Of a stretch of DNA of 64,000 bases, positions 1 to 64,000 are shown piece by piece; within the stretch, counting starts at the first letter, position 1, and each line of letters begins with the position of its first letter. Source of the stretch: Candidatus Nanoarchaeia archaeon (GTDB taxonomy: Archaea; Nanobdellota; Nanobdellia; Pacearchaeales; GW2011-AR1). The DNA is taken from assembly GCA_028711165.1 (NCBI GenBank), contig JAQTST010000001.1, forward strand, positions 300,520 to 364,519, read 5' to 3'. Under the pieces are notes generated by a model, which did no database searches, had not been told where the DNA came from, and saw only the letters and a list, made by a program, of their open reading frames with translations. The translations under genes were made by a program, and so were the position numbers.

Positions 1-746
1 GAAGTTCCCGGCATTATTTCTTCATTTTCAAGAATTAATTCTAAATTTGTCGGGACTTGTTTTACATGAATGCTGTACTGTGCAGCTCCGTTATTTGTAA
101 TGATTCCTTCGCTGTCTTTTTCATAAGCCTTGATTTCAATAAGATAATCCTGTGCTTTCAAACCTGCGGGCAGAGAGAGGTTCAAACTGAATTTTCCGTC
201 GCTGACTGTTCCTATCTGGGTTGTCTGCAAAGTTGAATTTGAATCGCCTGTTAAAACAGCTGCCTCAATAAATCCGTTAGAAATTTCTCCTGTCTCTTTT
301 GTAACTTTTCCTGTTACCAAAACTCCTTCTCCTGCATCAAATTCTGTTCTTTCCAATGTTCCTGAAACTAATAATTTATCTGAAATTCTGAATGAATTAG
401 TGAGTACATATTCTGAACCAAGAACTGCTTTTATTTTGCATTCACCTTTATTGTTTCCAATTATGCCCCGAATCAGGACGAGGTTTGGGTCGACGAGAGT
501 TATTTCTTCCCCCTGCGATAATTTGACTCCTGTTGTATAGAACCTTATCTCGGTATTGTTGCATATTAAATCCATTGCGAAGATACCTGAGACTTCGTTC
601 ACCACTTTTATCGTTACCGGGACAAAAACGCTGTCTCCTAAATTGTAAGAGGCGGTTAACGGCTCTATGAAAATCATCTCGGCTGAAATGAAAGAAATAA
701 GAGAAATTACCAACGCTAAAAATATTATTACCCCTTTCATTTTCAT
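1..746 (-). CDS. Secreted hypothetical protein, N-terminal part (gene runs off the left edge)
   Basis: Absent from the ORF track because no stop falls in the window. My minus-strand translation from the ATG at 746 (second ATG at 740) reads MKMKGVIIFLALVISLISFISAEMIFIEPLTASYNLGD... and stays open to position 1. The N-terminus looks like a signal peptide. Confidence 0.6.
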   Translation of the reverse strand, partial: MKMKGVIIFLALVISLISFISAEMIFIEPLTASYNLGDSVFVPVTIKVVNEVSGIFAMDLICNNTEIRFYTTGVKLSQGEEITLVDPNLVLIRGIIGNNKGECKIKAVLGSEYVLTNSFRISDKLLVSGTLERTEFDAGEGVLVTGKVTKETGEISNGFIEAAVLTGDSNSTLQTTQIGTVSDGKFSLNLSLPAGLKAQDYLIEIKAYEKDSEGIITNNGAAQYSIHVKQVPTNLELILENEEIMPGT

Positions 747-797
747 ACAAAAATTAGCAGATTATTCTTTATAAATATTGTTCCTTCCTTAGACAAG

Positions 798-805
798 TTT
801 AAAAA
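798..805 (+). promoter_or_regulatory. TATA-like box (TTTAAAAA) 29 nt upstream of the trpS ATG
   Basis: Same box and 29-nt spacing recur at many genes in this window. Confidence 0.5.
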
Positions 806-826
806 TAAATTCTTCTTATTCTATTA

Positions 827-1936
827 ATGAAAGATATTGTTAATCCCTGGGAAGTCAGGGGGGATATTAATTATAATAAATTGATTAAGGAATTTGGGAT
901 TTCTCCGCTGAGACAATTGCCCGATATTTTTGAGAAAAATGTTTTGTTCAGGAGGAAAATTGTCTTTGCTCATCGGGATATTCAGAGAATTCTTGAAGCG
1001 ATAAAGAACAGGAAAAAATTTGCCATGATGACCGGGCTTATGCCGACGGGGAAATTTCATCTTGGACATTTGATTCTTGCACAGCAGATGATTTTTTACC
1101 AGAAACTTGGAGCTAAAATTTATATTGCCGTCGCTGATTTGGAAGCTTACAATGCCAGGGGGCAGAGTTTGGAAGAGAGCAGAAAAATTGCGGTTGAACA
1201 ATATATAACGAATTACATTGCTCTTGGACTTGAACCGAAAAACTGCGAGATTTATTTTCAGAGTGAAAGGAGCAAAGATGCAGAAAAATCAAATGCATAT
1301 TACCGACTGCAAAATCTTCTTGCGAGATACGCGACGTTCAATGAGTTCAAGGCAGTTTACGGAGAAATAAGTCCTGGGAAAATGGTTTCATCTTTGCTTC
1401 AGGCGTCGGATATGATTCACGCGCAGCTGCCAGAGTTCGACGGCAAATGTCCTGTAATTGTTCCTGTTGGAATTGACCAGGACCCGCACATCAGATTAGC
1501 GAGAGACATTTCAAAAAAAATTAAAGATTTTGACTTTATCCAATTGAGTTCGACTTATCATTTATTTATGCCCGGACTTTCGGGGGGCAAAATGAGCTCT
1601 TCTGACGCGAATTCTTTTATTGCACTGACTGATTTACCGAAGGAAGTTGAAACTAAAATCAAGAAATATGCTTTCTCGGGCGGAAGAGATACCTTGGAGG
1701 AACACAGAAAAAAAGGCGGGAATCCTGACGTCGATGTTTCTTTCCAGTATCTGAAATTTTTCTTTGAGCCCGACGATGAAAAGCTGAAAAGGATAGAAGA
1801 AGATTATCGTTCAGGAAAATTATTGACGGGAGAATTGAAAATGATTTTGATTCTGAAAATTAATGAATTTCTAAAGGGACATCAAAAGAAGAGGGAGTTA
1901 GCGAAGAAGTTAGTTGGAAAGTTCATTTCACGATAG
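827..1936 (+). CDS. trpS: Tryptophanyl-tRNA synthetase (archaeal/eukaryotic type)
   Basis: Class I motifs GKFHLGHL (HIGH-like) and KMSSS (KMSKS-like). Full-length 369 aa. Confidence 0.9.
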   Translation: MKDIVNPWEVRGDINYNKLIKEFGISPLRQLPDIFEKNVLFRRKIVFAHRDIQRILEAIKNRKKFAMMTGLMPTGKFHLGHLILAQQMIFYQKLGAKIYIAVADLEAYNARGQSLEESRKIAVEQYITNYIALGLEPKNCEIYFQSERSKDAEKSNAYYRLQNLLARYATFNEFKAVYGEISPGKMVSSLLQASDMIHAQLPEFDGKCPVIVPVGIDQDPHIRLARDISKKIKDFDFIQLSSTYHLFMPGLSGGKMSSSDANSFIALTDLPKEVETKIKKYAFSGGRDTLEEHRKKGGNPDVDVSFQYLKFFFEPDDEKLKRIEEDYRSGKLLTGELKMILILKINEFLKGHQKKRELAKKLVGKFISR

Positions 1937-1972
1937 AATTAATTTTATAAACTTCTGGTATCTACTTTCCTT

Positions 1973-3688
1973 ATGAAGATTTTATTTTTGCACGTGGATT
2001 TTGTCAAGTTCAAGCCGCTGAAAAAAGCGCTGAAAAGCATTGGAGAGTTGTCTGAAAAAGAAAAAGAAGAGAAAACTGTCAAGGAAGCTTTGCTGGTTTT
2101 GACTGCGGTTGAGAAAACTGATTCTGATACTAAAAAAATTGTTGCTAAATTTGTCGAGAATGTCAAGGACGTTGCTAAGCAGGTTAAGGCAGAGAAAATT
2201 GTTTTTTACCCTTACGCTCATTTGTCAAGCAATCTCGCTTCGCCTGAACAAGCGATTGAAGTTATGGACGATGCAGAAAAAGAACTGAAAAAGAATTTCA
2301 GCGTCGTGAGAGCGCCGTTTGGATATTACAAGGAGTTTGAACTTAAAGTCAAGGGACATCCGCTTTCTGAATTAAGCAGAGAAATCAGGATTGACAGCGA
2401 CGGCAAAACAGCAATTGTTGAAGAAAAATATGATTACAAAAGATTGCTGAATGAAATTTCAAAATCAAAACTTGATACTTCAAAATTAAAAGACAACGAC
2501 CACAGAATTATCGGACAGCAGATGGATTTGTTTTCATTTTCTGAGGTTGCACCCGGGATGGTTTTCTGGCACAATAATGGTTTGATAATCAAGAATGAAC
2601 TTATTGATTTCTGGAGGGAAATGCATCGAAAATCTGGCTATCAAGAAATTTCTACGCCGCAAATTATGGACAAGAAACTTTGGCAGATTTCAGGACACTG
2701 GGAAAAATACAAAGATAATAATTTTGTAACTGATTATGAGAAGAGAACTTTTTTGGTTAAGCCGATGAATTGCCCTGGCGGAATGCTGGTTTACAAAAAC
2801 AAACCGAAAAGTTACAAGGAATTGCCGTTGAGAGTTGGCGAAGTCGGAGTTGTTCACCGGGTGGAACTTTCGGGAGTTCTTGCAGGACTTTTCAGAGTTA
2901 TCCAATTCACACAGGATGACGCGCACATTTTCTGCACTGAAGAACAAATTGAAAAAGAAATTTTTGGAGTTATGGAATTGATTAATTTATTTTACAAGAA
3001 ATTCAATCTGGAATTTGACCATGTCGAACTTTCTACCCGTCCTGAAAAAAGAATTGGAAGCGATGCAATGTGGAGCAAGGCAGAAAAACTTTTAGAAGAA
3101 TCATTGAAAAAGAAAAAAATGAAATACAAAATTAATAAGGGTGACGGGGCTTTTTACGGCCCTAAGATTGATTTTCATGTCAAGGATTCTCTAAACAGAA
3201 CTTGGCAGTTGTCGACGATACAGCTTGATTTTTCAATGCCCGAAAGATTTGAACTTGAATACACTGACAAAGACAATTCAAGAAAACGTCCTGTAATGCT
3301 TCACAGAGTTATTTACGGAAGTCTGGAAAGATTCATGGGAATTTTGCTTGAACATACAAACGGAAGATTGCCGACGTGGCTGGCACCTTTCCAAGTTCGT
3401 GTTTTGAGTTTCACTGACAGAAATGTTGATTATGCCAAAAAGATAATTGAGAAAATCGGAAATGAAATTCCTAATGTAAGAATCGACGCTGATTTCAATC
3501 AGTCAACTGTCCAGTCAAAAGTCAAGGACGCTGAAATTATGAGAGTTCCTTATACAATCGTCGTCGGTGACAAGGAAGAAAAGGAAAAAACTTTGGCTGT
3601 TCGAATTAGAGGAAGTAATAAAATCCAGACGATAAAAGCTGATGATTTTATAGAAAAAGTTAAAAAGGAAATTGGAGGTAAATCATAG
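1973..3688 (+). CDS. thrS: Threonyl-tRNA synthetase with archaeal-type N-terminal editing domain
   Basis: Class II core motifs (FRVIQFTQDDAHIF, HRVIYGSLERF), a C-terminal anticodon-binding region, and an N-terminal ~140 aa resembling the archaeal ThrRS editing domain. Confidence 0.9.
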   Translation: MKILFLHVDFVKFKPLKKALKSIGELSEKEKEEKTVKEALLVLTAVEKTDSDTKKIVAKFVENVKDVAKQVKAEKIVFYPYAHLSSNLASPEQAIEVMDDAEKELKKNFSVVRAPFGYYKEFELKVKGHPLSELSREIRIDSDGKTAIVEEKYDYKRLLNEISKSKLDTSKLKDNDHRIIGQQMDLFSFSEVAPGMVFWHNNGLIIKNELIDFWREMHRKSGYQEISTPQIMDKKLWQISGHWEKYKDNNFVTDYEKRTFLVKPMNCPGGMLVYKNKPKSYKELPLRVGEVGVVHRVELSGVLAGLFRVIQFTQDDAHIFCTEEQIEKEIFGVMELINLFYKKFNLEFDHVELSTRPEKRIGSDAMWSKAEKLLEESLKKKKMKYKINKGDGAFYGPKIDFHVKDSLNRTWQLSTIQLDFSMPERFELEYTDKDNSRKRPVMLHRVIYGSLERFMGILLEHTNGRLPTWLAPFQVRVLSFTDRNVDYAKKIIEKIGNEIPNVRIDADFNQSTVQSKVKDAEIMRVPYTIVVGDKEEKEKTLAVRIRGSNKIQTIKADDFIEKVKKEIGGKS

Positions 3689-3732
3689 ATTTACTCTCGA
3701 ACAGAGAGAATCTATTCGACAGAGAGAAAATA

Positions 3733-3969
3733 ATGTTATCTTTAGAAACGCGAATTAACGGAGTTTTGATAAGTCTGGTAAATGTCTGCAACAGAATGGT
3801 TACTGATGGAAAAGGAAATTCTTTTTATGATGTAAAATATTACAACTTTGGGGAAAACCCCTACACTTTTAATTTTGATGTGGTTCATAATCGCGAAGAG
3901 GGGGCAGAAAAACTCCTCCTTAAAATATACCAGCAAGTTGATAAAATAAAAAATAAAATAAAACAATGA
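3733..3969 (+). CDS. Hypothetical protein (78 aa)
   Basis: ORF only. Its stop overlaps the next start (ATGA), suggesting translational coupling. Confidence 0.4.
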   Translation: MLSLETRINGVLISLVNVCNRMVTDGKGNSFYDVKYYNFGENPYTFNFDVVHNREEGAEKLLLKIYQQVDKIKNKIKQ

Positions 3970-4478
3970 ATTCGCAATTTCTGATTGAAAAACTTGAATT
4001 CTCCGACGAATACAAAAAATTCATTGGAGAAAACCCGACGGCATATTTGTGTTCCGGGTTTTTTGATATTGGCACTGAGAAAAATTCTGAGAATAAATAC
4101 CATTTTGATTTTTATGTTCCTGAAACTAAGAAGACTTTTAGTTTTCAGCTGGAAGACGGGAAACTTGTTGAGCTGGAAAGAAATTATGAAGAGAAGATTT
4201 TGGACAAGGTTCTGCTGAACAGGGATTTTGATTTCGACAAGATTAAGGAAAGGATTATGATAGAGATGGAATTGCAGGAGATAAAAAACAAAATTCAGAA
4301 GATGATTTTTTCTCTGCAGAATATCGACGGGAAAGACCTGCTTTTTGGGACTATTTTTTTGTCAGGACTTGGGCTGCTGAAAGTTAATATTGATATTTAT
4401 GACAACAAGATAATTGACTTTGAAAAAAAATCTCTTCTTGATATGATTAAAGTTGTGAAGAAAAATGACAAACCTTAA
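3966..4478 (+). CDS. Hypothetical protein (170 aa)
   Basis: ORF with coding-like composition, overlapping both neighbours. No family recognised. Confidence 0.5.
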   Translation: MNSQFLIEKLEFSDEYKKFIGENPTAYLCSGFFDIGTEKNSENKYHFDFYVPETKKTFSFQLEDGKLVELERNYEEKILDKVLLNRDFDFDKIKERIMIEMELQEIKNKIQKMIFSLQNIDGKDLLFGTIFLSGLGLLKVNIDIYDNKIIDFEKKSLLDMIKVVKKNDKP

Positions 4479-4791
4479 TAGTATAATCTTATTTCCAAAA
4501 TCTCTGGGATTGCTAAACTGCTGTTCTGATAAACATTTTTATGGAGTTCCTGACGCTAAATATATTACATACTTCGGCAATGGCAGAGATAAATCTTTTA
4601 ATCAGCGCGAGGATGATTTTAGGCAAATTCTGAAAAAAGAAGGATTTGATGGAGTTGTCGAATATAAAATTGAAGGAATCTTAGACAATTCTGAATTTTT
4701 ATTCAGCGGAATTCCTGTAAGGAGATTAAAGGATATTGTAGTTTTTCTTCCAAGAAGTGAAATCAAAAAGATTAAACCTTTTCAGCAATGA
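4465..4791 (+). CDS. Hypothetical protein, paralog of 4935..5234
   Basis: Shares NxIILFPxSLxLLNxC...KSFxQxExxFxxILKKxGFDGVxxYxIE...F.GIP with the next ORF. Confidence 0.55.
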   Translation: MTNLNSIILFPKSLGLLNCCSDKHFYGVPDAKYITYFGNGRDKSFNQREDDFRQILKKEGFDGVVEYKIEGILDNSEFLFSGIPVRRLKDIVVFLPRSEIKKIKPFQQ

Positions 4792-4934
4792 AATAGCGCT
4801 CACTTCGTTCGCGGATTTTCTGCACTCAGAACCAAACTCCGTTAAGGTTCTTCGATAATGTAAATTGTTATCGTAGGTAAATTCTAAAAATTCATTACAA
4901 TAATCTTTAAAAATAAAAAATTAATGATGGCATT

Positions 4935-5234
4935 ATGAAAACTTTGAATGATATTATCTTATTCCCACAATCGTTAGAATTGTTAAATGCTTGTTTAGAT
5001 AATTCTTATGGAATTTCTCAAGGGAACGATATTAGATATTCTTGTGATAAAAACAAATCTTTTAGCCAGAATGAGCATGAGTTTAAGAAGATATTAAAAA
5101 AAGCAGGATTCGATGGGGTTATTAGATATTCAATTGAGAAAAAGTTAAATCTACCCGAATATGTGTTTAAAGGAATTCCTATAAATAAGAGAGAATATGT
5201 TGTGATTAAACTCCCAAAAGTTAAAGTTAAATAA
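4935..5234 (+). CDS. Hypothetical protein, paralog of 4465..4791
   Basis: Tandem paralog; conserved blocks as listed for 4465..4791. Confidence 0.55.
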   Translation: MKTLNDIILFPQSLELLNACLDNSYGISQGNDIRYSCDKNKSFSQNEHEFKKILKKAGFDGVIRYSIEKKLNLPEYVFKGIPINKREYVVIKLPKVKVK

Positions 5235-5235
5235 A

Positions 5236-5835
5236 TCAAATCTTCTCAGCAACAAAAATAATCATCTGTTTTGGGTCTTCTTTGAAAATAATTTTGAATC
5301 CTGCTTTTTCAAATAACTTGTAAATCTCTTTGTCGTCGTATAAATAATAATAACGCGCTCCTTTGTCGCGCCAATTTACAAATCGCTCTTTGCTCTTTGC
5401 ATTTCTGAATTTGTTTGACTGTTTGTTCCAGACTCCGACTTCGACTTGAGCGCCTTTTTTCAAAACGCGGAATAATTCTTTTACTGCTTTTTCCCTGTTC
5501 TTTTCCCCCTCGATGCAATGCAATGAGGAAATAAAAATTGCAGCGTCGAAAAAGTTGTCTTCAAAAGGCAGTTTTGTCAAATCAGCGACGACAAATTCAG
5601 CAGAAATCTTTTTCTTCTTTGCTTTTTCTTTCGCGAGTTCAATCATTTTTTCAGAGAAATCGACAAGATACATTTTTCCCTTTGAAATTTTCATTAAGTG
5701 CCTTCCTGCTCCGCTTCCCAAATCTAAAATATTTCCTTTTTTTCCTTTTAGAAATTCCTCGACGTGATGGGCGGGGTGGATTTTAAATTCGCTCCATTCT
5801 TCTGCGATGTTGTTCCAGACTTGGTGCTGATTCAT
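5236..5835 (-). CDS. Class I SAM-dependent methyltransferase
   Basis: Motif I ILDLGSGAGRH, an acidic post-I residue (LVDFS), and a typical ~200 aa Methyltransf_11-like layout. Confidence 0.8.
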   Translation of the reverse strand: MNQHQVWNNIAEEWSEFKIHPAHHVEEFLKGKKGNILDLGSGAGRHLMKISKGKMYLVDFSEKMIELAKEKAKKKKISAEFVVADLTKLPFEDNFFDAAIFISSLHCIEGEKNREKAVKELFRVLKKGAQVEVGVWNKQSNKFRNAKSKERFVNWRDKGARYYYLYDDKEIYKLFEKAGFKIIFKEDPKQMIIFVAEKI

Positions 5836-5906
5836 GGGGGAATAGAGAAATGGGGAATTTTAAAATTATTGATAAGTCTTATTCAACTGCAATTTCGCTC
5901 GTCTAT

Positions 5907-5922
5907 CCCCCCCCCCCCCCCC
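5907..5922. repeat. Homopolymeric C16 tract (G16 on the minus strand)
   Basis: Counted directly: 16 consecutive C. It is intergenic, about 42-57 nt upstream of the methyltransferase TATA-like box and 65 nt downstream of the HEPN-like gene stop. Confidence 0.95.
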
Positions 5923-5986
5923 AAGCCGAAAAAATTGTACTTCCGAAATTTCTTAAATTATCACCTCTTTTTTAGAAAATAAATCC

Positions 5987-6466
5987 TTAGACTTCTGTCT
6001 CTGACTCTAAAATTGACACAGCACCTTCCATTATTATTCCAACTAAATAGTCATAAATTCCCCCGTGTTCTTTGTGTAAATTCTCCCAATTCAATTCTTT
6101 AGTCTTTGGGATATATTTCTTTTCAGTTCCCTTAAGAGCAATATTATGAGCAAAAATATTTCTTATCTTGTAAAACCTATCAACCTTATTGTCAAAATCT
6201 TTCGGGAATTTTATTTTTGGATAATCCCTTTTAATAATCTCTCTTACAATCCTCAATTTAGTAATTATCCCTGCATTTTGGAAAAAATATTTATTAAATA
6301 TTCTAATTTTTTCTTCATCGATATTTTTTTCTGACCAAAATTTTTGTTTAAATCCAAAAAATCTATCTATTATATCTTCTGCAATATTGTCTATGTAAAT
6401 TGTGTTTATAATCACATCTGCTAAAAGTTCTCTTGGAGGTTCATCTGTCATTTTATTCCCCTTCAA
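5987..6466 (-). CDS. HEPN-like domain protein (RNxxxH motif)
   Basis: The C-terminal half carries FYKIRNIFAHN, an Rx4H motif in the helical context typical of HEPN/MtlR-like proteins. It overlaps the 3' end of the upstream gene by 14 nt. Confidence 0.45.
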   Translation of the reverse strand: MKGNKMTDEPPRELLADVIINTIYIDNIAEDIIDRFFGFKQKFWSEKNIDEEKIRIFNKYFFQNAGIITKLRIVREIIKRDYPKIKFPKDFDNKVDRFYKIRNIFAHNIALKGTEKKYIPKTKELNWENLHKEHGGIYDYLVGIIMEGAVSILESETEV

Positions 6467-7745
6467 ACTTCATCAACGTGAAAACTTTTTGATTTGCCTG
6501 TTCTAATTTTTCTCTCCCCTTGAGCTCTGGAAGTTCTATCGGGAAACAGCATTCAACAATTTCCCCTTGAAGTTGTGTGATTAATTTGCAGGAAGCAAGT
6601 GCTGTTCCGCCTGTTGCAATCAGATCGTCTACGAGAAGAATCTTCTGCTTTGGAGAAATTGCATCTTTGTGAATCTCGACGCTGTCAACTCCGTATTCCA
6701 AATTATAAGGTTCTGAAATTGTTTCGGCAGGAAGTTTTCCTGGTTTTCTGATAAGAACTAATCCTGTTCCTAATCTTCCTGCAAGCATTCCAGCGAGGAC
6801 AAATCCCCGTGATTCAATTCCTGCAACAGCGTCGATTGCAAAATCTTTGTATCTGTCATAAAGCATGTCAATTAATTTTCTCAACGCATCTTTGTCTTTC
6901 AACAAAGTTGTAATATCTCTGAACATAATTCCCTGCTTGGGGAAATTTGGAATTGTCCTTATGCTCTCTTTCAATTTTCTTATCTCTTCATCTCTTGAAA
7001 AAGAATTAATTGTTTCGAGCAAAACTTTTTTCACTCTCTCGGTGTTTTCCCTCATCACCATTCTGATAACTTCCCAGCTTGCGGGCTCCTCGTCTTCTTT
7101 CCAGCAGTCATAATCCGTCGACATCGCGATAACTCCGTAAGGAACTTCTGCCTCATTCGCGAGAATTGCTTCAGGTGCAATTGACATATTAATTACATCT
7201 GCACCAAACTGCTGAAACATCTTGCTCTCTGCTTTTGTCGAGAATCTCGGCCCTTCAATTGTAACGACTGTTCCTTTCTCATGATAAGCGTGTCCTAACT
7301 TATGACAGGATTCAATTAATTTTTTTCTTAAAATATTAGAGAAAGGTTCTGGCATCGGCGTGTGAACTGGACCAAATTCAAACTGCTCGAAGAAAGTAAG
7401 TTTTCTCTGCTTTGTGAAATCAATAAACTGGTCGAGAATTACAAAATCTCCGCGCCTGATATCTTCTCTTAGCGAACCGACTGCTGTCGTCGCTATTATG
7501 TATTTGCATCCCTCATTTTTCAGTGCGAAAATATTTGCTCGGTTATTTACCTGCGTCGGTGGAATCTCGTGTTTTACTCCGTGACGGGAAATTATGAAAA
7601 CATCGACGCCATTTATTCTTCCTGTTGTTATCGGAGAAGAAGGTTTTCCGAACGGCGTGTCAACTTCTTTCTGTTTAAAGTTTTCAAGAAGCTCGGGATT
7701 TTCCAGCCCAGAACCTCCAATCACACCTATTTTCAACGCTGCCAT
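6453..7745 (-). CDS. mtnP-apt: Fusion protein: 5'-methylthioadenosine phosphorylase (N-terminal) plus adenine phosphoribosyltransferase (C-terminal)
   Basis: The N-terminal ~260 aa is MTAP/PNP-like (KIGVIGGSGL..., ISRHG, ATTAVGSL). The C-terminal ~170 aa is APRT-like (FRDITTLL, VAGIESRGF, the PRPP loop LLVDDLIATGGT). I chose the ATG at 7745 (MAALKIGVIGGSG), not the track start at 7817, because a TATA-like box lies ~28 nt upstream of it. Confidence 0.8.
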   Translation of the reverse strand: MAALKIGVIGGSGLENPELLENFKQKEVDTPFGKPSSPITTGRINGVDVFIISRHGVKHEIPPTQVNNRANIFALKNEGCKYIIATTAVGSLREDIRRGDFVILDQFIDFTKQRKLTFFEQFEFGPVHTPMPEPFSNILRKKLIESCHKLGHAYHEKGTVVTIEGPRFSTKAESKMFQQFGADVINMSIAPEAILANEAEVPYGVIAMSTDYDCWKEDEEPASWEVIRMVMRENTERVKKVLLETINSFSRDEEIRKLKESIRTIPNFPKQGIMFRDITTLLKDKDALRKLIDMLYDRYKDFAIDAVAGIESRGFVLAGMLAGRLGTGLVLIRKPGKLPAETISEPYNLEYGVDSVEIHKDAISPKQKILLVDDLIATGGTALASCKLITQLQGEIVECCFPIELPELKGREKLEQANQKVFTLMKFEGE

Positions 7746-7835
7746 TTCTAAAAATAACAAAAATAATTTAAAAGTATTATATCGATGCAAAATATATAAT
7801 GAAAAGTTTTTAAACAAGTTTTATTTAGTTAATCT

Positions 7836-8081
7836 ATGGTTGATATAGCATCATTATTGGGCGGGACGATTTTCTTCTGGATAATACTTAGTTTGATTAC
7901 TGGAGGATTATTTATCTTCTTTTTTGTATTCTGGATTTTAATGCTTGTTGATTGCATTCAGAAAAAGTTCAAAGAAGATGTCGAGAAAATTGTCTGGATT
8001 CTTGTGCTAATCTTCACAGGAGTTTTGGGAGCATTAATTTATTATTTCGTTGTGAAGAAAAAAAGCAAGAAGAGAAAATAA
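7836..8081 (+). CDS. Small membrane protein, PLD nuclease N-terminal (PLDc_N)-like
   Basis: Two TM helices with WILMLVDCI...KIVWILVLIF..LGALIYYFV, which resembles the PLDc_N pattern (recalled family). Confidence 0.6.
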   Translation: MVDIASLLGGTIFFWIILSLITGGLFIFFFVFWILMLVDCIQKKFKEDVEKIVWILVLIFTGVLGALIYYFVVKKKSKKRK

Positions 8082-8092
8082 TTCTCGTTTAA

Positions 8093-8100
8093 TTTAAATA
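8093..8100 (+). promoter_or_regulatory. TATA-like box (TTTAAATA) 29 nt upstream of the elp3 ATG
   Basis: Spacing rule shared across the window. Confidence 0.5.
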
Positions 8101-8121
8101 GGGTTTTTTTATTGTTTTCAT

Positions 8122-9477
8122 ATGTTAACTCCAAAGAAAAATGAAGTAAGAAAACCTACGAAGACGATTTCAGGAATCACGCCTGTAGCAGTTATGCTGC
8201 CGCCTCGTGCGTGCGAACATGGAACCTGTCTTTATTGTCCGTCGCTGGATGTTCCCCAAAGCTACACTCCGAAATCTCCTGTTGTTATGAGAGCAAGCGA
8301 AGTTGGATATGATTCTTACAAACAAGTTTTAGCGAGGATAAAAGCATTTGAAGTTATGAACCATCCGACGGAGAAAGTTGAATTAATAATTATGGGCGGG
8401 ACTTTTCTTGAATATCCCAAGAAATTCCAGTATGATTTTGTCAAAAAATGCTATGACGCTTTGAATGGGAAAATTTCCAAGACTTTGAATGAAGCTCAAA
8501 AATTAAACGAAAAAGCAAGGCACAGATGTGTTGCTCTCTGCGTTGAAACCCGTCCAGATGAATGCATTAAATACATTAAGCAAATGCGGGATTTTGGAGT
8601 CACAAGAGTTGAGCTTGGTGTTCAAATGCCCGACGATAAAATTTACAAAATAATAAAACGGGGACATAAAGTTAAAGATGTTGTCGACGCGACGAGAGAA
8701 TTAAAAAATGCAGGATTCAAAGTTGGTTATCATATTATGCCCGGACTTCCTGGAAGCAATCCTAAAAAAGATTTGCAATTATTCAAAAAACTTTTTTCCG
8801 ACGAGAAATTCAAGCCAGACCAGCTGAAAATTTATCCGTGCCAGGTTATCAGAGGAAGCAAACTTGAAGATGAATACTGGAAGAAAAAATACAAACCTTA
8901 CACGAAAGAGCAGACTGAAAAATTGCTGACAGAAATGATGAAAGTTGTTCCGAGATATTGCAGAGTTATGAGGGTGATGAGAGAAATTCCTCCCGATTAT
9001 TTAGTTGCTGGTACGACGAGAATTGATCTAAGAAAAGATGTTGAAGAAAAACTTCGACGGGAAAATAAGAAAATTGTTGAAATAAGATTCAGGGAAATTG
9101 GTTTTGCTGGAAAAGGAACTGATAATAATTTAAAATTAAAAATCACAAAATACAAAGCTTCTGGTAGTGATGAATATTTTTTGGAAATTGTAAATGACGA
9201 TGATATTTTATTTGGATTGCTGAGATTGAGAATTGTTGGAACAAGAGCGTTAGTAAGAGAACTTCATGTTTATGGGCAGAGTTTGAAACTCGGAGATGAA
9301 GGAAAAGTAAGTCAGCACATAGGGTTAGGAAAATGGCTGATGAAAGAAGCAGAGAAAATTGCAGAAAAAAATAAATGCAAAAAGATTTTAGTTATCTCAG
9401 GAATTGGCGTCAGAGAATATTACAGAAAACTTGGCTACGACTTAGAAGACAGTTATATGATTAAAATAATCCGATAG
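8122..9477 (+). CDS. elp3: Elp3-type radical SAM/GNAT tRNA uridine(34) acetyltransferase
   Basis: Radical SAM Cys cluster (CEHGTCLYCP), an Elp3 core, and a C-terminal GNAT region (HIGLGKWLMKEAEKIA). Confidence 0.85.
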   Translation: MLTPKKNEVRKPTKTISGITPVAVMLPPRACEHGTCLYCPSLDVPQSYTPKSPVVMRASEVGYDSYKQVLARIKAFEVMNHPTEKVELIIMGGTFLEYPKKFQYDFVKKCYDALNGKISKTLNEAQKLNEKARHRCVALCVETRPDECIKYIKQMRDFGVTRVELGVQMPDDKIYKIIKRGHKVKDVVDATRELKNAGFKVGYHIMPGLPGSNPKKDLQLFKKLFSDEKFKPDQLKIYPCQVIRGSKLEDEYWKKKYKPYTKEQTEKLLTEMMKVVPRYCRVMRVMREIPPDYLVAGTTRIDLRKDVEEKLRRENKKIVEIRFREIGFAGKGTDNNLKLKITKYKASGSDEYFLEIVNDDDILFGLLRLRIVGTRALVRELHVYGQSLKLGDEGKVSQHIGLGKWLMKEAEKIAEKNKCKKILVISGIGVREYYRKLGYDLEDSYMIKIIR

Positions 9478-9507
9478 TCTTATAAAATATATTTTATTAT
9501 ATCTATT

Positions 9508-9852
9508 ATGAAAAAGAATGGTGATTCTAAAAAAGATGATGACAAAATTTTATTTGCATGGCTGGCGACTTTCTTGTCTCTGGTTGGTTTTGTAATTGCA
9601 ATAATTGCGAGAAGAAAAGATAAGTATGTAATGTATTATGCAAAACAAAGCATTGTTATTTTTATTGCTGGTGCTATCGGTGGAGTTATTGGAAATGTTC
9701 TGAATATAATTCCTCTCATGGGAACACTGGTTAATGCTGCTATTGGAGTATTAATGGTAATTGTCTGGGTAGTCTCGTGGGTTTATGCTCTGAGCGGAAG
9801 AGAAAAAAAGATTTCGATTATTTCTGACTGGGCTAAGAAAATTAGGTTATAA
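9508..9852 (+). CDS. Membrane protein, DUF4870-like
   Basis: 3-4 TM helices with a YAKQS motif; family recalled from memory. Confidence 0.5.
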   Translation: MKKNGDSKKDDDKILFAWLATFLSLVGFVIAIIARRKDKYVMYYAKQSIVIFIAGAIGGVIGNVLNIIPLMGTLVNAAIGVLMVIVWVVSWVYALSGREKKISIISDWAKKIRL

Positions 9853-9853
9853 A

Positions 9854-9992
9854 TGCCCCGTCCGGGATTCGAACCCGGGTTTCAGCCTTTCTTTATTCAT
9901 TTTACTTGAAGTCAAAGTTCTACGAACTTTTCATTCAAACTCGCTACGCTCATTTGAAAGGGCTGTGTCCTTGGCCTCTAGACTAACGGGGC
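9854..9992 (-). tRNA. tRNA-Glu(UUC) with ~65-nt intron at the anticodon loop (37/38)
   Basis: Hand-folded from the reverse complement: acceptor GCCCCGT/ACGGGGC, D stem GTCT/GGAC, anticodon stem CAGCC/GGCTG, loop CTTTCAA, T arm CCGGG-TTCGAAT-CCCGG, discriminator A. The intron sits between the loop and the 3' stem half. Confidence 0.85.
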
Positions 9993-10034
9993 GTAAATAA
10001 AAAAGAGAAAAATAGTTTTTAAAGCTTTATTTGT

Positions 10035-10055
10035 AATTTGAGTCCTGCCTGATAG
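10035..10055 (+). repeat. Degenerate copy of the intergenic repeat core (AATTTGaGTCctGCCTGATAg)
   Basis: 18 of 21 matches to the core found at 11211, 16727, 16785 and 19561. It lies directly upstream of the sigma gene's TATA-like box. Confidence 0.5.
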
Positions 10056-10056
10056 T

Positions 10057-10064
10057 TTTTTAAA
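10057..10064 (+). promoter_or_regulatory. TATA-like box (TTTTTAAA) 27-29 nt upstream of ATG 10086 of the sigma-like gene
   Basis: Archaeal-type promoter geometry in front of a bacterial-type gene. Confidence 0.4.
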
Positions 10065-10076
10065 TCCTATTTTTAT

Positions 10077-10910
10077 GTGTTTTCTATGATAAAAAATAAT
10101 AACCATGAAATACTTTCAATTTATCTTAAAGAGATAGATCGATATAAATTATTAGACAGAGACGAAGAAAAGAGTTATGCAATCAGAGCAAAAAACGGCG
10201 ATAAAGATGCAAGGAAAAAATTAATTGAAAGTAATCTCCGTTTTGTTGTCAGTGTTGCAAAAAAATTTCAGGGGAATGGTTTGCCTTTGGAGGATTTAAT
10301 TTCAGAAGGAAATATTGGACTTATGGATTCTATTAAAAAATATGAACCTGGAAAAGGATATCATTTTGTAACTTATGCTGTCTGGTGGATAAGACAAAAA
10401 ATTCTGAAAGCAATTATAGAACAACCGAAAACCGTGAGAGTTCCTGTTAACAAAAGAGTTTCAATAAAAAAAATAAATAGGACTTATGATGCTCTTGTAA
10501 ATGCTCATAATAAAACACCGACGATGGAAGAAATTGCTGAAGCAGTTGGAATTCCTTACGAGCAGTTCAGAGAGATTGAAGAATTAGACCAAATTAGTTC
10601 TTTAGATGCTTATGAAAAAGAGCCTCCTCTTTCCAGTTTAAACGGCTGTGATTATAAATCTCCCGACGAAGAGGCTACAGATAATGTTCTTGGAGAAGAA
10701 ATTAAATCTGCTTTTGAACATGCTCATTTAAGCGATAAAGAAAAAATAATTTTAGAACAGAGATTTGGACTTAATGGGAAAGGCGAACATGCTCTTGCAG
10801 AGATTGGCTTGAAATTTAATTTAACCAAAGAGAGAATAAGACAAATTGAGAAGAAGGCAATAGACAGATTGAAAGATGATTCTTATATGAATAAATTAGT
10901 TTCTAACTGA
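10077..10910 (+). CDS. Bacterial-type sigma-70 family factor (regions 2, 3 and 4 present)
   Basis: Region 2: LIESNLRFVVSVAKKF...EDLISEGNIGLMDSIKKYEPGKGYHFVTYAVWWIRQKI. A region 3-like segment is present. Region 4.2 HTH: LAEIGLKFNLTKERIRQIEKKAIDRLK. The track start is a GTG at 10077; the ATG at 10086 is the more likely start. Confidence 0.85.
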   Translation: MFSMIKNNNHEILSIYLKEIDRYKLLDRDEEKSYAIRAKNGDKDARKKLIESNLRFVVSVAKKFQGNGLPLEDLISEGNIGLMDSIKKYEPGKGYHFVTYAVWWIRQKILKAIIEQPKTVRVPVNKRVSIKKINRTYDALVNAHNKTPTMEEIAEAVGIPYEQFREIEELDQISSLDAYEKEPPLSSLNGCDYKSPDEEATDNVLGEEIKSAFEHAHLSDKEKIILEQRFGLNGKGEHALAEIGLKFNLTKERIRQIEKKAIDRLKDDSYMNKLVSN

Positions 10911-10956
10911 TTTAATAAGAAATTTTAAATATGCTAATTCAATGATAAATTGATAC

Positions 10957-10970
10957 GAGCCTATAGCTCA
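10957..10970 (+). repeat. 14-nt duplicate of the 5' end of tRNA-Ile (GAGCCTATAGCTCA)
   Basis: Identical to 11048..11061. The sequence after it does not complete a D arm. Confidence 0.8.
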
Positions 10971-11047
10971 CCGGGTTTCTTTAGAAAAGAAACTACGCTG
11001 GTAGAAATGCTTAAAATGCATTCATTCGCTATAGACTTTACAAACAG

Positions 11048-11170
11048 GAGCCTATAGCTCAGCCAGGTTAGAGCACCGCTCTTATAAGAGCTTGTTCCGT
11101 TAGGGACATGTTTTCAAGGTTAACAAACTAAGAAAGGCGGGGGTCCACAGTTCAAATCTGTGTAGGCTCA
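11048..11170 (+). tRNA. tRNA-Ile(UAU) with ~48-nt intron at the anticodon loop
   Basis: Hand-folded: acceptor GAGCCTA/TAGGCTC, D stem GCTC/GAGC, anticodon stem CCGCT/GGCGG (one U-G pair), loop CTTATAA (U33, anticodon TAT, A37), T arm CACAG-TTCAAAT-CTGTG, discriminator A. Confidence 0.8.
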
Positions 11171-11184
11171 TAAAGAAAACCCCT

Positions 11185-11232
11185 GTTTTTCTTTATCAAT
11201 CTATCCTCTGAATTTGGGTCACGCCTGATAAG
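11185..11232 (+). repeat. Intergenic repeat copy (GTTTTTCTTTATCAA...AATTTGGGTCACGCCTGATAAG)
   Basis: About 90% identical over ~48 nt to 19536..19583. It ends 5 nt before the ychF-like TATA box. Confidence 0.85.
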
Positions 11233-11266
11233 AATAATTTAAATAATCTTTTTTTGAATTAATGAT

Positions 11267-12454
11267 ATGTTAATTGGACTTGTGGGAAAACCTTCGGTTG
11301 GGAAAAGCACGTTTTTCAAAGCAGCGACTCTCGCAGAAGTTGAGATTGCTTCTTATCCTTTCACGACGATAAAACCTAATCACGGAATTGGTTACGTCAA
11401 AGTTGACTGCATCGACAAAGAGTTTAAGACACAGTGCAATCCTAATCACGGATTTTGTCTGAATCACAAAAGATTTGTCCCTGTTGATTTGATGGATGTT
11501 GCAGGACTTGTGCCAGGAGCCAGCGAGGGAAAAGGGCTTGGAAATCAGTTTCTTGACGATTTGAGACAGGCAGATGTTTTTATCCAAATTGTAGACTGCT
11601 CAGGAACAACCGACGAGACAGGAAAACCGACAGAAAATTATGATGTGACAAAAGATGTTATTTTCCTTGAGGATGAACTTGACAAATGGTTTCTTGGAAT
11701 CCTGATGAAAGTCTGGAAAAGTTTTGCGAGAAAAATAGAAATGGACGGCGATGATTTTGCAAAGGCAGTTGTTAATCAGTTTTCAGGTTTGAAAGTCAAG
11801 GAAGAGCATGTCAAGAGAGTTTTGTCCAAACTTAATTTTTCTGCTCAGCCAAGCCGATGGAATGACAAACAGCTTTTGGAATTTGCTTCTGAACTTAGAA
11901 AACAAAGCAAGCCGATGATTATTGCTGCTAACAAAATTGATACTCCCGACGGAAAAATGAATTATGAAAAACTGAAAAAGAAATTCCCTGAAAAAATAAT
12001 TATTCCCTGCTCTGCTGATTCTGAACTTGCTTTGAGAGAAGCTGCGAAGGCTGGATTAATTAATTACATTCCAGGAGAAAGAAGTTTTGACATAAAAGGA
12101 AATCTCAATGAGAAACAGAGAAATGCCGTCGATAAAATTAAAAAAAATGTTCTTGACGAATATGAAACAGGAACAGGAATTCAGGAAATTTTGAATTATG
12201 CAGTTTTTGAATTGCTGAAATATCTTGCAATTTTTCCTGCAGGAGCAACCAAGCTCGCTGACAGCAAGGGAAATATTTTGCCCGATTGTTTTTTGCTTCC
12301 TCCGAATTCAACGGCGTTAGATTTTGCTTTTTTCCTTCACACTGATTTTGGGAAAAATTTTAACAGAGGAATCGACGCCAGAACCAAAAAAATTCTCGGA
12401 AGAGATTACAAACTGAAAAACAGAGATGCGCTGGAAATTGTGACCGGGAGATAA
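11267..12454 (+). CDS. Obg/YchF-family GTPase/ATPase (Ygr210-like) with C-terminal TGS domain
   Basis: P-loop GKPSVGKST, G3 DVAGLV, NKID, and a TGS-like C-terminus. TTTAAAT box 29 nt upstream. Confidence 0.8.
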   Translation: MLIGLVGKPSVGKSTFFKAATLAEVEIASYPFTTIKPNHGIGYVKVDCIDKEFKTQCNPNHGFCLNHKRFVPVDLMDVAGLVPGASEGKGLGNQFLDDLRQADVFIQIVDCSGTTDETGKPTENYDVTKDVIFLEDELDKWFLGILMKVWKSFARKIEMDGDDFAKAVVNQFSGLKVKEEHVKRVLSKLNFSAQPSRWNDKQLLEFASELRKQSKPMIIAANKIDTPDGKMNYEKLKKKFPEKIIIPCSADSELALREAAKAGLINYIPGERSFDIKGNLNEKQRNAVDKIKKNVLDEYETGTGIQEILNYAVFELLKYLAIFPAGATKLADSKGNILPDCFLLPPNSTALDFAFFLHTDFGKNFNRGIDARTKKILGRDYKLKNRDALEIVTGR

Positions 12455-12769
12455 TTATCTCTGCTCGCTAACTCTAAATTTCTTTTCTATCTCATTCTCT
12501 ATCTTTGCCATTGCTTTGTGAATTGCTCTTGCGAAATCATAATCCCACGAACTTGAGTTTAACATTTTTCCCGAAAAAATCACTTCTGCATTAAGGCTGT
12601 ATTTTCTGTTTTTACCGTCCTTATCATATTCTTTAATGTGCATTTTTAACCGAAAAGGATTTTTTAACAATCGCTGGATTTTTTCGTAATATTCTTCAAG
12701 GAGCTTATCGGCTATTTTTTTATCTTTTTCTGTCAGAATGTTTGTATTTACAATTTCTACATTTTCCAT
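12455..12769 (-). CDS. Possible ribosome hibernation factor-like protein (YfiA/HPF fold)
   Basis: 104 aa with a beta-alpha-beta-beta-beta-alpha-like pattern and WDYDFARAIHKAMAKIENEIEKK, which resembles the D.Y.AID...KLE.QL.K end of S30AE proteins. Judged by eye only. Confidence 0.3.
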   Translation of the reverse strand: MENVEIVNTNILTEKDKKIADKLLEEYYEKIQRLLKNPFRLKMHIKEYDKDGKNRKYSLNAEVIFSGKMLNSSSWDYDFARAIHKAMAKIENEIEKKFRVSEQR

Positions 12770-13317
12770 TTTTTAATAAAATTTATAAGTTCTTCAAACT
12801 TTTAAAATTTGTGCAGAACAAAAAGAGGATTGTGTTGAAAAAGGGAAGGTATGTGACGACGAAAAAAGGAGATTTTGTCCTCGGACTTTCCAGTAAAATA
12901 ACTAATTATCTAAAACCTTATTGCAGACGAATTCTGGTTGTAGGAAGCATAAGGCGAAAAGAAAAAAATCCCGTCGATATTGATATTGTTTTGATTCCAA
13001 AGGACAGAATAAAACTTGAAAATTTTCTGAGAAAAAAAGGACGATTCATTCAGGGCGGAGAAAAAAAATCGAGATGGAGAATTGAAGGAGTTAATGTTGA
13101 ATTGTATTACACGAATTCCGATGAATGGGGCGCTGCACTGCTTGCTTATTCCAGTGAGTTTGGAGCGGGAATTGGGCTGAGAGTTGTTGCGAAGAAAAAA
13201 GGTTTTAAGTTAAGTCAGCACGGGCTTTTCCGAGGAGCAAAGAGAGTTGCCGGGAAAACTGAAAAGGAAATTTACCATGCTCTTGGACGTCCTTACAAAA
13301 AACCTGAGAACCGATAA
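12742..13317 (+). CDS. Minimal family X (Pol beta-like) nucleotidyltransferase, palm plus thumb only
   Basis: VVGSIRRKEKNPVDIDIVLIP is the GS-motif plus DxD catalytic pair. FKLSQHGLF...TEKEIYHALGRPYKKPENR is a PolX thumb/C-terminal signature. No 8-kDa or fingers domain is present. The true start is probably downstream of 12742, which overlaps the convergent gene. Confidence 0.7.
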   Translation: MYLQFLHFPFFNKIYKFFKLLKFVQNKKRIVLKKGRYVTTKKGDFVLGLSSKITNYLKPYCRRILVVGSIRRKEKNPVDIDIVLIPKDRIKLENFLRKKGRFIQGGEKKSRWRIEGVNVELYYTNSDEWGAALLAYSSEFGAGIGLRVVAKKKGFKLSQHGLFRGAKRVAGKTEKEIYHALGRPYKKPENR

Positions 13318-13319
13318 AC

Positions 13320-13327
13320 TATAAAAA
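13320..13327 (+). promoter_or_regulatory. TATA box (TATAAAAA) 29 nt upstream of pilin-leader paralog A
   Basis: The block TATAAAAACCTGTTC..TTAATAATG is conserved with 19604 and 21037. Confidence 0.6.
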
Positions 13328-13348
13328 CCTGTTCTTATTATCTTAATA

Positions 13349-15418
13349 ATGAATAATAAAAGAGGTTTATCAACGATCATTATGACTTTGATAATAATTC
13401 TCGTCTCACTAGTTGCAGTAGGAATTTTCTGGGTTGTTGTTCAAAATTTGATTAAAGGAAGTTCAGAAAATATTGGATTTGGAAGTTTAACTTTAAACGC
13501 AGAAATTAAAGGAGTTCAGATTGATAATTCGTCGAATAATGTAAGTCTAATTGTCAAGCGAAATACAGGAGAAGGAGACATGACTGGAATCAAATTTATT
13601 TTTTACAGCGACGATAAAAACGAAATCATCGAGCAGGATATTCAACTTGAAGAACTTGAACAAAAAAGTTTCCACTTTCATTTGGCGATGAATGTTTCAC
13701 TTTTAACAAAAATTTCTATTTATCCAATTTTCCTTTCTGGCGGAAAAGAAAACGTTGGAAATATTGCAGATAGCTATGATGTCAAAACAGGGACGAGAAT
13801 TGTGATTCCACCGTCGGGATGTACGCCAACAACAAATCCATGCGGAAGCAGAATCTGCGGAAATATTGCAAACGGAACCTGCGGAAGCATCAGCTGCGGA
13901 ACCTGTTCAGTAGGAACCTGCAACGCAACAGGACAATGTGCAACAAGCTGTGTACCGACGACATGTGAAGCATTAGGACACAATTGCGGAAGCGGTTATG
14001 CTAATGGGACATGTGCAGGAACACTAACCTGTGGAAGTTATGGGGGAGGCTGTCAGTCAGGATACACTTGCGTTGGTGGAACTTGTGTCGAGGAAACCGG
14101 ATACACTTGCGGAAATAATATCGTCGAGCCTGGAGAAGCATGCGATGGGACAAATCTTTCTGGTTACACTTGTGCAACAGTTGCAGCAGGATTTGCTTCG
14201 GGAAGTTTAAGCTGCAATTCAAACTGCAGAAGTTATGTCACAACTTCATGCGTTGCAGGAGACATAATAAACGCTGCTTCATGCTCTCAGGCAAATGTTC
14301 AGTCAGCAATTAATTCTGCCAGCGACGGAGATATTGTTCAAGTTCCTGCAGGAAGCTGTACGTGGAGCAGTACTGTAACTATTAATTCAAAAAATATAAT
14401 ATTGCGCGGGGCGGGAATTGACAAGACAAATATTACTGACGGAACAGGCACGGGCTGGAATGAAAATTTAATCAATGTAAATTGTGTAGAAGGCAAACCT
14501 TTCCGTGTCACTGGATTTAGTTTTCCCTGCGTTGTTGGAGACGGTACTTATAAAATTTATGTCGCTGGAACCTGCAAAAACTGGCGTGTAGACCATTCTA
14601 AATTTGAAGCTACTGGTGCTCCGCCAAAAGCCTCTGCAGTCATACCTGATGGTTATACCTACGGAGTTATAGATCACTGTATATTTAATGATGCAAGAAA
14701 CTGGATGGATGGGGATGGCGGTAATTCGTGGACGAGACCGCTTAATTTAGGAACCTCGGAAGCAGTATATATAGAAGATAATTATTATTATCAAACTGTC
14801 TTTGGAAATGTAGTCGACTCTAGCGACGGAGCATCTTATGTATTCCGTTATAATAGAGTTAATGGAACTGCTGACGGAGGATACATAGAAGCTCATAGTG
14901 GCTGTCCAAACGGACAGAGAGCGACGTTTAAATATGAAATTTATAATAATACTCTTAATCTAAACGATGTATGGGCTCTTGCTGGATTGAGGGGAGGAAC
15001 GGGCGTTGTTTTTGATAATATTTTTACTGGTGTTTCTGTAGGCGTTCCACATATTTCAGTTGACGATGAAAGAACATGCGCCCCTTATAATGGCTGTATT
15101 GGACTTTGGTCTGGGTGGAATTCTACCTGTAATGGAACTTCTCCTTACGATGGCAATACTCCGGGCATGTTTGGTTATGCCTGCAGAGACCAGATTGGAC
15201 GTTCGACAGATTCGGGTATTTTAACACCGCAGTCACTTGAACCATTGTATGAATGGGACAATAAATATAATGGAAATGATGTAGACATTGTGATTAATCC
15301 TGTGGCGTGCGCCCTGACATCTGTTCATATTCAGGAAAACAGAGATTATTACAATGACATGGAGAGACCAAATTATGTTCCTTATGCTTATCCTCATCCT
15401 ATTGCTTTAATTAATTAG
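13349..15418 (+). CDS. Surface protein: class III (archaeal type IV pilin-like) signal peptide, conserved ~150-aa module, Cys-rich repeats, right-handed beta-helix-like domain (paralog A)
   Basis: N-terminus MNNKRG/LSTIIMTLIIILVSLVAVGIFWVVV. Cys-rich CG..CG repeats including CGNNIVEPGEACDG. Then SCSQANVQSAINSASDGDIVQVPAGSCTW followed by a beta-helix-like region. The C-terminus YPHPIALIN is shared with paralog C. Confidence 0.75.
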   Translation: MNNKRGLSTIIMTLIIILVSLVAVGIFWVVVQNLIKGSSENIGFGSLTLNAEIKGVQIDNSSNNVSLIVKRNTGEGDMTGIKFIFYSDDKNEIIEQDIQLEELEQKSFHFHLAMNVSLLTKISIYPIFLSGGKENVGNIADSYDVKTGTRIVIPPSGCTPTTNPCGSRICGNIANGTCGSISCGTCSVGTCNATGQCATSCVPTTCEALGHNCGSGYANGTCAGTLTCGSYGGGCQSGYTCVGGTCVEETGYTCGNNIVEPGEACDGTNLSGYTCATVAAGFASGSLSCNSNCRSYVTTSCVAGDIINAASCSQANVQSAINSASDGDIVQVPAGSCTWSSTVTINSKNIILRGAGIDKTNITDGTGTGWNENLINVNCVEGKPFRVTGFSFPCVVGDGTYKIYVAGTCKNWRVDHSKFEATGAPPKASAVIPDGYTYGVIDHCIFNDARNWMDGDGGNSWTRPLNLGTSEAVYIEDNYYYQTVFGNVVDSSDGASYVFRYNRVNGTADGGYIEAHSGCPNGQRATFKYEIYNNTLNLNDVWALAGLRGGTGVVFDNIFTGVSVGVPHISVDDERTCAPYNGCIGLWSGWNSTCNGTSPYDGNTPGMFGYACRDQIGRSTDSGILTPQSLEPLYEWDNKYNGNDVDIVINPVACALTSVHIQENRDYYNDMERPNYVPYAYPHPIALIN

Positions 15419-15456
15419 ACAGATAATATTTTAAATAATTCTTCTTATGTAAAATT

Positions 15457-15714
15457 ATGATAATAAAAGTTAAAGTGAAACCAAATTCTTCAAAGCAGAG
15501 CGTCGAGAGTTTTGGTGATAACAGATATTTAGTTCATGTCAAATCAGAACCAGAAAATGACAAGGCAAATATTGAAATGATAAAATTGCTCTCGAAAGAG
15601 CTTGGTGTTCCTGAAAAAAGTTTTCACATAAAATTCGGGAGAACCGGACATGAGAAAATGATAATGACAGAACTTCGTTCAGCACAAATAAAAATTCAAG
15701 GAGAATTTTCATAA
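15457..15714 (+). CDS. DUF167 (YggU-like) protein whose last 17 codons lie in a repeat element
   Basis: IKVKVKPNSSKQSVE...DKANIEMIKLLSKELGV...GRTGHEKMI fits the YggU pattern. The tail IMTELRSAQIKIQGEFS is encoded by repeat 15661..15717. Confidence 0.65.
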   Translation: MIIKVKVKPNSSKQSVESFGDNRYLVHVKSEPENDKANIEMIKLLSKELGVPEKSFHIKFGRTGHEKMIMTELRSAQIKIQGEFS

Positions 15715-15717
15715 TGA
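15661..15717 (+). repeat. Leader repeat copy A (ATAATGACAGAAC...CAGCACAAATAAAAATTCAAGGAGAATTTTCATAATGA)
   Basis: Matches 42288..42300 plus 42350..42386 almost exactly (one indel). It supplies the SD (GGAG) and ATG of the next gene. Confidence 0.85.
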
Positions 15718-16115
15718 AATACGAATTTGCCGACGATTTGCAGAAACTTGCCGAAGAAATTTCTCTGATGTTTTTTCCGCATGTTGATTTGTCGAATGTA
15801 AAATGCTACAGAAGCTACGGAACTTCGTCGAGAGGAACAATAGCGAGATGCCACGCTCTGAACAAAATAATGCAGAAAGCAATCGGAATAAAAGCAGTTT
15901 ATGTCCTTGAATTTCTTGTTGAAAGATTTGAAAAGCTCGACGACGAAGAGAAAATCAAAGTTGTAATTCACGAACTGATGCACATTCCAAAAAGTTTTGG
16001 CGGAGGATTTATACACCATGATGTTGTTACAAACAGGAATGTAAATAGATGCTATGCCGAATACAAAAAGAAAAAAGAGGAAAAAGTTGAGAAGCAAAAA
16101 ATTAATTATTGGTGA
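15714..16115 (+). CDS. Predicted zinc metallopeptidase (HExxH; SprT/COG4900-like)
   Basis: HELMHIP motif in a ~130-aa protein of the small archaeal 'predicted metallopeptidase' type. Its start overlaps the upstream stop (TAATG). Confidence 0.6.
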   Translation: MKYEFADDLQKLAEEISLMFFPHVDLSNVKCYRSYGTSSRGTIARCHALNKIMQKAIGIKAVYVLEFLVERFEKLDDEEKIKVVIHELMHIPKSFGGGFIHHDVVTNRNVNRCYAEYKKKKEEKVEKQKINYW

Positions 16116-16431
16116 GGGGGGGAAAAAAATAAAAATCTCTGCCGAAGACTGCAACAATTTTGAAAAGTTTACCGGATTAATGTTTTCCCGACGGGAAAAA
16201 GCAAAAATTTTGCTTTTCAATTTCAAAAGAAAACAAGAAATAGCAATTCATTCTTTTTTTGTGTTCTACAAATTCCTTGCTGTCTGGCTTGACGATAAGA
16301 ATAATGTCATTGACACCAAAATTGTAAAGCCATTTACTTTTTGTGTTTTCCCGTCGAGACCTGCATTTAAATTAGTTGAAATTCCGATAAATCAAAATAA
16401 TAGGAATATAATTTCATTTTTCCGTCGGTGA
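16054..16431 (+). CDS. DUF192 family protein
   Basis: GLMFSRRE...LLFNF...FVFYKFLAVWLDDKNNVID fits the DUF192 (COG1430) pattern. The start is uncertain, because the ATG at 16054 overlaps the upstream gene by 62 nt. Confidence 0.55.
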   Translation: MPNTKRKKRKKLRSKKLIIGEGGKKIKISAEDCNNFEKFTGLMFSRREKAKILLFNFKRKQEIAIHSFFVFYKFLAVWLDDKNNVIDTKIVKPFTFCVFPSRPAFKLVEIPINQNNRNIISFFRR

Positions 16432-16492
16432 GACGAAACATTTAAATATATATTCGACGATATATTTATTAAAATCTGAAAGGAGGTGAAAA

Positions 16493-16648
16493 ATGGGAAA
16501 AATTGTTGTTCACAAAGTAATCAAAAGAAAACCAGGACATCTTTACTATGTTGACGGAGCAGGAAACGTATGTGAAGCTGTAATGGCTAGGGGCGGAAAA
16601 AGAAAAAAAGGCGCAAAGAAAACTACAAAGAAAAAGAAAAGAAGATAA
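16493..16648 (+). CDS. Small basic protein (51 aa), not in the ORF track
   Basis: Strong SD AGGAGGTGA 4 nt upstream. My translation: MGKIVVHKVIKRKPGHLYYVDGAGNVCEAVMARGGKRKKGAKKTTKKKKRR. Confidence 0.55.
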   Translation: MGKIVVHKVIKRKPGHLYYVDGAGNVCEAVMARGGKRKKGAKKTTKKKKRR

Positions 16649-16689
16649 TCATATCAAATTTTTATTTTTTTATTTTAATTAATTTTCAA

Positions 16690-16808
16690 AAGACACCTTA
16701 TCGGTTTCTTTTGTAAGCTTCCCTTTAAATTTGGGTCACGCCTGTGTAAGACACCTAATCGGTTTCTTAACATTCAACTTCCCTTTAAATTTGGGTCACG
16801 CCTGATAA
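16690..16808 (+). repeat. Two tandem 58-nt copies of the intergenic repeat (AAGACACCTnATCGGTTTCTT-n7-9-CTTCCCTTTAAATTTGGGTCACGCCTG)
   Basis: The units start at 16690 and 16748. They are upstream of kae1. Confidence 0.9.
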
Positions 16809-16836
16809 CAAATTCTAATTTTTTTATTTACAATAA

Positions 16837-16844
16837 TTTATAAG
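16837..16844 (+). promoter_or_regulatory. TATA-like box (TTTATAAG) 29 nt upstream of kae1
   Basis: Spacing rule. Confidence 0.45.
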
Positions 16845-16865
16845 TATTTATTTATTGAAAAATGT

Positions 16866-17858
16866 ATGACAATTGTTTTGGGAATAGAATCGACAGCACA
16901 TACTTTTGGAATTGGAATTGTCCGCAATGGAGAAATTTTGTCGAATGTAAAAAAGACTTACACGACGGAAAAAGGCGGGATAATTCCTTCTGAAGCGGGA
17001 AAACATCATCGGGAAAATAAAGAAAAAATTTATTTTGATTCTCTTGCTAATGCAGGAATTAACGAGAAGGACATTGATGCAATTGCTTTTTCCCAGGGGC
17101 CCGGACTTTCTCCCTGCCTGCTCGAAGGAATAAGATTTGCAAAAGAACTTTCTGAAAAATTAAAAAAACCGATTGTTCCTATCAATCATTGTATTGCTCA
17201 CTTGGAGATTGGAAAAATTACCGGAGCAAAAAATCCTGTAATGCTTTACACGTCGGGGGCAAACACTCAGATAATTGCTTACTCGTCGGGAAAATACAGA
17301 ATATTCGGAGAAACTTTGGATTTGGGGGTTGGGAATTTTATTGATACTTTCGCACGGCTGATTGGGGTTGGGTTTCCGGGAGGACCTGCAATTCAAAAAT
17401 TAGCAGAACAAAGTAAAACTTACATTGAACTTCCTTATGTTGTCAAGGGAATGGATATTTCTCTCTCGGGGATTTTAACTAACTTAAAACAGAAATTTGA
17501 ATCTGGAAAATACAAGACAGAAGATTTGTGTTATTCTCTGCAGGAAACTGTTTTCGCGATGCTGGTTGAAACTGCAGAAAGAGCTTTGGCTCATACAGGA
17601 AAAAAAGAATTGCTTCTGGGCGGGGGAGTTGCATGCAATACACGACTACAGGAAATGTGCAGAATAATGTGTTCGGAAAGAGACGCGAAATTATTTGTTC
17701 CTCCTCGTGAAGTTCTCGTCGATAACGGTGCAATGATTGCATATCTTGGAGAAATAATGTCTAGGAGTGGAATAAAAATCTTGGGAAAAGAAATTGAGAA
17801 ATTAGATATAAAACCTCGGCAACGTACAGATGAAGTTGAAGTTGATTGGAAAGATTAA
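16866..17858 (+). CDS. kae1: tRNA N6-adenosine threonylcarbamoyltransferase Kae1
   Basis: GIESTAHTFGIGIV N-terminus, HCIAHLE metal-binding motif, and an ASKHA fold length of 330 aa. No fused Bud32 domain. Confidence 0.9.
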   Translation: MTIVLGIESTAHTFGIGIVRNGEILSNVKKTYTTEKGGIIPSEAGKHHRENKEKIYFDSLANAGINEKDIDAIAFSQGPGLSPCLLEGIRFAKELSEKLKKPIVPINHCIAHLEIGKITGAKNPVMLYTSGANTQIIAYSSGKYRIFGETLDLGVGNFIDTFARLIGVGFPGGPAIQKLAEQSKTYIELPYVVKGMDISLSGILTNLKQKFESGKYKTEDLCYSLQETVFAMLVETAERALAHTGKKELLLGGGVACNTRLQEMCRIMCSERDAKLFVPPREVLVDNGAMIAYLGEIMSRSGIKILGKEIEKLDIKPRQRTDEVEVDWKD

Positions 17859-18199
17859 CCTTTTGTCAATAGAGATTCAATTCCTTGTTTTTTTGCTAAT
17901 TCTAAATCAGGAATTTTTTTTGAGATAAATTCGATTATATCTTCGGGTAGAAAATTTAAGAGGTAAGAACATGTTAAATACTTACATGCACTTTCAAGGC
18001 TGTACCCTTCGCTAGTCTTTTCCACTAGAACCTTCATTTGTGGATGCTGCTCATTAAATTTATTCAATAATTTATACCCTTCTTCATATTCTTCCGACGG
18101 AGCAAAAGTGAAAAAGTTTGATATTGCTTTTACTGAGTAAAAAACCATAGTCTTACTTATCTCATCTTTTAATTCCTGCAGAGATTGTGATTCTTTCAT
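17855..18199 (-). CDS. Hypothetical protein (114 aa)
   Basis: ORF only; overlaps the kae1 stop by 4 nt, convergent. Confidence 0.4.
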   Translation of the reverse strand: MKESQSLQELKDEISKTMVFYSVKAISNFFTFAPSEEYEEGYKLLNKFNEQHPQMKVLVEKTSEGYSLESACKYLTCSYLLNFLPEDIIEFISKKIPDLELAKKQGIESLLTKG

Positions 18200-18280
18200 T
18201 TTTAGAAGATATTTTATTCTCTTATAAATTTTATTATACTCATCAAAATGTTTATAAACCTCTTTTTTCTTCAGTTTTCA

Positions 18281-18379
18281 TCCGATGAACGAATGCGAGG
18301 ACGAAAGATTTCGCGAAGCTAGGGTCAGTGATGAATGAGCGGGGTCTTGAGCTTTTACTTTATTCTCGGAATTATTCAC
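18281..18379 (+). promoter_or_regulatory. Unusually long, GC-enriched candidate 5' leader of rpl7ae with GAUGA motifs (possible K-turn autoregulatory element)
   Basis: The nearest good TATA box (TTTATAAA, 18251..18258) lies ~129 nt upstream of the ATG. The leader contains CCGATGAA and GTGATGA (18328..18334) and local stems (GCGA/TCGC, GAAGCT/AGCTTT). Confidence 0.3.
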
Positions 18380-18682
18380 ATGGCAGACATATACAAAATC
18401 GTTGAAAAAGCAAAGAAAACAGGCAAGATTGAAAAAGGCACAAACGAAGTTACAAAAGCAATCGAGCGGGGAACTGCAAAACTTGTAGTTTATGCTGCTG
18501 ACGTCGAGCCGAAAGAAATCGTCCAGCATTTACCTATTCTATGCAAAGAAAAAAAAGTTCCGTGCCACGAAGTTGACAGCAGACAAAAGTTAGGACTTGC
18601 TGTCGGAATTGCTGTACCTGCATCTTCTGTAGTTGTAATAAATGCCGGAGAAGCCGAATCTGAAATCAAGGCTTTGAAATAA
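18380..18682 (+). CDS. rpl7ae: Ribosomal protein L7Ae
   Basis: [44 protein letters not shown]... is canonical L7Ae. I moved the start from 18335 to the ATG at 18380. Confidence 0.9.
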
Positions 18683-18683
18683 A

Positions 18684-18863
18684 ATGGAAAACAGATATTC
18701 TATAACTTGCAATTATTCTAACAAATGTTCTTTAATCCGTTCTAAAAAAGATTCAGACTTCCGTGAATTAGTCAAGAAAAATTGTTCTGATTCTTCATGT
18801 GAATGTTCAGAGAAAATTTCTATAATTGGCAATAGTATTAAACAAGTAATATACAGGAATTAA
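18684..18863 (+). CDS. Small Cys-containing hypothetical protein (59 aa), not in the ORF track
   Basis: Fills the L7Ae-S28e gap exactly (starts 2 nt after the L7Ae stop and ends 1 nt before the S28e ATG). Translation: [59 protein letters not shown]. Confidence 0.4.
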
Positions 18864-18864
18864 T

Positions 18865-19143
18865 ATGAAACAAAAAGCACAGGATGTACAACAGGCTCCA
18901 AGAAAAGACAGAATTATGGGCGAAGTAGTCTCTGCTGTCGTCGAGGAAATTATTGGAAGAACAGGATTCAGGGGAGAAATCACACAGGTTAAAGTTTTAG
19001 TTCAGGGCGGGAGAGACAAAGGAAGAAGCATGAGAAGAAATGTCAAGGGCCCAATAAGACCTGGAGATATTTTAATGTTAAGAGAAACAGAAATTGAAGC
19101 AAGAAAAATTCGTTCTAAAGTTTCAAAGGGGGCGTATAGTTAA
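18865..19143 (+). CDS. rps28e: Ribosomal protein S28e
   Basis: [18 protein letters not shown]...[24 protein letters not shown] is the S28e signature. Confidence 0.9.
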
Positions 19144-19144
19144 A

Positions 19145-19348
19145 ATGGAATTAGAACAAAGAATACTTGAAGAAGCATTAAAGGGGGTAAATGAGTTAGA
19201 AGAGAATACAGAATCTACTTTTAAAATTGATAATTTAAATAATCATGAAGCGGCTTGTTTGGTTGCTATTTATCTTTCAAATTATGACTGGAAACTAGAG
19301 TATGGGACATTAGTAGTATCTAAATCAAAAATAAATCAAAAAAAATAA
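19145..19348 (+). CDS. Hypothetical small protein (67 aa) between S28e and L24e
   Basis: The ATG at 19145 directly follows the S28e stop, and the ORF ends 1 nt before the L24e ATG. Confidence 0.4.
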   Translation: MELEQRILEEALKGVNELEENTESTFKIDNLNNHEAACLVAIYLSNYDWKLEYGTLVVSKSKINQKK

Positions 19349-19349
19349 A

Positions 19350-19535
19350 ATGCCTAAATGTGTTTATTGCGGAACAGTGTATGAACCTCCAAGAGGACTT
19401 ACTTTTGTAACTAAAGACGGTACTCCAAAATATTTGTGTTCTTCAAAGTGCAGAAAAAATATGTTCATGAAGCGAAGAAAAGTTAATTGGGTTCGAAAGT
19501 CTGAAGAGATGAAATCAAAAATAAAGAGAACCTAA
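19350..19535 (+). CDS. rpl24e: Ribosomal protein L24e
   Basis: MPKCVYCG...YLCSSKCRKN zinc-ribbon L24e pattern. Confidence 0.9.
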   Translation: MPKCVYCGTVYEPPRGLTFVTKDGTPKYLCSSKCRKNMFMKRRKVNWVRKSEEMKSKIKRT

Positions 19536-19583
19536 GTTTCTCTTTATCAAACTCTCCTTTAAATTTGGGTCACGCCTGATAAG
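19536..19583 (+). repeat. Intergenic repeat copy (GTTTCTCTTTATCAA...AATTTGGGTCACGCCTGATAAG)
   Basis: Near-identical to 11185..11232. It ends 20 nt before the TATA box of paralog B. Confidence 0.85.
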
Positions 19584-19603
19584 AAAAATAATTTTCAATA
19601 AAA

Positions 19604-19611
19604 TATAAAAA
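19604..19611 (+). promoter_or_regulatory. TATA box (TATAAAAA) 29 nt upstream of pilin-leader paralog B
   Basis: Promoter block conserved with 13320 and 21037. Confidence 0.6.
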
Positions 19612-19632
19612 CCCATTCTCATTATTTTAATA

Positions 19633-21012
19633 ATGAATAATAAAAAGGGGTTATCGACGATTATCATAACTTTGATTTTAATTCTTGTCTCGCTAGTTGC
19701 AATCGGGATTTTTTGGGTTGTTGTGAATAATTTAATTAAAGGAGGGACAGAAAATATCAGCGGGTTGGGGAGATTCACACTCAGTGCCGAGATTAAAGGT
19801 GTCAGCATCGATAACTCATCAAATGAGATTACCTTGAGTGTAGAAAGAAAAGCTGGAGCTGGAGAGATGGCGGGAATAAAATTTATTTTTTACAGTGATA
19901 CAGATACAGAAATTGTTACTGAAGATATTGAACTCGAAGAATTAGCGCAAAAACAATTTACTTTTCATCTGGTAATGAATGTTAACGATGTAACAACAAT
20001 TTCAATTGCACCAATTTTCAGTTCCGGCGGAGAGGATAGTGTTGGAAATGTTCTTGATACTTATAATCTTGAAGAAGAAGGAGTTACTCCTCCTTGTACG
20101 CCAACAACAAATCCCTGCGGGACTGCTGTCTGTGGAAATGTTGCAAACGGAACCTGTGGAAGCATCAGTTGCGGAACTTGTTCGGGAGGACTAAGTTGTG
20201 TTGCAGGACAATGTGTTGCTGGTTGTACTCCTTCATCATGTGATTCTCTCGGATATAATTGCGGAGGACCTTACACCAATGGAACCTGTCCAGGAACATT
20301 TAGTTGCGGAACTTGTTTAGGAGGACAAACTTGTGTTGGTGGGCATTGTCAGACTAGCAGTTCTGGTTTATATGCATATTATCCGTTTAATGGAAATGCA
20401 AATGATGAAAGTGGTAATGGATACGATGGAATTGTTAATGGGGCTGATTTAACGACAGACAGAGATGGAAGTCCTAATAGCGCTTATTGGTTTAATGGAA
20501 TTACCGGAGGAGATAGCATTCTAGTTGGGACAGGAACAGAATTTTCAAATGTGTGCAATAATGGATGCACTTTTAGCACATGGATAAATGGGAGCGATGT
20601 AATACCTGGTTATATGGGTTCAATTATTAGCAAAAGCCAATGGGGGGTAGATTTTTTTAGTTTAGGTTATGATATTTGGGGCAGAGGAATCTTTACTATC
20701 AGCAGCAATGGAGTACAATCAGATACTACTTATTGTTCAGAATTTCAATCTGGATTTGTATATAATACATGGACTCATATAGCAGCGACATATAATGGAA
20801 GTGCAATAAGAGTATATTTCAATGGGGTGGGGGGAACAATTAAAATTTGTAATTTTACAAGTATCAACCAATCAGCATGGGCTGTTTCACAAAACACTTA
20901 TATTGGAATGGCTAGTGATAGCACCTATAATACAAATGGAACAATAGATGATTTAAGAGTTTATAATCGAACTTTAAGCGAAAGTGAAATATTGGCTTTG
21001 TATAATGAATAA
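19633..21012 (+). CDS. Surface protein: class III signal peptide module, Cys-rich repeats, LamG/concanavalin A-like lectin domain (paralog B)
   Basis: MNNKKG/LSTIIITLILILVSLVAIGIFWVVV. C-terminal LamG_3-like pattern: LYAYYPFNGNANDESGNGYDG...WTHIAATYNG...IDDLRVYNRTLSESEILALYNE. Confidence 0.75.
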   Translation: MNNKKGLSTIIITLILILVSLVAIGIFWVVVNNLIKGGTENISGLGRFTLSAEIKGVSIDNSSNEITLSVERKAGAGEMAGIKFIFYSDTDTEIVTEDIELEELAQKQFTFHLVMNVNDVTTISIAPIFSSGGEDSVGNVLDTYNLEEEGVTPPCTPTTNPCGTAVCGNVANGTCGSISCGTCSGGLSCVAGQCVAGCTPSSCDSLGYNCGGPYTNGTCPGTFSCGTCLGGQTCVGGHCQTSSSGLYAYYPFNGNANDESGNGYDGIVNGADLTTDRDGSPNSAYWFNGITGGDSILVGTGTEFSNVCNNGCTFSTWINGSDVIPGYMGSIISKSQWGVDFFSLGYDIWGRGIFTISSNGVQSDTTYCSEFQSGFVYNTWTHIAATYNGSAIRVYFNGVGGTIKICNFTSINQSAWAVSQNTYIGMASDSTYNTNGTIDDLRVYNRTLSESEILALYNE

Positions 21013-21036
21013 TTCTCTTTTAATAAAATATAAAAT

Positions 21037-21044
21037 TATAAAAA
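21037..21044 (+). promoter_or_regulatory. TATA box (TATAAAAA) 29 nt upstream of pilin-leader paralog C
   Basis: Promoter block conserved with 13320 and 19604. Confidence 0.6.
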
Positions 21045-21065
21045 CCTGTTCCTGTTATTTTAATA

Positions 21066-23444
21066 ATGAATAATAAAAGGGGTTTATCAACGATTATCAT
21101 GACTTTGATAATAATTCTCATTTCACTAGTTGCAGTTGGAATTTTCTGGGTTGTCGTAAACAATTTAATCAAGGGAGGAACAGAGGAGGTTAGTTTCGGG
21201 AGATTAACTTTAAGTGCAGAAATTAAAGGAGTTGATATCGAGAATTCTTCCAACAATGTGAGTTTATTAATCAAAAGAAATGTTGGTGAAGGAGATATTA
21301 CAGGAATGAAGTTTATTTTTTACAGCGACGATAAAAATGAAATCGTCGAGCAGGAAATCCAGCTTGAAGAACTTGAACAAGAAAGTTTTACTTTCCATCT
21401 TACGATGAATGTTTCACTTTTAACAAAAATTTCAATTGCACCAATTTTCAGTTCCAGCGACGGTAAAGAGAGTGTAGGAAATATTGCAGACACGTTTGAT
21501 GTCAAAACCGGGACGAGAATTGTGATTCCACCGTCGGGATGTACGCCCACAACAAATCCATGCGGAAGCAGAATCTGCGGAAATATTGCAAACGGAACCT
21601 GCGGAAGCATCAGCTGCGGAACCTGTTCAGTAGGAACCTGCAACTCAACAGGACAATGTGCAACAAGCTGTGTACCGACGACATGTGAAGCATTAGGACA
21701 CAATTGCGGAAGCGGTTATGCTAACGGGACATGTGCAGGAACTTTAGACTGCGGAACCTGTTCGGGAGGACAAACTTGCGTTGGTGGAACTTGTTCTGGT
21801 GGGGCGGGATATACCTGCGGAAATAATATCGTCGAGCCCGGAGAAGCATGTGACGGAACAAATCTTTCTGGTTACACCTGTGCAACAGTTGCAGCAGGAT
21901 TTGCGTCGGGAAGTTTAAGCTGCAATTCAAACTGCAGAAGTTATGTCACAACCTCATGTGTTGCAGGAAATACTATCAACGCTGCTTCATGTTCTCAGAC
22001 AGATGTTCAGGCAGCAATTAATTCTGCCAGCGACGGAGATATTGTTCAAGTTCCTGCAGGAAGCTGTACTTGGACGAGTCCTGGAGATTACCAGGCAAGA
22101 ATTACAATTACAAAATCTATTCTCTTACGTGGAAACGGTCAGGATTCTACAATAATTAATTCAGATAATGCACGTCTCTTTAGTATCACTGGCAATGGCA
22201 AAAGTTTTAGAATGACTGGAATTGGTTTTACAGGTACTATAGGAAGTACGGGTGTTGCTCTTATTTGGATTAACGGATTTTTTTCTTCATTAAGAGTAGA
22301 TCATTGTAACTTCTTTAATTTGAATGGTAGAGACTTTATGGTCGGTTATTATACCCCCGGAACAACTAATCCTGCAATAACTGGTTTATTCGATCATATT
22401 AATTTTACTAATACTCAGGCTGCTGTTCCATTTATGATGTATTATGGTAGATCTGATTCATGGTTATATCCTGATGATTTGGGAACTAATAATGCTCTTT
22501 TCATCGAGGATAGCAGCTTTAGATGGGATGTTGTGGATGGTTCTAATGATATGGTATCTGATGCAGAACATGGAGCGAAAGTCGTCTTCCGTTATAATAA
22601 TATAACTCACGGTTTTATTGGGTGGCACGATACCGGTTCAACTCCTCAATCAAGAGGAACCAGATTATTCCAATTATATAATAATAATTTCTTTTGCCCC
22701 GCAGGAGTTTCAGACTGCGGTTGGCGAGCTATGTTGCTTAGGGGAGGAACTGGTGTTATTTATAATAATGTAATCCCAATTTATCCCACAGGTTATGAAT
22801 TTCCTTCAGCTACACAAATTTTCCGTAGTACTCAGTTAGGAGGCAGACCTTGGAGAAATTATTGTGATGGAACTACTGAGAGAGTATGCAGTGACTTTAT
22901 GTCTCATTGCAATGGCGGAGATTATAGATCTTGCGAGGGAGATTATATGTGTGCCGGCGTAGGAGACGGAACTTGTTCTATTGATCAATGTACACAGGAT
23001 AGCCAATGCGGAAGTGGAAATACTTGTCTTGCAAAATTCGACGGGCAACTTGATTCATTCGGATGGCCTTGCAGAGATCAAATTGGGAGAGGGCAAGATG
23101 ATTCTATTACTCATGTTCAGGCAAGTTCACCTGTTTACTGGTGGAATAATAAAAAACAATCTGACAATAGCCAGTTAGCACTTTATGTTGCAGTCAGAGG
23201 TGCTACTCCCGAAGATACAGATTATATCAAACCTAACAGAGATTATTATACTTACACTTCTGGTTTCACAGGAGCAACAGGCATGGGAATGGGTTTGAGA
23301 AGTGCTCGCCCTGCAACCTGCACTACTGGCGTCGGATATTTTGCAACTGATGAAAATACTTTATACACCTGCACGTCGACAAATACATGGAATCTGCATT
23401 ATGCTCCTTTTCCATATCCTCATCCAATTAGTTTAATTAATTAG
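21066..23444 (+). CDS. Surface protein: class III signal peptide module, Cys-rich repeats, divergent beta-helix-like domain, Cys-rich insert (paralog C)
   Basis: The first ~335 aa are near-identical to paralog A at DNA level. It then diverges and re-converges at the C-terminus (YPHPISLIN). Confidence 0.75.
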   Translation: MNNKRGLSTIIMTLIIILISLVAVGIFWVVVNNLIKGGTEEVSFGRLTLSAEIKGVDIENSSNNVSLLIKRNVGEGDITGMKFIFYSDDKNEIVEQEIQLEELEQESFTFHLTMNVSLLTKISIAPIFSSSDGKESVGNIADTFDVKTGTRIVIPPSGCTPTTNPCGSRICGNIANGTCGSISCGTCSVGTCNSTGQCATSCVPTTCEALGHNCGSGYANGTCAGTLDCGTCSGGQTCVGGTCSGGAGYTCGNNIVEPGEACDGTNLSGYTCATVAAGFASGSLSCNSNCRSYVTTSCVAGNTINAASCSQTDVQAAINSASDGDIVQVPAGSCTWTSPGDYQARITITKSILLRGNGQDSTIINSDNARLFSITGNGKSFRMTGIGFTGTIGSTGVALIWINGFFSSLRVDHCNFFNLNGRDFMVGYYTPGTTNPAITGLFDHINFTNTQAAVPFMMYYGRSDSWLYPDDLGTNNALFIEDSSFRWDVVDGSNDMVSDAEHGAKVVFRYNNITHGFIGWHDTGSTPQSRGTRLFQLYNNNFFCPAGVSDCGWRAMLLRGGTGVIYNNVIPIYPTGYEFPSATQIFRSTQLGGRPWRNYCDGTTERVCSDFMSHCNGGDYRSCEGDYMCAGVGDGTCSIDQCTQDSQCGSGNTCLAKFDGQLDSFGWPCRDQIGRGQDDSITHVQASSPVYWWNNKKQSDNSQLALYVAVRGATPEDTDYIKPNRDYYTYTSGFTGATGMGMGLRSARPATCTTGVGYFATDENTLYTCTSTNTWNLHYAPFPYPHPISLIN

Positions 23445-23513
23445 ATAATTTTCCTCGACAAAAAACATTTAAATAGTTACACTACCAACATTCTTTTAAT
23501 TTAGAGAGGTTGA

Positions 23514-26500
23514 ATGGTTTACAAGAGGTACATAAAAAAAGGGGGGAAAGTTTACGGTCCGTATTCTTATTCAAATCACAAGGAAAATGGAAAAGTTGTA
23601 ACAGAATATCTTGGCAAGGAGAGTAGTGTAAAAGAAAAAAAATTAAATTCCTCGTCGGTGATTTTTATTCCAATTCTCTTTCTATTAATTTTTGCTTTTA
23701 TGTTTTTTTATTTCAAGCCTACAATCTTTAGCTCTATCACGGGAAATGATATTCTCGACGGAAAAATAAGTTCCAGCTTCGAATTCGGTGACACTAAATA
23801 TGTAGAACTTCTTGTAAAAACTTCTGATAATGTTCCATCAAAAGCAGATAAAAAAGATTGGACTTCTGAGATGATTAAAACAGAACGGGCTTATTCCGGA
23901 AAACAAGGTTACATTGTAACTGCGAAACCAGAAGGCTGGCATTGGGGAGATTTGGAAAGAGATCCAAAAAGATATATGATTATAAAAATTCCAATATCTG
24001 AATTTAATGAATCCTGGTTTGAACCTGAGTATAATTATTCTGCTCCAATATACGCTCCTAATGATAAAGAAAAAATTATTGGATATGAAATTTTGACCGA
24101 GAGAAAATATAAAATTTCTGTTGAAGATGTTTTGACAAATCAGGAATTAAATGACCTGAAGAAAATTCCTTACAATGACAAAGAAGTAAGACCTGCAATT
24201 GAAAAGACAATAGAAGATATTTCTAATTTTATTATTTACAACGACTGGGAAAACCGTTCTGAAGATTTGAAACTTCACGGAAGCTCCGGAGTATTCAGCA
24301 TATGCGACGGAATAAATAATGCAACTCCCTGCAGTTATACTTCTCTTGCAGCATGGGAAACAGCAGAAGACGGAGATATCACTGCAACAGGGCCATGTAT
24401 TGCAAACATAACAGGGATATGGACTGTTAATGATACAACTCCATTAGCAATTGCTGGCTGGACAACTAATACAAGTTCTTATGTGAAAATTGTTACAGAA
24501 CCTCTTGCAAGACACGGGGGAAAATGGAATTGGACTGCATACAGACTTGTTACAGCAAATTCTGCAGGAATAACTTTCACAACAGTTAATAATGCATTTG
24601 TCGAGGGAATTCAAATTTATAACACTGGATATAATGGTGATAATCAGGGAGGAATTTTATTTAGAGACTCTACAGGATTCATGAATATCAGTGTTTCTCA
24701 TAATATAGTCAGAGGTACTCCAGGATCAGCCCAGCAATATAATGATGGGATACAGGCATACACAACTATCGCAGGTTCAAAAGTAAGCGTGTGGAATAAT
24801 ATAATTTATAATTATCAGGGAGGAACTGATGGTGGAAATTGTATAGCCAACTGGGATTCAACATCGACTTTTTATGCATATTCAAACACTGTTGTAAACT
24901 GCAGTAATGGTATTTCTAATAAAGGCGGGGCTATTCTTGCAAAAAATAATTTAGCAGAAGCCGGAACTTGTTACCTGGGAACATTTACTGCTGAATCAGA
25001 TTATAACGCATGTAATGGGACAGACACAACAGGAACAGGAACTCACAATCCGACAAGTATAAATTTTGTTTTTGCTGACAAAGCAAATGCCGATTTTCAT
25101 TTATCTGCAAGCGACACTGCAGTAATAAATAATGGAACTGATTTAAGTGCCGACGGCAATATTTCTTTTTCTGATGATATTGATTATGATTTGAGAACAG
25201 GAACATGGGATATTGGTGCTGATGAATATATTCCTATAAGAAGAATAAATCAAAATGGCAGTGTTGGTACGAATCCAGTTCATGAACTTTTGGTAAGTCT
25301 TTCTGGTTGTACTGCCGGAGATGTTATTATCGTCGGAGTTGGCCGCTGGGCAGAAACTATTGGTACCGCCCCTGCAACTGATCAATTTGTAGGAACTAAT
25401 ACGGGTTCTATTAGCTTAGCTGTCAATGATACTGGACAAAATAGTTATTCTGCACTGCTTTGGACTACTGTTGCTGCAGATGGTAATGTTATTATAAACT
25501 GGACTCTTCCCGGGACTGAAACCGCATATTTAGTTATCGGTATCGCAGAATATTCCGGAATGAATAACACTAATCCGGTTAACTCAACAAATCATACCAG
25601 CGGTGTAAGTACTAATGGTTTCACTGGAGAAGTTAATGTCGGAGAAGGGGAGTTATTAGTCGCTTTTATTGCAGGAGATTTATTTGCTCAAACAAGACCT
25701 GCTGGTTATGATTCAATTTATAATCAACCTTCTGCAAATAATAATTTACCTGCTGATATGTGTGACTATCTGCCTTCTGCTGGAGCCTATAATACTACAT
25801 GGACAAATGGTAATGATGACTGGACTGCTGTTGGAGCTGCATTTCAATCTATTGCTGAAATTGCTGCAGACAACCCTCCTGTTTCAATATTAAGTGCTCC
25901 ACCAAATAATAATATCAGTGATTTGGGAATTGTAACATTTCAATGTAATGCTACCGACGACTTTAATCTTGAGAATGTAACTCTCTACATCTGGAATTCT
26001 TCTAAAGGAATAATTCATACCAATTCTACTAATTGGAATGGAACAACTAATTCGACGACATTTACTTATAACTTTACATTTTACAATTCAACAGAATGGA
26101 ACTGTTTAGTTTATGATAATGCAAGCCAAGGTGCTTTTGCTTCAGCAAACAGGAGTTTGATTATTTCTTCTATTGATACTATTTATCCTGTCTTCTTTTC
26201 TTATTATGATAATAACGCCACATTAATTGATACTGGGACAGGATTATTTAACGTAAGCGTTAATAACACCAATGGAACTGTGTGGCTTGAAATTAATAAG
26301 GTTAATACTACTGCTTATAATGTAACTGCTAATGTTTACAATACCACCTACACATTTGCAACCGGAGGAAATTATGATTACAGATGGCACGCTTACGGAA
26401 ATGGAACAAATAATAATTATAATAGCAGTGAATGGAAAAGTTATACTGTTAATACAACTGTGCTCTCAGATACAACTCCACCAAATATTAATTTCTCTGC

Positions 26501-29500
26501 TCCAACTCCAGCGAATGCAAGCACCCAATCTGCTAATGCAATTTTTGTAAATGTCTCTGTGACTGACACAAGCAATGTTTCTGCATTTATTGATTTCAAC
26601 AGAAGTTTAGTTGCTTGGTATGGTTTTGATTCTTACAATGCGACAGGAATCTTTGATAATTCAAGCTACGAAAATTTTGGAGTAGTTACTGGTGCTACTT
26701 ATACCTCTTCTGGAGCGAGGGGGGGAGCGTTTAGTTTTAATGGAGTTGACGGTCAGAATTCTATACTTACTTCTAATAATATTAATCTTACATCTAATTT
26801 TACAATTTCTGTATGGGCAAAGAGATATGCTGGAAATATATTGTATCAAACTGCAGGATCGGGAATACTTTGGACTTATAATGGGGGAGCCTTTTATGAT
26901 GATGTTTCTAACTGGCAGTCTGGGACAGCTTTAGCTTCTGGTGTTTGGTATCATCTTGTCTTGGTAGGAAATGGAACAAATATTAAAATGTATCAAAATG
27001 GTGTTCTTGATGCAACTATAATACAAAATAATATCGGATATAATAGTCAACCAATTTATATTGGTTCACATCCCTGGTCAAATACTTTTAATGGTTCTCT
27101 TGATGAATTAATGATTTTCAACAGAATATTCTCTCTTGAGGAAATCAATGCAAGTTATAATGCAGGAGTTTACAAATTATACCGCAACTTTACTGATTTG
27201 TCGAATGCAACTTACAATTTTACTGCTTACGCCATTGACCTTGCGGGAAATATAAATAAAACAGGACAAAGAGAAGTTACAATAAATACCAGTTATAGTG
27301 CTCCTACAGGAGATACAACTCCCCCAATAATTAATTTCTCTGCTCCAACTCCAGCGAATGCAAGCACTCAATCAGCAAATGCAATTTATGTGAATGTCTC
27401 TGTGAGTGACGCAAATAACGTTTCTGCATTTATTGATTTCAACAGGAGTCTTGCTGAATGGTATAATCTGAATGACAGAAATTCAACAGCTGTTTTTGAT
27501 AATTCCAGTTATGAAAAGTTTGGAATAATTAGCGGGGCAGTTTATACTTCTTCAGGAGCAAGAGGAGGAGCTTTTACATTCGACGGAGTTGATGATTATA
27601 TCAATGTTCAGAATGGGAGTTATTATTATGATGTCTGTAAGAATGGTTGTACTGTCAGTGCCTGGGTTAACGCAGAACCTACTTCTGAAAATGATGAAAT
27701 GTATGTTTTTAGCAGGTATTATTGGGACAATGCTGTCATGACTCTTTCTTATGACAAATTTAAACAGATTTCTTTTGGAATCGATGATGATTTAACAATC
27801 GGTGGGGCTTGTACTGCATCGTCGGGAGTTCTTCTCACTTTTAATGCCTGGCAACATCTTGTAGGAATTTATAATGGTTCAGATACTTTAATTTATCTAA
27901 ATGGATTACTTCTTGATACCACTTCCTGTGGATTTAGTTCTCTTAACGAAGCAGCATGGCGTGCAACAGGAAAGTTCAACATTGGGAATAATGGGGATGG
28001 GGGTAATACTGTGAATGGAACAATAGATGAAGTAATGATTTTCAACAGAGTTTTATCCTCGGAAGAAATTAATGCCTCTTATAACGCAGGAGTTTACAAA
28101 TTATACCGCAACTTTACTGATTTAAGCAACGGAAATCATACTTTCCGAGCCTGGGCAATCGATGCTTCAGGAAATATAAATAAAACTGATTTAAGATTAG
28201 TTAATATAACGACGTTAGAAGCTCCTGCAGGAGATACAACTCCGCCAGATATTAATTTCACGTATCCAACTCCGGCGAATGCAAGCACTCAATCAGCGAA
28301 TGCAATTTATGTGAATGTTTCTGTAAGCGATGCGAACAATGTTTCTGCATTTATTGATTTCAACAGAACTCTACGATTATGGTTTAATTTTGAATCATGG
28401 GATGGCGGTGCTACTGTTGTTGATAATTCAACTTATGGAGAAGATGGAACAGTTACCGGCGGAACAATTGATGGCAATGGAATAAGGGGACATGCAATTA
28501 ATTTTTCAGGAGGAGATTCTGACGGAATTGATGTTACTTCAATAGATGTTAATCCTTACAGAAATTTTACTGTTTCTTTTTGGGTTAAGAAAGTGTATGA
28601 TAGTGCTGCTTCTAATTTAGAATTAATAGACAAGAGAGATAATCCTAGAACATTTCATCTTTATGCTTCTACCGGAGATGCAGTAGTTTTTCAAGTGTAT
28701 AATACCAGTGAAGAGATTCAAGGAGATATTGGAACAGGAGATAATAGTCTTCAGGATAAAAATTGGCATCATGTTGTTGCCGGCTATAATGGTACTACTT
28801 TTATTTATCTTGATGGTGTTTTTAAACAGGCAGGGGTTATCACCGGAGAAATAAATACTGGTTCGGGGAATATGCAGATAGGTAAAAATTTCATTAATGG
28901 AGCTGAATTTAATGGTTCTATCGACGAGGTAATGATTTTCTCCAGAGCATTAACCTCCGAAGAAATTAGTGCAACTTACAATGCGGGAGTTTACAATTTA
29001 TACCGCAACTTTACTGATTTGATAAACGGAAATTATACTTACCGAGCCTGGGCAATCGACGCTTCAGGAAATATAAATAAGACAGAACCAAGAACAGTAA
29101 ATGTTAGCGTTGCAGGAGATACAACTCCGCCGACGATTTCAGTGATTTATCCTAATGACGGAACTAACTCATCAAACAAATTGATTAATGTTAATTATAC
29201 TGCAAAGGATGAAACTGCAATAAGTGCGTGCTGGTATTCAAATGATACTTTCACTTACAATTATTCTCTTGCAGACTGCGGGACAAACATAACAGGAGTT
29301 ACCTGGGCAGAGGGAATTCATAATGTGACAATTTGGGTAAATGATACTGCGGGGAATAATAATTCTGCTTCTGTCAGATTCACAATTGATTCAATAGCTC
29401 CTTCAATTTCAATTCTTTATCCAGCTAACAATTCAAATCATTCAAACAATCTTATCGACGTTAATTACACCTTTTCAGATTTGAATGCTCAATCCTGCTG

Positions 29501-32500
29501 GTACTCAAATGATACTTTTACTTACAACTATACATTAACTGACTGCGGAACAAATATCACCGACGTAACTTGGGCAGAAGGTATTCACAATGTAACTGTC
29601 TGGGGAAATGATTCTTTTAACAATGTAAATTTTTCAAATGTAATTTTTACAATTGATACAATCAAACCAGGCATCTCAATCCTAACACCAACCAGCGGAA
29701 CTAACTCATCAAATAATTTGCTAGATGTAAATTACACAACTTCTGATATTAACATTCAATCATGCTGGTATTCAAATGATACTTTTACTTACAACTACAC
29801 ATTAACCAATTGTGGAACTAATATCACTGATGTAATCTGGAGCGAGGGGATACACAACGTTACCGTCTGGGGAAATGACTCTTTTAATAATGAAAATTTC
29901 TCAAATGTAATCTTCACCATTGATTCAATAAAACCAGGCATTTCAATCCTAACACCAACCACTGGAACAAATTCATCAAATAATTTGCTAGATGTAAACT
30001 ACTCAGCATCGGATATTAACATTCAATCCTGCTGGTATTCTAACGACACTTTCACTTACAATTATACATTAACTGACTGCGGAACAAATATTACAGATGT
30101 AACTTGGGCAGATGGAATTCACAACGTTACAGTCTGGGGAAATGATTCTTTTAACAATGTAAATTTTTCAAATGTAATTTTCACAATTGATGCAACTGCC
30201 CCAAATTTAACTTTTTTTAGCCAACTACCCCCAGATATTTCGACTTCAAACTTATTCGGTGAAATGTTAGAAATTAATTATACTATAAATGATGTTACAA
30301 GTTCTTTAAACACCTCGACGATAAAATTGTATTATAAGTCAAATTCTACAACCAGCGACGTAAATTATTATCAGAATGGAACTGCTTATTCTGGCTTTTT
30401 TTCGAAAGATTACGATTCTAATTATTCAGAATATTTTAAATTTTCAGCTGATGATAATAAAATTTACATTGGAACTTACAACCTTGATGAATCATATATA
30501 GAGACTGCTCCGAAAACAGCTTATGACCTTGACCTTGTTGCGGAATATGTCAAGATTCAATTAATCAATGTTACTAATCAATACCCCTATAATATTTTTG
30601 AAATTTATGCACAAAATCAGACAGCGACTTCAAACACCTTAAGAATTTATTATTGTAATTCTTCTTATACTACTGGCAATCCTGTCGGGAATGCCGGATG
30701 TACTGATTTTTATAACCTTGGGGCAGCTTCTCCATTCAATCACACTCACAGCGAGAACTCAAAACATCATGCAATTCCTTTAGCTATTAATGTAACCAGC
30801 GGAATGGTTGGGAATGTTTATGTTACAAATACTTCTTATTTCTTATTGAGGGGAAGGACAGGAGTTAATGCGTGGAATGTTTATTATACGACGACTCCTT
30901 CAAGAGCTGCAGCAATGCAGACTTCAACAAATAATGGTGTAGCATGGACTGAAGTTTCAGGAACTGTCGACGCTCATTTACATCAATATAATGGAACAGC
31001 ATCTTTCTGGTACTATGTTTGTGCAAATGATACTTTAGGAAATCAAAATTGCTCTTCTGTGAGACAGGATTTATTTAACTTGTCCGGATTGCCTCCTTCT
31101 GCTCCAAATATTTACAGCCCGTCACAGGCGACATACGCTGGAACAATCAATATAAATTATACTGCTTCATTATCTCTTAACAGTTATCCTATTGTAATTT
31201 ATAACATTTCTTTAGCAAATGTATCAGATGAAAGTTTTATTTCTGCAATAAAAACAAATAATTCGGCTAACCTGAGTTATGCCTGGGACAGCACAGGAAT
31301 CGTCGAGGGGCAGTACATAATAAGAGTTGAAGCATGTGATAATCAGAATCAATGTTCTTTTGGTTATTCTGAAAATTTTTCAATTGATAATGCAAAACCA
31401 GGCATTTCAATACTCTCTCCTGTTGAAGGAACTAATACTACAAATAACCAGATAGACATTAATTACACAGCGTCGGATATCAACCTTCAATCCTGCTGGT
31501 ATTCTAACGACACTTTCACTTACAATTATTCTCTTGCAAATTGTGGAACAAATATCACTGACGTAACTTGGGCAGAAGGAATTCACAATGTAACTGTCTG
31601 GGCAAATGATACTGTAAATAATCAAAACTGGACTTCTGTTAGATTTACAATTGATTCAATAAAACCAGGCATTTCAATCTTAACACCAACCACTGGAACA
31701 AACTCATCAAATAATTTGTTAGATGTAAATTACACCTTTTCAGATTTGAATGCTCAATCCTGCTGGTACTCAAATGACACCTTTACTTACAACTATACAT
31801 TAACTGACTGCGGAACTAATATCACCGACGTAACTTGGAGTGATGGAATTCACAATGTAACTGTCTGGGGAAATGATTCTTTCAATAATGAAAATTTTTC
31901 AAATGTAATCTTCACCATTGATACAATACCGCCTTATTTTACAAATCTTGCAACTCAAGAGATATATTCTACACAAAAATTAGAATATGATATAAATGCT
32001 AAAGATGATGGCATTGGATTGCAATCTTTTGCACTTTATAATTGGACTGCTAATTTTAGCATAGTTGCAACTACTGGAGTTTTGACAAATGCTTCTCCTT
32101 TGGCTAGCGGGAATTATTATCTTAATCTTTCTGTAAATGATACTTTGGGGAATACAAATTATTCTATATTGCTGATTAATGTAACTTCAGATACAATTCC
32201 GCCAAATGTAGAAATTATCTCTCCGACAGCGACGACATATACTACTTCAGCTATCTCTTTTGAATCAAGGACGAATGAAAATTCTTCCTGTAATTACAGT
32301 TTAGATGCTGGTATAACTAATTTAAGTTTGACGCCAAATTCAACACAGACAGGACATACCTCGTCGGCAACACTTTCAAATGCTGATTATGTTTCTTATT
32401 TTTACTGTTCAGATTCTGCAGGAAATCAAAATAATTCTGAGAATATCAATTTCACTGTAAACGTTGCTGCAGTAGTTCCTCCTGTTGTTGAGGAAAAAGG

Positions 32501-33290
32501 GGGAGGGGGCGGCGGAGCAATAACAAAAGCACCTGCTGCTCAATTTACCGTCAATGTAGAAAGCATTGAGAGGACTCTTATAATAAATGATATGGAATTC
32601 GGGCAGGTATGGGTTAATAATAATGGAAATTCCCGTCAGACTTTTAATATAAAAGTTGAAGTATTGAATTCATCCATTATACCTGAAGAGTATTCTATAA
32701 GCATTGCTCCGAAGAGCTCGGACAAATTTGATTTCAAAATAAATTCTCCAAGCGTCGCAGGAATCTATACTGGAAAAATAATTATCTCCAGCGGATATCA
32801 GCAGAAAGAGGTTCTTGTTACTCTGAACATCAAAACAGAAAAAAGTCTTTATGATGTAACAATCACAATTCCAAAATCAATGAAAACTATTGAACCTTCT
32901 GAAACTTTATCGTCGCAGATAGACCTTCTTCAGATGGGGAGAAAAGAAAAGATGGATGTTACTGTAACTTACATTATCAAAGATTTTAACGGGAAAATTT
33001 ATCTTTCTGAAACAGAAACTATCGCAGTTGAAAATCAGAAAACTCTTGAAAAAGATTTTAATACAGAAGAATTCCCCGAAGGAGATTATGTCTTGGGAGT
33101 TGAATTAATTTATCCCGACGGAATTGCTGTTGCAAGTTCTCATTTTAAAGTCATGGGAAAAATTCCTTCCCCAATTGACTTTCCGACGATTATCGTTGCC
33201 TGTCTGACTGCCTTAATTTTAGCAGGAATTTATTTTGTGATAAGAAGATATAAGAAAACAATTAAACTCGCGAGGAAAAGGAAGAAATAA
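23514..33290 (+). CDS. Giant (3258 aa) membrane-anchored surface protein: N-terminal TM, beta-helix-like region, 3 LamG modules, 6 near-identical ~89-aa Ig-like repeats, C-terminal two-domain module plus TM anchor
   Basis: One uninterrupted ORF with an SD (GAGAGG) upstream. N-terminal TM VIFIPILFLLIFAFMFFYF and C-terminal TM IIVACLTALILAGIYFVI followed by a basic tail. N-x-S/T sequons are very dense (8 per 89-aa repeat, by my count). Confidence 0.85.
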   Translation: MVYKRYIKKGGKVYGPYSYSNHKENGKVVTEYLGKESSVKEKKLNSSSVIFIPILFLLIFAFMFFYFKPTIFSSITGNDILDGKISSSFEFGDTKYVELLVKTSDNVPSKADKKDWTSEMIKTERAYSGKQGYIVTAKPEGWHWGDLERDPKRYMIIKIPISEFNESWFEPEYNYSAPIYAPNDKEKIIGYEILTERKYKISVEDVLTNQELNDLKKIPYNDKEVRPAIEKTIEDISNFIIYNDWENRSEDLKLHGSSGVFSICDGINNATPCSYTSLAAWETAEDGDITATGPCIANITGIWTVNDTTPLAIAGWTTNTSSYVKIVTEPLARHGGKWNWTAYRLVTANSAGITFTTVNNAFVEGIQIYNTGYNGDNQGGILFRDSTGFMNISVSHNIVRGTPGSAQQYNDGIQAYTTIAGSKVSVWNNIIYNYQGGTDGGNCIANWDSTSTFYAYSNTVVNCSNGISNKGGAILAKNNLAEAGTCYLGTFTAESDYNACNGTDTTGTGTHNPTSINFVFADKANADFHLSASDTAVINNGTDLSADGNISFSDDIDYDLRTGTWDIGADEYIPIRRINQNGSVGTNPVHELLVSLSGCTAGDVIIVGVGRWAETIGTAPATDQFVGTNTGSISLAVNDTGQNSYSALLWTTVAADGNVIINWTLPGTETAYLVIGIAEYSGMNNTNPVNSTNHTSGVSTNGFTGEVNVGEGELLVAFIAGDLFAQTRPAGYDSIYNQPSANNNLPADMCDYLPSAGAYNTTWTNGNDDWTAVGAAFQSIAEIAADNPPVSILSAPPNNNISDLGIVTFQCNATDDFNLENVTLYIWNSSKGIIHTNSTNWNGTTNSTTFTYNFTFYNSTEWNCLVYDNASQGAFASANRSLIISSIDTIYPVFFSYYDNNATLIDTGTGLFNVSVNNTNGTVWLEINKVNTTAYNVTANVYNTTYTFATGGNYDYRWHAYGNGTNNNYNSSEWKSYTVNTTVLSDTTPPNINFSAPTPANASTQSANAIFVNVSVTDTSNVSAFIDFNRSLVAWYGFDSYNATGIFDNSSYENFGVVTGATYTSSGARGGAFSFNGVDGQNSILTSNNINLTSNFTISVWAKRYAGNILYQTAGSGILWTYNGGAFYDDVSNWQSGTALASGVWYHLVLVGNGTNIKMYQNGVLDATIIQNNIGYNSQPIYIGSHPWSNTFNGSLDELMIFNRIFSLEEINASYNAGVYKLYRNFTDLSNATYNFTAYAIDLAGNINKTGQREVTINTSYSAPTGDTTPPIINFSAPTPANASTQSANAIYVNVSVSDANNVSAFIDFNRSLAEWYNLNDRNSTAVFDNSSYEKFGIISGAVYTSSGARGGAFTFDGVDDYINVQNGSYYYDVCKNGCTVSAWVNAEPTSENDEMYVFSRYYWDNAVMTLSYDKFKQISFGIDDDLTIGGACTASSGVLLTFNAWQHLVGIYNGSDTLIYLNGLLLDTTSCGFSSLNEAAWRATGKFNIGNNGDGGNTVNGTIDEVMIFNRVLSSEEINASYNAGVYKLYRNFTDLSNGNHTFRAWAIDASGNINKTDLRLVNITTLEAPAGDTTPPDINFTYPTPANASTQSANAIYVNVSVSDANNVSAFIDFNRTLRLWFNFESWDGGATVVDNSTYGEDGTVTGGTIDGNGIRGHAINFSGGDSDGIDVTSIDVNPYRNFTVSFWVKKVYDSAASNLELIDKRDNPRTFHLYASTGDAVVFQVYNTSEEIQGDIGTGDNSLQDKNWHHVVAGYNGTTFIYLDGVFKQAGVITGEINTGSGNMQIGKNFINGAEFNGSIDEVMIFSRALTSEEISATYNAGVYNLYRNFTDLINGNYTYRAWAIDASGNINKTEPRTVNVSVAGDTTPPTISVIYPNDGTNSSNKLINVNYTAKDETAISACWYSNDTFTYNYSLADCGTNITGVTWAEGIHNVTIWVNDTAGNNNSASVRFTIDSIAPSISILYPANNSNHSNNLIDVNYTFSDLNAQSCWYSNDTFTYNYTLTDCGTNITDVTWAEGIHNVTVWGNDSFNNVNFSNVIFTIDTIKPGISILTPTSGTNSSNNLLDVNYTTSDINIQSCWYSNDTFTYNYTLTNCGTNITDVIWSEGIHNVTVWGNDSFNNENFSNVIFTIDSIKPGISILTPTTGTNSSNNLLDVNYSASDINIQSCWYSNDTFTYNYTLTDCGTNITDVTWADGIHNVTVWGNDSFNNVNFSNVIFTIDATAPNLTFFSQLPPDISTSNLFGEMLEINYTINDVTSSLNTSTIKLYYKSNSTTSDVNYYQNGTAYSGFFSKDYDSNYSEYFKFSADDNKIYIGTYNLDESYIETAPKTAYDLDLVAEYVKIQLINVTNQYPYNIFEIYAQNQTATSNTLRIYYCNSSYTTGNPVGNAGCTDFYNLGAASPFNHTHSENSKHHAIPLAINVTSGMVGNVYVTNTSYFLLRGRTGVNAWNVYYTTTPSRAAAMQTSTNNGVAWTEVSGTVDAHLHQYNGTASFWYYVCANDTLGNQNCSSVRQDLFNLSGLPPSAPNIYSPSQATYAGTININYTASLSLNSYPIVIYNISLANVSDESFISAIKTNNSANLSYAWDSTGIVEGQYIIRVEACDNQNQCSFGYSENFSIDNAKPGISILSPVEGTNTTNNQIDINYTASDINLQSCWYSNDTFTYNYSLANCGTNITDVTWAEGIHNVTVWANDTVNNQNWTSVRFTIDSIKPGISILTPTTGTNSSNNLLDVNYTFSDLNAQSCWYSNDTFTYNYTLTDCGTNITDVTWSDGIHNVTVWGNDSFNNENFSNVIFTIDTIPPYFTNLATQEIYSTQKLEYDINAKDDGIGLQSFALYNWTANFSIVATTGVLTNASPLASGNYYLNLSVNDTLGNTNYSILLINVTSDTIPPNVEIISPTATTYTTSAISFESRTNENSSCNYSLDAGITNLSLTPNSTQTGHTSSATLSNADYVSYFYCSDSAGNQNNSENINFTVNVAAVVPPVVEEKGGGGGGAITKAPAAQFTVNVESIERTLIINDMEFGQVWVNNNGNSRQTFNIKVEVLNSSIIPEEYSISIAPKSSDKFDFKINSPSVAGIYTGKIIISSGYQQKEVLVTLNIKTEKSLYDVTITIPKSMKTIEPSETLSSQIDLLQMGRKEKMDVTVTYIIKDFNGKIYLSETETIAVENQKTLEKDFNTEEFPEGDYVLGVELIYPDGIAVASSHFKVMGKIPSPIDFPTIIVACLTALILAGIYFVIRRYKKTIKLARKRKK
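26469..29117 (+). repeat. Three tandem ~281-307-aa modules (DTTPPxINF..PTPANASTQSANAI.VNVSV..., then a LamG domain, then YRNFTDL...AIDxxGNINKT)
   Basis: In-frame module starts at 26469, 27312 and 28233; the next DTTPP is at 29118. Long identical DNA stretches occur at the module boundaries. Confidence 0.85.
29136..30206 (+). repeat. Four tandem 267-270-nt coding repeats (ISIL.P..GTNSSNNLLDVNYT.SD.N.QSCWYSNDTFTYNYTLTDCGTNITDVTW..GIHNVTVWGNDSFNN.NFSNVIFTID)
   Basis: Unit starts at 29136, 29406, 29673 and 29940, all in frame. Confidence 0.9.
31404..31937 (+). repeat. Two further copies of the same 267-nt coding repeat
   Basis: Unit starts at 31404 and 31671. Unit 6 is nearly identical at DNA level to unit 2 (29406..29672). 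Confidence 0.9.
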
Positions 33291-33314
33291 AAACCTTTTT
33301 TCACTAATATAAAA

Positions 33315-34496
33315 ATGCAAAAGAAGAGGTGGTTGATAATTTGCGCAGTTATAGTTCTGCTTTCAGCAGCCGGCTTTTTTGTATACTCGCAATTTTTGAC
33401 AGAAAAAGATTTTACGAAAACCAGTCTTATAAAAGTAAACATTCCCACCGACGGAGAATATGAGATAAGCGTAAAAATTACAAACCCCGAGCAGACTGAG
33501 CAGTTAATAAATTTTTCAATTAACAATTTTAATAATATTGCAACTTTCTCTGATTCTGAATTCTATTTACAGCCAGGAGAAAGCCAGAATCTAATTATTT
33601 CTTTCAAAGATAACATTCACACCCCAGAAGTTTATGTCGGGAAACTGATTATCCGGGACTCTGTTTCAAAAGAAGAAATACCTGTTATCCTCGGTGTTGA
33701 AGATTCAAATTCTGCATTTGCAATTATTCCTTCTGTCCTCCCCAAATATGATTCTGTTTATCCCGGTGATAAATTTGGAATTGATTTAAAGGTTTTTGAT
33801 TTGAAAAACTCAAATGTTCCGACGGTAAAAGCAAATTATGAAATAAAAAATTTAGACGGCGAAACAATTTTAAACGGAGAAACTGAAATTGCCGTCGATG
33901 ATGGCGGTAAAACTGAGATTATAAACATTCCAAAAGACTGGGGGACAGGAGATTATGTCTTCGTTATAACTATAAATTATAAAGATACGATAAGTTTTTC
34001 GAGTTATCTTTTTTCTATTTCCAGTTTATACAAGAAAAATTTTCTTTCTGAAATGAATTTTATTTTAATGCTTGTTATTTTATTCGTTGTAATTATCATC
34101 GGGCTTGTAATATATTTTATCACTGCAAGAGATTCTCTTTTTATCCGACTCCGACGACAACAATCTCAGGAGATAAGAAGAAATCTCAAATGCATTGCTT
34201 ATTCAAGAAGAGCTATCAGAAAATCCAGAGAGAAACCTGCAAAGAAAAAAGAGAAAATCAGAAGATTAAACAGAGTAAAGAAAAAAATTATCAGGAGAAT
34301 AAGAGAAAAACAAAGAAGACAGAAAAGAGAAATTTCCCGACTTAGAAAAATAAAAGCAAAACGAAATACTTTAGACAGGAAACTCCAAGGCTGGAAAAAA
34401 CAGGGATATAAAATGTACGAAGCTAAAGAGGAATTACACGGCACAAACATCCAGAAACAGCTTGGAGACTGGAAAAAACAAGGTTACAAGATTTAA
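33315..34496 (+). CDS. Membrane protein paralogous to the C-terminal module of the giant protein, with a long Lys/Arg-rich cytoplasmic tail
   Basis: N-terminal TM/signal, two beta-sandwich-like domains collinear with giant-protein residues ~2990-3200 (e.g. GDYVFVITINY vs GDYVLGVELIY), TM FILMLVILFVVIIIGLVIYFI, and a basic tail with two WKKQGYK motifs. Confidence 0.65.
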   Translation: MQKKRWLIICAVIVLLSAAGFFVYSQFLTEKDFTKTSLIKVNIPTDGEYEISVKITNPEQTEQLINFSINNFNNIATFSDSEFYLQPGESQNLIISFKDNIHTPEVYVGKLIIRDSVSKEEIPVILGVEDSNSAFAIIPSVLPKYDSVYPGDKFGIDLKVFDLKNSNVPTVKANYEIKNLDGETILNGETEIAVDDGGKTEIINIPKDWGTGDYVFVITINYKDTISFSSYLFSISSLYKKNFLSEMNFILMLVILFVVIIIGLVIYFITARDSLFIRLRRQQSQEIRRNLKCIAYSRRAIRKSREKPAKKKEKIRRLNRVKKKIIRRIREKQRRQKREISRLRKIKAKRNTLDRKLQGWKKQGYKMYEAKEELHGTNIQKQLGDWKKQGYKI

Positions 34497-34538
34497 TGAA
34501 AATATTTAAAAGTATATATTCTTATATATATTATAGAA

Positions 34539-34587
34539 ATGACTGAAACAAGTTCAGTACAAATAAAAAGAGGACTTTTATATAATG
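34539..34587 (+). repeat. Leader repeat copy D (diverged): ATGACTGAAACAAGTTCAGTACAAATAAAAAGAGGACTTTTATATAATG
   Basis: Aligns with copy A (ATGACAGAAC-TTCGTTCAGCACAAATAAAAATTCAAGGAGAATTTTCATAATG). It ends in the SD (GAGG) and ATG of the Lys/Arg-rich protein gene. Confidence 0.55.
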
Positions 34588-35610
34588 GTGAAAAAAAGGA
34601 TTTCTAGAAAGAGAAGAACTAGCCAAAGAGCCAGTGCTCTGCCGTCGACTAAAAAAGAATTTGAAACTTTTGCATTTGGCGTCGAGAGATTGAAAGAACT
34701 TAAACGGGAATTGAACTCTTTAAACACAAAAGGATTCTCTCAGGAAGCACAGGAAATAAGAGCAAAATTAAAAATTGTTTCAGAAGTTCCAAACATTGAA
34801 AGACTGCTCAAAAGATTAAAATTGAAAATAAAAGGGAAACACCCTTCTCCTAAAGAAAAAAGAAAAGATAAAATACAAAGTAAAGTAAAAAATAAAGTAA
34901 AAAGTAAAATACCTGATAAAATACAAAGTAGAATCAAGAATAGAACCGAAGAGATTCACGACGATATTGAAGATATAAAAGAAGACCTTGAACAAAACCT
35001 TCCAAGTATAAAATCTGAAATTAAAAAACTTGGGAAGAAAGTTGAAAATATGGGGGGCCAAAATTTATCTTTCAAAGTGACTCCTGTCGGTGTAAGAATA
35101 AACACAAGAAAAAAGAGAAAGAATAAAGTCAAAAGAAAAAAAGCAAAAACGCCTAAGATAAAAAAAAGAAGGATAAGACACAGAAAAAGAAAAGTAAGGC
35201 AAAAGAAAGTGAAAGTCAAAAAGGAAGTAAAGAAGAAAAGAAGAAGCAGGAAAAATAAAGTCAGAAGAAAAAAAGCAAAAATCACAAAATCAAAACCTGC
35301 TAAGAAAGTGAAATCTCCTGAAACAAAAAAAAGGAAAAAGAGGAAAGTAAGAAAACATAAAAGAAAAATTTCACGAGTAAAATCAAAGCCAAAGAGGCGA
35401 GTCCGAAAACACAGAAAAACTTCTAAACCTGATAAAGAACAGGAAATCAAAAGTAAAATTCTAAGAATGCTGGCGAGTAAGAAAGGATTGCATCTGAAAG
35501 AAATTAAAAAAAGACTGAAGAAAATGGGAATTAGAAAAAGTAAAAGAGCGATACTCAAGTACATAAAGAGCATGGAAAAAGAAGGAAAAATAAAGGAAAG
35601 GAAATATTAA
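34585..35610 (+). CDS. Extremely Lys/Arg-rich protein with C-terminal winged-helix-like domain (possible nucleic-acid/chromatin-binding protein)
   Basis: 341 aa with long KKRKKRKVRKHKRK-type tracts. The C-terminus ILRMLASKKGLHLKEIKKRLKKMGIRKSKRAILKYIKSMEKEGKI resembles a wHTH. Confidence 0.55.
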   Translation: MVKKRISRKRRTSQRASALPSTKKEFETFAFGVERLKELKRELNSLNTKGFSQEAQEIRAKLKIVSEVPNIERLLKRLKLKIKGKHPSPKEKRKDKIQSKVKNKVKSKIPDKIQSRIKNRTEEIHDDIEDIKEDLEQNLPSIKSEIKKLGKKVENMGGQNLSFKVTPVGVRINTRKKRKNKVKRKKAKTPKIKKRRIRHRKRKVRQKKVKVKKEVKKKRRSRKNKVRRKKAKITKSKPAKKVKSPETKKRKKRKVRKHKRKISRVKSKPKRRVRKHRKTSKPDKEQEIKSKILRMLASKKGLHLKEIKKRLKKMGIRKSKRAILKYIKSMEKEGKIKERKY

Positions 35611-35622
35611 CCTTCAATAAAC

Positions 35623-35630
35623 TTAAAAAC
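35623..35630 (+). promoter_or_regulatory. TATA-like box (TTAAAAAC) 29 nt upstream of pilin-leader paralog D
   Basis: Same spacing as paralogs A-C. Confidence 0.45.
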
Positions 35631-35651
35631 TATTTTCTCTTAATTTTATCA

Positions 35652-38600
35652 ATGAACAAGAGGGGTAAAAGAAAAAATAAAATTTCTAGGAAGGGTTTAT
35701 CGACGATTATCATGACTATGATAATTATTTTTGTTTCTCTCGTCGCTGTTGGAATTTTCTGGGCTGTCATCAATAATCTGCTGAAAGGAGGTTCTGAAAA
35801 TATCGGACTTGGAAAAATAACTTTCAGTGCAGAAATAAGCCAGGTTCACGTCGATAATTCTTCAAATAATGTCAGTTTCAAAATCACCAGAAAAGTCGGG
35901 ACAGGAGATATTGTCGGAATGAAATTTATTTTTGAAAATTCAGCAGGACAGGAAATAGCAACAGAACTTTTTGAATTGTCTGAATTAGCGTCGAGGAAGT
36001 TTCTAATTCATCTGACAATGGATGTTTCATCAATAACAAAAATTTCTGTTGTGCCTTTGTTTAAATCTTCAAAAGCAGAATACACCGTCGGAAATGTTGT
36101 TGCAATCTATAATTTGAAAGGAACAGAATCAGCAACTTACATTTGCGGAAACGGAATTTCAGAGCCAGGAGAATTCTGCGACTCGCCTGACCTCGACGGA
36201 GCAACATGCCAGAGTTTGGGTTTCATGTCGGGAACCTTAGACTGTTCAGCATCCTGCTCTTACAACACTTCACAATGTGTTTCAGTACCTTCATCCTGTG
36301 ATTTATGTTCAGATTGTGAAGAAGGTGTTCTTGATACTTGTTCTTATTCAGAATGTCATAGCTGCAATGGAACATGTTATTACAGAGGAGATATTTGGTT
36401 TGCTGAAGATTGTGTTTCTGTAACTGAAGCTTGCTCATCTTTAGTAACTCAATGTCTGGAATATTCAACTTACGAATGCAACAACGACCCTTGCAACTTA
36501 AATTGTGAATTAAACGGAACAGTCTGCATCGAATCAATTCCTGAAGCTCCTCCTGTAAACATAACTCCAATTTTATGGTACAAGTTCGACGGTAATTTAG
36601 CTGATAGCTCAGGAATTTCTCCTGCTCTCGACGGAAGCTGGGTTGGCAGTGCAGGAACTTTCGTTGCTGGTGTCGACGGACAAGCGGTTAATTTGGCAGG
36701 AACTGACGGAATCTCTTCTTCAGATAACAGCCGGCTTAATTCTATGGATAAATTAACTGTTTCGGTTTATGCAAAAAAGAATGATGCGGCTCAGGGAGGT
36801 TATTTAATTTTCAAACATATAGAATATACTTTAATTATCGGAGTGAATTCAGTTTATGGGAGTGTCTATACCTCTGCTGGTCCGGTTGAAAGGGCTTTTT
36901 CTGCAACAGCAAATATTAACGATACTAATTGGCACCAATATACATTAACTTATGATGGAGTACGAGTAAAGCTTTTCGTCGACGGCGCAGAATTAACTTC
37001 TGTACTCGCTGGCGGTAGTGTTTATACTGGCTCTGGACTTGGACTTTATGTCGGAAAAGATCCTTGGGGTGCTACATTCAACGGACAAATCGATGACGTT
37101 AGAATTTACAATGATTCAGTAACTCCGCCCGAATGTTCTCCCGGAAGCACTAAACTTTGTGATAAACAACTTGGAGTTTGTGCCGGAAGCACGCAGACTT
37201 GCAATTCCGGACAGCATTGGCCTGGCTGTACAACATCAACTTATTTTGCTTATGATTCTCATTATTTAGCAATTGAAGGACCTCTTGGAAATCCAAGCTG
37301 CAGCGACGGATATGATAATGACTGCGACGGAAATACCGACGGAACTGATACTGGCTGCATGAATCTTTACACACTTAATACGAGGACAGGAGAAGATGCT
37401 TTATTTGATGCTGTTAAAGTTATGAATTATTACGGGGCAGGATTTGCTAACTGGAGTTACATTTACGACTGGAACTTTGGTGATGGAATTTATAACGATC
37501 CTACTTCAATATTAGATGATGGTGGAATTGCTATGCTCCATAACTATCCTGCTGAGGGAAGCAGAGAAGCTACTTTAACCGTTCACAAAGCTGATTTAGT
37601 TTATTACGAATGGGGGCCTGATTTAGTTGGCTATGGCGATTTAGTCGGGGAATATCCTATAATTGTAAACACCGTCGGAGAATATTCAACTGCATTTGAA
37701 TTGTGGCACGCTCCTTATCACGCGAGAACCGGACAGTGGATTTATGCAAGACTTGACAATGACCCTGCTGTTGATTATGATAATGATGTTACCTTAGATA
37801 TTAGTTCTTATCCTGCTTACAGAATGACTGCTGTTCTTACAAGAGACAGCGGCGGGTATACTGAAACTTTATTTAACGCTGACAGAAGTTTGAATACTGA
37901 AGAAAGATTTTTATTAAATAATTCTAAATTGTCGTCGGGAAATTACACTTTATCTGTCAAGATTTTAAGTTCTCTTGGCGGAAGTGTTGTTCAGCAAATT
38001 GATGAGCATTTTGAAAAACCTTACAACGGAATTCCGACAGTCGGCATTGACGAGAATAATAATTTCAGACTTAACGGAGAATTATATTTTCCTGTGACTC
38101 CTTTTGGTTTGGATTATGATTATGTTCCTGAATGGGCAAATAAATACATTAACACCCTTGAAGTTCAGGGATGGGATGCTGAATTTTTTACTCCCCAGAC
38201 TTTTGCTGAACATCTTGATATAGCCAGTGCAAATAATCTCAAATCAATCGGGCCTGAATTATGGTGGGGAAATAATTACGACGGAAAACAGAGAATGCAC
38301 TTCGAGAGAAATTCAAATATCTCACGAGTTATTGAATATATTCAGTATAATAAAAATCACCCTGCTTTATTCGGCTGGTTATGGGACGATGAACCAAACA
38401 TGGGCGGGCAGACGGGTTTTATAGTTCCAGAAGCATTAGCAACCTGGTCGTATTTAACTTTCAAGTATGACCCTCAGCATCCTGTATTTATGCAATTGCT
38501 TGGTGCAGATTATCTTCCTTATTATTGGGATATGGATTACAGATTGGGTTTTGATTATATGTATAACTCAGAATATTTTGGAAAGAAAACTTCTCTTGCA

Positions 38601-39335
38601 GATGCCGTTGGTTTTGACATCTATCCTATTGAATATCAGTATGAACTTAATTTAGTTAATCCTACCCGCGGTCCTATTGACATGTGGCTTACTGCTATCG
38701 AAAATTTAAACACGGCAAATTATGGTTTGTCTCCTTTAGCTGTATTTATTGAGACACAGGATTTAAGAGCAGAAGATTTGACTAATCCTCCCGGCTGTAC
38801 TCCTTACGACCATGCTACTAATACCACCGGAACCTGTTATGCTCAGATTATGAATTGGCCATGGACAAAAGGACCAAGTCCTGAAGAAGTATTAATGGAA
38901 AGCTGGGCAGCAGTTATTCACGGAGTTAAACATATCAGCTGGTTCCATTATCACACACCTACACCTCCTGAAAATTTTGCAGCAATGGCAAAATTCTACA
39001 GCCATATTACTCAGCTGACAAAAATAGTTCTTGCTCCAAATACTACAAGAACTTTGACAGACAATTCAAATGTAAGAGGAAACAGGGTTGATACAATGAT
39101 AAAAGAAAATAGTTCAGACATTTACATTTTTGCAGTCAGAGTTACAGAACCAGATACTGAATGGGATGAAACTTTTGAACCAGTTTCTGTTTCAACAACT
39201 TTTAATGTTGGCGGGACTACTTCAGGAACAATTAGTGTATTCAATGAAAGCAGAACTTTGACATTATCCGGCGGGCAATTTACAGATACATTTAACAGAT
39301 ACGCATATCACATTTATAGAATCCCCAAGAGTTAA
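35652..39335 (+). CDS. Surface protein: class III signal peptide module, Cys-rich repeats, LamG domain, Cys-rich region, PKD-like domain, C-terminal glycoside hydrolase-like (clan GH-A-like) region (paralog D)
   Basis: RKG/LSTIIMTMIIIFVSLVAVGIFWAVI. CGNGISEPGEFCD repeat. LamG pattern (ILWYKFDGNLADSSG...IDDVRIYND). PKD signature YDWNFGDGIYND. C-terminal region with HPALFGWLWDDEPN, reminiscent of the NEP acid/base motif of TIM-barrel glycosidases. Confidence 0.7.
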   Translation: MNKRGKRKNKISRKGLSTIIMTMIIIFVSLVAVGIFWAVINNLLKGGSENIGLGKITFSAEISQVHVDNSSNNVSFKITRKVGTGDIVGMKFIFENSAGQEIATELFELSELASRKFLIHLTMDVSSITKISVVPLFKSSKAEYTVGNVVAIYNLKGTESATYICGNGISEPGEFCDSPDLDGATCQSLGFMSGTLDCSASCSYNTSQCVSVPSSCDLCSDCEEGVLDTCSYSECHSCNGTCYYRGDIWFAEDCVSVTEACSSLVTQCLEYSTYECNNDPCNLNCELNGTVCIESIPEAPPVNITPILWYKFDGNLADSSGISPALDGSWVGSAGTFVAGVDGQAVNLAGTDGISSSDNSRLNSMDKLTVSVYAKKNDAAQGGYLIFKHIEYTLIIGVNSVYGSVYTSAGPVERAFSATANINDTNWHQYTLTYDGVRVKLFVDGAELTSVLAGGSVYTGSGLGLYVGKDPWGATFNGQIDDVRIYNDSVTPPECSPGSTKLCDKQLGVCAGSTQTCNSGQHWPGCTTSTYFAYDSHYLAIEGPLGNPSCSDGYDNDCDGNTDGTDTGCMNLYTLNTRTGEDALFDAVKVMNYYGAGFANWSYIYDWNFGDGIYNDPTSILDDGGIAMLHNYPAEGSREATLTVHKADLVYYEWGPDLVGYGDLVGEYPIIVNTVGEYSTAFELWHAPYHARTGQWIYARLDNDPAVDYDNDVTLDISSYPAYRMTAVLTRDSGGYTETLFNADRSLNTEERFLLNNSKLSSGNYTLSVKILSSLGGSVVQQIDEHFEKPYNGIPTVGIDENNNFRLNGELYFPVTPFGLDYDYVPEWANKYINTLEVQGWDAEFFTPQTFAEHLDIASANNLKSIGPELWWGNNYDGKQRMHFERNSNISRVIEYIQYNKNHPALFGWLWDDEPNMGGQTGFIVPEALATWSYLTFKYDPQHPVFMQLLGADYLPYYWDMDYRLGFDYMYNSEYFGKKTSLADAVGFDIYPIEYQYELNLVNPTRGPIDMWLTAIENLNTANYGLSPLAVFIETQDLRAEDLTNPPGCTPYDHATNTTGTCYAQIMNWPWTKGPSPEEVLMESWAAVIHGVKHISWFHYHTPTPPENFAAMAKFYSHITQLTKIVLAPNTTRTLTDNSNVRGNRVDTMIKENSSDIYIFAVRVTEPDTEWDETFEPVSVSTTFNVGGTTSGTISVFNESRTLTLSGGQFTDTFNRYAYHIYRIPKS

Positions 39336-39416
39336 TTCACCGTCGACAAAACGTATTTTTTGTGCAGAAAGGTTTATAAATAATCTCTAGCTTTTTCTTA
39401 TGTAGATTCTAATAAA

Positions 39417-41303
39417 ATGACAGAAAAATATACCGCGGAATCAATCAAAGTGCTCGAAGGTTTGGAAGGAGTCAGGAAAAGGCCTGCGATGTACATTGGT
39501 AGCACAGGGAAAGACGGACTGCATCATTTAGTTTACGAAACTGTCGATAATTCTGTTGACGAGGCTCTGGCAGGGTTTTGCAAGAATATTTTTGTTTCTT
39601 TAAATGAAGATGGTTCTGCCACTATTGAAGATGACGGGAGAGGAATTCCTGTCGAAACGCATCCAATTTACAAAGTTCCTGCTGTCCAGATTGCACTTAC
39701 AAAACTTCACGCGGGAGGAAAATTTGACAAAAAATCTTACATGATTTCAGGAGGACTTCACGGCGTCGGAGTTTCTTGTGTAAATGCTCTTTCAAAGAAA
39801 TTAATTGTTGAAGTCAAGAGAGACGGGAATATTTACAGACAGGAATATTCAAGAGGAGACCCTAAAACAAAACTTGAAACTGTCGGAAAATGTCCTGTAA
39901 GTGAAACCGGGACAAAAATTACTTTCTGGCCTGATGAAGAGATTTTCTCGACGGTAGATTTTGATTACAAAGTTCTTGAAACAAGATTCAGAGAAATTGC
40001 TTTCCTTAATTCTGGCTTGAGAATAGTTCTCTATGAAAGAGAAAAACATAAGCAGGAAGAATTTTTTTCTACTGGTGGTTTGATGGAATTTGTCAAGTGG
40101 ATGAACAAGTCGAAGGAAGTTCTGCACAAGCCTGTTTATTTCAAGAGAGAAATGGACCACACTGTTATAGAAGTTTCAATACAATACAACTCGGGTTATC
40201 AGGAAAATATTTTTGGGTTTGTAAATACAATCAATACTGTCGAGGGCGGAACTCATGTTTTTGGTTTCAAGACAGCTTTGACCAGGGTTATTAATGATTA
40301 TGCGAAGAGGAAGGGAATTATCAAAACTGAAAACTTTTCCGGGGAAGATGTCAGGGAAGGTTTGACTGCAATTATCAGCATTAAAATTCCTGACCCGCAG
40401 TTTGAAGGGCAGACAAAAACTAAACTTGGAAACTCTGAAATTAAGGGATGGGTTGACTCTATTGTTACTTCTGCTTTGGCTGAATTTTTTGAGGAGAACC
40501 CTGCTGTTGCGAAGAAAATTGTTTCCAAGGCTGAAGCTGCGTCGAAAGCTAGAATGGCTGCTAAAAGGGCAAAAGAACTTGTCAGAAGAAAAAATGTTTT
40601 TTCACTTGGAGGGCTTCCTGGGAAATTAGCAGACTGCTCAAGCAAAAAATCTGATGATACAGAATTATATATTGTCGAGGGAGAATCTGCTGGAGGTTCT
40701 GCAAAGATGGCGAGAGACAAGGAGACTCAGGCAATACTTCCGCTGAGGGGAAAAATTCTGAATGTTGAAAAATCAAATCCTATCAAGAGTTTGTCGAGCG
40801 AGGAAATTGCTAATTTGATTACTGCAATTGGGACAGGAGTCGGCGACCAGTTTGACCCTGAGAAATTAAGATACAAGAAAATAATTATCATGAGTGATGC
40901 AGATGTCGACGGTGAACACATCAAAACTCTTTTGCTTACTTTATTTTTCAGATTTATGCCGAAGCTGATTGAGAGCGGGAACATTTATGCGGCTCTTCCT
41001 CCGTTATTTAGGATTAGAAAGAATAAAGATTATTATGTTTACTCTGAAGAGGAATTGAAAAAAACTCTTGAGAAACTTGATAGCAAGGAAGGAAATGTCA
41101 CACGTTTCAAAGGTTTGGGGGAAATGAGTGCTACCCAGCTTTGGGAAACAACTATGAATCCAAAGACAAGAAAAATTAAAAAGATATTTGTCGACGACGC
41201 TGTTGAAGCTGACGCGACGTTTTCAATGCTGATGGGCGACGATGTTCAGGCAAGAAAGGAATTCATCCAAGAAAATGCGCACGAAGCAAATTTAGATATT
41301 TAA
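39417..41303 (+). CDS. gyrB: DNA gyrase subunit B
   Basis: GHKL ATPase motifs (YETVDNSVDEALAG, GLHGVG), Toprim EGESAGGSAK, PLRGKILNVEK. 628 aa. Confidence 0.92.
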   Translation: MTEKYTAESIKVLEGLEGVRKRPAMYIGSTGKDGLHHLVYETVDNSVDEALAGFCKNIFVSLNEDGSATIEDDGRGIPVETHPIYKVPAVQIALTKLHAGGKFDKKSYMISGGLHGVGVSCVNALSKKLIVEVKRDGNIYRQEYSRGDPKTKLETVGKCPVSETGTKITFWPDEEIFSTVDFDYKVLETRFREIAFLNSGLRIVLYEREKHKQEEFFSTGGLMEFVKWMNKSKEVLHKPVYFKREMDHTVIEVSIQYNSGYQENIFGFVNTINTVEGGTHVFGFKTALTRVINDYAKRKGIIKTENFSGEDVREGLTAIISIKIPDPQFEGQTKTKLGNSEIKGWVDSIVTSALAEFFEENPAVAKKIVSKAEAASKARMAAKRAKELVRRKNVFSLGGLPGKLADCSSKKSDDTELYIVEGESAGGSAKMARDKETQAILPLRGKILNVEKSNPIKSLSSEEIANLITAIGTGVGDQFDPEKLRYKKIIIMSDADVDGEHIKTLLLTLFFRFMPKLIESGNIYAALPPLFRIRKNKDYYVYSEEELKKTLEKLDSKEGNVTRFKGLGEMSATQLWETTMNPKTRKIKKIFVDDAVEADATFSMLMGDDVQARKEFIQENAHEANLDI

Positions 41304-41304
41304 A

Positions 41305-41679
41305 ATGACAGAAGAACAAACTTTACCACAAATACCTACGGGAAAACCTAAAAAATTAATCAAGGTTATCGGAATTATTTTAGCTGTTACTTTAGCTACT
41401 GCACTTCTGATGATGGTTATCGGGAATCAAATGAATGCTAATGTGATAAAAGAAAGACAAGAATCCGAGAGATATAATGAATGGCTTGCTGAGAATTGTG
41501 AGTGTCTGGAGAAAGAGAGATATTTTTGCAAGGAAGGATTTGAAATGAGAGGAACTATATGTGCGAATGAAGCAAAAAAAAGTATTACTCAAAGGTTTAT
41601 CGGATGCTCTAAGTATGATTGTTTGGGAGAAATTAAAATTTGGAATAATGAGACAGAAAAATGGGAGGTTTTATCATGA
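41305..41679 (+). CDS. Single-pass membrane protein with extracellular Cys-rich domain
   Basis: TM IGIILAVTLATALLMMVI, then a domain with 7 Cys. Starts 2 nt after the gyrB stop. Confidence 0.5.
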   Translation: MTEEQTLPQIPTGKPKKLIKVIGIILAVTLATALLMMVIGNQMNANVIKERQESERYNEWLAENCECLEKERYFCKEGFEMRGTICANEAKKSITQRFIGCSKYDCLGEIKIWNNETEKWEVLS

Positions 41680-41963
41680 GGAAACCAAAACAAGGGGAAG
41701 TATATGAACATTTCAAGGGAAAGGATAGATTTTATGAGATTATAACTGTCGTGGGTGAAATTGTTTGGTATAAAAGTTTATATGAAGATAAAGAAAGAAA
41801 AATATCTGTCGGAGAAGTTTTTAAACGCCCGTTGGACGAGTTTTGCGGATATAAGGAATTTGATGAAAACTATACAAACTACGACGGGAAAGAATTCCAA
41901 AAAGGAGAAAAAGTAAAAAGATTTGTCTTAATTAAAAATTTGGAGAATAAAATAAATGGGTAA
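41661..41963 (+). CDS. DUF1653-like protein
   Basis: GEVYEHFKGKDRFYEI...VWYKSLYE...FKRPLDEF fits the DUF1653 pattern (recalled). The likely start is the ATG at 41676. Confidence 0.5.
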   Translation: MGGFIMRKPKQGEVYEHFKGKDRFYEIITVVGEIVWYKSLYEDKERKISVGEVFKRPLDEFCGYKEFDENYTNYDGKEFQKGEKVKRFVLIKNLENKING

Positions 41964-42291
41964 ATTAGAAACACCAGATTGGATTAAGGAAGGATTTGAT
42001 TCTAAGGCAGATTATGAAAAGGCTCACGGAAGTTCTAAAAAGAAAAAGGTTAGTGAGGAAAAAACTTTCAAAGTCAGAAAATGTCCTGAATGCGGAAGTT
42101 ATAATGTTAATGTTGTCCTGAGCGAACAGGAAGGCAGTGACGACGAGGAAGATTTGGAAAGTTCAAAAAAAGTAGTTGGTGAATGGGAATGCAAGAAGTG
42201 CAAATGGACAGGAAGAGATGTTGAAGAAGATGAATTGACTGAAGATGAATTCATGAAATATCTCGACGAGAAAGGAGAAGAGGTAGCATAA
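41956..42291 (+). CDS. Zinc-ribbon protein with acidic tail
   Basis: CPECGS...CKKCKW, two CxxC pairs. Confidence 0.5.
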   Translation: MGKLETPDWIKEGFDSKADYEKAHGSSKKKKVSEEKTFKVRKCPECGSYNVNVVLSEQEGSDDEEDLESSKKVVGEWECKKCKWTGRDVEEDELTEDEFMKYLDEKGEEVA

Positions 42292-42386
42292 TGACAGAAC
42301 AGAAGTTCACTTCAGACAGGAAGTCAGCCGTTCCGCACAGAAATGCGGACAGCACAAATAAAAATTCAGGAGAATTTTCATAATGA
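42288..42386 (+). repeat. Leader repeat copy B (long form) inserted between the zinc-ribbon ORF stop and the gyrA start
   Basis: The 13-nt direct repeat CATAATGACAGAA occurs at 42287..42299 and 42379..42391. The right arm CAGCACAAATAAAAATTCAGGAGAATTTTCATAATGA equals copy A. An internal hairpin CCGCA-CAGAAA-TGCGG is present. Confidence 0.85.
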
Positions 42387-44914
42387 CAGAAGATGAATTT
42401 ACCGACGAGGAGAAAGAAATAGAAGAAGAAATCGAAGATGAAGAAGAATTGGAAGAAAAGGAAACTAAAAAGAAACCTGTTGAAATTGTTATCGAGGATC
42501 CAAAGAGAGTAATTCCTACTGAAGTGTCTGAGGAAATGAAGAAGGCATATCTTGATTATGCGATGTCTGTTATTGTTTCGCGTGCGATTCCTGCAATTGA
42601 GGACGGAATGAAACCTGTTCAGAGAAGAATTTTATATTCAATGCATTTGATGGGACTGAAACCAGGGAGCCAGACTAAGAAATCAGCGAGGGTTGTCGGA
42701 GATGTTATTGGTAAATTCCATCCTCACGGTGATACTGCTGTTTACGACGCTATGGTAAGAATGGCACAGGATTTTTCATTGCGTTATCCTCTTGTTTTCG
42801 GGCAGGGAAATTTTGGTAGCATCGACGGAGATCCGCCAGCTGCTTATCGTTATACTGAAGCAAGACTGCAACATATTGCAATGGAATTACTTGAAGACAT
42901 TGACAAGGAAACTGTTAAGTTCACACCTAATTTTGATAATTCTCTGAAAGAACCTGACTTGCTTCCGGGAAAACTTCCGTCGCTGATGCTTAACGGTGCA
43001 ACAGGAATTGCCGTCGGTATGGCTACAAATATTCCTCCGCACAATCTCAGAGAAGTCTGTGATGCTATTGTTGCTTATGTTAAAAATGAGAATATAACTA
43101 TTGAAGAACTTTGCAATATTGTTACAGGGCCTGACTTTCCGACGGGCGGAAGTGTTTCGGGTGACATGCTTGAATTGTATAAGACAGGAAGAGGAAGATT
43201 AATTGTCAGGGGAAAAGTTTCTGTCGAGCATTTGAAAAACAAGGAAGCGATTGTCATAACTGAAATTCCTTACATGCTTAACAAGACTTCACTCGTCGAG
43301 CAGATTGCTGAATTAGTTCAAAATAAAAAACTGAAAGATCTTTCTGACTTGAGAGATGAAAGTTCGAAAGGGAAAATTAGAATTGTTCTTGAAATGCGAA
43401 AAGGTGCGAGCGCTGATTTTGTCATAAATTCTCTTTACAAATACACGAGACTGCAGGACAGCTTCAACGTGAATTTCCTTGCTCTCGTCGGCGGACAGCC
43501 AAGAATTTTGAATTTGAGAAATGTTCTTGAAGAATATGTAAAATACAGAAAAGCAATAATTACCAACAGAACAAAGTTTGAATTGAAGAAATCAAAAGAC
43601 AGACTTGAAATTGTCGACGGTTTGATAATTGCTCTGAAGAATATCGACGCTGTTATTGATTTAATCAAGAAGTCCAAGGGAACAACAGAAGCTCTCGAAG
43701 GTTTGATGAAGAAATTTAATCTCAGCAAAAAACAGGCTCAGGCAGTTTTGGAAACAAAGCTTCAGCAGTTGACTTCTCTTGAACAGGAAAAATTGAAGAA
43801 AGAACAGAAAGAATTAGTTGAGAGGATTGCAGAACTTGAAAAGATACTTTCTGATGTTAAGGAAGTTTTGAAAATAATTGTCAAAGAAGTTAATGGACTG
43901 AAAGAGAAATACGGCGATACAAGGAATACAAATGTTCTTAAGAGAATTACTGAAATTTCCGAGAGAGATTTGGTTCAGGAAAAAGAAGTTGTTGTTACAA
44001 TCACTGACAAGGGCTACTGCAAGAGAATGGATGCCAAGACTTACAAGGAACAGAAGAGGGGAGGCAAGGGAGTTATTGGAAGCAATTTAGCGACAGGAGA
44101 TTTTGTCAAGCAGATGATTGTCTGTTCAACTCATGATTATCTTATGTTTTTCACGACGAGGGGGAGAGTTTTGTGGCTGAAGACTTATGATATTCCTGAA
44201 GCAGAAAGATACAGCAAGGGAAAAGCTGTGATTAATCTTCTTGGGCTTAAAGATGAAAATGTTACAAATGTAATTTCTGTCAAGAGTTTTGATGACGATT
44301 TGTTCATGGCGACTAAGAAAGGAGTTGTCAAGAAAATTTCATTATCTGAATTTTCAAAACCAAGGGCTTCCGGGATTCACGCTATAAATCTTCCTTCTGA
44401 TAATTCTGATTCATTAATCGGAGTTGACGTTCTGAAAAAAGGACAGGAAGTTTCTCTTGCGACGAAAAAAGGAAAAGCAATAAGATTCAACAGCAATGAT
44501 GTCAGAGAAACAGGAAGAGCAAGTTATGGCGTTACAGGAATAAAGCTCGACGCTGATGATGAAGTTGTCAGTTCAGGAATTCTTAACACCGAGGCAATTT
44601 TGACTATTTCGAAAAACGGTTTTGGAAAGAGAACTGCTGTCAAGGATTACAGAAAAACAGCAAGGGCAGGAAAAGGAGTAATTAATTTGAAAGTCAGCGA
44701 GAAGACAGGAGATGTTGTTTCTACAATTTCTGTCGACGATAAAGACAGCATAATTATAACAACAGCGAAGGGAATGGTTATCAGAACTTCTCTGGAACAT
44801 ATCAGAGTTATGGGAAGAGCTGCGCAGGGAGTCAGAATTGTAAAACTTCACGAGGGAGATTATGTTACTGACATGATAAAAGTCAAAGAAGGAATTGGAG
44901 AGGAAGGGGAATAA
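42383..44914 (+). CDS. gyrA: DNA gyrase subunit A (with ~45-aa acidic N-terminal extension)
   Basis: [18 protein letters not shown], active-site region [10 protein letters not shown], and C-terminal beta-pinwheel repeats. 843 aa. Confidence 0.92.
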
Positions 44915-45676
44915 TTATTTCCACCCCTCGCAGATATTTCTATATTCACACCAATCGCATAATCTTGTCTTATTTGCAGGAAAATCTTTTGTCTGTTCTA
45001 TTTCGTTAATTAATTCTATGACATTTTTTCTTAGTAGTTCTAATTTTTCATTTGTGCTGTTTATGCAGATTTTCATATCGTGGGCGAGGAAATGCCAAAC
45101 CATGCAGACGTTTTTGTCTTTTCCGTATCTTTCTTTTATTGCGATGGAATAGAGTGCGAGCTGTCTGCTATTTTCGATTTTGTCCCTCGACAAAACACTT
45201 GCGCTTGTTTTATAATCGTGAATTTCTATTTCGTTTTTTTCTAAATTGTGAACTAGTCTGTCTATATAACCAATTATTTTTTTATCTCCTGTTCCGTCTA
45301 AATCAATTTCAATTTTCTGTTCTGTTGCGATTGTGTTGTCTGTGAACGGCTGATGTTTCAGATAATAATTAATCAGAAATTCCACGCCCCTCTGGAAATA
45401 ATCTTCTGCTTTCATTTCTTTCCTGACAATCAGGAAATCATCGATGAAATTTTGTATCCATTTTTCTGTATAGCAGTCTATTACTTCTGTTATTGTCGGA
45501 ATTGTTTTTTCCATAACTTTTTTGTAAAGCCATTCAAGAGCTTCGTGAACTGTGCTTCCGAGATAAGCTTCAATGCTTTTTGGGATATCAGGAACTATTT
45601 TGTCAATGTACCGATATTTGAATTTTAACCTGCAATTTTCAAAAGTTTCAAGTTTCGAATGAGAATAATTCACCAT
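44915..45676 (-). CDS. PD-(D/E)XK nuclease, Cas4/RecB-like, with Cys cluster
   Basis: SHSKLETFENCRLKFKYRYI N-terminus, GYIDRL...EIHDYKTS (D...ExK core), and C-terminal CDWCEYRNIC. The four Cys fit an Fe-S cluster as in Cas4/AddB. Confidence 0.7.
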   Translation of the reverse strand: MVNYSHSKLETFENCRLKFKYRYIDKIVPDIPKSIEAYLGSTVHEALEWLYKKVMEKTIPTITEVIDCYTEKWIQNFIDDFLIVRKEMKAEDYFQRGVEFLINYYLKHQPFTDNTIATEQKIEIDLDGTGDKKIIGYIDRLVHNLEKNEIEIHDYKTSASVLSRDKIENSRQLALYSIAIKERYGKDKNVCMVWHFLAHDMKICINSTNEKLELLRKNVIELINEIEQTKDFPANKTRLCDWCEYRNICEGWK

Positions 45677-45708
45677 TAATTTTTAGAGAGATAGATAATT
45701 ATAAACAT

Positions 45709-46683
45709 TTAGGCAGTCATAAGTGCTATTGGTTCATACAAATCGCTTTTTTCACACGAGTAAGTATCACGCATTATTCTACTGACAACTTTGCTGTTTT
45801 TCAAACCATATTTTTTTGCGATGTGTGAATAAGGAATTTCTTTATCCCCGGTTAATTCTCTTTTAATCTGCTCAATTAAATTTGAATTCTTTAAATCGCG
45901 ATATGTAAGCAGATTATTTTCCTGCTTGTAATTTAAAATCTCTTTAATATTTTCTTTTTTTACTTCTCTTGTCCAATACTTTATCTTGTTTTTTGAAATC
46001 CTGCTGGCTTCTGAAAGTTCTTCTATTTTACTTTTCTTTGGGGCTTGGCTGAGAATTTTTTCTTTCAAGAAATAACTTCTGAGAAAATCGTCGTAGAATA
46101 AAACTGCTACGACTTCATTAGTTTTGCCCTCGAGATTTTTATTTTTACGGCATATTTCTCCTGCAATTTTGAATACTTTATTTTTTACATCCACTATCTC
46201 GCTTAATCTCTTTCCTGAAAAATCTTCCTGTCTGCTTATGTATTCGAGCAATGAACCTTCTGGCAAATATATCTGGCTGATTTTAATTCCATCCACTTCT
46301 GTTTCATCTCCTATTTTCGTGTTGTAAATATTTCCTTCATCGAAATCTTTTCTGTTTTCTAAATTTTCTCTCAGAACAGAATCTGATTTGATTATTTTTC
46401 TTGTCTTGGCTGCAGTATTTTTTCCAGAGAAAAAGTCCTGGGTTAATTTCCAGAGTCTAGACGGTAAATTATTCATTCCCACATTTTTGAATTCTTCAAT
46501 TGAATGGTAGAAGACAGGTTCTTTTGGCTTTTCTTTTACTTTCAGAGAAGACATAGCCTTTACTCCTATATCAACCAGATTCATTTTTTTACCTAGAGGA
46601 ATCAAAGTTCCGTTGTAGGAAGTAATGTAATCTATTTCTTTTCCTAAAATCTTTTGCAGGTTCTCATCATATATTGACATCAT
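45709..46683 (-). CDS. Hypothetical protein with two C-terminal HTH-like segments
   Basis: IEELSEASRISKNKIKYW and YSHIAKKYGLKNSKVVSRIMRD look like HTH motifs. The N-terminal ~220 aa is unrecognised. Confidence 0.4.
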   Translation of the reverse strand: MMSIYDENLQKILGKEIDYITSYNGTLIPLGKKMNLVDIGVKAMSSLKVKEKPKEPVFYHSIEEFKNVGMNNLPSRLWKLTQDFFSGKNTAAKTRKIIKSDSVLRENLENRKDFDEGNIYNTKIGDETEVDGIKISQIYLPEGSLLEYISRQEDFSGKRLSEIVDVKNKVFKIAGEICRKNKNLEGKTNEVVAVLFYDDFLRSYFLKEKILSQAPKKSKIEELSEASRISKNKIKYWTREVKKENIKEILNYKQENNLLTYRDLKNSNLIEQIKRELTGDKEIPYSHIAKKYGLKNSKVVSRIMRDTYSCEKSDLYEPIALMTA

Positions 46684-46710
46684 ATTCCTAGAAAAAATTG
46701 ATATATAAAA

Positions 46711-47529
46711 TTAATTATTCTGGATAAACTCACATTCGCTCGTCTCAGAATTCCACTTTTCAAATCCTTTGCTAATACAGCAATTATCATTTTCGCCGGG
46801 GGTTACTGTCCCGCAACTTGCTCCGACAATTCCTTCACTTTCATCATCTTTTGCCAGGAATGCCCACCAAGAATTTTTTATCTGAACTAATCTTCCTGTT
46901 TCAGGGTTAAGTTCTGCTTCTACGGAAACTTTGACTGGAAATACTGAAAATAACTTTGCCCCTTTTTCTCCCCTGTATCTGTAAATGTTATCCTCGCCAA
47001 AAGTTATACTTTCATTTTCAAGTTGCTTTTGGAGTCTTTCTCTTATTTTTTCTTTTATCTGGTCTGGAAGAAGTCTGACTCTTACAGTCTCATTATTTTT
47101 GTTGACTGCGTAGATTTTTCCGTCGGATTTGTATAATGTTACACTTGTCGAAGCATTTATTCCTTTTACCTGAATAATAATATTTCCTGATTTTCCTGCA
47201 GTAATTGTCATTTCTCTTGTGCCGTCTTCAAGAATACATTTTGTTGCACTTCCTGTACAAGTGCAATTGTTTGGACATTCTGCTGCTGAAGCAGCCGCAG
47301 CTTTTATTCTATTTCGATATTTGAATATTTTTCTGATTTGCTCATCAGTTAAATTCCCGCCTGCTCTTTCTCTAATTTTATTTTGGACTGTTGTTTCGTC
47401 GTCGGCAGCCTGTATTTGATTTGTATCATTATCATTTAATTTTTCTATTGTTTTGCTTGTCATTGCTCCTGCAGAAATTAAGCTAATCAAGAATAAAGTT
47501 ATTACTGCAAATGTCACCAATTTTTTCAT
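46711..47529 (-). CDS. Secreted Cys-containing protein
   Basis: Signal/TM MKKLVTFAVITLFLISLISAGA; a central ...NSWWAFLAKDD motif; C-terminal Cys pairs. Confidence 0.55.
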   Translation of the reverse strand: MKKLVTFAVITLFLISLISAGAMTSKTIEKLNDNDTNQIQAADDETTVQNKIRERAGGNLTDEQIRKIFKYRNRIKAAAASAAECPNNCTCTGSATKCILEDGTREMTITAGKSGNIIIQVKGINASTSVTLYKSDGKIYAVNKNNETVRVRLLPDQIKEKIRERLQKQLENESITFGEDNIYRYRGEKGAKLFSVFPVKVSVEAELNPETGRLVQIKNSWWAFLAKDDESEGIVGASCGTVTPGENDNCCISKGFEKWNSETSECEFIQNN

Positions 47530-47570
47530 GTATATTTATGTCAATCAAAATTTATAAACCTAATGAAATG

Positions 47571-48767
47571 TTATACAATTTCCCCAAACCCGATTAATCT
47601 CCAGTGTCCGCCGATATTTCTTGCAATTCCGACGTTGTCGCCTTTCATTGAAACTATTGGAATATTAAGGAAAAGTTCTGCCTCGTTTTTGTTTATCTTT
47701 TCGATTGTCCCGACGGTAATTGTTGTGTTGGCACTCAGCATCAGCATTTCTTTTGTTTTTAATGGCACGACTTCTTTGTGCTCTGAAATTCCCAGAATTT
47801 CTTCGAATAATTGTGTCTTGATTTTTATCTTGTAGCTAATCTCGGGAAGTTTTCCTTTTAATCCAGCGACGCATCCTGACAGAGAATCTGCTTTTGTAAG
47901 GAAAGGGTCTAATTCAGTTTCAATTGATATGCTTGCTCCCGGGATAACTTCATTAACAGACTGGTTCCCTCTGTGAAGCGAGAGAATTTTTGTTGTAAGA
48001 GTCTGATAAGTTTGCTGGTTTGCTTTTTTTATGCTTAATCCTGGTTTTATTTCAATTTCATCACCGACGGCTAATGTTCCTTTTTTCAGGATTCCTCCGA
48101 GGACACCGCCATGCAATTTTTCTGCGGGCAATCCGGGGCGATTAATATCAAAACTTCTTGCAATCAAAAAAATCGGTTCTGAAGAAGCATCTCTTTTTGG
48201 AATTTCAATTTTTGCAATTTCTTCAATTAATCTGTCGAGATTAATTTCCTGCTGAGCAGAAACAGGAATTATCGGGGAATTTTCTGCGATGGTTCCTTTG
48301 ACGAAATTTTTTATGTCGTTGTAATTTTTCAGCGCCTGCTCTTTTGTAGCCAAATCTATTTTATTCTGGACGATGATTATATTTTTTATTTTTTTTGCCT
48401 GAAGCGCGATGAAGTGCTCTCTTGTCTGCGGTTTTATTCCTTCGTTTGCAGCGATTACTAAAATTGCAGCGTCGATAATTGCGGCTCCCGAAAGCATTGT
48501 TGCCATGAGCATTTCGTGTCCCGGCGCGTCGATAAAACTTACATATCTGACAGGAGTTCGTTTTCCTTTGTTGTTGTAATTATTTCCTTCTTTAGAAATT
48601 ATCATGTCGGCGTAGCCGAGTTTTATTGTGATTCCTCTTTTCAATTCTTCTGAGTGCGTGTCTGGGAATTTTCCAGTCAGCTTTGCTAACAAGGTTGTTT
48701 TTCCGTGGTCAATATGTCCGACAACTCCGACGTTAAGTTCTGGAATTTGAGTTTCTTCTTTTGTCAT
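47571..48767 (-). CDS. eif2g: Translation initiation factor aIF2 gamma subunit
   Basis: VGVVGHIDHGKTTL, DAPGHE, QNKID and three-domain length. I set the start to M8 (48767) because a TATA-like box lies 29 nt upstream; the track start is 48788. Confidence 0.9.
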   Translation of the reverse strand: MTKEETQIPELNVGVVGHIDHGKTTLLAKLTGKFPDTHSEELKRGITIKLGYADMIISKEGNNYNNKGKRTPVRYVSFIDAPGHEMLMATMLSGAAIIDAAILVIAANEGIKPQTREHFIALQAKKIKNIIIVQNKIDLATKEQALKNYNDIKNFVKGTIAENSPIIPVSAQQEINLDRLIEEIAKIEIPKRDASSEPIFLIARSFDINRPGLPAEKLHGGVLGGILKKGTLAVGDEIEIKPGLSIKKANQQTYQTLTTKILSLHRGNQSVNEVIPGASISIETELDPFLTKADSLSGCVAGLKGKLPEISYKIKIKTQLFEEILGISEHKEVVPLKTKEMLMLSANTTITVGTIEKINKNEAELFLNIPIVSMKGDNVGIARNIGGHWRLIGFGEIV

Positions 48768-48827
48768 TAAAATTTGAGAAGAAATCAATTAAAAAAGGTT
48801 TGGGTAAGAAATAATTATCCAGCTCAA

Positions 48828-48888
48828 AAGACACCTTCTCGGTTTCTTTTGTAAACTTCCCCTTGTAATACTGCTCACGGCTGATTAG
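48828..48888 (+). repeat. Diverged full-length copy of the intergenic repeat, overlapping the last codons of rps6e
   Basis: AAGACACCTTCTCGGTTTCTTTTGTAAACTTCCCCTTGTAATACTGCTCACGGCTGATTAG aligns with 16690..16746. The reverse complement of the core encodes the S6e C-terminus ...APNQP*. Confidence 0.65.
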
Positions 48889-49330
48889 GCGCTTCTGCTT
48901 TTTTCTCTTTTGGCTGGTTTTGGTCGGGGAAAACTTCTGAAAGTTTTTTTCCGCCTTCTTTTAGAATCTTTAAATTAATCTGAACTATTGCCGGAGAAAT
49001 TACTTTTCCCCTAACTGTCTTTCTTAATCTAAGTCCTTTTGGGGTGAAGTTTGAAACTTTCTTTTTTCCTTCTCTTCTTGGGCGTCTGTGCATTCCTTTT
49101 CCGTAGCTTAATAACAATTTTTTTAATCCTGTTCCTTCGACATTTTCCATTGATGTGAAACCTGATGTGTCGCTTGCGCCTGTGATTTCAAATTCGTATC
49201 CGCTTAAATCTGTTGATATGTCTTTGCCTTCTAATTTGTCGTGAAGCTCTTTCCCCATAAGCTCTTCGCTTTCAAGCTCCAAGTGGTAAGTCTTTCCGTT
49301 TTTCTCTGCGATGTTTATCTTGAATACCAT
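48875..49330 (-). CDS. rps6e: Ribosomal protein S6e
   Basis: MVFKINIAEKNGKTYHLE...GFTSMENVEG...RLRKTVRG is the S6e pattern. TTTAAAAA box 29 nt upstream. Confidence 0.9.
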   Translation of the reverse strand: MVFKINIAEKNGKTYHLELESEELMGKELHDKLEGKDISTDLSGYEFEITGASDTSGFTSMENVEGTGLKKLLLSYGKGMHRRPRREGKKKVSNFTPKGLRLRKTVRGKVISPAIVQINLKILKEGGKKLSEVFPDQNQPKEKKAEAPNQP

Positions 49331-49447
49331 AAGAATTAGTTGGAAAAGTGGTTTTTAAAGATTTTGGGGTGGGGGGAATTGGGAAAGATTTCAAGCATTA
49401 TAATGCTTTTAAATAAAGTTTATAAATCAAAAAATTATGAATATTAT

Positions 49448-49690
49448 ATGAATCAAGAAGAAATTATTCTTCAAAAATTTGATACTTTTGAGAATGGTTC
49501 TAAATTTATTTCAGAAAATTTTCAGAACTTACAAAAAAATTATGGAGATAAATTTATAGCAGTTAAAGAAGATAAAATTTTATTTAATTCAGATTCTTTT
49601 GAAACCTTATTAGAAAAATTAAAAAAATTTCAATTAAATGATATAATTATTCAATTTATTCCTGTAAAAGGAGAAATTATTTTATATTAA
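49448..49690 (+). CDS. Small protein (80 aa), DUF5678-like, upstream partner of the aspartic protease
   Basis: NYGDKFIAVKEDKILFNSDSFETLLEKLKK pattern. I moved the start to the ATG at 49448 because TTTATAAA lies exactly 29 nt upstream. Confidence 0.45.
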   Translation: MNQEEIILQKFDTFENGSKFISENFQNLQKNYGDKFIAVKEDKILFNSDSFETLLEKLKKFQLNDIIIQFIPVKGEIILY

Positions 49691-49705
49691 TAAATTATTA
49701 TTACT

Positions 49706-50167
49706 ATGATTTTTAATCTTGAATTAATTAAGACAAAAGATGCAGAAAGAGTCATATTTAATATTTTTTCTATGTATCCCCGATGTATTGGTGGTATATT
49801 TACTATTTTAGATACTGGAAGTCCCAGAACAATTATATCTGCTGCTGATGCTTTTAGATTAAAAATACCTGTAAATGGTTTAGAAGATTCTCGACCTGCT
49901 TGTGGTTTTGGTAGAGGGGGAATACCTTGTAAAATTTTACATAATTTTAAATTTAATATTAAATCTCCCGATAACAAAACTAGACTTGTAGAAATGCCCG
50001 TTCATGTTGTAGATATAACTGCTCTTAAAAAAATGAATAAAGATTTAATAGATAATGCCTTTAAAGTACCTTCAGTAATTGGTATAGATTTTTTGCGAAG
50101 TCAAAAACTTAAAATGATTGTTGATTTTGAAAATGATTCTTCCTCTTATCTTGAAGAATTGAAATAA
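49706..50167 (+). CDS. Retropepsin-like (clan AA) aspartic protease
   Basis: Catalytic ILDTGSPRTII (D-T-G-S) and the downstream VIGIDFL motif. The ~150-aa single-lobe size implies a homodimer. Confidence 0.7.
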   Translation: MIFNLELIKTKDAERVIFNIFSMYPRCIGGIFTILDTGSPRTIISAADAFRLKIPVNGLEDSRPACGFGRGGIPCKILHNFKFNIKSPDNKTRLVEMPVHVVDITALKKMNKDLIDNAFKVPSVIGIDFLRSQKLKMIVDFENDSSSYLEELK

Positions 50168-50176
50168 ATAAAAAAT

Positions 50177-51931
50177 TTATTTTCCCCACTCTTCATTCCC
50201 TTTCTTCTTCCGTTTTATCTCGGCGATTTCGCTCAGAATTTTCATTTCTGCTGAAGATAAAAGTTCTTTATTTTTCTTGAAAGCTCTGAACTGCTTTTCC
50301 CCGATGTTAGAATAAAGGAATTGCCTGTCTTTGAGTTCTCTTTCAAAATTAACTCCTGGAATTGAGATTGCAACTTCCATTCCTTCGAAAGCTTCCTTTA
50401 CAGATTTTTTATCTGCTTCAATATTTTTTATTCTTCCGACATCTTCATTTTCCTCACTCATGAAATTTGTCGTCGGTGTCAGTTTCCCTGCTTCAACTTT
50501 CACGCCAAAAATTGCGGGCTTTGTATTCCTGAAAACATACTGCGGAAGAATTCTTAATTTGCACAAAGTAGCAAGCTCCATAAGTTTTGCTTTTTCTATG
50601 TCGTTCTTTTTCTGCATTCTGAATTCCACGAGATTGTCAATTAACTTGTAAATAACTTCGTCTGTCAAAACTTTTATTCCTGAATTTGCAAAAAGCTCTT
50701 TCGCGTCCTCGCTGATTTGCACATTGAATCCGAGAACAATTGCGTCGAGCTCGTCAATTTCAAGGTTTGCTTTTGCATTTGAGAAATCGTTTTTATTTAT
50801 GTTTCCGATTCCAGCTTTAAGGACAGGAACATTTGCCTGCTTCAGCAAAACCAGCAGCGCTTCCAAACTTCCAAGAGAATCTGCTTTTGCAATAATTCCT
50901 TTTTTGTCTGTTTTTATATTTTCTGTAATTTCTCTCTTGAAAATTTCTTTTACTTTTTCTTCGTTGTTTGAGTAAGCAAGGAAAGGCATTCCCGGGAGAA
51001 CGTCAATTTTTTCGCTGAACTGCATTCTCAACCCTGTCGCCGCGTGAACTTTTTCTTTCATCTTGAATCTGATACTTAACGGCTCGATTTCTTCGATAAC
51101 ACGGACTCTTGTGATTATGGGATTTCCTTCAATATTTGCAACTGCAACTTCGTCATTTTTTGTGAGTTCTCCGTCGTAAAGAACTGCTTCTGCATAATCA
51201 TTTGACTTGTCTTTTTTCACTTCGAGAATAACTCCTTTTGCTTCTCTACCAAGCTTTAATTTTTCTGTCAAGTATTTTTGTGAAAGTCCGCAGAGCATCA
51301 TCATCAGCTCGCTCATTCCTTCGCCTGTTCTTGCTGAACAAGGAACCAGTGCAATTTTTTTTGTGAAGTCAGTTATGTTGTAAAATAAATCTGCTTCAAA
51401 TCCGTGAGAACTCAAAGCACCAGCGATTGTCATATATCTCTCGTCGAAAATTGGCTTTACATTTATTGGCTGGGTTTCAATATTTCTTTGTAAACTTATT
51501 TTATCATCTTTATTAGTTCTCCATCCTGAAATGTTGTCAATTTTATTCAGTGCAATTATGAAAGGAGTTTTGTTGTGCTTCAAAATCTGGATTACTTCTG
51601 CTGTCTGCGGTTTTATTCCTTCATTAATGTCAATCACGAGAATTGCCAAATCAGCCAAACTTCCTCCACGTTTTCTTAAATTTGTAAACGCTGCGTGTCC
51701 TGGCGTGTCGATAAATAAGAAACCAGGAATTTCTAATTTGACTCCTGATTTTGTTATCAGCGGGAAAGTTTTTTCAATTTGGCTTTTTGGATAAAGTGTG
51801 AAAGAAATTTTTTGAGTTATTCCTCCTGCTTCCATTTCCTGAAGAGAGGACTTCCTAAAAAAATCCAAAATACTGGTTTTCCCGTGGTCAACGTGCCCGC
51901 AGATTGTTACGATTGGCTGTCTGATTGTCAT
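50177..51931 (-). CDS. infB: Translation initiation factor aIF5B (IF2-like GTPase)
   Basis: ICGHVDHGKTS, DTPGH, NKID and four-domain length. I set the start at MTIRQPIV (51931) to avoid a 92-nt overlap with the upstream gene. Confidence 0.9.
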   Translation of the reverse strand: MTIRQPIVTICGHVDHGKTSILDFFRKSSLQEMEAGGITQKISFTLYPKSQIEKTFPLITKSGVKLEIPGFLFIDTPGHAAFTNLRKRGGSLADLAILVIDINEGIKPQTAEVIQILKHNKTPFIIALNKIDNISGWRTNKDDKISLQRNIETQPINVKPIFDERYMTIAGALSSHGFEADLFYNITDFTKKIALVPCSARTGEGMSELMMMLCGLSQKYLTEKLKLGREAKGVILEVKKDKSNDYAEAVLYDGELTKNDEVAVANIEGNPIITRVRVIEEIEPLSIRFKMKEKVHAATGLRMQFSEKIDVLPGMPFLAYSNNEEKVKEIFKREITENIKTDKKGIIAKADSLGSLEALLVLLKQANVPVLKAGIGNINKNDFSNAKANLEIDELDAIVLGFNVQISEDAKELFANSGIKVLTDEVIYKLIDNLVEFRMQKKNDIEKAKLMELATLCKLRILPQYVFRNTKPAIFGVKVEAGKLTPTTNFMSEENEDVGRIKNIEADKKSVKEAFEGMEVAISIPGVNFERELKDRQFLYSNIGEKQFRAFKKNKELLSSAEMKILSEIAEIKRKKKGNEEWGK

Positions 51932-51971
51932 GCAAATAATAGATAGAATTAAGTTAAAAGGCTTTTGATGG

Positions 51972-53285
51972 CTATCTTCCCAACCCCATTGATGCCTTGC
52001 AGGTTTTTTCATACAAGCCTCTGAAAATATTGTCGGGGTCTGTTCTTTTTTTGATTTCTTCATAATTCTCTTTGTTCCAAAAAGTCCAGAATTCCTCTTC
52101 AGAATAAAAATTGTTTGATATAAGAGTTTTCAGTGCTCCAAGTTTTATCAACTGCTCTTCAAGAATCCTGTAATAATTTTTGCCGTCTTTTTTCTTCATG
52201 CCATAAATTGCAATGTCCAAGAATAATTCATCTTTTGTGCTGTTGAGGAAAGACGACGATATCCATTCATAATCGCGCATTTTTCTGTAAGGCACACACC
52301 ATAGTGGAAAATGATTAAAATCTTCCTGGTACCACTCCATAAATTTTGTTATTCTTGAGAATGGGATAAACAAATCTATTGTAATCGGAATTTTGTTGTC
52401 GGGAATTATCTGGTGGAATTTTTCTGCTACCTGGAGCGTCCTCGTGGAACTCATGAATTTTCCCAATAGCAATCTGCCGATAAAAGATTTTGGATGCGCG
52501 CTCGTCAGCCCTTTGTCATATCTGAAAAAATAATCAACTGTCTTAAGGTAATCTTCTTTTCTGTTTTTCGTGCTGACAAAATAAATTTTTGTCCAGTCGT
52601 AACTGCTTGTATACGGGGCTGATGAAACAAAATTTCCGACGCTGAGAACATATTCTGTTGGTGAATGAATTATACCATCTATGAAATCAACATCTTTATT
52701 TTCAAAATGTTTCCATATTGCATTTTTGTAATCTTCAAGATTGCTGTATTTTTCATAAGTCATTTTCACGAATTTTTCTGCGGGAATTAATTTGAATTTT
52801 AATCTCGAAATTATCCCGAGAGTCCCGAATGTTCCGTGCAGCATTTGGAATAGGAGATTGTCCTTTTCAGGAGAGCAAATAATCACATCACCTTTTGCAG
52901 TTATCACTTCATATTCGATGCAGCTATCATGGAACCCGCCGTACTTGTAAGACATTGATTCTATCGAACATCCTGCAACTGCGCCGCCGATGGTTATTGT
53001 TTTGTGCTCTGGGACGGTCATGGGGACGAGATTATGTTTGAGTGCTGCGCTGACGAGCTCGATGAATGTCACTCCCGGCTCTGCGATGCAGATTTTTTCT
53101 TCGGGGTTTATGCTGATTATTTCATTTAAGTCGCTGATATCTATCTTCCTGTCTGAATATTTTTTATTCTGCGGTTTTGGAACCTGATGAGAAACAGATT
53201 TCTTTTTTAGGGAAACAGGTTCTGTGCTTTTGTACTCTTTTAACTCGCCAGCAATTCTCGCAACTTTTTCTTCATGCGTCGGCAT
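51972..53285 (-). CDS. FAD-binding oxidoreductase (FAD_binding_4; DHCR24/DWF1-like)
   Basis: ICIAEPGVT...TIGGAVAGCSIESMSYKYGGFHD...LFQMLHGTFGTLGII matches the PCMH-type FAD-binding fold of DHCR24-like enzymes. Confidence 0.65.
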   Translation of the reverse strand: MPTHEEKVARIAGELKEYKSTEPVSLKKKSVSHQVPKPQNKKYSDRKIDISDLNEIISINPEEKICIAEPGVTFIELVSAALKHNLVPMTVPEHKTITIGGAVAGCSIESMSYKYGGFHDSCIEYEVITAKGDVIICSPEKDNLLFQMLHGTFGTLGIISRLKFKLIPAEKFVKMTYEKYSNLEDYKNAIWKHFENKDVDFIDGIIHSPTEYVLSVGNFVSSAPYTSSYDWTKIYFVSTKNRKEDYLKTVDYFFRYDKGLTSAHPKSFIGRLLLGKFMSSTRTLQVAEKFHQIIPDNKIPITIDLFIPFSRITKFMEWYQEDFNHFPLWCVPYRKMRDYEWISSSFLNSTKDELFLDIAIYGMKKKDGKNYYRILEEQLIKLGALKTLISNNFYSEEEFWTFWNKENYEEIKKRTDPDNIFRGLYEKTCKASMGLGR

Positions 53286-53470
53286 TTAATTATTAGAAAG
53301 ATTTCTTTTAAAAGTTCTTCGATACTATCTGAATATTTTTGAAAAATTAACAAGATAAAGAGGACGTCCAAAGTCAGTAAAGTAGATCCGAAGATTACTT
53401 TAGGCTGATTCTTCCGCCCCTTTTTCTTTAATATTAGAGAATTTTAAATTATTTAAACTTTTCCAATAAC

Positions 53471-53478
53471 TATAAAAA
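53471..53478 (+). promoter_or_regulatory. TATA box (TATAAAAA) 29 nt upstream of the Dph2 fragment
   Basis: Intact promoter geometry in front of a truncated gene. Confidence 0.5.
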
Positions 53479-53499
53479 ACAAAAATTTCTTAATTTACT

Positions 53500-53841
53500 A
53501 TGAAAAATAAAACAATCAGCGAACTTTTGGAAAAATATGATTTGGAACTTGACAGGATTATTTCTGAGATTAAAAAAAGCAAGGCTAAATTAGTTTTGCT
53601 GCAATTTCCTGACGGGCTGAAACAATATGCACTCGCTGCAGTTGATTACCTTCAAGCGAGAATAAATTCTCCCATTCATTCGTCTAAACGCCGAATGAAA
53701 GAAAAAACAAATACAAAATTTTTAATTTGGTTTGGAAGCTGCTACGGGGCATGTGACGTTCCGACGGGATTGGAGAAACTGAAACCGAAAATTGATTTAA
53801 CAATTCAGTTTGGACACAATGAAATGATGCCGAATTTTTAA
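53500..53841 (+). pseudogene. dph2: N-terminal fragment (113 aa) of diphthamide synthase Dph2 (truncated or split gene)
   Basis: KAKLVLLQFPDGLKQYA...CYGACDVP...IDLTIQFGHN matches the first ~90 residues of archaeal Dph2 (~330-340 aa), including only the first of its three Fe-S Cys ligands. The next ~290 nt has no continuing ORF in any frame. Confidence 0.65.
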
Positions 53842-54132
53842 TATAGTTATTTCTTATGAGTGATAATAATTATTTATATATTGCATTATATATGTTAAAA
53901 TGCTGATTAGGATATATCAGTTGTCCTGAAAAGGATGCTATTATAACAGCCTCTGTCAGGTGTTCAGCTATTAATATGAAGACTGGACTATAACTCTTCA
54001 TACGGAATCTGCACTTGTTAAGCGTAGTTTATAGAGCGAAGAAGATAACCTTTAAAACAAATTGATAGGTTAAGATTGATTCATTGTGTTTAAGGCACTT
54101 TCTTCACTGAGTCCATATATCAGCATATTCAA

Positions 54133-54303
54133 ATGAAAAAAAGAGTCGTAAGGAAAAAAGTAAAGAGAGCAGCTCCTAAAAGAGCAAAAACTCGAAAGGT
54201 GAAAAGAACAACGAGAGTTTCCAAAAAGAAAACTCCGAGAAGAAAAAGCAAAGGTTCTAAGGAATCAAAAGTTAGAAAGTTAAGAAGACTTAGAAAAAAA
54301 TGA
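54133..54303 (+). CDS. Possible small, highly basic protein (56 aa), not in the ORF track
   Basis: My translation: MKKRVVRKKVKRAAPKRAKTRKVKRTTRVSKKKTPRRKSKGSKESKVRKLRRLRKK. No family recognised, and it could be a low-complexity artefact. Confidence 0.3.
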   Translation: MKKRVVRKKVKRAAPKRAKTRKVKRTTRVSKKKTPRRKSKGSKESKVRKLRRLRKK

Positions 54304-54909
54304 CTAATTTAAATCTTTGAGTTCTAAATATAAATTAGATAATGTTTTTGTATCTGCGCCAATTTTATCGATGTGTTCAATTGCTTTTTCTATCTGATTC
54401 AATTCTTCTTTCGGATTGATAATTGCGAAATCTTCTCTTTTTCTTAATTGTTTATTGTTCTTGATTCCAATAATCAATTCTCCGACGCAACCATTTGAAT
54501 ACTGGTAATTATCATTAAAGCAGATTATATTGCTGAATTTTTTTATGACTTTTTCCCACAGCGACATGTAGTGCTCCTGAGTCCAGCCTTTTGCGAAAAA
54601 TTCTCCCGGTGCTATAATATATTTGTAATTTTTATCCAATAACTCAAACTTAAATTCAAGTCCGTCTGAAATATTTTCGTCCATTATTTCTCTTTTGAAC
54701 ACCTCTTTGTCCAGCTCCTTTAATTCAGCCACAGATTTTACTTTATATTTTTCAAATATTTTATACATCCTGTATCCTGTTGTAATTGGGGAACTTGCGT
54801 AGATTACATCCTTGCATTTGTTATCAAGAACTGCTCCGAGCATTGTCAGATTAGAATTAATTTCGTCAAATATCCTGTCATTAAGTTTCACTAACTCTTC
54901 TATACCCAT
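54304..54909 (-). CDS. Hypothetical protein, possibly nucleoside 2-deoxyribosyltransferase-like/DUF4406-like
   Basis: VIYASSPITTG near the N-terminus and YSNGCVGELIIG later resemble the Rossmann-like pattern of that superfamily. Weak, judged by eye. Confidence 0.3.
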   Translation of the reverse strand: MGIEELVKLNDRIFDEINSNLTMLGAVLDNKCKDVIYASSPITTGYRMYKIFEKYKVKSVAELKELDKEVFKREIMDENISDGLEFKFELLDKNYKYIIAPGEFFAKGWTQEHYMSLWEKVIKKFSNIICFNDNYQYSNGCVGELIIGIKNNKQLRKREDFAIINPKEELNQIEKAIEHIDKIGADTKTLSNLYLELKDLN

Positions 54910-54948
54910 ATATCTATTTTAGAAAAAGAGTTTAAAAGAATTTATGTC

Positions 54949-55653
54949 CTAAATCCAATTCATCAGCATTGCAACTCCTACGGAGAGAAGCAAGATTCCT
55001 GCGATTAGGTGGATGAGTTTTATGTTCTTATTTCTCCAGTTGGAAATTCCTTCAGTGGTTGTGAATCCTTTGTAAATTACTAACGTGATTATAATTAATG
55101 GCAACACTGCGATGAAATTGAAGTACGCCAGCCAGGGCAGGGCTCTGATTATTCCCAATTCTGAAATTGACTGCACAGCGACGAGAAGAGGCGCCATTGT
55201 GCACGGGCCGAGGAAAAGCGTGATGATAAATCCTGTGAAAAATGCGCCGACAGGCGAAGTTATTTTTTCGATAATTCTTTTTGCTTTTGTCATCATCCAG
55301 ATTGGCGTTTCTGTCGCGAAACTTCCTTTTTTGTAAAAGAAAAAATTCTTAATCTGCAAACCACCGACGAGCATCGCCACGACGGCAAAAACATATTTTA
55401 TGTAAACTGAACTTTGCTTTAGCAGTTCAGCAAATGTCTGGAATAACTGAAGTAAAACTATTCCGTAAAATAAATATCCGAGAAAAACTGCAGTGATAAA
55501 AGCAAATCCTGCGAACAGGACTCTTTTTTTCTTCTCTGAATTTTGAGTCAGAATTGTAATAAGAACGAGAACGAGCATCGCAATCTGACAGGGATTTATA
55601 GCATTAACAAGTGCGAGAGAAGTAATTTTTCCGATAGTGAAAATGTCCGCCAT
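54949..55653 (-). CDS. DsbD/CcdA-family thiol-disulfide transporter membrane protein
   Basis: About 6 TM helices. An NPCQ motif in TM1 and a second Cys motif (LGPCTMAPL) fit the CcdA/DsbD_2 pattern. Confidence 0.7.
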   Translation of the reverse strand: MADIFTIGKITSLALVNAINPCQIAMLVLVLITILTQNSEKKKRVLFAGFAFITAVFLGYLFYGIVLLQLFQTFAELLKQSSVYIKYVFAVVAMLVGGLQIKNFFFYKKGSFATETPIWMMTKAKRIIEKITSPVGAFFTGFIITLFLGPCTMAPLLVAVQSISELGIIRALPWLAYFNFIAVLPLIIITLVIYKGFTTTEGISNWRNKNIKLIHLIAGILLLSVGVAMLMNWI

Positions 55654-55678
55654 AAAAAATAATTGTTTTTTCTGTTTA

Positions 55679-56050
55679 TTAATCTTGGTAGCCGGTTAAT
55701 TCTTTTAGTTCTTCAATTGTTTTTACTCCGACGTATTTTTCTCCGTTAATAACCCATGTTGGTGTTGCTTCTATTCCAGCGTCGATAAACTTTTGCCTGT
55801 TTTCTTCTTTAATTCCGTCGAGAATGTTGAGATACCTTACATTAATTCCGAATAAATCTTCCTGCTCTTCACAATGCACGCATCCTGTCTGGACATATAA
55901 AACAGAATGTTCGCCTATCCATTTTGCAACTTTTTCCGACGGAGTGTCCTGAATTGTTCCTCCGGTGAAATTTTTCATCACGATTATTCCGCCTGCTAAA
56001 AGCAAGATAATGACAATAACACTTAATGTTGCTAATTTGTTTTTTTCCAT
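55679..56050 (-). CDS. Membrane-anchored thioredoxin-fold protein (CxxC)
   Basis: N-terminal TM, then TGCVHCEEQ (CxxC) and ...TPTWVINGEKYVG, typical of a Trx/Grx fold. Confidence 0.7.
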   Translation of the reverse strand: MEKNKLATLSVIVIILLLAGGIIVMKNFTGGTIQDTPSEKVAKWIGEHSVLYVQTGCVHCEEQEDLFGINVRYLNILDGIKEENRQKFIDAGIEATPTWVINGEKYVGVKTIEELKELTGYQD

Positions 56051-56089
56051 AATTAATAGAATAAGAAATGGGTTTTAAACTTTGCGAAG

Positions 56090-56392
56090 TTAATAATCAG
56101 GAATATCTTCATCAAATTTTTTTTGTCCTTTTGGGGCTGGTGAGCTTCCTGAATCTCCTGATGCTTTCAAGTCGTTTTGAGCGATTGAATTTATCATGCT
56201 TTTGAACTCGGCGAATTTTTCTGCAGGGATTCTCAGTCCTTTTTTTGTTGGGCCAGTGTATTTGTCGCTGGTTGTGAATTCTCTTATGTCAACGCCGACT
56301 TTTCCGTTGTATTCTCTTATTCCAACAACAATGTCTGTCGATGTTCCCTGATATTCCCCTTTGTTTATTTTTCCTATATCTTTGTCAGTCAT
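56090..56392 (-). CDS. PC4/YdbC-like ssDNA-binding protein
   Basis: VGVDIREF...YTGPTKKGLRIPAEKF matches the PC4 core pattern. Confidence 0.55.
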   Translation of the reverse strand: MTDKDIGKINKGEYQGTSTDIVVGIREYNGKVGVDIREFTTSDKYTGPTKKGLRIPAEKFAEFKSMINSIAQNDLKASGDSGSSPAPKGQKKFDEDIPDY

Positions 56393-56507
56393 ACTAGATT
56401 TTAGAAATGTCTGTTTAAATATTTTTATATATTCTGTATATTTTATGATAAATCTCTATATTCTGAAGTATAATTAAGGTTAAAAACAGAGATGCTATTT
56501 ATTCCAT

Positions 56508-56651
56508 ATGATTGATGATTGTCCGAAGTGCCACGGAACAGGGATTGTTAAAGAAAAAGACGGCTCTGTCCACACCTGCTGGGACTGCCTGCAACGCGGG
56601 AAATTTGATGTTCATTCAGAAAACGTTCCTGATTCTAAGATAAGGGTTTAA
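56508..56651 (+). CDS. Small zinc-finger protein (47 aa; CxxCxGxG...CxxC), not in the ORF track
   Basis: My translation: MIDDCPKCHGTGIVKEKDGSVHTCWDCLQRGKFDVHSENVPDSKIRV, with a DnaJ-type CxxCxGxG motif. Confidence 0.45.
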   Translation: MIDDCPKCHGTGIVKEKDGSVHTCWDCLQRGKFDVHSENVPDSKIRV

Positions 56652-57271
56652 AATAATTTATCTACATAACTTCTGATCTGTTGTTGCATCTCTTCTGTTC
56701 CATTTGATATATAATTTATGACTATACAATTTTGGTTCGAGTGTGCTATTTCCAGATATCCGTGTCTTACTCTTTTATGATACTCTAATCCTTTATTTGA
56801 AAATCTATTGTCTTTCACTAATTCTTTTTCTAATCCTTTTTCTAATCCTTTTTCTGGGACTATATCTATAATAAACGCGATATCAGGTTCAATTCCTCTC
56901 ATTGCAATTTTATTAATGAACCTAATCCACCTTAAATCTACTTCTCCGCCATATCCTTAGTAGGCTTCTGTTGAATATCCTGAACGGTCTGAAATTACAT
57001 TTATTTCTTCTTTTAATTTTGGAATCAATATTTTGTCAAAAAATTCTGCTCTCGCAAATTCAAATCCGAACAATTCTCCTATTGGTGAGATATCTTCTGA
57101 ATTATGTTTCAAAATTTTTCTCATTTCTTCTGCAGATTTAACTCCTCCGGGTTCTCTTCCCAGATAACAGGGAATATTTTTTTCCTTAAGATAATTAAAT
57201 AACAATTCTGCCTGGGTTGTTTTTCCGCAACCTTCACCACCTTCGATAACGATATATTTTCCTGCTCCCAT
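56648..57271 (-). pseudogene. tmk: Thymidylate kinase interrupted by a single in-frame TAA
   Basis: The N-terminal ORF (P-loop IEGGEGCGKTT, ...DRSGYSTEAY*) and the C-terminal ORF (...PDIAFIIDI...) are in the same frame. The stop at 56957..56959 sits where the conserved Gln of the AYQG motif is expected (CAA to TAA). A 12-nt tandem repeat (EKGL EKGL EKEL) lies in the lid region at 56824..56858. Confidence 0.75.
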
Positions 57272-57340
57272 TCATCCCCTACACGAAATAATTTTTTAAG
57301 CAAGTAGATAATTGAAAATATATTTTAGAGAAGTAGATTA

Positions 57341-57348
57341 TTTAAAAA
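57341..57348 (+). promoter_or_regulatory. TATA-like box (TTTAAAAA) 29 nt upstream of thyX
   Basis: Spacing rule. Confidence 0.5.
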
Positions 57349-57369
57349 ATAAAATTACTAATATACAAA

Positions 57370-58221
57370 ATGGAAACAAAAAGATTGGTGGTTCCTGTTG
57401 CAGAGGAAATTCTCGGAAGGGAATATTCTGTTCTGAATAAGGGGTTTATTCGGCTGGTTGATTATATGGGTGGGGATGAATCAATTGTACAAGCTGCGAG
57501 AGTTGCTTACGGGAAAGGAACTAAAAAGGTAAGTGAAGGCAGAGGGCTCATCAGAAATCTAATGAGAAATGAACACACCAGTCCGTTTGAAATGGTTGAG
57601 TTCAAGTGGCACTGCAAGATGCCGATTTTTGTTGCGCGACAATGGATAAGACACAGAACAGCGAATGTAAATGAATACAGCATGAGATATTCGCAGCCGA
57701 GAGATGAATTTTATATTCCTGCACTTGAGAGAGTTAAGTTTCAAAGTTCTTCAAATAAACAGGGAAGCGGAGAAGAGGTTCCGAAGGATTTAGCGCTTGA
57801 GTTTGTGGATTGGGTTATTAATACCGACGATGATTCTATGAAAAAATACAAAAAATTTTCTGATGAGAATATTGCGAGAGAACTTGTTAGAATTGGTTTG
57901 CCTTTGAACACTTATACTGAATGGTACTGGAAATGTGATTTGCATAACACTCTGCATTTTTTGAAATTGAGAATGGCGCCGGAGGCGCAGTATGAAATCA
58001 GAGAATATGCGAATGCTATGGCTGGAATTATCAAACAAATTGTCCCTTTGACTTACGAAGCATTTGACGATTATGTTCTTGGAGGAGTCAGATTAAGCAA
58101 ACAGGAAATTGAAACGATGAAAAAATATGGAATGAAAATTTCTGCAAACGAATTAGAAGAGAGTAATCTTAGTGGGGGAGAACAAAAAGAATTTTTAGAG
58201 AAGTTAAAGAAATTTGAATAA
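57370..58221 (+). CDS. thyX: FAD-dependent thymidylate synthase ThyX
   Basis: ThyX motif region WIRHRTANVNEYSMRYS; 283 aa. Confidence 0.85.
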   Translation: METKRLVVPVAEEILGREYSVLNKGFIRLVDYMGGDESIVQAARVAYGKGTKKVSEGRGLIRNLMRNEHTSPFEMVEFKWHCKMPIFVARQWIRHRTANVNEYSMRYSQPRDEFYIPALERVKFQSSSNKQGSGEEVPKDLALEFVDWVINTDDDSMKKYKKFSDENIARELVRIGLPLNTYTEWYWKCDLHNTLHFLKLRMAPEAQYEIREYANAMAGIIKQIVPLTYEAFDDYVLGGVRLSKQEIETMKKYGMKISANELEESNLSGGEQKEFLEKLKKFE

Positions 58222-58223
58222 AA

Positions 58224-58532
58224 TTAATCTTTCATTTCAATCTTGATATTAACATTTTTGGGAATGTAAGTTTTCATAATGCTGTGCAGAACTTTTTCGT
58301 TTGCAGGCAAGTCGATTAGTCTTTTGTGAATTCTCATTTCAAATCTGTCGAATGTTGCTGTTCCGTTTCCGCAAGGCGATTTTCTTGTTGTAACTTTCAA
58401 TCTTTTTGTAGGCAATGGGACAGGACCTGAGATAGGAACTCCTGATTTTTTAGCGATATCCTTGATAGATTCGCAAATAGCGTTGAGCATTTCTATGTCT
58501 GTGCTGTTTAGTTTTATTCTTACTTTACTCAT
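58224..58532 (-). CDS. rps10: Ribosomal protein S10
   Basis: KVRIKLNSTD...GPVPLPTKRLKVTTRKSPCGNGTATFDRFEMRIHKRLIDL is canonical S10. Confidence 0.9.
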   Translation of the reverse strand: MSKVRIKLNSTDIEMLNAICESIKDIAKKSGVPISGPVPLPTKRLKVTTRKSPCGNGTATFDRFEMRIHKRLIDLPANEKVLHSIMKTYIPKNVNIKIEMKD

Positions 58533-58576
58533 AAGATAGAAATTAAAAAGCAGTTTAAAAATCTTTTGTGGGAAAA

Positions 58577-58584
58577 TTTAAATA
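58577..58584 (+). promoter_or_regulatory. TATA-like box (TTTAAATA) 29 nt upstream of serS
   Basis: Spacing rule. Confidence 0.5.
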
Positions 58585-58605
58585 GAACTTCCCCATATTC
58601 TTCCT

Positions 58606-59895
58606 ATGATTGACATCAAACTTATTCGGGAAAATCCTGAACTTGTAAAAGAGAACATCAAGAAAAAATTTCAGAACGACAAACTTGCTCTCGTTGATAA
58701 AATTATAAAACTCGATGAGGAATGGAGAAAACTGAAATACAAAGAAGACGGGCTGAGAAGTGAGAGGAACAAAATTTCCAAAGAAATCAGCGAGGCGAAA
58801 AAGGTGAAAAAGAGCGTTGCTGCACTGCTGAAAAAAGCCAGAGAAATTCCTGACGAAATTGAAAAGCTCGACGAGAAAAAGGGAAAACTCGAAGAGCAGA
58901 TTAAAGAACTGATGATGGTTATTCCGAATATAATCGACAAATCTGTTCCGATTGGAAAAGACGATTCCCAGAATGTTGAACTGAAAAAATTCGGCAAACC
59001 GGAAGTGCCTTCTTATGAAATTCTGCATCACGCAAAACTTGCTGAAAAAAATGAATGGGCTGATTTTGATTCTGCCAGAGAAACTTCGGGAAACGGGTTT
59101 TATTACCTGACAGGAGATTTGGCTTTGCTTCACTCTGCCCTTTTGGCTTTTGCTAGAGACTACATGGTGAGCCAGGGATTTAGTTATGTAATTCCTCCGT
59201 TCATGATTAGAAGAAAAGTTGTCGAGGGAGTTATGTCATTCAAAGAAATGGACGCGATGATGTACAAGATTGACGGCGAGGATTTGTATCTAATTGGAAC
59301 TTCTGAACACTCAATGATTGGAAGATTTATTGACAAGACTATTTCAGGAAAGAAAATTCCGCTTTTACTGACGAGCTATTCTTCATGTTTCAGGAAAGAA
59401 GTCGGAAGCCACGGGATTGACGAGAAAGGACTTTACAGAGTTCACCAGTTTGAAAAACAGGAAATGATTGTAATCTGCGAGCCGGAAGATTCTTACAAGT
59501 GGTATGATAAGATGTGGAAATACAGCGTTGAAATTTTTGAAAAACTGAATATTCCTGTGAGAACTTTGGAATGCTGTTCAGGAGATTTAGCTGACCTGAA
59601 AGCAAAATCTGTCGACGTTGAAGCCTGGAGTCCGAGGCAGAAAAAATATTTTGAAGTTGGAAGCTGTTCTAATCTGACAGATGCACAGGCACGGAGACTT
59701 AATATCAGAATTGAAGGCAGGGGGAAAATTTATTTCGCGCACACTTTGAACAACACTGTTCTTGCTTCACCAAGGGCATTAATTGCTTTTCTTGAAAACA
59801 ATCAGCAGAAAGACGGGAGCATAAAAATACCGACGGTGTTACAGAGTTACATGGGCGGGAAAAAATTTATCGGAAAAAATGAAAAAAATAAATAA
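58606..59895 (+). CDS. serS: Seryl-tRNA synthetase
   Basis: N-terminal coiled-coil arm and class II motifs (FRKEVGSHG, GSCSNLTDAQARRLNIR). 429 aa. Confidence 0.9.
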   Translation: MIDIKLIRENPELVKENIKKKFQNDKLALVDKIIKLDEEWRKLKYKEDGLRSERNKISKEISEAKKVKKSVAALLKKAREIPDEIEKLDEKKGKLEEQIKELMMVIPNIIDKSVPIGKDDSQNVELKKFGKPEVPSYEILHHAKLAEKNEWADFDSARETSGNGFYYLTGDLALLHSALLAFARDYMVSQGFSYVIPPFMIRRKVVEGVMSFKEMDAMMYKIDGEDLYLIGTSEHSMIGRFIDKTISGKKIPLLLTSYSSCFRKEVGSHGIDEKGLYRVHQFEKQEMIVICEPEDSYKWYDKMWKYSVEIFEKLNIPVRTLECCSGDLADLKAKSVDVEAWSPRQKKYFEVGSCSNLTDAQARRLNIRIEGRGKIYFAHTLNNTVLASPRALIAFLENNQQKDGSIKIPTVLQSYMGGKKFIGKNEKNK

Positions 59896-60130
59896 AAGAA
59901 AAAACAAGTTTGACAGATTTTTTTTACTGAACTGGAAAAAAATATTTCTTGGAATGATAATCTGGGTTGGTGCAGTCGTTCTCCATAATCTGACTTATGC
60001 TTTTATTATCGGAGTCCTGAAGATAAATATCGTTGATGAACCTTTTTTCTTCGTAATTGCAGTTATTTTTATTCCGTTATATTTTTTGATTTCTATTATT
60101 TATACTCTTATTCAGAAATTAAGAAAATAA
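59879..60130 (+). CDS. Small membrane protein (83 aa, 2 TM)
   Basis: Basic N-terminus and two hydrophobic helices. Overlaps the serS end by 17 nt. Confidence 0.45.
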   Translation: MKKINKRKNKFDRFFLLNWKKIFLGMIIWVGAVVLHNLTYAFIIGVLKINIVDEPFFFVIAVIFIPLYFLISIIYTLIQKLRK

Positions 60131-60202
60131 TTCTGAGAAAAGATTATAAAGCAAAGTTTATTATATAAAATATATTTCACAGAGGTATAAGGAGGTGATA
60201 AA

Positions 60203-60475
60203 ATGCACGCTGTAATAAAAAAATATAACAAACCAGCATTAGCAATTGCAGTTTTCGTTTCAGTGCTTCACGCACTTTGGTTAATCCTCGTTGCTTCTGG
60301 TTTTGCACAGGTTTTGATGGACTGGATATATTCTTTGCATATGTTAAGTAATCCTTTCATTGTAATGAGTTTTGATATGGTTAATGCAATCATATTATTA
60401 ATCGTACCTGCTCTAATGTCTTATATTGCTGTTTTACTTTTCGGACTTGTCTGGAAAATGATGGTAAAGAAATAA
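60203..60475 (+). CDS. Small membrane protein (90 aa, 3 TM)
   Basis: Strong SD AAGGAGGTGA upstream and three hydrophobic segments. Confidence 0.55.
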   Translation: MHAVIKKYNKPALAIAVFVSVLHALWLILVASGFAQVLMDWIYSLHMLSNPFIVMSFDMVNAIILLIVPALMSYIAVLLFGLVWKMMVKK

Positions 60476-60500
60476 TAAGACAATTTTTATTTTTATTTTT

Positions 60501-61472
60501 TTAATTTTCATACAAAGTTCCTGCACATTCGTAATCTGTTATCTCTTCCGGAGTTAACTGGTAATTTGTTTTTTCTCCAATCAGATAATCTTCTAAATCA
60601 TAAAGAGAAGAAAATTTGCAGTTTCCATTTTTTCCTATGACTTCTGGCTGTTCAGGGGCAACCATGCTTATTATTTCTTTGTAGAGCGGGCATTTCTCAT
60701 CTTTCCATCCTCTTATTTTATAATAAAATGTTACGGACAACTCGGAATCTGTGCTGTTAACAAATTTTCCTGCTCTTGTCAAATTTGCTATTTCACAATT
60801 TTTAGCGGCATTTATCAAACAATCAATATCCCCGCAGACAATTGCTGAGTTCAAAACACAACTTCCGGGACAGCAATTTCCGTCTAATGTACTTATTGTA
60901 GTTTCATTGCAAGTCTGTGTTGTGCTGCATAAGATTCCTGAAATTTCAGAGCAAGTCTGGCATCTTTGAATTTCTGATGGTTTATTTTTTTCTGTACTGC
61001 AATGATTTTTGTCTGTGCATATCCTGGTTTGATTTCCTGCTGAACAAGCACCCCAATTATCACATTCCCAATTTTCATTGCAGATTATTCTTTTAATATG
61101 CAAATCTGCTTTTCCATTTGCTATGCTGTTTAATGTTATGTTAATATCTTTTACTCCGTTATCATCCAAATCAAAAGAAACACTTTTATTTACATAAATA
61201 ATTGTAAAAATCCCAACTTCGCTGCTTTGAATTGTAACTCTAACAGAATCTTCAGAAGTGGAATTCAGCACTATCGATGAATCATCATTGTTCAGAAGAA
61301 ATCTAAAAAATTTATTCTGCTCCAAAACAAGAGAAGTTTCATTTGGGAGTTCAGTTATGTTTTGAGATTGATTTATTATTTCAGAAGAGGGAGAAATTTT
61401 AAGAGAGAAAAAAAGAATAATTCCTGTAACTACAATTAATGCAGCTCCGATTATTATCGCCTTCTGCTTCAT
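60501..61472 (-). CDS. Secreted/anchored Cys-rich protein
   Basis: N-terminal TM AIIIGAALIVVTGIILFF. CNENWECDNWGACSAGNQTRICTDKNHC motif plus further Cys clusters. Confidence 0.6.
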   Translation of the reverse strand: MKQKAIIIGAALIVVTGIILFFSLKISPSSEIINQSQNITELPNETSLVLEQNKFFRFLLNNDDSSIVLNSTSEDSVRVTIQSSEVGIFTIIYVNKSVSFDLDDNGVKDINITLNSIANGKADLHIKRIICNENWECDNWGACSAGNQTRICTDKNHCSTEKNKPSEIQRCQTCSEISGILCSTTQTCNETTISTLDGNCCPGSCVLNSAIVCGDIDCLINAAKNCEIANLTRAGKFVNSTDSELSVTFYYKIRGWKDEKCPLYKEIISMVAPEQPEVIGKNGNCKFSSLYDLEDYLIGEKTNYQLTPEEITDYECAGTLYEN

Positions 61473-62332
61473 TTAATCCTTCCTTCCTGCCAGTCTTTCA
61501 GAATCAGTCTTGCAGTTTTGTCCTCGTCAACTTCGTTTCTTTTTTTCAGGAATCCTTTTTGCCTTCCGAGTTTTTCCATTAAGACTTCGGCATCTCCGTT
61601 GGCAGATATGCTGTAAAACTTTTCGAGAACAGAAGAATAATCTCTCATAATATTTGTCACAGCGACGGCAGGGTCTTTAACCTGACTGTATGATCTCGCC
61701 CCGACTTTTGTGTTTCTCGCCATTGCTTCGATGTTCGACGTTGAATATTGCTTTGCAGGAATAACTCCGGGGCTGTCGAGGAGAACTATATTTGATGTCA
61801 GGTTTACTTTCTGAATTCCGTGGGTAAATCCTGCATCTGAACCGACGCCGGCAGCAGGTTTTCCGACGAGAAGATTGATTACAGAACTTTTCCCTGTGTT
61901 TGGAAATCCTATAATTCCGACGGTGATTTTGTTTAGAAATTTATCGACGGGGCGTTTGACAGTGTAGGAAGTTATTTTTATTTTGTTCCTTAATTCTTTC
62001 CCGCCTTTTCTTGTTATGCACGAGACAAAAACTTTTGGTGTCAGCGAGCTGATTTCCTCTTCTTTTATTTTTTTTATATCAATCAAATCTGACTTGTTGA
62101 AAACGTAAATTATTTTTTTGTCCTGTTTTTTGATTTCTTTTTCCAGTTCAGGATTTCTTGTCTCCTGTATGAACCTCGCGTCGAGAACTTCGAGAATAAT
62201 GTCAGACATTCTGATAATAGTTTCTGCAAGCTCAGGATATTTTGCTTTATCTGTTCCTGAAAATCTCGGGCGTTTCATTATCATAGAAGATTTGTGCTTT
62301 GTTCCCTTTGAAAATCGCAATGGTGTTCTCAT
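61469..62332 (-). CDS. Circularly permuted GTPase (YlqF/YawG family, ribosome biogenesis type)
   Basis: G4 NKSDL precedes G1 GFPNTGKSSVIN and G3 DSPG, the permuted motif order typical of this family. Confidence 0.75.
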   Translation of the reverse strand: MRTPLRFSKGTKHKSSMIMKRPRFSGTDKAKYPELAETIIRMSDIILEVLDARFIQETRNPELEKEIKKQDKKIIYVFNKSDLIDIKKIKEEEISSLTPKVFVSCITRKGGKELRNKIKITSYTVKRPVDKFLNKITVGIIGFPNTGKSSVINLLVGKPAAGVGSDAGFTHGIQKVNLTSNIVLLDSPGVIPAKQYSTSNIEAMARNTKVGARSYSQVKDPAVAVTNIMRDYSSVLEKFYSISANGDAEVLMEKLGRQKGFLKKRNEVDEDKTARLILKDWQEGRIK

Positions 62333-62368
62333 GACAGAAATAGGGAAGAGGAGTTTATAAAATTAAAA

Positions 62369-63256
62369 TTAAGCTGCAGCAGGACTTATTTCATTGGTTC
62401 CTTCACTGCTGCCGATACTGCCGTCATTTATTCCCGGCTCTCCAGAATCAACAGTTCCGGGTTCAATAGTATTTCCTGGAGAATTTCCGCCCGCTACTGT
62501 CCCAGGAGCATATCCTCCATTTCCCTCGCTGGCAACTTCATTATCCTGAGTCCCGTCTCCTGCAACATAAGTTTTAACTTCTGGTTTTAATCCATTATCT
62601 CCCTGAGCAACTTCTGTCTCAACAACTTTAGCCAATCCGCCCTCGACGACAACTCCTGCTTCTCCGCCTGCAGTTGTCCCTTCAGCATAAGTATGTTCAA
62701 CAACCCAATTCGAAATTTCATTATCAATTACATCTATTCTATTTTCAATTATTACTACTCTGTCTTGTCCAACACTCCCATTCACGACAACTTCATTAGA
62801 AAGATTTTGCTCTTCTTTGCCTTCCATTTCTATCACCCATTCTGCAGTCAGCCCTGTTTTTTCTTCTTCCAAGGAATAAACTTCAAAATCCTCTGAGAGA
62901 TTTTCTTCCTGTTTTATTTCATTTAAAATTTCAGAGGAACTCTCTTTTACTTCATCGGCAGTCTCTAAGGAAACTTTTTCCTGAATGAGCTGGAGTTTTC
63001 CCCAGGCTTTTTCAAGATTTATTTCTGCTTCCTTATCATTGTTATTTTTTGTATTTACAATTGCAGAGTTCACTTCTTTCTCCCGAATTTCTAAAGACAG
63101 CGTAACTTTATTATCTGTTCCGAAAGTAAAAAACATTACAACATCGTCGATAAATCTGTCAAAACCAGAATAAGTTGCAGCCTGTTCCTGAGCCAAGACA
63201 AAAGGGGAAATTAATAATATTCCGAATAGAAATAAAACTGCCACACTCTTTTTCAT
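62369..63256 (-). CDS. Secreted protein with Gly/Glu-rich C-terminal region
   Basis: Signal peptide MKKSVAVLFLFGILLISPFVLAQE, a helical N-terminal domain and a low-complexity C-terminus. Confidence 0.55.
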   Translation of the reverse strand: MKKSVAVLFLFGILLISPFVLAQEQAATYSGFDRFIDDVVMFFTFGTDNKVTLSLEIREKEVNSAIVNTKNNNDKEAEINLEKAWGKLQLIQEKVSLETADEVKESSSEILNEIKQEENLSEDFEVYSLEEEKTGLTAEWVIEMEGKEEQNLSNEVVVNGSVGQDRVVIIENRIDVIDNEISNWVVEHTYAEGTTAGGEAGVVVEGGLAKVVETEVAQGDNGLKPEVKTYVAGDGTQDNEVASEGNGGYAPGTVAGGNSPGNTIEPGTVDSGEPGINDGSIGSSEGTNEISPAAA

Positions 63257-63337
63257 AATTGAAATAAGGGGAAAGAGGATTTAAATGTTTTGGGAAACGC
63301 CCACACTGAAATAGTAAGAATATATAAGGGGTGGAAA

Positions 63338-63493
63338 ATGGTATTTTTAATGGTTAAACCTCAACTGCAAAAACAGCGATTAGAAAAAAATTGTTTTGGG
63401 ACAAAAGAATGGTCCAAAAATTCAGGTATTTGTAAAGGATGCGAACAGAAAATTGATTGCGGTAAAATGAAAATAGTAAATAATAATCCTTAG
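63338..63493 (+). CDS. Possible small Cys-containing protein (51 aa)
   Basis: SD-like AAGGGGTGG before the ATG at 63338. Contains C..(13)..CKGC..(4)..C. Weak. Confidence 0.25.
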   Translation: MVFLMVKPQLQKQRLEKNCFGTKEWSKNSGICKGCEQKIDCGKMKIVNNNP

Positions 63494-63547
63494 ATCTGTT
63501 AAGAATTCTTGAAAAATAATATTCCACTTCATTTGATAGAAAAAGAA

Positions 63548-63619
63548 CGCCCACGCCGAGAGTCGAACTCGGGTTATATCCGTGACAGGGATATGTCATA
63601 GCCGTTAGACCACGTAGGC
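63548..63619 (-). tRNA. tRNA-Asp(GUC), no intron
   Basis: Hand-folded from the reverse complement: acceptor GCCTACG/CGTGGGC (one U-G pair), anticodon stem TATCC/GGATA, loop CTGTCAC, T arm CCGAG-TTCGACT-CTCGG, discriminator G. Confidence 0.8.
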
Positions 63620-63683
63620 ATATTATCTAATGAAACAAAGAGAAAAGTTATTTTTAAAGATTACTGATGAGATTTTCAGTTTA

Positions 63684-64000
63684 TTATCCTAATTCCCATG
63701 TGATTGTGTACAAGCCAGAATTATCTTTCTGGAAATCGGTGATTGCCTTTGCTGCTTTTTGAATGTCTAAATCTTTTGTAAACTCTGCTATGATTCTCTG
63801 TTCTTCGACTTCAAATTCTTTTGGAGCTCCGTTGGAAACTGCAGGATACATTCCCTTAATTTTTGAGATTGATGCGAAATCTAAAATTGCTGTCTTTTGG
63901 TACTGGTCATATTTGCTGACGTCGGTGTCTGTTCTTGCAGAGATTGAACCTTTCAGAGGATTGAATGCATCCTGTCCTTCTTTAGAGCCGATAACCTCAA
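63684..64000 (-). CDS. Hypothetical protein, C-terminal part (gene runs off the right edge)
   Basis: Absent from the ORF track. My minus-strand translation is open from the window edge: ...EVIGSKEGQDAFNPLKGSISARTDTDVSKYDQYQ...FQKDNSGLYTITWELG*, with the stop at 63684..63686. Confidence 0.5.
   Translation of the reverse strand, partial: EVIGSKEGQDAFNPLKGSISARTDTDVSKYDQYQKTAILDFASISKIKGMYPAVSNGAPKEFEVEEQRIIAEFTKDLDIQKAAKAITDFQKDNSGLYTITWELG

Follow-up and report, generated by a model that had tools for sequence, protein, structure and literature searches.

Our reading, held with a confidence somewhat above even, is that the 64,000-nucleotide stretch of DNA analyzed here (the window) contains a bacterial-origin sigma-70 gene that resides in a Pacearchaeota-type chromosome (GTDB Nanoarchaeia, DPANN) and whose product is probably a sigma-derived DNA-binding transcription factor. 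Residue conservation is what points to this function. In textbooks, bacterial transcription is told apart from its archaeal and eukaryotic counterparts by sigma factors on one side and TBP, TFB, and TFE on the other. An intact sigma factor under selection, accompanied by an archaeal polymerase alone, raises the question of what role such a protein can have without its cognate core. It could be a plain DNA-binding regulator, a factor on the archaeal RNA polymerase (RNAP), or a tool aimed at a bacterial partner. Table 1 lists the features of the locus.

Table 1. Features at and around the sigma-70-family gene, in window coordinates.
Feature	Position	Strand	Basis or remark
tRNA-Glu(UUC), 66-68 nt anticodon-loop intron; left border of slot	9854-9992	-	Rfam RF00005, 51.2 bits; ARAGORN -i
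AT-rich stretch with TATA-like box (reverse complement CTTTAAAAAC)	10003..10032	-	box 25-32 nt upstream of tRNA-Glu 5' end
Degenerate copy AATTTGAGTCCTGCCTGATAGT of local intergenic repeat AATTTGGGTCACGCCTGATAAG	10035-10056	+	17/22 positions; directly upstream of the sigma TATA box
TATA-like box TTTAAAT, candidate archaeal promoter of a putatively leaderless sigma mRNA	10059-10065	+	starts 27 nt before ATG 10086
Sigma-70-family gene, 274 aa	10086..10910	+	Pfam, NCBIfam, PDB, AlphaFold2; GTG 10077 is an alternative start
Sigma region 2 (Pfam Sigma70_r2): core-binding 2.1/2.2 helices, -10 recognition and melting helix	10221..10415	+	
Region 3.2 "sigma finger" linker	10596..10649	+	alignment with bacterial family, AlphaFold2
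Sigma region 4 with 4.2 helix-turn-helix LTKERIRQIEKKAIDRL	10722..10874	+	Pfam, alignment
Exact 14-nt copy of tRNA-Ile 5' end	10957..10970 (= 11048-11061)	+	91 nt upstream of the real gene
tRNA-Ile(UAU), 48-49 nt intron; right border of slot	11048-11170	+	Rfam, 52.9 bits; ARAGORN -i
Full intergenic repeat copy (hairpin plus AATTTGGGTCACGCCTGATAAG), family D20	11170..11238	+	between tRNA-Ile and the GTPase promoter
YGR210/YchF-type Obg-like GTPase, archaeal/eukaryotic housekeeping gene	11267..12454	+	Pfam, synteny maps

A preliminary description of this DNA had recognized a complete sigma-70 factor with regions 2 and 3 and a region 4.2 helix-turn-helix, and it proposed a check against the region profiles. 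Pfam Sigma70_r1_2, r2, r3, and r4 (PF00140, PF04542, PF04539, and PF04545) match the open reading frame in canonical order with 38.9, 72.2, 28.8, and 53.6 bits, respectively, all above the curated cut-offs. The architecture is group-2/RpoS-like, running from region 1.2 to 4.2 without region 1.1 or the non-conserved insert. The protein is identical to NCBI MDD5012379.1, annotated "RpoD/SigA [Candidatus Nanoarchaeia archaeon]", and its best PDB sequence matches are SigA, RpoS, and RpoD chains. An AlphaFold2 model (pLDDT 81) is all-helical with sigma-2, sigma-3, and sigma-4 domains, and the PDB structures that match it best are sigma-S and sigma-A chains. Among NCBIfam models, RpoS and then RpoD score highest, both below their equivalog cut-offs (TIGR02394, NF004207, and NF006666 give 236.9 versus 378.7, 225.4 versus 394, and 219.9 versus 572 bits). 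RpoS and RpoD were therefore rejected as names in favor of "sigma-70 family, group-2-like". Escherichia coli and Pseudomonas RpoS and other group-2 sigmas share the 1.2-2-3-4 architecture, and sigma-S holoenzyme chains match structurally, whereas the window protein scores far below the RpoS threshold, lacks a stationary-phase regulatory context, and has no bacterial RNAP beside it in the window. Of the 102 positions at which the bacterial family is at least 90% conserved, the window sigma keeps 78. Bona fide bacterial sigmas from outside the family keep about as many (Treponema, 75; a gammaproteobacterium, 74; Bacillus subtilis SigA, 69), which we count toward the identity and completeness of the window sigma.

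The other genes of the contig are archaeal. They encode a threonyl-tRNA synthetase (ThrRS) with an archaea-specific editing domain, an ELP3-like radical-SAM protein, the YGR210-type GTPase, Kae1, L7Ae, S28e, L24e, S6e, aIF2-gamma, and aIF5B. Together with the intron-containing tRNA genes, these bear out the archaeal character that had been assigned to the window. A scan of about 50 window open reading frames for RNAP subunits and anti-sigma families returned none, in agreement with the earlier statement that the window has no bacterial RNAP core or anti-sigma gene. Our RNAP scan covers 64 kb of the genome, so that a bacterial core polymerase is lacking is taken from the literature: archaeal TBP/TFB/TFE are the sole such factors that Castelle et al. 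(PMC8204110) report for these genomes.

An assembly or binning artefact, in which a bacterial fragment was wrongly joined between two conserved tRNA genes, is extremely improbable and, in our judgment, close to refuted. Logan unitigs that carry the sigma gene do end at 9963 and 11028, in or beside the tRNA genes, as repeat-like nodes of the metagenome graph would. However, the sigma unitig holds 30 nt of the archaeal-type tRNA-Glu 5' end as well as the tRNA-Ile 5' copy. An independent 447-kb MAG contig from another assembly (L001) has the same junctions, with 99.95% identity over 20.8 kb, and both this contig and the unitigs are identical to the window across them. The protein is also recorded on three long contigs. 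The codon usage, GC content, and promoter geometry of the gene fit the host, and divergent relatives in unrelated metagenomes show this arrangement too. For Woesearchaeota sigma-70, PMC8204110 likewise excludes mis-binning. The L001 contig, the codon usage, the TATA box at -27, and the sigma-tRNA-Ile pairing in relatives thus uphold the view that the gene is domesticated rather than chimeric.

The expression signals are of the host type. TATA-like hexamers cluster at -30 to -26 from the ATG among 58 window genes (for example, 20 genes at -29). This positional peak and the box at -27 favor ATG 10086 over GTG 10077, as does the 274-aa NCBI protein. The open reading frame given in the preliminary description (10077..10910) therefore stands as that of the sigma factor, with its start moved downstream, and the TATA-like box that it placed 27-29 nt before ATG 10086 is confirmed. 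The sigma genes of the related loci L108, L112, and L187 have the same TATA geometry, and the box in L004 starts at about -31. The archaeal transcription machinery would express the gene from such a promoter. The degenerate intergenic repeat upstream of it, also noted earlier, is confirmed, with 0-1 matches of 17/22 to AATTTGGGTCACGCCTGATAAG per whole window in 20 shuffles. Full copies of this species-specific repeat, each on the + strand and upstream of a gene, are located at 11211, 16788, and 19562. On the other strand, 10003..10032 is the putative tRNA-Glu promoter; upstream of the orthologous tRNA-Glu, the window and L112 have an identical 30-nt string, aaagagaaaaatagtttttaaagctttatt. The synonymous codon choice of the sigma gene fits the host (score of -0.90 versus a window mean of -0.99 +/- 0.05). 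Its GC3 is the lowest in the window (0.215 versus 0.33 +/- 0.055).

Residues were numbered as in E. coli sigma-70 by a HMMER alignment of query residues 40-267 with E. coli residues 373-603. Region 2 of the window copy has D403, E407, and N409, along with the -10 and melting residues Y425, Y430, W433, W434, R436, and Q437. The -35-contacting residues E585, R586, R588, and Q589 are kept, the one change being R584 to K, and region 4 keeps 23 of its 26 family-conserved positions. With nearly all core-, -10-, and -35-contact residues intact, this copy is particularly canonical. It also has T440 to L and H455 to N, changes common to the spirochaete family. Regions 3.0-3.2 are the worst-kept part. 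The 3.2 finger is 6 residues shorter than that of the bacterial family, has SSLNG in place of the acidic DF(I)ED, and keeps two of seven family-conserved positions, so an intact finger with its acidic motif is missing. Residues 172-188 in this region have pLDDT < 50 and are predicted to be disordered. Across six archaeal copies, N383, L384, V387, K392, I405, G408, N409, G411, and L412 are invariant, as are Y430, W433, W434, I435, and I439. E407 is kept in three of the six and is Y, W, or I in the others. In place of R436/Q437, L108 has K/E and L112 has E/H, and region 4.2 also differs between close relatives. The alignments thus indicate that the sigma-2 core and Y430/W433/W434 are kept in all archaeal copies and that the sigma finger is decaying.

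In the mechanism that we favor, the protein would be a sigma-derived, sequence-specific DNA-binding factor. Region 4.2 would read a -35-like duplex site. Region 2, through its invariant Y430/W433/W434 patch, would hold on to AT-rich DNA in a melted or easily melted state. The decaying parts would be those that fit only a bacterial polymerase channel, namely, the 3.2 finger and, in half of the archaeal copies, E407. The factor might be docked on the clamp of the archaeal RNAP, or it might work on its own, for instance as a competitor of TBP/TFB for promoters. Two features are awkward here. The window copy keeps nearly all of the beta' clamp-helix-binding residues (D403, E407, and N409), which a stand-alone regulator would not need, and the differences between close relatives at R436/Q437 and in region 4.2 fit poorly with a conserved regulon.

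Docking on the archaeal RNAP can also be taken as the main function, a rival that we consider unlikely. Region 2 would bind the clamp coiled-coil, which is universally conserved and is where TFE-alpha and Spt5 dock, and the sigma would act in initiation and melting, as an alternative or auxiliary factor, in a lineage without TFE-beta. Retention of the region 2.2 core-binding residues and of the melting residues Y430/W433/W434 in the window copy, with the aromatics invariant in all six archaeal copies, is consistent with such a role. So is the degradation of the 3.2 finger, the most affected element, which in an archaeal initiation complex would clash with or duplicate the TFB B-reader. The -35 and -10 positions would correspond approximately to BRE/TATA and to the initially melted region, which also speaks for docking. 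DPANN archaea lack TFE-beta, according to a review (PMC7289017). However, a contact between sigma and archaeal RNAP is purely hypothetical, and half of the archaeal copies have replaced E407. That residue is important for beta' binding in E. coli, as judged from the mutational literature, and we know of no obvious archaeal equivalent of the beta-flap tip helix that holds region 4, which likewise counts against docking. A decidedly unlikely elaboration is hybrid cross-domain initiation: on the RNAP clamp coiled-coil of TFE-beta-less Pacearchaeota, the W433/W434/Y430 wedge and the 4.2 helix-turn-helix would open a subset of promoters, and the fast-changing specificity residues would retune this subset between close relatives.

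A metagenome scan anchored on the GTPase recovered 80 related loci. The survey of related archaeal genomes suggested earlier was carried out, and homologous sigma genes were found in other DPANN genomes: L004 (Pacearchaeota), L024 and L026 (Woesearchaeota), L112 (an NCBI Pacearchaeota protein), L108, and L187. Each of the five close-subgroup members sampled (the window, L004, L108, L112, and L187) has the sigma gene next to an orthologous tRNA-Ile, and alignment A3 shows that the orthology of tRNA-Ile(UAU) includes the intron. The order is sigma, tRNA-Ile, ELP3 (80% identity), and PNP-PRT (80%) in L004; tRNA-Glu, sigma, tRNA-Ile, and GTPase (83-84%) in L108 and L112; and sigma and tRNA-Ile in L187. 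Archaeal genes (GTPase, ELP3, PNP-PRT) are thus near the sigma in L004, L108, and L112, and in L024 the sigma gene lies immediately upstream of the GTPase. The window gene occupies a variable slot, bounded by tRNA-Glu and tRNA-Ile, within a conserved housekeeping backbone, whose flanking parts are conserved in L139, L141, L151, and L169. In more distant relatives, the slot is empty or holds unrelated small membrane-protein genes: the two tRNA genes are 59 nt apart in L147 and 82 nt apart in L169, and PspC, DUF5684-like, or DUF4870 membrane proteins fill the slot in L131, L136, L141, L151, L159, L162, and L185. Relatives whose GTPase is 65-74% identical have no sigma gene in the slot. Such a tRNA-bounded slot illustrates the capture and turnover of bacterial genes in DPANN genomes.

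Both bordering tRNA genes carry introns, as the preliminary description had stated. In the Rfam alignments, one insertion per tRNA (49 and 68 nt) follows the anticodon, at or near the canonical 37/38 position of archaeal tRNA introns, and the cloverleaf is otherwise complete. ARAGORN with introns calls tRNA-Glu(ttc) i(39,66) at the left border, where the pre-tRNA folds with z = -3.4. A tRNA-Leu at 11088-11170, called by ARAGORN with default settings, is a miscall; ARAGORN with introns and Rfam give tRNA-Ile(UAU) at 11048-11170.

The sigma gene would have arrived either on a tRNA-targeting integrative element, as its cargo, or through recombination between tRNA genes and other DNA. The preliminary description had considered the 14-nt duplicate a possible scar of tRNA-targeted integration, which is plausible and partly supported. 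The copy, which is exact, is possibly a recombination or integration scar; its chance expectation at up to 2 mismatches is about 0.18. Partial tRNA-end copies are a recurrent feature of this locus, present in the window, in L112, and in L108, where a 74-nt unit is triplicated. In L004, a tyrosine-recombinase (Phage_integrase) gene lies 0.9 kb from the sigma gene. Against integration, the 14-nt copy lies between the sigma gene and tRNA-Ile and so does not bracket the former, the window has no direct repeats that do, and no integrase gene occurs in its 64 kb. The two marks of cargo of a tRNA-targeting element or prophage, an integrase and bracketing repeats, are thus missing here. Integrative elements are known to capture genes at archaeal tRNA genes in Sulfolobus and Thermococcales. 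The window resembles these cases in having a foreign gene that adjoins tRNA genes and partial direct copies of tRNA termini, and it differs in that an integrase, whether partitioned or intact, and direct repeats around the gene are both missing. The orientation of the tRNA genes flips between loci. The tandem triplication in L108 could equally stem from slippage.

The sigma gene evolves quickly. Its dN is 0.53-0.59, whereas the GTPase and ELP3 give 0.115-0.148 when the same genomes are paired, so the sigma rate is 4-5 times higher. With dS near saturation in most pairs, one usable dN/dS value was obtained (0.33 at dS 0.69 for L112 versus L187), and this pair indicates that the sigma is under purifying selection. 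It is a fast-evolving gene in a slot that varies among more distant relatives, rather than a stable housekeeping gene.

These rates bear on another improbable reading, that the sigma gene travels with a mobile element or provirus and does little or nothing for the archaeal cell, as transient cargo between tRNA genes that is heading for loss. The variable slot and the absence of sigma from it in relatives with 65-74% GTPase identity would fit, as would the partial tRNA copies, the L004 integrase, the fast evolution, and the low GC3. In L022, moreover, the sigma gene lies beside a phage-type DNA methyltransferase; rpoS-like genes occur in DPANN viruses (PMC12647753); and at least 525 IMG/VR contigs encode relatives, although no viral contig exceeds 42% identity. 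However, intact full-length open reading frames with all four regions persist at no fewer than 7 archaeal loci whose sigmas are 29-65% identical, and dN/dS is 0.33 rather than 1. The promoter and codon usage are those of the host, and the sigma-tRNA-Ile unit is kept in five of five close-subgroup members though all around it is rearranged.

The phylogeny proposed earlier to find the donor was also built. The nearest bacterial relatives are Spirochaetota sigma factors of about 280-300 aa (45-52% identity over the full length), and their sequences suggest a spirochaete donor. The neighbor-joining tree is weakly supported (bootstrap values of 46-66) and does not resolve the archaeal sigmas as one clade; because of these values, a single gain followed by fast evolution and repeated cassette replacement are not distinguished. 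The spirochaete proteins, annotated "RpoD/SigA", come from Sphaerochaetaceae, Spirochaetaceae, Oceanispirochaeta, and Spirochaeta cellobiosiphila. They have the same length as the window sigma, likewise lack region 1.1, and share with it the signatures NLRFVV.VAKKYQ, DLISEGNIGL, HF(I/V)(S/T)YAVWWIRQ.ILKA, RLP.N, and FNLTKERIRQIEKKA. In contrast to the window protein, with its 6-residue deletion and lost acidic motif, they have a cognate core polymerase and an intact 3.2 finger (SL.TPV...LGDFIED).

This kinship raises the purely speculative and very unlikely idea of an inter-organism effector: a sigma made by an episymbiont would redirect transcription in a bacterial host or partner, such as a spirochaete, by acting on the bacterial-type RNAP there. 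Judged by its residues, the window copy seems fully able to work with a bacterial core polymerase and -10/-35 promoters, and the rapid diversification of specificity residues among close relatives resembles that of conflict or host-interaction genes. DPANN archaea are inferred to be symbionts (PMC8204110). Nevertheless, no N-terminal secretion signal is evident on reading the sigma sequence, and no secretion system was found adjoining the gene. No Pacearchaeota are known with a bacterial host, and the loss of E407 in half of the archaeal copies also argues against this idea.

Sigma-70 factors in DPANN archaea are already published (PMC8204110, 2021; PMC12647753, 2025). Castelle et al. (2021, Front Microbiol), in the text accessible to us, report that sigma-70 (fam00359) is prevalent in Woesearchaeota and that anti-sigma factors were not found. 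Like the gene described here, those genes are complete, lie among archaeal markers without an anti-sigma, and are not products of mis-binning. That text covers presence and prevalence, and the present genome is Nanoarchaeia/Pacearchaeota-like rather than woesearchaeotal. Relative to it, the tRNA-Glu/tRNA-Ile placement, the 4-5-fold rate acceleration, and the pattern of residue constraint appear to be additions. Also new are the variable slot, the recurrent tRNA-end copies, and the spirochaete nearest relatives. The rpoS-like auxiliary genes of DPANN viruses and prophages (Nat Commun 2025, PMC12647753) share the sigma-70 family, the DPANN setting, and an association with mobile DNA, which fits the tRNA slot, the partial tRNA copies, and the L004 integrase; the window gene differs in that it stands alone between two tRNAs amid housekeeping genes, with no viral or integrase genes in the window. 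The canonical window copy and its divergent relatives at the orthologous tRNA-Ile locus offer a practical starting point for biochemistry.

Finally, PADLOC gave no further defense-gene matches among the neighbors of the sigma gene. The sigma itself was rejected as MzaA of the MZA anti-phage system, with profile positions 412-664 of 683 matched and a score well short of the 800-bit cut-off. MzaA has about 700 aa, including N-terminal domains, and its C-terminal third, the sigma-70 module, is the only part that aligns with the window sigma (PADLOC, 147.5 bits; NCBIfam, 217 bits).

The sigma gene lying between the tRNA-Glu and tRNA-Ile genes is a real, intact gene of bacterial derivation that resides in an archaeal genome and carries archaeal-type expression signals. 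Listed as ORF 10077..10910 with a GTG start (277 aa), it had been proposed in the preliminary description to encode a complete sigma-70 factor, and all four Pfam regions indeed score above their curated cut-offs (r1.2, 38.9 bits; r2, 72.2; r3, 28.8; r4, 53.6). The best NCBIfam models are RpoS (236.9 bits) and RpoD, both well under their equivalog cut-offs. The protein aligns over its whole length with SigA, RpoS and RpoD holoenzyme chains among PDB sequences (E = 5e-53 and weaker). Its AlphaFold2 model (mean pLDDT 81) is all-helical; three domains are confidently modeled, and the linker at residues 172-188 is disordered. The best structural matches in the PDB are 9a58, a SigA-RpoC integrative model, and sigma-S and sigma-A chains of initiation complexes. 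Because region 1.1 and the non-conserved insert are absent, the architecture is that of a group-2 (RpoS-like) factor. Outside its own species, the best database matches share just 45-52% identity and, where named, are Spirochaetota sigmas of ~280-300 aa. This spirochaete family also dominates the matches in a database of 5.8 billion proteins, which contributes only three further archaeal-type proteins (P0121, P0122 and P0239).

A chimeric assembly, which the preliminary description had already doubted, is all but ruled out as the source of the gene by identical junctions in a second MAG, by linking unitigs and by host-like codon choice. The 447-kb contig of GCA_028714745.1 matches window positions 86..20910 at 99.95% identity, and both sigma-gene junctions are identical. 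Logan unitigs from two runs provide an exact cover of 9963..11028; the gene is therefore physically joined to the tRNA-Ile 5' copy on one side and to 30 nt of archaeal tRNA-Glu on the other. At NCBI the identical protein has three accessions, each annotated as RpoD/SigA of Candidatus Nanoarchaeia archaeon, on three contigs, the longest of which (623 kb) carries MDD5357873.1 or MDD5588792.1. Window GC content is flat (0.31-0.40). In synonymous codon choice the sigma gene agrees with the rest of the window a little better than the average gene does, and its GC3 of 0.215 is the lowest in the window (0.33 +/- 0.055).

The surroundings are archaeal. Both flanking tRNA genes, described earlier as intron-containing, were recovered by Rfam and by ARAGORN run with introns (aragorn -i), which supersedes a default ARAGORN run that missed both and called a spurious tRNA-Leu. 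The window encodes ribosomal proteins L7Ae, S28e, L24e, S6e and uS10, the translation-related aIF2-gamma, aIF5B and a diphthamide-synthesis fragment, and three aminoacyl-tRNA synthetases: ThrRS with the archaea-specific editing domain, TyrRS or TrpRS, and SerRS. Also present are an ELP3-like radical-SAM protein, a YGR210-type GTPase, Kae1, ThyX, GyrA/GyrB and a PC4-like protein. Among the ~50 ORFs scanned, none encodes an RNA polymerase subunit or belongs to an anti-sigma family, in line with the earlier remark that the window has neither a bacterial polymerase core gene nor an anti-sigma gene. As a separate observation, the tRNA-Ile with a UAU anticodon apparently decodes AUA, and both gene and intron are conserved across Pacearchaeota-like loci. 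The usual archaeal AUA decoder is a CAU tRNA modified with agmatidine.

Features of the window and of two related loci (L024, Woesearchaeota; L108, close relative)
Feature	Position	Strand	Remarks
PNP-PRT fusion ORF	6453-7817	-	454 aa; PNP_UDP_1 phosphorylase and phosphoribosyltransferase domains
tRNA-Glu(UUC)	9854-9992	-	Intron adjoining anticodon
Degenerate repeat copy	10035-10056	+	Directly upstream of sigma TATA box; 17/22 vs species-specific repeat AATTTGGGTCACGCCTGATAAG
Sigma TATA-like box TTTAAAT	10059-10065		27 nt before ATG 10086
Sigma gene (MDD5012379.1)	10086-10910	+	274 aa
Copy of tRNA-Ile 5' end	10957-10970		14 nt
tRNA-Ile(UAU)	11048-11170	+	Intron adjoining anticodon
Intergenic repeat, ~69 nt	11170-11238, 16687-16755, 16775-16809, 19521-19589	+
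YGR210/YchF-type GTPase	11267-12454	+	Anchor for related loci
Cysteine-rich paralogues	13349-15418, 19633-21012, 21066-23444, 35652-39335		Laminin_G_3 (Pfam) in 19633-21012 and 35652-39335
Putative phage metallopeptidase domain protein	15714-16115	+
Giant ORF	23514-33290	+	3258 aa; tandem 267-nt (89-aa) repeats at 29.2-30.2 kb and 31.4-32.0 kb; ~840-920 nt repeats at 26.4-29.1 kb
Lysine-rich low-complexity ORF	34585-35610	+	341 aa
GyrB, GyrA, FAD_binding_4 protein (bacterial-type)	39417-44914 and 51972-53285		FAD_binding_4 protein 437 aa
PC4/p15-domain protein	56090-56392	-	100 aa; E = 8e-12
L024 sigma homologue	2369-3859		496 aa
L108 tandem unit	5685-5862		74 nt x3, between tRNA and GTPase

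The expression signals of the sigma gene were compared with those of its neighbors. Upstream of the ATG of 58 window genes, TATA-like hexamers are nearly absent from -70 to -31 and pile up at -30, -29, -28, -27 and -26 (7, 20, 19, 13 and 5 genes, respectively), which is the signature of leaderless archaeal transcripts. From the position of the sigma box, ATG 10086 rather than GTG 10077 is the likely start, in agreement with the NCBI annotation. The sigma genes of the close relatives L108, L112 and L187 have equal box spacing, and the box of the Pacearchaeota locus L004 begins at about -31. Both the box and the degenerate repeat copy noted previously stand up to closer inspection: 17/22 matches arise 0-1 times per shuffle in 20 shuffles. 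The ~69-nt repeat is made up of a hairpin (AAAGAAAAC..GTTTTTCTTT) and, after it, TCCTTTAAATTTGGGTCACGCCTGATAAG. Every copy lies on the + strand just 5' of a TATA box, with full copies upstream of the GTPase, Kae1 and surface-protein genes and the degenerate one upstream of sigma. Among 186 fetched loci it is found only in the same-species locus L001; candidate roles are a binding site for a regulator and a miniature mobile element. As a possible target of sigma itself, the local repeat GGGTCACGCCTGATAAG was rejected, as its hexamer spacing is unfit for a -35/-10 promoter and the repeat is species-specific. A scan of 20 kb for sigma-70-type promoters returned 76 sites, mostly intragenic, versus 56 +/- 7 expected; none stands out upstream of any gene.

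Related loci place the gene in a recombinogenic, tRNA-bounded slot. A scan for archaeal homologues, using one genome per GTDB species, returned sigma genes in L004 (48% identity), in the Woesearchaeota loci L024 and L026, and in L022, from an "uncultured archaeon," beside a phage-type methyltransferase. L004 is syntenic, with the sigma gene, the orthologous intron-containing tRNA-Ile(UAU), ELP3 (80% identity to that of the window) and PNP-PRT (80%). The L024 sigma gene lies directly 5' of the same GTPase. Its product comprises a complete sigma module and a 220-aa C-terminal extension, in which two more region-4-like helix-turn-helix stretches (LGLTKRSL..., LGLKRRSL...) give a faint Sigma70_r4_2 match. 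Retrieval anchored on the GTPase gave 80 metagenomic loci (GTPase identity 65-85%), onto which sigma, tRNAs and window genes were mapped. L108 and L112 (GTPase 84% and 83%) match the window in carrying tRNA-Glu, sigma, tRNA-Ile and GTPase; in L187, found via a 65%-identical relative of L112, tRNA-Ile comes after sigma. More distant relatives (GTPase 65-74%) still have the backbone of MTase, PNP-PRT, ELP3, tRNA-Glu, tRNA-Ile, GTPase, Kae1 and L7Ae. The interval between their tRNAs is 59 nt in L147, 82 nt in L169 and 201 nt in L149, and elsewhere holds PspC, DUF5684-like or DUF4870 membrane proteins and a 48-aa basic protein. The sigma site is therefore a variable slot within a conserved housekeeping region. 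The sigma-tRNA-Ile pair itself is kept in the window, L004, L108, L112 and L187 despite rearranged surroundings and flipped tRNA orientation. As a test of vertical descent, the non-coding flanks of sigma in the window, L108, L112 and L004 were searched for conservation; what they share is confined to the TATA box and the putative tRNA-Glu promoter.

Possible traces of recombination recur at these tRNA genes. Read earlier as a possible integration scar, the 14-nt stretch repeating the tRNA-Ile 5' end is an exact match and unlikely to occur by chance. The L108 tandem unit combines the first 26 nt of tRNA-Ile with 48 nt from upstream of it. L112 carries two such copies: one, of the first 15 nt of tRNA-Glu, lies 48 nt upstream, and the other, of 13 nt from the tRNA-Ile 3' end, lies at a distance of 113 nt. 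In L004, a gene for a tyrosine recombinase is situated 0.9 kb from sigma. These tRNA-end copies and the recombinase point to recurrent recombination or integration. The 14-nt copy does not bracket the sigma gene, and no direct repeats bracket the ORF; a 12-nt near-repeat (10082, 10938) is chance background, with 14 such families per 1.5 kb. The signs are thus compatible with arrival by tRNA integration, short of proof. That the sigma gene is simply mobile-element baggage is a minority reading, which these traces would favor. No viral donor was identified: IMG/VR phage sigmas are many, and none exceeds 42% identity to any archaeal copy. The putative phage metallopeptidase domain protein is syntenic 3' of the GTPase in most related loci (62-87% identity) and so belongs to the lineage's core genes rather than to prophage cargo.

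The sigma gene evolves quickly. Between the window and L108, the GTPase shares 84% amino acid identity (dN 0.115) and sigma 40-42% (dN 0.585); between the window and L004, ELP3 shares 80% (dN 0.148) and sigma 46-48% (dN 0.532). The rate of change of sigma is thus 4-5 times that of its neighbors. The only pair with unsaturated dS, L112 versus L187, gives dN/dS = 0.33 at dS 0.69, indicating purifying selection that is weaker than on core genes. A value of 0.98 for L024 versus L188 was discarded as an artifact of a divergent contig end, the loci being 99.97% identical across 3 kb. No archaeal sigma scores as high against another archaeal sigma as against the spirochaete family, and in a neighbor-joining tree of 43 sigmas the nodes joining different archaeal loci have bootstrap values of 22-66. 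A single gain followed by acceleration fits this pattern, and repeated replacement of the slot content fits it equally well.

Residues were numbered by HMMER alignment to E. coli sigma-70 (in region 2, window residue i = E. coli i + 333). The window sigma keeps the core-binding residues D403, E407 and N409, the -10 recognition and melting residues Y425, F427, T429, Y430, W433, W434, R436 and Q437, and, for -35 recognition, E585, R586, R588 and Q589, with R584 replaced by K. The changes Q406S, T440L and H455N are common to the spirochaete family and are therefore inherited from it. Of 102 positions conserved in at least 90% of that family, 78 are kept: 14/15 in region 1.2, 35/42 in region 2, 4/12 in regions 3.0-3.1, 2/7 in region 3.2 and 23/26 in region 4. 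In the window copy, the region 3.2 finger is shortened by a deletion of 6 residues, and its acidic motif is gone. Across the six archaeal copies, 18 of the 42 region 2 positions are kept in all, including N383, L384, G408, N409, Y430, W433 and W434, whereas region 4 has none, with the caveat that the L024 alignment there is imperfect. E407 is kept in only three of the six, and L108 and L112 differ at R436/Q437 and in the 4.2 recognition helix.

The universal retention of a folded sigma-2 domain with its aromatic melting patch argues against mere junk and suggests more than a plain helix-turn-helix repressor. Finger decay and the loss of E407 in half of the copies argue against continued service to a bacterial core polymerase. 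That the protein is an effector aimed at the polymerase of a bacterial partner is a minority reading, which the core-binding residues of the window copy would favor. The protein more probably acts as a sigma-derived DNA-binding transcription factor, and it may do so alone or on the archaeal RNAP clamp. Sigma factors in DPANN archaea were described before this window: Castelle et al. 2021 (PMC8204110) call sigma-70 genes (fam00359) "particularly prevalent in Woesearchaeota," exclude mis-binning, report anti-sigma factors as absent and leave the mechanism open. Counts for fam00359 were not found in the supplements of that paper. A DPANN prophage carries one of the two rpoS-like genes reported in a 2025 study of DPANN viruses (PMC12647753), and our literature search found no paper on the function of archaeal sigma-70 genes. 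The window sigma is valuable for the question of mechanism that it raises and for the set of related loci compiled here.

Several other features of the window deserve mention. The PNP-PRT fusion recurs in L004 (425 aa), whereas the sister MAG L001 is called with a 193-aa PRT gene only; L001 and the window differ by two indels over the aligned 20.8 kb, and a frameshift in one assembly is a possible explanation. Alongside its bacterial sigma the genome encodes a transcription cofactor fold of eukaryote type, the PC4/p15 transcriptional-coactivator (single-stranded DNA-binding) domain. Broad import of bacterial genes has been described for DPANN, and GyrB, GyrA and the FAD_binding_4 protein, which is possibly MurB-like, are consistent with it. 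The giant ORF probably encodes a surface or adhesin protein, and homologous fragments lie 5' of the GTPase in several close relatives. The cysteine-rich paralogues share DNA blocks of 60-93% identity that include upstream regions and N-termini (families D3-D5, D8, D9, D13 and D14), suggesting that surface-protein genes were recently duplicated or underwent gene conversion. The region that holds the lysine-rich ORF is A-rich (AT skew 0.35) and has repeats with a 12-nt period.

Follow-up and report, generated by a model that had tools for sequence, protein, structure and literature searches.

Several described families of repeats and mobile elements resemble the one analysed here. The IS200/IS605 elements and the non-autonomous PATEs (Y1 HUH TnpA; PMC5027513, PMC3597680) likewise bear hairpins with a conserved stem irregularity instead of terminal inverted repeats, generate no target duplication and include miniature non-coding units. 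Strand-specific insertion, for which IS200/IS605-type elements provide the precedent (PMC5027513), gives them a strong chromosomal orientation bias. REP and BIME sequences, with their RAYT (TnpA-REP) proteins (PMC3333891, PMC3733652, PMC6006769), are also short, lineage-specific intergenic hairpin repeats present in tens of copies; their stems are kept by compensatory change and they are thought to be handled as single-stranded DNA. Integron attC sites are recognised as folded single strands with unpaired bases, only one strand being recombinogenic, and the sites of an array are co-oriented. Finally, Rickettsia palindromic elements (RPE) and mycobacterial MIRUs are small repeats that survive in and between genes by means of an open frame, and some contain a mini-ORF that ends in a stop codon overlapping the start codon that follows. 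Hairpin repeats of small size are widespread, but none of the literature searched describes a family that points one way across a chromosome and re-aligns after inversions.

The present family departs from each of these systems. IS200/IS605 elements and PATEs have a subterminal hairpin at each end and a conserved tetra- or pentanucleotide target at the left, whereas here there is one large hairpin followed by a 35-nt conserved tail, and no such target. PATEs have a cognate Y1 enzyme with similar ends, whereas our searches find no Y1 here or in the majority of carriers, and the single IS200-like element found in the genus has other hairpins. The bias of the IS200/IS605 group follows replication (top strand on the lagging-strand template); here it is 28 to 0, with no flip at the putative origin or antipode. 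REP sequences are 20-40 bp long, carry a GTAG/CGTC tag, are found on either side of a RAYT gene and mostly pair up in inverted orientation (BIMEs), whereas the units described here are about 62 nt, untagged and all direct. The attC sites cluster behind an integrase gene and bound gene cassettes, whereas these copies are dispersed over 500 kb, and nothing resembling an integron integrase setting was noticed around them. RPE and MIRU orientation tracks the host gene or is mixed; here it tracks the chromosome, and mirror-image contexts are empty. The terminal inverted repeats and fixed-length target-site duplication of a classical MITE are both absent, as are the fixed orientation and distance to a gene of an archaeal promoter or regulator site. 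On balance, we think that the family consists of non-autonomous, miniature, hairpin-bearing mobile elements that belong to one genus-level Pacearchaeota group and a handful of its sister genera; they would be recognised in single-stranded form and inserted into one strand only.

Results

Copies in the window and unit architecture

The window analysed is a 64,000-nt stretch of a Candidatus Nanoarchaeia archaeon genome (GCA_028711165.1, JAQTST010000001.1:300520-364519). The core AATTTGGGTCACGCCTGATAAG is matched at 11211, 16788 and 19562 (at most one mismatch), compared with none expected by chance. The repeat family reported in a preliminary description of the window is real; it has 28 copies contig-wide and occurs in 12 of 16 congeners. 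That description counted seven copies and listed six; a covariance model and nhmmer recover five full copies, every one on the + strand, and one doubtful fragment besides:

11170..11229, + strand, subfamily D copy (ATAAAGAAAAC...), 57 bits
16687..16744, + strand, tandem unit 1, subfamily B (CAAAAGACACC...), nhmmer E=9e-17, 73.6 bits
16745..16806, + strand, tandem unit 2, subfamily C (TGTAAGACACC...), 90 bits, the best match
19521..19580, + strand, subfamily D copy, found by covariance model and nhmmer
48825..48885, + strand, diverged subfamily B copy between two minus-strand genes, 68.4 bits
10035..10055, + strand, possible decayed 3' fragment (TTTGAGTCCTGCCTGATAG), core match at 13 of 16 bases, nhmmer E=7.4

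The last of these, previously listed as a degenerate core, is not significant by itself and is thus at best a decayed 3' fragment; it sits next to an intron-containing tRNA (9854-9992, minus strand), on the 5' side of that gene. The unit measures roughly 62 nt (about 58-66 nt) and comprises a 10-12 bp hairpin at the 5' end, in most copies interrupted by a conserved C.T mismatch, then a pyrimidine-rich linker and a conserved tail, CTTCCCTTTAAATTTG-GnTCAnGnC-CTGAT. It extends from the foot of the covarying 5' hairpin to ...CTGA(T), and its ends (GCGN... and ...CTGAT) form no terminal inverted repeats; the only structure near the 3' end is a covarying 3-bp mini-helix enclosed in the tail, compared with the 10-12 bp hairpin at the 5' end. 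Tandem unit 1 terminates in ...GCCTG and abuts unit 2 in an exact head-to-tail junction.

Chromosome-wide polarity

All 28 copies on the 623-kb contig (nhmmer E<0.02) lie on the + strand and none on the minus strand (two-sided binomial probability 7e-9). They occupy all four gene contexts (+/+ 8, -/+ 9, -/- 7, +/- 4), at distances to the next gene that range from a 13-nt overlap up to several hundred nucleotides, and some fall within or right next to the ends of minus-strand genes, antisense to them. The genome-wide count of copies and orientations that had been suggested as a check therefore upholds the earlier view that the repeat is not a fixed promoter element. That view had noticed that the window copies are all written on the + strand but missed that the polarity is chromosome-wide and independent of genes. 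Because the copies point in one direction whatever the neighbouring genes, the family behaves as a strand-specific mobile element and not as a promoter or regulator site. Local selection was rejected as the source of the polarity, as every context in which copies are tolerated also exists in mirror image on the opposite strand, where it is empty. Two unrelated repeat families of this genome are also confined, or nearly so, to one strand.

Copy orientation is uniform per contig in the relatives as well. The contigs of genome G003 carry 16 copies on the minus strand and 1 on + (C4), 5 on minus (C6), and 3 on minus and 1 on + (C5); the 6 copies of G007 C1 and every copy of G016 C1 are on the minus strand. 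Where the flanks of relatives' copies could be mapped to this genome, 48 of 52 copies are '+' in its frame. In an 82-kb collinear block between G003 contig C4 and C3:370-452 kb of this genome, 10 of the 11 G003 copies are inverted relative to those found here, and these 10 agree with the remainder of their own contig. Orientation is thus independent of common descent as well as of local genes.

Distribution and mobility

We detected the element in three other genera of the same family in addition to the 12 congeners, but found no copy in 16 genomes that represent the order's other families; four congeneric genomes are without it. Carriers have between 1 and 42 copies per genome, and positions are not conserved between species. 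Non-orthologous copies in different species are 85-100% identical, compared with 73-85% for housekeeping DNA, and the element is preserved much more closely than the DNA around it. Five sites show sharp presence/absence junctions, at which insertion and loss are unpolarised:

C3:404086, against G011
C3:301.3 kb, against G009
C3:176.0 kb, against G009
C3:590.6 kb, copy present in this genome, against G007
the 48.8-kb copy of the window, against G007

Polymorphism of this kind between species lay beyond the view of the preliminary description, which was made from the sequence of the window alone. There is no consistent or fixed-length target duplication at the five clean junctions, and the left flanks of 88 copies contain no family-wide motif, including no shared tetranucleotide as in IS200/IS605 or REP. 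The CAT, TAA and TCA found to the left of copies in certain subfamilies are gene-boundary codons. Two 'empty' sites retain element-like ends (GCG...GCTGATAA and TGATAAG), which may be footprints or may reflect target preference. At the window's own ychF, kae1 and L24e positions, where gene order is disrupted or another spacer has taken over, comparison with empty sites yields the right-hand boundary only. Tandem arrays close with a 5' partial unit, other modules occur nested in the unit, always at the same position behind hairpin 1, and 3'-truncated copies are as common as 5'-truncated ones (for example, hmm positions 39-81).

Alternatively, the repeat could serve the host as a polar DNA signal, folded or duplex, that is bound by a chromosome-organising, replication or segregation protein and works in one orientation along the chromosome; selection, not selfish transposition, would then have spread and maintained the copies. 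Strict chromosome-wide polarity that persists after inversions would suit such a signal, as would the near-even distribution of copies between 90 and 590 kb, cross-species sequence conservation that greatly exceeds the neutral expectation, and the failure to find a transposase. However, we consider this explanation unlikely, given that the element is missing from the four congeners and all other families of the order, that its positions and copy number vary so widely between species, and that it occurs as tandem arrays, truncated pieces, nested composites and copies inside reading frames. Moreover, no copy lies in the 123 kb around the contig ends.

Covariation and folding

The 5' hairpin proposed earlier is real and covaries. 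Across 88 distinct copies from about 12 genomes, compensatory changes occur in both helices, at 10 of 12 pairs, and 92% of cells are paired, compared with 74% in shuffles and 35-60% with partners slid. One example of each helix, both supported by covariation, is given from tandem unit 1:

16689..16715, + strand, hairpin 1, AAAGACACC-TTATC-GGTTTCTTT, with C.T mismatch; also predicted as a hairpin by DNA folding
16734..16742, + strand, mini-helix 2, GG-T-CAC-G-CC, within the conserved core

In hairpin 1, both partners change at 8 of 9 pairs, and paired cells make up 90.9% of the total; the lower stem varies by subfamily (gcgN/Ncgc, caaa/tttg, tgta/(a)aca and ataa/ttat). Mini-helix 2, which is not stable by itself in folding, varies at pair 89-129 (GC 39, CG 35, UA 6) and pair 88-130 (GC 74, AU 3), whereas its closing T.G is invariant. 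The TCA-n4-TGA inverted repeat previously noted in the core is present, but its bases are invariant; it is the mutually exclusive mini-helix G(G/C)T-CAN-G(C/G)C that carries compensatory changes. Fold stability is modest (z -0.9 to -2.1). With the invariant T.G excluded, the counts are 11 G.T and 13 A.C cells, indicating no wobble excess of the RNA type.

Two covarying helices, a T-rich run after hairpin 1 and an invariant T.G that could represent a U.G wobble pair would be compatible with a structured RNA made from the + strand, either a small RNA gene family or a cis module (terminator, stabiliser or leader). The CTCC-loop subfamily is probably transcribed, though in antisense, as a leader of minus-strand genes. 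Nevertheless, we find an RNA function quite improbable. In Rfam 15 only tRNAs reach the gathering score in the window, and four copies with their flanks return nothing even at E<=1. There is no conserved promoter upstream of the unit, a minus-strand gene lies to the right of 11 and to the left of 16 of the 28 copies, with some antisense overlaps, and G.U pairs are no commoner than A.C. RNA genes would also not need placement on one strand when 40% of genes are on the other. C/D-box and H/ACA readings were set aside, inspection by eye finding no C box and no ACA.

Fit to gene boundaries

The copy at 11170-11229 begins directly 3' of an intron-containing tRNA-Leu(AAG) (11048/11088-11170), and the start codon of the ychF-like gene lies 37 nt downstream of its final base. 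A 61-nt stretch of this copy is 100% identical to G004:C3:24091-24151, whereas ychF is ~79% identical between the two genomes. In G014 the ychF site is without the element and retains the downstream promoter ATAAGAATAATTTAAATAATC. The kae1/tsaD start codon (16866) is 59 nt downstream of tandem unit 2; at the kae1 site G009 and G014 have a different spacer of ~400 nt with a minus-strand ORF and no element. The 5' ATAAAG of the 19521-19580 copy provides the TAA stop (19533-19535) of ribosomal protein L24e (19350-19535). In G009 and G014 L24e extends ~10-11 codons further (...KKGLKAKGKKE*), which implies that the element truncates or replaces the L24e tail here. As had been reported, the reverse complement of the 48.8-kb copy encodes the end of S6e (48875-49330, minus strand; ...KEKKAEAPNQP*), giving its last four codons and TGA stop; at the orthologous site of G007, which is without this copy, S6e ends differently. 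Among the gene names first assigned nearby, the sigma-70-type protein, the YchF/Obg-like GTPase and Kae1/TsaD hold, whereas the 'pilin-leader paralog' matched only a laminin-G/concanavalin-like domain in Pfam.

More generally, subfamily D carries a TAA stop to the 3' ends of + strand genes and tRNAs. Subfamily B, with one open reverse frame and coding-like flanks on both sides, appears to occupy coding tails of genes on the minus strand. The CTCC-loop subfamily offers, on its reverse complement, an ATG with an open mini-ORF as well as a GGAGGTG that lies seven bases ahead of minus-strand start codons, a mini-ORF arrangement like that of RPE and MIRU repeats. We propose that surviving copies look harmless because each subfamily brings what its type of site needs.

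Four copies in the window lie 37-59 nt upstream of + strand start codons, just before TATA-like boxes, as might be expected if the repeat served a regulon of + strand genes, either by binding a regulator or as an upstream activating site. We regard this as very unlikely: across the genome, a + strand gene lies downstream of only 17 of the 28 copies, near the 60% background; relatives that lack the element still conserve the ychF and kae1 promoters; and compensatory changes in the stem would not be expected of a duplex read by a protein. Among the four options originally offered, the MITE-like element is the nearest; the regulator site and the terminator or small RNA module are disfavoured by the gene contexts, the antisense copies and the ychF box that is conserved without the element.

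Search for a mobilising enzyme

Y1_Tnp (PF01797) was found in 2 of 17 genus genomes and is absent from 14 of 16 congeners and from this genome, an absence that is not absolute as the genome is ~89% complete. The IS200-like elements of G008 and G010 were rejected as the mobiliser, since their end hairpins differ and the nearest copies are ~800 nt away behind another ORF; the ends in G008, CCCTGTGG-TCTTG-CCACAGGG and CCCTAAGG-TCTTG-CCTTAGGG, are unrelated to the element. TnpB was not found in this genome and scores above cut-off only in G015, which has no copies, and reverse transcriptase (RVT_1) occurs in 2 of 17 genus genomes, this one not among them; both were dismissed as mobilisers because their phyletic distribution is mismatched. 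On viral contigs the hairpin pattern has no matches, and the degenerate core pattern matches 4 contigs, which are chance matches because none carries the element by the covariance model.

We give little credence to a SINE-like retroelement, copied from RNA by reverse transcriptase and inserted by target priming with TGATAAG at empty sites as the microhomology: the 3' terminal TGATAAG/GCTGATAA common to element and empty sites, the conserved 3' tail and the 5'-truncated copies would fit, but RVT_1 is absent here and from 15 of 17 genus genomes, 3'-truncated copies are equally common, tandem arrays end in 5' partial units, and there is no poly-A or other mark of retroposition.

Replication direction and strand asymmetry

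In this genome, all 16 windows of 40 kb have a positive GC skew at four-fold sites after correction for transcription. A canonical-looking origin, with an ORB-like inverted pair, an AT-rich stretch and orc1/cdc6, lies at C3:~99.5-99.9 kb. Genes are in excess on the + strand on both sides of it, and 40% are on the other strand. The polarity of the repeats is unflipped at this orc1-adjacent site (~99.7 kb) and near 410 kb. Corrected cumulative TA skew has its minimum at the origin-like site and levels off near the antipode (~410 kb). GC skew and gene orientation point to one replication direction, whereas TA skew points to two. The TA-skew pattern could reflect ordinary bidirectional replication, in which case the unflipped polarity would not be coupled to replication. 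Outside this genome we do not take GC skew to track polarity, because the contigs of G003 and G007 have only a weak or inconsistent strand-wide term. A reading of the hairpin plus GGG as an origin recognition box (ORB) was also rejected, the copies being dispersed and all direct.

Discussion

If the family is mobile, the element would be recognised as folded single-stranded DNA, as suggested by helices kept through compensatory changes, one conserved mismatch and G.T cells no commoner than A.C. A putative trans-acting enzyme would then paste it into only one of the two strands. Replication-linked insertion would give one polarity over 623 kb only if replication is essentially one-directional, or if there is some other chromosome-wide strand asymmetry. 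We tentatively raise the possibility that these Pacearchaeota replicate essentially one way, or expose one strand genome-wide, and that they host an undescribed hairpin-guided single-strand mobility system without a recognisable Y1, TnpB or reverse transcriptase enzyme. This proposal draws on a strict, inversion-proof polarity that at least two unrelated repeat families of the genome have in common with this one, a transcription-corrected G>C skew that never switches, and a + strand gene excess on both sides of the origin. To our knowledge, no experimental data on the direction of genome replication in DPANN exist.

The finding affects gene calling, as the ends of L24e and S6e and several start codons lie inside the repeat. 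A compact genome (~90% coding by a crude ORF call) tolerates insertions that carry their own stop, or a start with a mini-ORF and ribosome-binding site. If the polarity does not report replication, another chromosome-wide strand asymmetry must exist. If it does, the repeats would provide a built-in compass for the copying of ultra-small DPANN genomes, testable from metagenomic read depth.

Copies and anatomy of the element

We read the copies in the window and then searched with profile (nhmmer) and covariance models. The Pacearchaeales genome under study (G000) is represented by a 637-kb assembly (~89% complete, 34.6% G+C) that includes a 623-kb contig without Ns (C3). The repeat core reported in the preliminary description is real: the window (C3:300520-364519) contains three matches to a 22-mer, each with no more than one mismatch, and none would be expected by chance. 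Profile and covariance model searches identified five full copies of the element in the window, all on the + strand.

Full element copies in the window (profile and covariance model)
11170-11229, +, element copy
16687-16744 and 16745-16806, +, two element copies in perfect head-to-tail tandem
19521-19580, +, element copy
48825-48885, +, element copy

The degenerate core previously proposed at 10035-10055 does match at 13 of 16 bases, but on its own it is not significant (nhmmer E=7.4). Across C3, nhmmer detects 28 copies at E<0.02, all on the + strand and all between 90 and 590 kb; with matches up to E=10 included, 38 of 39 are on +. The stretches next to the contig ends (C3:590700-623136 and 1-90400; ~123 kb together) yielded no copy, against an expectation of ~7 from the average density. 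Both the + gene bias and the GC strand term reach their maximum in this zone.

Alignment of 20 G000 copies (A1), and of a wider set of 88 distinct copies taken from ~12 congeneric genomes (A2), gave the consensus nTGnnAaGACACCtnatCGGTTTCtTtnGCttaAnCTTcCCttTaAATttgGnTCAnGnCTGATna, for which Rfam contains no matching family. The 5' boundary is the foot of hairpin 1. The upper stem of this hairpin is RGACACC / GGTTTCY, with a C.T mismatch retained in 72 of the 88 copies, and it is capped by a TAATC, TTATC or TCC loop. Subfamilies differ in the lower stem (3-4 bp): gcgN...Ncgc, caaa...tttg, tgta...(a)aca or ataa...ttat. A linker of 3-9 nt and the pyrimidine run CTTCCC follow, and 3' of this run lies the conserved tail TTTAAATTTG-G(G/C)TCAnG(C/G)C-TGAT.

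The helix covariation check revealed compensatory changes in both helices (88 copies; the 20-copy set agrees). Paired cells make up 92.1% of the helices, compared with 74.1% in column shuffles and 35-60% when the partners are slid, and 10 of 12 pairs have changed on both sides. At the middle pair of the core mini-helix, 39 copies have GC, 35 have CG and 6 have UA. The TCA-n4-TGA inverted repeat that had been noted in the core finds no support, as it is invariant and mutually exclusive with this covarying mini-helix. Outside one invariant T.G there is no G.T excess (G.T 11 versus A.C 13), a pattern unlike that of RNA helices, in which G.U is usually commoner than A.C. Folding as single-stranded DNA has modest predicted stability (z -0.9 to -2.1).

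Mobility

Relatives carry copies at sites that are empty in G000, and vice versa. Clean junctions were obtained for G011 against C3:404086, for G009 against C3:301.3 kb and C3:176.0 kb, and for the G000 copies at C3:590.6 kb and at 48.8 kb of the window against G007 (all three being relatives of G000). They define the inserted segment as running from the hairpin foot to CTGA(T); terminal inverted repeats were not seen, nor was any consistent duplication. At C3:404086, two minus-strand genes of G000 overlap by ATGA; in G011 the element lies between both genes and is read through in frame, again ending in ATGA. Head-to-tail arrays are common and terminate in a partial 5' unit, truncation occurs at either end, and other modules are nested in the element at one fixed point 3' of hairpin 1.

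Between species, copies from sites that are not orthologous share 85-94% identity (61/61 bases in one case), compared with 76-85% for the ychF gene adjoining the element, so the element sequence is under constraint. Such constraint would be expected if the element has to be recognized by a trans-acting factor. Two 'empty' sites retain GCG...GCTGATAA or TGATAAG, and the related genome G014 retains ATAAG ahead of the ychF promoter. These retained ends may be footprints of loss or may reflect target preference.

Placement at gene boundaries

At least half of the copies abut the end of a gene or tRNA with their left (hairpin) side. On the right, 30-50 nt typically separate the copy from the next gene. 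Subfamily D (ATAAAGA...) lies 3' of tRNA ends or provides the TAA stop of + strand genes; in the window, this shortens L24e by about ten codons relative to G009 and G014. The CTCC-loop subfamily follows CAT, the ATG of a minus-strand gene in reverse complement. Its own reverse complement supplies an ATG at the old leaderless position and an open mini-ORF of ~21-24 codons, with GGAGGTG seven bases 5' of the real ATG and a stop just past it. Subfamily B has one open reverse frame, and its copies are located within minus-strand genes or at their ends; in the window, S6e ends ...APNQP* within such a copy.

The window also contains two long-intron tRNA genes, 123-139 nt in total length, at 9854-9992 (-) and 11048-11170 (+). 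Rfam calls both, while ARAGORN misses the first and shortens the second. Positions 10077-10910 (+) encode a complete sigma-70 protein of the bacterial type, in which Pfam detects regions 1.2, 2, 3 and 4 (best E 3e-20). The gene is on the main archaeal contig, between intron-containing tRNA genes. Its presence in an archaeon is unusual, suggesting horizontal acquisition.

Polarity of the element relative to genes

A crude ORF call assigns 60% of C3 genes to + and 40% to -, and the all-+ copies occur in every gene context.

Orientation of the genes flanking element copies (left/right)
+/+, 8 copies
-/+, 9 copies
-/-, 7 copies
+/-, 4 copies

Orientation is therefore a property of the chromosome and not of the genes, and for this reason a promoter, operator, terminator or UTR role is excluded for the family as a whole. 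Mirror-image contexts on the other strand exist for every boundary type described, and all are without the element; local selection therefore explains which insertions survive, not their polarity.

Other repeats of G000 are also oriented. The unrelated family TTCCTAATACCTCC, a dispersed hairpin repeat (taAGAACCgaGGTTCCTAATACCTCC), has 12 copies on + and 0 on - (for example C3 147666, 227404, 257999, 382866, 597964 and 612362), one of them nested in the loop of the element copy at C3:258 kb. An unrelated GC-rich modular repeat, aCTCGAGCCCCCACTC...TCGTGAAAACTCTC, has ~17 on + and 2 on - (271.8 and 277.1 kb). Examples of the latter are at C3 133544, 177839, 192330, 226441, 250303, 282080 and 602439, and it sits at a fixed point within element copies at C3:122.9 kb and 455.2 kb. 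We also observed a mini-ORF cassette, ATGACAGAA..GCACAAATACAAAA..TTTTGCATAATG, on gene start codons with its direction tied to the gene (16 + and 3 -, compared with 60% of genes on +). It occurs at C3 86670, 90952, 121167, 277889, 382295 and 614291, among others, and in the window at ~15681 (C3:316201) and ~42351 (C3:342871).

Distribution and polarity in relatives

By covariance model, 12 of the 16 further genomes of the genus contain the element (1 to 42 copies each), as do three additional genera of this family; 16 genomes representing the order's other families gave no match. Orientation is near-uniform per contig in the relatives too, and 48 of 52 of their copies with flanks mapped onto G000 are + in the G000 frame. 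Three of the four exceptions are informative. C3:370-452 kb has a collinear, co-oriented counterpart at 18-125 kb of G003 contig C4. Of the 11 G003 copies within this block, 10 are nevertheless inverted relative to the G000 copies there; they share the polarity of the remainder of C4, the first block of which is inverted relative to G000. Contig C5 of G003 shows a like pattern across three blocks alternating in orientation. Thus, polarity is re-set by, or re-acquired after, rearrangement. Inheritance along with the local sequence does not account for it.

Replication as a possible source of polarity

To our knowledge, replication is the only well-established strand asymmetry at chromosome scale. 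Among well-studied elements, such a bias is known only from single-strand transposons that exploit the lagging-strand template (PMC5027513). On C3, the GC skew at four-fold sites, corrected for transcription, stays positive in all 16 windows of 40 kb and breaks at the origin in sawtooth fashion (lowest just right of ~100 kb, highest just left). The + strand carries most genes in 99-410 kb as well as in the other half (crude ORF call), and three repeat families on C3 show no polarity flip. Together, the GC skew, the gene majority and the unflipped repeats suggest that G000 may replicate in one direction; monotonic cumulative GC skew is seen in small CPR bacterial genomes, for which unidirectional theta replication has been proposed (PMC7143001).

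Other signals speak against replication in one direction. The only orc1/cdc6 copy lies at C3:~99.9-101.1 kb, with a canonical-looking origin directly upstream (~99500-101100 region): an ORB-like inverted pair, TTTCCAGTCGAAA..GGAGGG / TTTCCACAGGAAC..GAGGGGT, around an AT-rich (TAA)n. The cumulative TA skew, after correction, drops to a sharp minimum exactly at this site (98.5 kb) and flattens near the antipode (~410 kb). Ordinary bidirectional replication would look like this, and the GC and TA skews of C3 conflict. The GC strand term is weak on the contigs of G003 and G007. On contigs with a gene-orientation bias, the top strand of the element is the majority coding strand in every case. Element polarity may therefore be coupled to replication, an inference from these sequence signals.

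Known systems and candidate enzymes

The element works most like single-strand hairpin elements of the IS200/IS605 or REP type, but it lacks a target tetranucleotide, a clear pair of end hairpins and, in the genomes searched, a cognate transposase, and its polarity does not flip on C3. Its tolerance tricks at gene boundaries recall RPEs and MIRUs. Our literature search found no description of such elements in DPANN archaea.

We searched 17 genomes of the genus for a mobilizing enzyme. Y1_Tnp occurs in two of them, where the hairpins of the host element are unrelated to those studied here; RVT_1 occurs in two; and TnpB exceeds the cut-off in one, a genome without element copies. Neither Y1_Tnp nor RVT_1 was found in the ~89% complete G000 assembly, and viral contigs yielded no element copy. 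Three IS200-like Y1 genes are present in G008 and one in G010. An intact IS200-like element in G008 (L093, contig C77, 1414-1929) carries the hairpins CCCTGTGG-TCTTG-CCACAGGG and CCCTAAGG-TCTTG-CCTTAGGG, and the gene for its Y1 transposase (150 aa) lies between them.

The factor that moves the element could be a host enzyme, or could be encoded on an unsampled plasmid or virus. The chromosome-wide polarity is unusual. We conclude that the element is a real, lineage-specific miniature element that is mobile or was recently mobile.

Follow-up and report, generated by a model that had tools for sequence, protein, structure and literature searches.

Predicted modular type IV pilins with lectin and putative enzyme cargo in a DPANN archaeon

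Class III signals on proteins with large cargo, which the original prediction had set apart from classical pilins as something new, have precedents in both bacteria and archaea. Raynaud et al. (2021, PMC8179133) characterised bacterial modular pilins in Streptococcus sanguinis, whose PilB has a vWA module and whose PilC has a concanavalin A-like lectin module; InterPro holds more than 1,200 examples, many from CPR bacteria. It is the pilin module by which such pilins, those with PF13385 cargo included, are polymerised (PMC8179133). Archaea have 0 occurrences in that report. The Sulfolobales bindosome (PMC4371748; bioRxiv 10.64898/2026.04.22.720090) employs large, non-pilin-sized proteins with an archaeal class III signal and carbohydrate-directed cargo, encoded at a distance from the assembly machinery. 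Two "relatively large pilins" of Haloferax volcanii, co-regulated with PilB4/C4, appear in the pertinent section of Pohlschroder and Esquivel (2015, PMC4371748), and the pertinent section of Makarova et al. (2016, PMC4858521) describes arCOG02911, variable-length minor pilins of 250-550 aa that are FlaFind-positive and Ig-like. Like the proteins considered here, these have class III signals, are predicted there to be minor pilins and exceed typical pilin size; unlike them, they are described in those sections as all-beta and Ig-like, with no lectin or enzyme module mentioned. DPANN archaea are barely sampled in Makarova et al., a paper with 0 occurrences of "DPANN" (PMC4858521). A parallel by analogy only is offered by the episymbiotic Saccharibacteria (CPR), whose type IV pili (T4P) are thought, in the relevant part of PMC12206443, to mediate host recognition and binding; the ultrasmall, host-dependent lifestyle is similar, whereas the machinery and pilins there are bacterial.

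The window (the whole 64,000-nt stretch of DNA analysed) contains four genes, A to D, whose open reading frames were confirmed where they had been predicted (Table 1). A profile hidden Markov model (HMM) of their common N-terminal part matches exactly these four in the window (E 3e-51 to 2e-59), as expected from the original prediction, and a motif scan likewise returned A-D and no further ORF. Our reading, to which we give a probability of roughly 0.7, is that A-D are modular archaeal type IV pilins, each a complete pilin followed by a disulfide-rich stalk and a carbohydrate-directed cargo. They would then be the archaeal counterpart of the bacterial modular pilins, with which they share an N-terminal module resembling ordinary small pilins joined to a C-terminal functional module, a PF13385 (LamG_3) lectin as cargo (a common architecture there), the coexistence, within one pilin family, of members with cargo and members that stand alone, and a proposed role in presenting adhesins or enzymes on a filament, probably at its tip. 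They differ in an archaeal-type signal, G|LST with V or I and never Glu at +5; in a predicted Ig-like beta-sandwich head, as in archaeal pilins; and in a connector that is a 100-170-aa disulfide-rich stalk, not the short loop or linker of characterised bacterial examples, which it greatly exceeds in length. The likeness to the bindosome lies in protein size, signal type, gene placement and carbohydrate-directed cargo; unlike the bindosome proteins, A-D have a full pilin head domain and neither an SBP domain nor an adjoining ABC transporter.

Table 1. Features of genes A to D and of two neighbouring genes (window positions)
Feature	Positions	Strand	Remarks
Gene A	13349-15418	+	689 aa
A upstream block	13305-13348	+	TATAAAAAC at 13320-13328, -29 from ATG; alignment, repeat family D1
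A pilin module, aa 1-147	13349-13789	+	leader MNNKRG, predicted cleavage G|L; HMM E 2.9e-57
A stalk, aa 149-318	13793-14302	+	CGNNIVEPGEACD at aa 254; Cys pattern
A cargo, aa 303-689	14255-15418	+	predicted right-handed beta-helix, pectate-lyase-like
Gene B	19633-21012	+	459 aa
B upstream block	19589-19632	+	TATAAAAAC at 19604-19612, -29
B pilin module	19633-20073	+	leader MNNKKG, predicted cleavage G|L; HMM E 3.7e-55
B stalk, aa 146-254	20068-20394	+	Cys pattern
B cargo, LamG / concanavalin A-like lectin, aa 305-453, to stop codon	20545-21012	+	PF13385, E 2.9e-18
Gene C	21066-23444	+	792 aa
C upstream block	21022-21065	+	TATAAAAAC at 21037-21045, -29
C pilin module	21066-21509	+	HMM E 2e-59
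C stalk, aa 150-315	21513-22010	+	CGNNIVEPGEACD at aa 251
C cargo, aa 300-792	21963-23444	+	paralog of A cargo; extra Cys-rich insert, aa 594-671
Gene D	35652-39335	+	1227 aa
D upstream block	35608-35651	+	CTTAAAAAC; TTAAAAAC from 35623, -29; more diverged than A-C
D pilin module	35652-36125	+	longer basic leader MNKRGKRKNKISRKG, predicted cleavage G|L; HMM E 2.8e-51
D stalk, aa 165-305	36144-36566	+	begins with CGNGISEPGEFCD
D LamG, aa 350-494	36699-37133	+	PF13385, E 5e-18
D middle region, aa 495-793	37135-38030	+	second small Cys-rich block and PKD-like segment
D C-terminal 434-aa domain, putative glycoside hydrolase	38031-39335	+	clan GH-A-like; invariant W-x-W-D-E-P
Giant surface protein, 3258 aa	23514-33290	+	TM segments near either end; LamG x3 (LamG_3 stretches) and Big_13
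393-aa membrane protein	33315-34496	+	paralog of the giant protein's C-terminal 230 aa

The part common to A-D is about 145 aa long (53-82% identity), somewhat more than the predicted ~130 aa, and sequence and model together support its being a whole type IV pilin domain rather than a leader peptide alone. The predicted pilin part comprises a short basic leader, a class III site, a hydrophobic alpha-1 helix and an Ig-like beta-sandwich. Each of the four has the pilin-like signal as described, (K/R)G|LSTII followed by some 25 uncharged residues. The conserved motif of the module is K-(K/R)-G|L-S-T-I. Of 154 family members, all have S at +2, 152 have G at -1, 147 have K or R at -2 and 142 have L at +1; the leader has a median of 7 aa, and a median of 25 uncharged residues follows. 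The site resembles KGQV and RAVS, sites that figure among the experimentally studied archaeal ones in PMC4371748. The AlphaFold2 (AF2) model of the gene A module has a helix at 5-39 and strands over 48-144 forming a beta-sandwich (pLDDT 81), and the full-length model again shows helix plus beta-sandwich. Foldseek matches are weak and mostly to generic Ig/FN3 folds; one weak match is to the archaeal T4 pilus of Pyrobaculum calidifontis (8fk7_A, E 9e-3, TM 0.43 on the target). The module stays below threshold with the Pfam Pilin_N and NCBIfam models, PF07790 being matched in 12 of 66 members, always sub-threshold; a profile search of PDB sequences found no pilin; and in Pfam scans no family of any kind matches the module, hence no bacterial pilin model does.

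The whole-pilin reading also draws on relatives: the module is homologous both to stand-alone 150-aa pilins and to a pilin of T4P operons. Nearly all matches in a word-indexed search with the module are stand-alone proteins of 149-163 aa with the same N-terminus, and about half of the module's relatives are such ~150-aa proteins: 63 of the 158 family proteins retrieved have 200 aa or fewer (95 are longer, maximum 1128 aa), and 48 of 89 complete family ORFs in species genomes are short (142-170 aa), the other 41 spanning 222-1951 aa. A profile search of 1.84 billion representatives (50%-identity clusters) gave 5282 clusters, 2805 of them at E<=1e-10, for a family that has no Pfam coverage. The family is restricted to DPANN among the genomes scanned, 76 of 79 family loci being labelled DPANN or unclassified archaeal MAGs. 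As predicted, the module stays constant among relatives while the cargo varies: of 92 long members surveyed, 15 have LamG_3 and 4 have Beta_helix, and Apiosidase, Peptidase_C25, F5/8-C and GH130 occur once each. Protein B is identical over its full length to P0015, and full-length counterparts elsewhere exist for A (P0036), C (P0027, 64% in the cargo) and D (P0031, 56-68%).

A T4P operon with five pilin-like genes, a T2SSE ATPase and two T2SSF genes is present in all six related Woese-/Pacearchaeota loci that were examined. In each, the pilin-like ORF directly upstream of the ATPase matches the family HMM (E 1e-11 to 1e-15); its N-terminus, where read, is of the KKG|ISGVI...VWVVVxN type. One locus, L005, has two cargo-bearing family members within the operon itself, together with T2SSE ATPase (E 5e-35) and T2SSF: one of 354 aa with LamG-like sequence, the other of 530 aa and Cys-rich. 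Only one of the 79 family loci, and one of the six operon loci, shows such adjacency of strong family members and machinery; the majority of family genes lie dispersed between housekeeping genes, away from T4P genes. For A-D themselves, a prepilin peptidase, ATPase or platform gene was sought among the window's larger ORFs, where, as originally noted, there is none, and within 10 kb on either side, again with no find; hence their incorporation into a filament is something we infer. No peptidase A24-like motif occurs in 1.2 Mb of related loci.

The module, in which none of A-D has a Cys, is followed in all four by a Cys-rich region (aa 146-318 in A-C, 173-305 in D), which AF2 models with low confidence in gene A (residues 148-302). 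The repeat CGN(G/N)IxEPGExCD, expected in every gene, is present in A, C and D but absent from B. LamG was correctly assigned in B and D (PF13385). A and C had been credited with two different beta-helix domains; their cargos are instead divergent paralogs, with RVDH, VFRYN, LRGGTG, CRDQIGR, NRDYY and YPHPI(A/S)LIN in common and the same homologs in other genomes. Both may be pectate-lyase-like beta-helices, an assignment that we hold tentatively: for gene A, TIGR03805 beta_helix_1 scores E 6e-7, below cutoff, AF2 gives a short-strand solenoid over 303-560 (pLDDT mostly 75-95), Foldseek weakly matches the phage beta-helix 7chu_A and pectin methylesterases, and the homolog P0036 matches Pect-lyase_RHGA_epim (E 1e-5). 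The PKD predicted in D is sub-threshold in D itself (PKD_4, E 0.004), though PKD does occur in homologs of its cargo: the middle region is 68% identical to P0031, where PKD_4 reaches E 2e-4 (below the curated cutoff), and PKD is also present in bacterial proteins homologous to the C-terminal domain. That C-terminal domain has 66 homologs, the source-named ones bacterial. The glycosidase-like character claimed for it is suggested by distant profile matches against PDB (GH158 at E 1.4e-5 on top, followed by GH5 and GH2 over that segment), with the DEP motif aligning with GNE of GH158.

The promoter block was predicted for all four genes, but only A, B and C carry TATAAAAAC, at exactly -29; the sequence in D, CTTAAAAAC, falls outside the predicted pattern. 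Nor is the block a special feature, since an A/T-rich TATA-like box lies at about -30 upstream of most window genes inspected and the 9-mer TATAAAAAC is not enriched in the window (9 observed, 6.5 expected); what had been taken for a shared promoter is, for the most part, the TATA box found generally in this genome at -30, and the gene A mRNA is probably leaderless. The gene-specific part is an upstream stretch of some 45 nt that was duplicated; its copies in A-C are 72-75% identical to one another, with weaker similarity in D. Repeat family D1 has copies at 13291-13473, 19575-19757 and 21008-21190 (75-79% identity).

How might such proteins work? A-D would be inserted in the membrane via the N-terminal helix, and a prepilin (class III signal) peptidase would cut off the 6-15-aa leader. 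T4P machinery of the kind seen in all six related loci, presumably encoded elsewhere in this genome, would then raise the pilin module into a filament or short pseudopilus, with the bulky cargo sitting at the tip or off the shaft on its stalk. The original idea of a pilin N-terminus as a common handle for large cargo is supported, with the shared part enlarged to a whole pilin domain. The cargo would allow a small DPANN cell to bind, and perhaps cut, glycans of a host cell or environmental polymers, and A-D probably serve to display adhesins and glycan-cleaving enzymes on pili or close to them.

That display might occur with no long fibre at all. The class III N-terminus, whether cleaved or intact, might be an anchor, or belong to a short envelope structure of bindosome-like or pseudopilus type, with the Cys-rich stalk carrying the cargo across the surface layer; the setting of most family genes amid housekeeping genes would fit, as would the spacer-like 100-170 aa of the stalk, the difficulty of placing 300-1000 aa of cargo along a filament shaft, and the match with Sulfolobales sugar-binding proteins, whose class III signals are served by T4P-like base machinery encoded elsewhere. 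Nevertheless we regard this account as fairly unlikely, because a mere anchor would need no head domain, and A-D, unlike bindosome substrates, keep a full one that is homologous to stand-alone and operon pilins. Moreover, two family members sit within the T4P operon of L005, and PMC8179133 reports that T4P incorporate bacterial modular pilins of comparable size by way of the pilin module, with the tip as their most probable position. Far harder to credit is an ordinary Sec signal or signal-anchor joined to an unrelated conserved domain, the pilin likeness being superficial. The sub-threshold scores of every curated pilin model, the pilin-free PDB sequence search and the mostly generic Ig-like Foldseek matches would suit it, but conservation peaks at the boundary between charged leader and hydrophobic stretch (G-1, S+2), which is where class III peptidases cut and Sec signal peptidase does not. 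It also runs against the predicted helix and beta-sandwich, the half of the family that consists of the module alone, and homology to the pilin-like gene of the T2SSE/T2SSF operon at 6 of 6 related loci.

A different kind of explanation, which we think improbable, is a recombination-driven polymorphic system, in which promoter, pilin module and Cys-rich linker form a constant 5' cassette and cargo is shuffled to vary surface specificity. Genes A and C are mosaic at the DNA level, 88-99% identical over linker and cargo start (13741-14344 versus 21461-22052) but only 74-86% identical across the pilin module, with near-random similarity farther 3', a pattern that suggests gene conversion or a recombination breakpoint; the ~45 nt upstream were copied together with the genes, and linker repeats are common to many family members. 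However, the DNA adjoining A-D has no cargo cassettes that are silent or lack a promoter, no recombinase genes and no inverted repeats, and the cargos of A and C are paralogs of each other. Full-length counterparts of each complete architecture exist in other genomes, which points to gene lineages that are stable and do not switch rapidly. The earlier comparison with polymorphic cassette systems is therefore not supported; immunity-like genes are likewise absent.

Genes A-D do not form the single contiguous surface-protein locus that had been envisaged, since genes for Kae1 and the ribosomal proteins L7Ae, S28e and L24e separate A from B. The wHTH proposed for a 341-aa Lys/Arg-rich protein gained no confirmation from a Pfam scan. 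The 3258-aa giant protein is present as described, and having no match to the pilin-family HMM it stands outside the pilin family. Its small paralog is likewise real, the 393-aa ORF aligning with the giant's C-terminal 230 aa at 22% identity (blastp, E 2e-13).

The observation behind the original prediction is real, and the core of its interpretation holds with corrections. The four ORFs A-D exist as described, and their first ~145 aa align at 53-82% identity, with an HMM of this N-terminal module matching only A-D among the window ORFs (E 3e-51 to 2e-59). The module contains no Cys in any of the four and is followed immediately in each by the Cys-rich region. The repeat CGN(G/N)IxEPGExCD, announced for all four, occurs in A, C and D and is absent from B; the LamG assignment was borne out, PF13385 (LamG_3) scoring above the Pfam threshold in B and D. 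The common promoter, T(A/T)TAAAAAC, fared less well: in A, B and C the ATG is indeed preceded by TATAAAAAC at a distance of exactly 29 nt, but D has CTTAAAAAC, and the motif was rejected as a specific common promoter because it is found 9 times in the window against 6.5 expected and a TATA box at -30 is generic there. What is truly common upstream of A-C is ~45 nt of DNA that was duplicated together with the gene. Most genes inspected over 60 nt upstream (~30 genes) have an A/T-rich TATA-like box (TTTAAA or TTTATAAA) centred ~30 nt ahead of the start codon, and an evident Shine-Dalgarno spacing was not noted in the same regions; the TATA-to-start distance suggests that mRNAs are mostly leaderless in this organism. 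The single surface-protein locus that had been proposed is broken by Kae1 and ribosomal protein genes between A and B. Gene B is found with the same neighbours in a second assembly (NCBI GCA_028714745.1, contig JAQTLT010000001.1), and it is present in the sequencing runs SRR22315506, SRR22315508 and SRR22315509.

Features of the window and of loci from related genomes (L numbers), with positions in the respective sequence
Source	Positions	Strand	Feature
Window	6453-7817	-	454-aa ORF, TTG start
Window	9854-9992	-	tRNA match, 139 nt
Window	10077-10910	+	Bacterial-type sigma-70 gene (regions 1.2, 2, 3, 4)
Window	11048-11170	+	tRNA match, 123 nt
Window	11088-11170		tRNA-Leu(AAG), ARAGORN
Window	13349-15418	+	A, 689 aa
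Window	13741-14344		A, module end through stalk into first cargo part
Window	15714-16115	+	Small ORF annotated PF18894 (PhageMetallopep)
Window	19633-21012	+	B, 459 aa
Window	21066-23444	+	C, 792 aa
Window	21461-22052		C, counterpart of A 13741-14344
Window	23514-33290	+	Giant protein, 3258 aa
Window	33315-34496	+	393-aa neighbour of giant protein
Window	34585-35610	+	341-aa protein, extremely Lys/Arg-rich
Window	35652-39335	+	D, 1227 aa
Window	38031-39335	+	D, last 434 aa (C-terminal domain)
Window	39417-41303	+	DNA gyrase B, bacterial-type
Window	42383-44914	+	DNA gyrase A, bacterial-type
Window	54304-54909	-	Unannotated 201-aa ORF
Window	54949-55653	-	DsbD_TM-type membrane protein
L005	1610-3748		DUF4215 protein
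L086	7064-8308		Pilin paralog with DUF4215 region, 414 aa
L087	891-1403		Sigma70_r2/r4 gene
L087	5248-6972		DUF4215 protein
L090	4997-7009		DUF4215 protein
L091	5507-6340		DUF4215 protein

On the evidence, A-D are best read as modular type IV pilins. An archaeal type IV pilin signal consists of a short charged leader, Gly or Ala at -1 and at least ~20 hydrophobic residues kept in the mature protein. The corresponding sequence is MNNK(R/K)G↓LSTII in A-C and ...SRKG↓LSTII in D (arrow, expected cut point), followed in each by ~25 uncharged residues; the mature proteins would then begin at L7 in A-C and at L16 in D. Across 154 family members the leader has a median of 7 aa and the uncharged stretch a median of 25 residues, with G at -1 in 152, K or R at -2 in 147, L at +1 in 142 and S at +2 in all 154. 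Since conservation falls at the boundary between leader and hydrophobic segment, where prepilin peptidase cuts, and not past the hydrophobic core, the N-terminus appears to act as a class III signal; the archaeal class III sites KGQV and RAVS are similar to the family site (PMC4371748). AlphaFold2 models the module as a helix (residues 5-39) and a beta-sandwich (48-144), the head having a pLDDT of ~90. Archaeal pilins generally have the shape of a "lollipop," a long N-terminal alpha-helix topped by a globular beta-rich head, and by prediction the modules of A-D share this architecture. A Foldseek search with full-length A gave a weak match to the type IV pilus of Pyrobaculum calidifontis (8fk7_A, E 9e-3), and the module alone gave generic Ig/FN3/nanobody matches, none at E ≤ 1e-3. 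Pfam and NCBIfam scans of the four window proteins found no curated pilin family for the module, and its profile matched no PDB sequence. PF07790 (Pilin_N) was detected in 12 of 66 family members, each time under the curated threshold (best E 1.9e-4); CrgA-type transmembrane matches among the same 66 were spurious.

In other genomes the module stands alone as a protein. Querying with residues 1-152 of A brought up, with few exceptions, proteins of 149-163 aa that start with ...K(K/R)GLSTIV and span the entire module; on this sequence evidence the module is the equivalent of an ordinary small pilin. When the family profile was searched against 1.84 billion cluster representatives (clusters at 50% identity), it gave 5282 matches, 2805 of them at E ≤ 1e-10 and 480 at E ≤ 1e-30, a mix of 150-aa proteins and proteins of 250-1128 aa with the module N-terminal in all. 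Of the 89 complete members counted in species genomes, 48 have 142-170 aa and the other 41 have 222-1951 aa. In species-representative genomes, the relatives come almost all from Woesearchaeota, Pacearchaeota, Nanoarchaeota, Nanoarchaeia or unclassified archaeal MAGs, the exceptions by label being one Aenigmatarchaeota and one "bacterium." These labels and the archaeal gene content of the window point to a DPANN archaeon of the Woese-/Pacearchaeota group as its source. At least 5282 clusters, outside Pfam coverage, pair one pilin module with dozens of cargo types. In existing sources their genes are mostly unnamed or called "hypothetical protein"; the module profile would let them be named.

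The original prediction noted that no assembly ATPase, platform protein or peptidase is encoded in the window, and this is correct, also for 10 kb on either side. The link to pilus machinery comes from relatives. On the MAG contig JBDRGM010000017 (L005), two cargo-bearing members, one of 354 aa with LamG-like sequence and one of 530 aa with a Cys-rich region, lie within one operon together with several small pilin-like genes, an assembly ATPase of the T2SSE family (E 5e-35), a platform protein of the T2SSF family and a second platform-like gene. A search with this ATPase gave 74-82% identity in nearly all of the best 120 matches listed, the named ones among these being Pacearchaeota, Nanoarchaeota or unclassified archaeal MAGs. 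L005 and five further loci of its ATPase were compared, and in all six, five genes with class III-like N-termini come first, then the ATPase, a pair of T2SSF genes and a further two pilin-like genes. In 6/6 loci the family HMM recognizes a pilin-like ORF shortly before the ATPase gene (E 1e-11 to 1e-15); the module is hence a homolog of a bona fide operon pilin, for which the N-terminus in several loci reads KKG↓ISGVI...VWVVVxN. Family genes are mostly dispersed, away from the type IV pilus (T4P) operon; the family is tied to it by homology in six related loci and by position in one relative. A regex for peptidase A24-like GxGD(x)K in hydrophobic ORFs of the related loci returned nothing credible.

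Other genes of these operons deserve mention in their own right. In L086 a different pilin paralog, with the N-terminus KKG↓VSIMVGY, is enlarged by a DUF4215 Cys-rich region, so that cargo grafting may exceed one pilin family. Listed alongside it are the DUF4215 proteins of L005, L087, L090 and L091, from the several loci in which such a protein heads the T4P operon; in that of L005 the N-terminus is Sec-like and not of class III. An Archease gene adjoins the operon in L086, L087 and L090, with RtcB close after it in 3/3, both being RNA-ligase system genes.

Whole cargo-bearing architectures recur as well. Proteins of other genomes match A, C and D over their full architecture (P0036, P0027 and P0031, respectively), and when 92 long members were screened against Pfam, 15 had LamG_3 and 4 Beta_helix, with one case each of Apiosidase-like, Peptidase_C25, F5/8-C, GH130 and other families, most cargo having no Pfam match. 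There are beta-helix indications for A and C, but the claim of two different beta-helix domains was rejected, since the cargos are divergent paralogs of each other. The cargo of A matches TIGR03805 under the cutoff (E 6e-7) and is modeled by AF2 as a confident solenoid of short strands; Foldseek with full-length A gave weak matches only, including a phage beta-helix protein and pectin methylesterases, and its homolog P0036 matches a pectate-lyase-like Pfam family (E 1e-5). The A cargo had no match among PDB sequences, and Pfam at E ≤ 10 detected nothing in separate cargo segments of A, C and D except a weak PKD_4.

Between module and cargo lies a stalk of Cys-rich units, some of the type C..C..LG..CG......CG....CG.C..G..C..G.C and another that, we presume, resembles the DUF4215 / Myxococcus Cys-rich repeat; DUF4215 itself was detected only in neighbouring proteins of relatives. 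AF2 models the stalk at low confidence, and many family members have similar linkers. The stalk bears on whether this is a polymorphic or cassette-type system, as originally suggested. The DNA identity of A and C is 74-86% over the pilin module, rises to 88-99% between the module end and the initial part of the cargo, stalk included, and is near random further downstream. Such a mosaic points to gene conversion, or to a recombination junction within the stalk. This mosaic is the sole evidence for cargo shuffling, and it is opposed by the full-length counterparts in other genomes. Polymorphic systems carry arrays of alternative C-terminal cassettes that lack promoters, often along with immunity genes or elements dedicated to recombination; all four genes here are full genes with their own TATA box, and neither orphan cargo fragments nor, apart from the gene duplications, flanking repeats were found in the window. 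The cassette reading was considered and largely rejected.

A-D were also compared with two other known systems. The bindosome is one: its cargo is an ABC-transporter substrate-binding protein (SBP), the gene of which usually lies beside ABC transporter genes. A-D contain no SBP family, and their neighbours are housekeeping genes and other surface proteins. Moreover, the Sulfolobales substrates are binding proteins with the pilin-like signal only, unlike A-D (bioRxiv 10.64898/2026.04.22.720090; PMC4371748). The other is the modular pilins of bacteria, in which a small pilin carries a grafted functional module, PF13385 lectins included, that the filament displays, probably from its tip (PMC8179133). 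Like A-D, the proteins of Raynaud et al. 2021 (PMC8179133) combine an N-terminal module equivalent to a small pilin with an extra C-terminal functional domain that is not pilus specific. However, the bacterial proteins have the IPR012902 N-methylation site with Glu at +5 and a short linker, whereas the A-D family has V or I at +5 and A-D have a Cys-rich region of 100-170 aa; Pfam scans of the module matched no family and hence no bacterial pilin model. The archaeal signal lacking Glu at +5 and the long Cys-rich stalk argue against membership in the bacterial family, and by analogy A-D would work like modular pilins while standing outside that family as searched. They are a new archaeal form of a known principle and carry the modular pilin concept beyond bacteria into the archaea, and the family is very large and unannotated. 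We found no description of cargo-bearing pilins in DPANN archaea in the open-access literature, which is not proof of novelty. The 2016 archaeal T4P census barely sampled DPANN lineages (PMC4858521), and a 2026 preprint devoted to the type 4 filament systems of archaea covers substrate-binding proteins that bear class III signals, the words "modular" and "fused" being absent from it (bioRxiv 10.64898/2026.04.22.720090).

The cargo of D points beyond the archaea. The C-terminal domain of D has 66 homologs (P0279-P0344) at 27-47% identity, mostly proteins of 620-750 aa with a PKD domain; those with a named source are bacterial (Fibrobacter, Smithella, T9SS-sorted Bacteroidales, WOR-3). The domain thus also occurs in named bacterial and T9SS-sorted proteins that have no pilin part, and the existence of PKD plus this domain as a separate secreted bacterial protein suggests a cargo unit transferred between domains of life. 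It has no Pfam model and matched no Pfam family even at E ≤ 10, and as a single sequence it had no match in the PDB, the signal coming from the homolog profile only. That profile matched GH158 (E 1.4e-5), then GH5 mannanases and GH2, all on one segment of ~100 residues. Enzymes of clan GH-A are (beta/alpha)8 barrels whose acid/base Glu lies in an N-E-P-like motif and whose nucleophile is another Glu; in the alignment, the invariant W-x-W-D-E-P of the D domain faces the G-N-E of GH158, and E290 of the domain is a second, near-invariant Glu. The Glu of WDDEPN in D is residue 914. Tentatively, the sequence points to a hydrolase domain of clan GH-A type that probably came from bacteria.

For A-D themselves, we infer cleavage by the peptidase, incorporation into a filament (as opposed to display at the membrane or on a pseudopilus), enzymatic activity and a host-directed role. 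A broader reading, to which we give roughly one chance in five, is that DPANN archaea of the Woese-/Pacearchaeota type use one pilin scaffold as a general display platform, in which thousands of lineage-specific glycoside hydrolase, lyase, protease and lectin subunits would sit at the ends of disulfide-knotted stalks on type IV filaments, new specificities would arise via stalk recombination, and some cargo, such as the PKD and GH-A-like domains of D, would have come from bacteria. If true, this would be the main apparatus for host recognition and host-surface processing across a large part of archaeal diversity. DPANN archaea have seldom been brought into culture, and little is understood of how they recognize and attach to hosts or substrates; the family offers a concrete candidate set for this recognition, and its significance would grow if enzyme display on pili and stalk-mediated cargo exchange were shown.

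Several features of the surrounding genome are recorded here. In the giant protein, a cytoplasmic N-terminal stretch leads into a TM segment near aa 48-68 and then a very large extracellular part with three LamG_3 stretches, Big_13 and beta-helix-like sequence near aa 280-420, and it ends in a TM segment and a basic tail. Its 393-aa neighbour is a copy of its last 230 aa with a long Lys/Arg-rich tail. The wHTH ascribed to the 341-aa protein, which lies between surface-protein genes, was not found by Pfam, where it gave only a weak Baculo_PEP_C match. The DsbD_TM-type gene and the ORF adjoining it could be part of an extracytoplasmic disulfide system, relevant to many Cys-rich surface proteins; A, C and D have 30-39 Cys each. 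DNA gyrase and sigma-70 genes are additions known from DPANN archaea. Gyrase B and A follow directly 3' of gene D, and the sigma-70 gene stands amid otherwise archaeal genes (the window includes ThrRS with the archaeal editing domain, aIF2-gamma, aIF5B and Kae1), with a smaller Sigma70_r2/r4 gene near the T4P operon of L087. Sigma-70 genes are reportedly prevalent in Woesearchaeota (PMC8204110). The two tRNA matches are far longer than the usual ~75 nt and so probably contain introns; ARAGORN called tRNA-Leu(AAG) within one and missed the other. In the 454-aa ORF, PNP_UDP_1 phosphorylase and phosphoribosyltransferase domains are joined, where the public annotation has a 193-aa PRTase only; either the fusion is genuine, or an upstream gene was missed or is broken. 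The small ORF carrying the PF18894 annotation sits between A and Kae1, and directly before it is a PF1765-like ORF of 85 aa.
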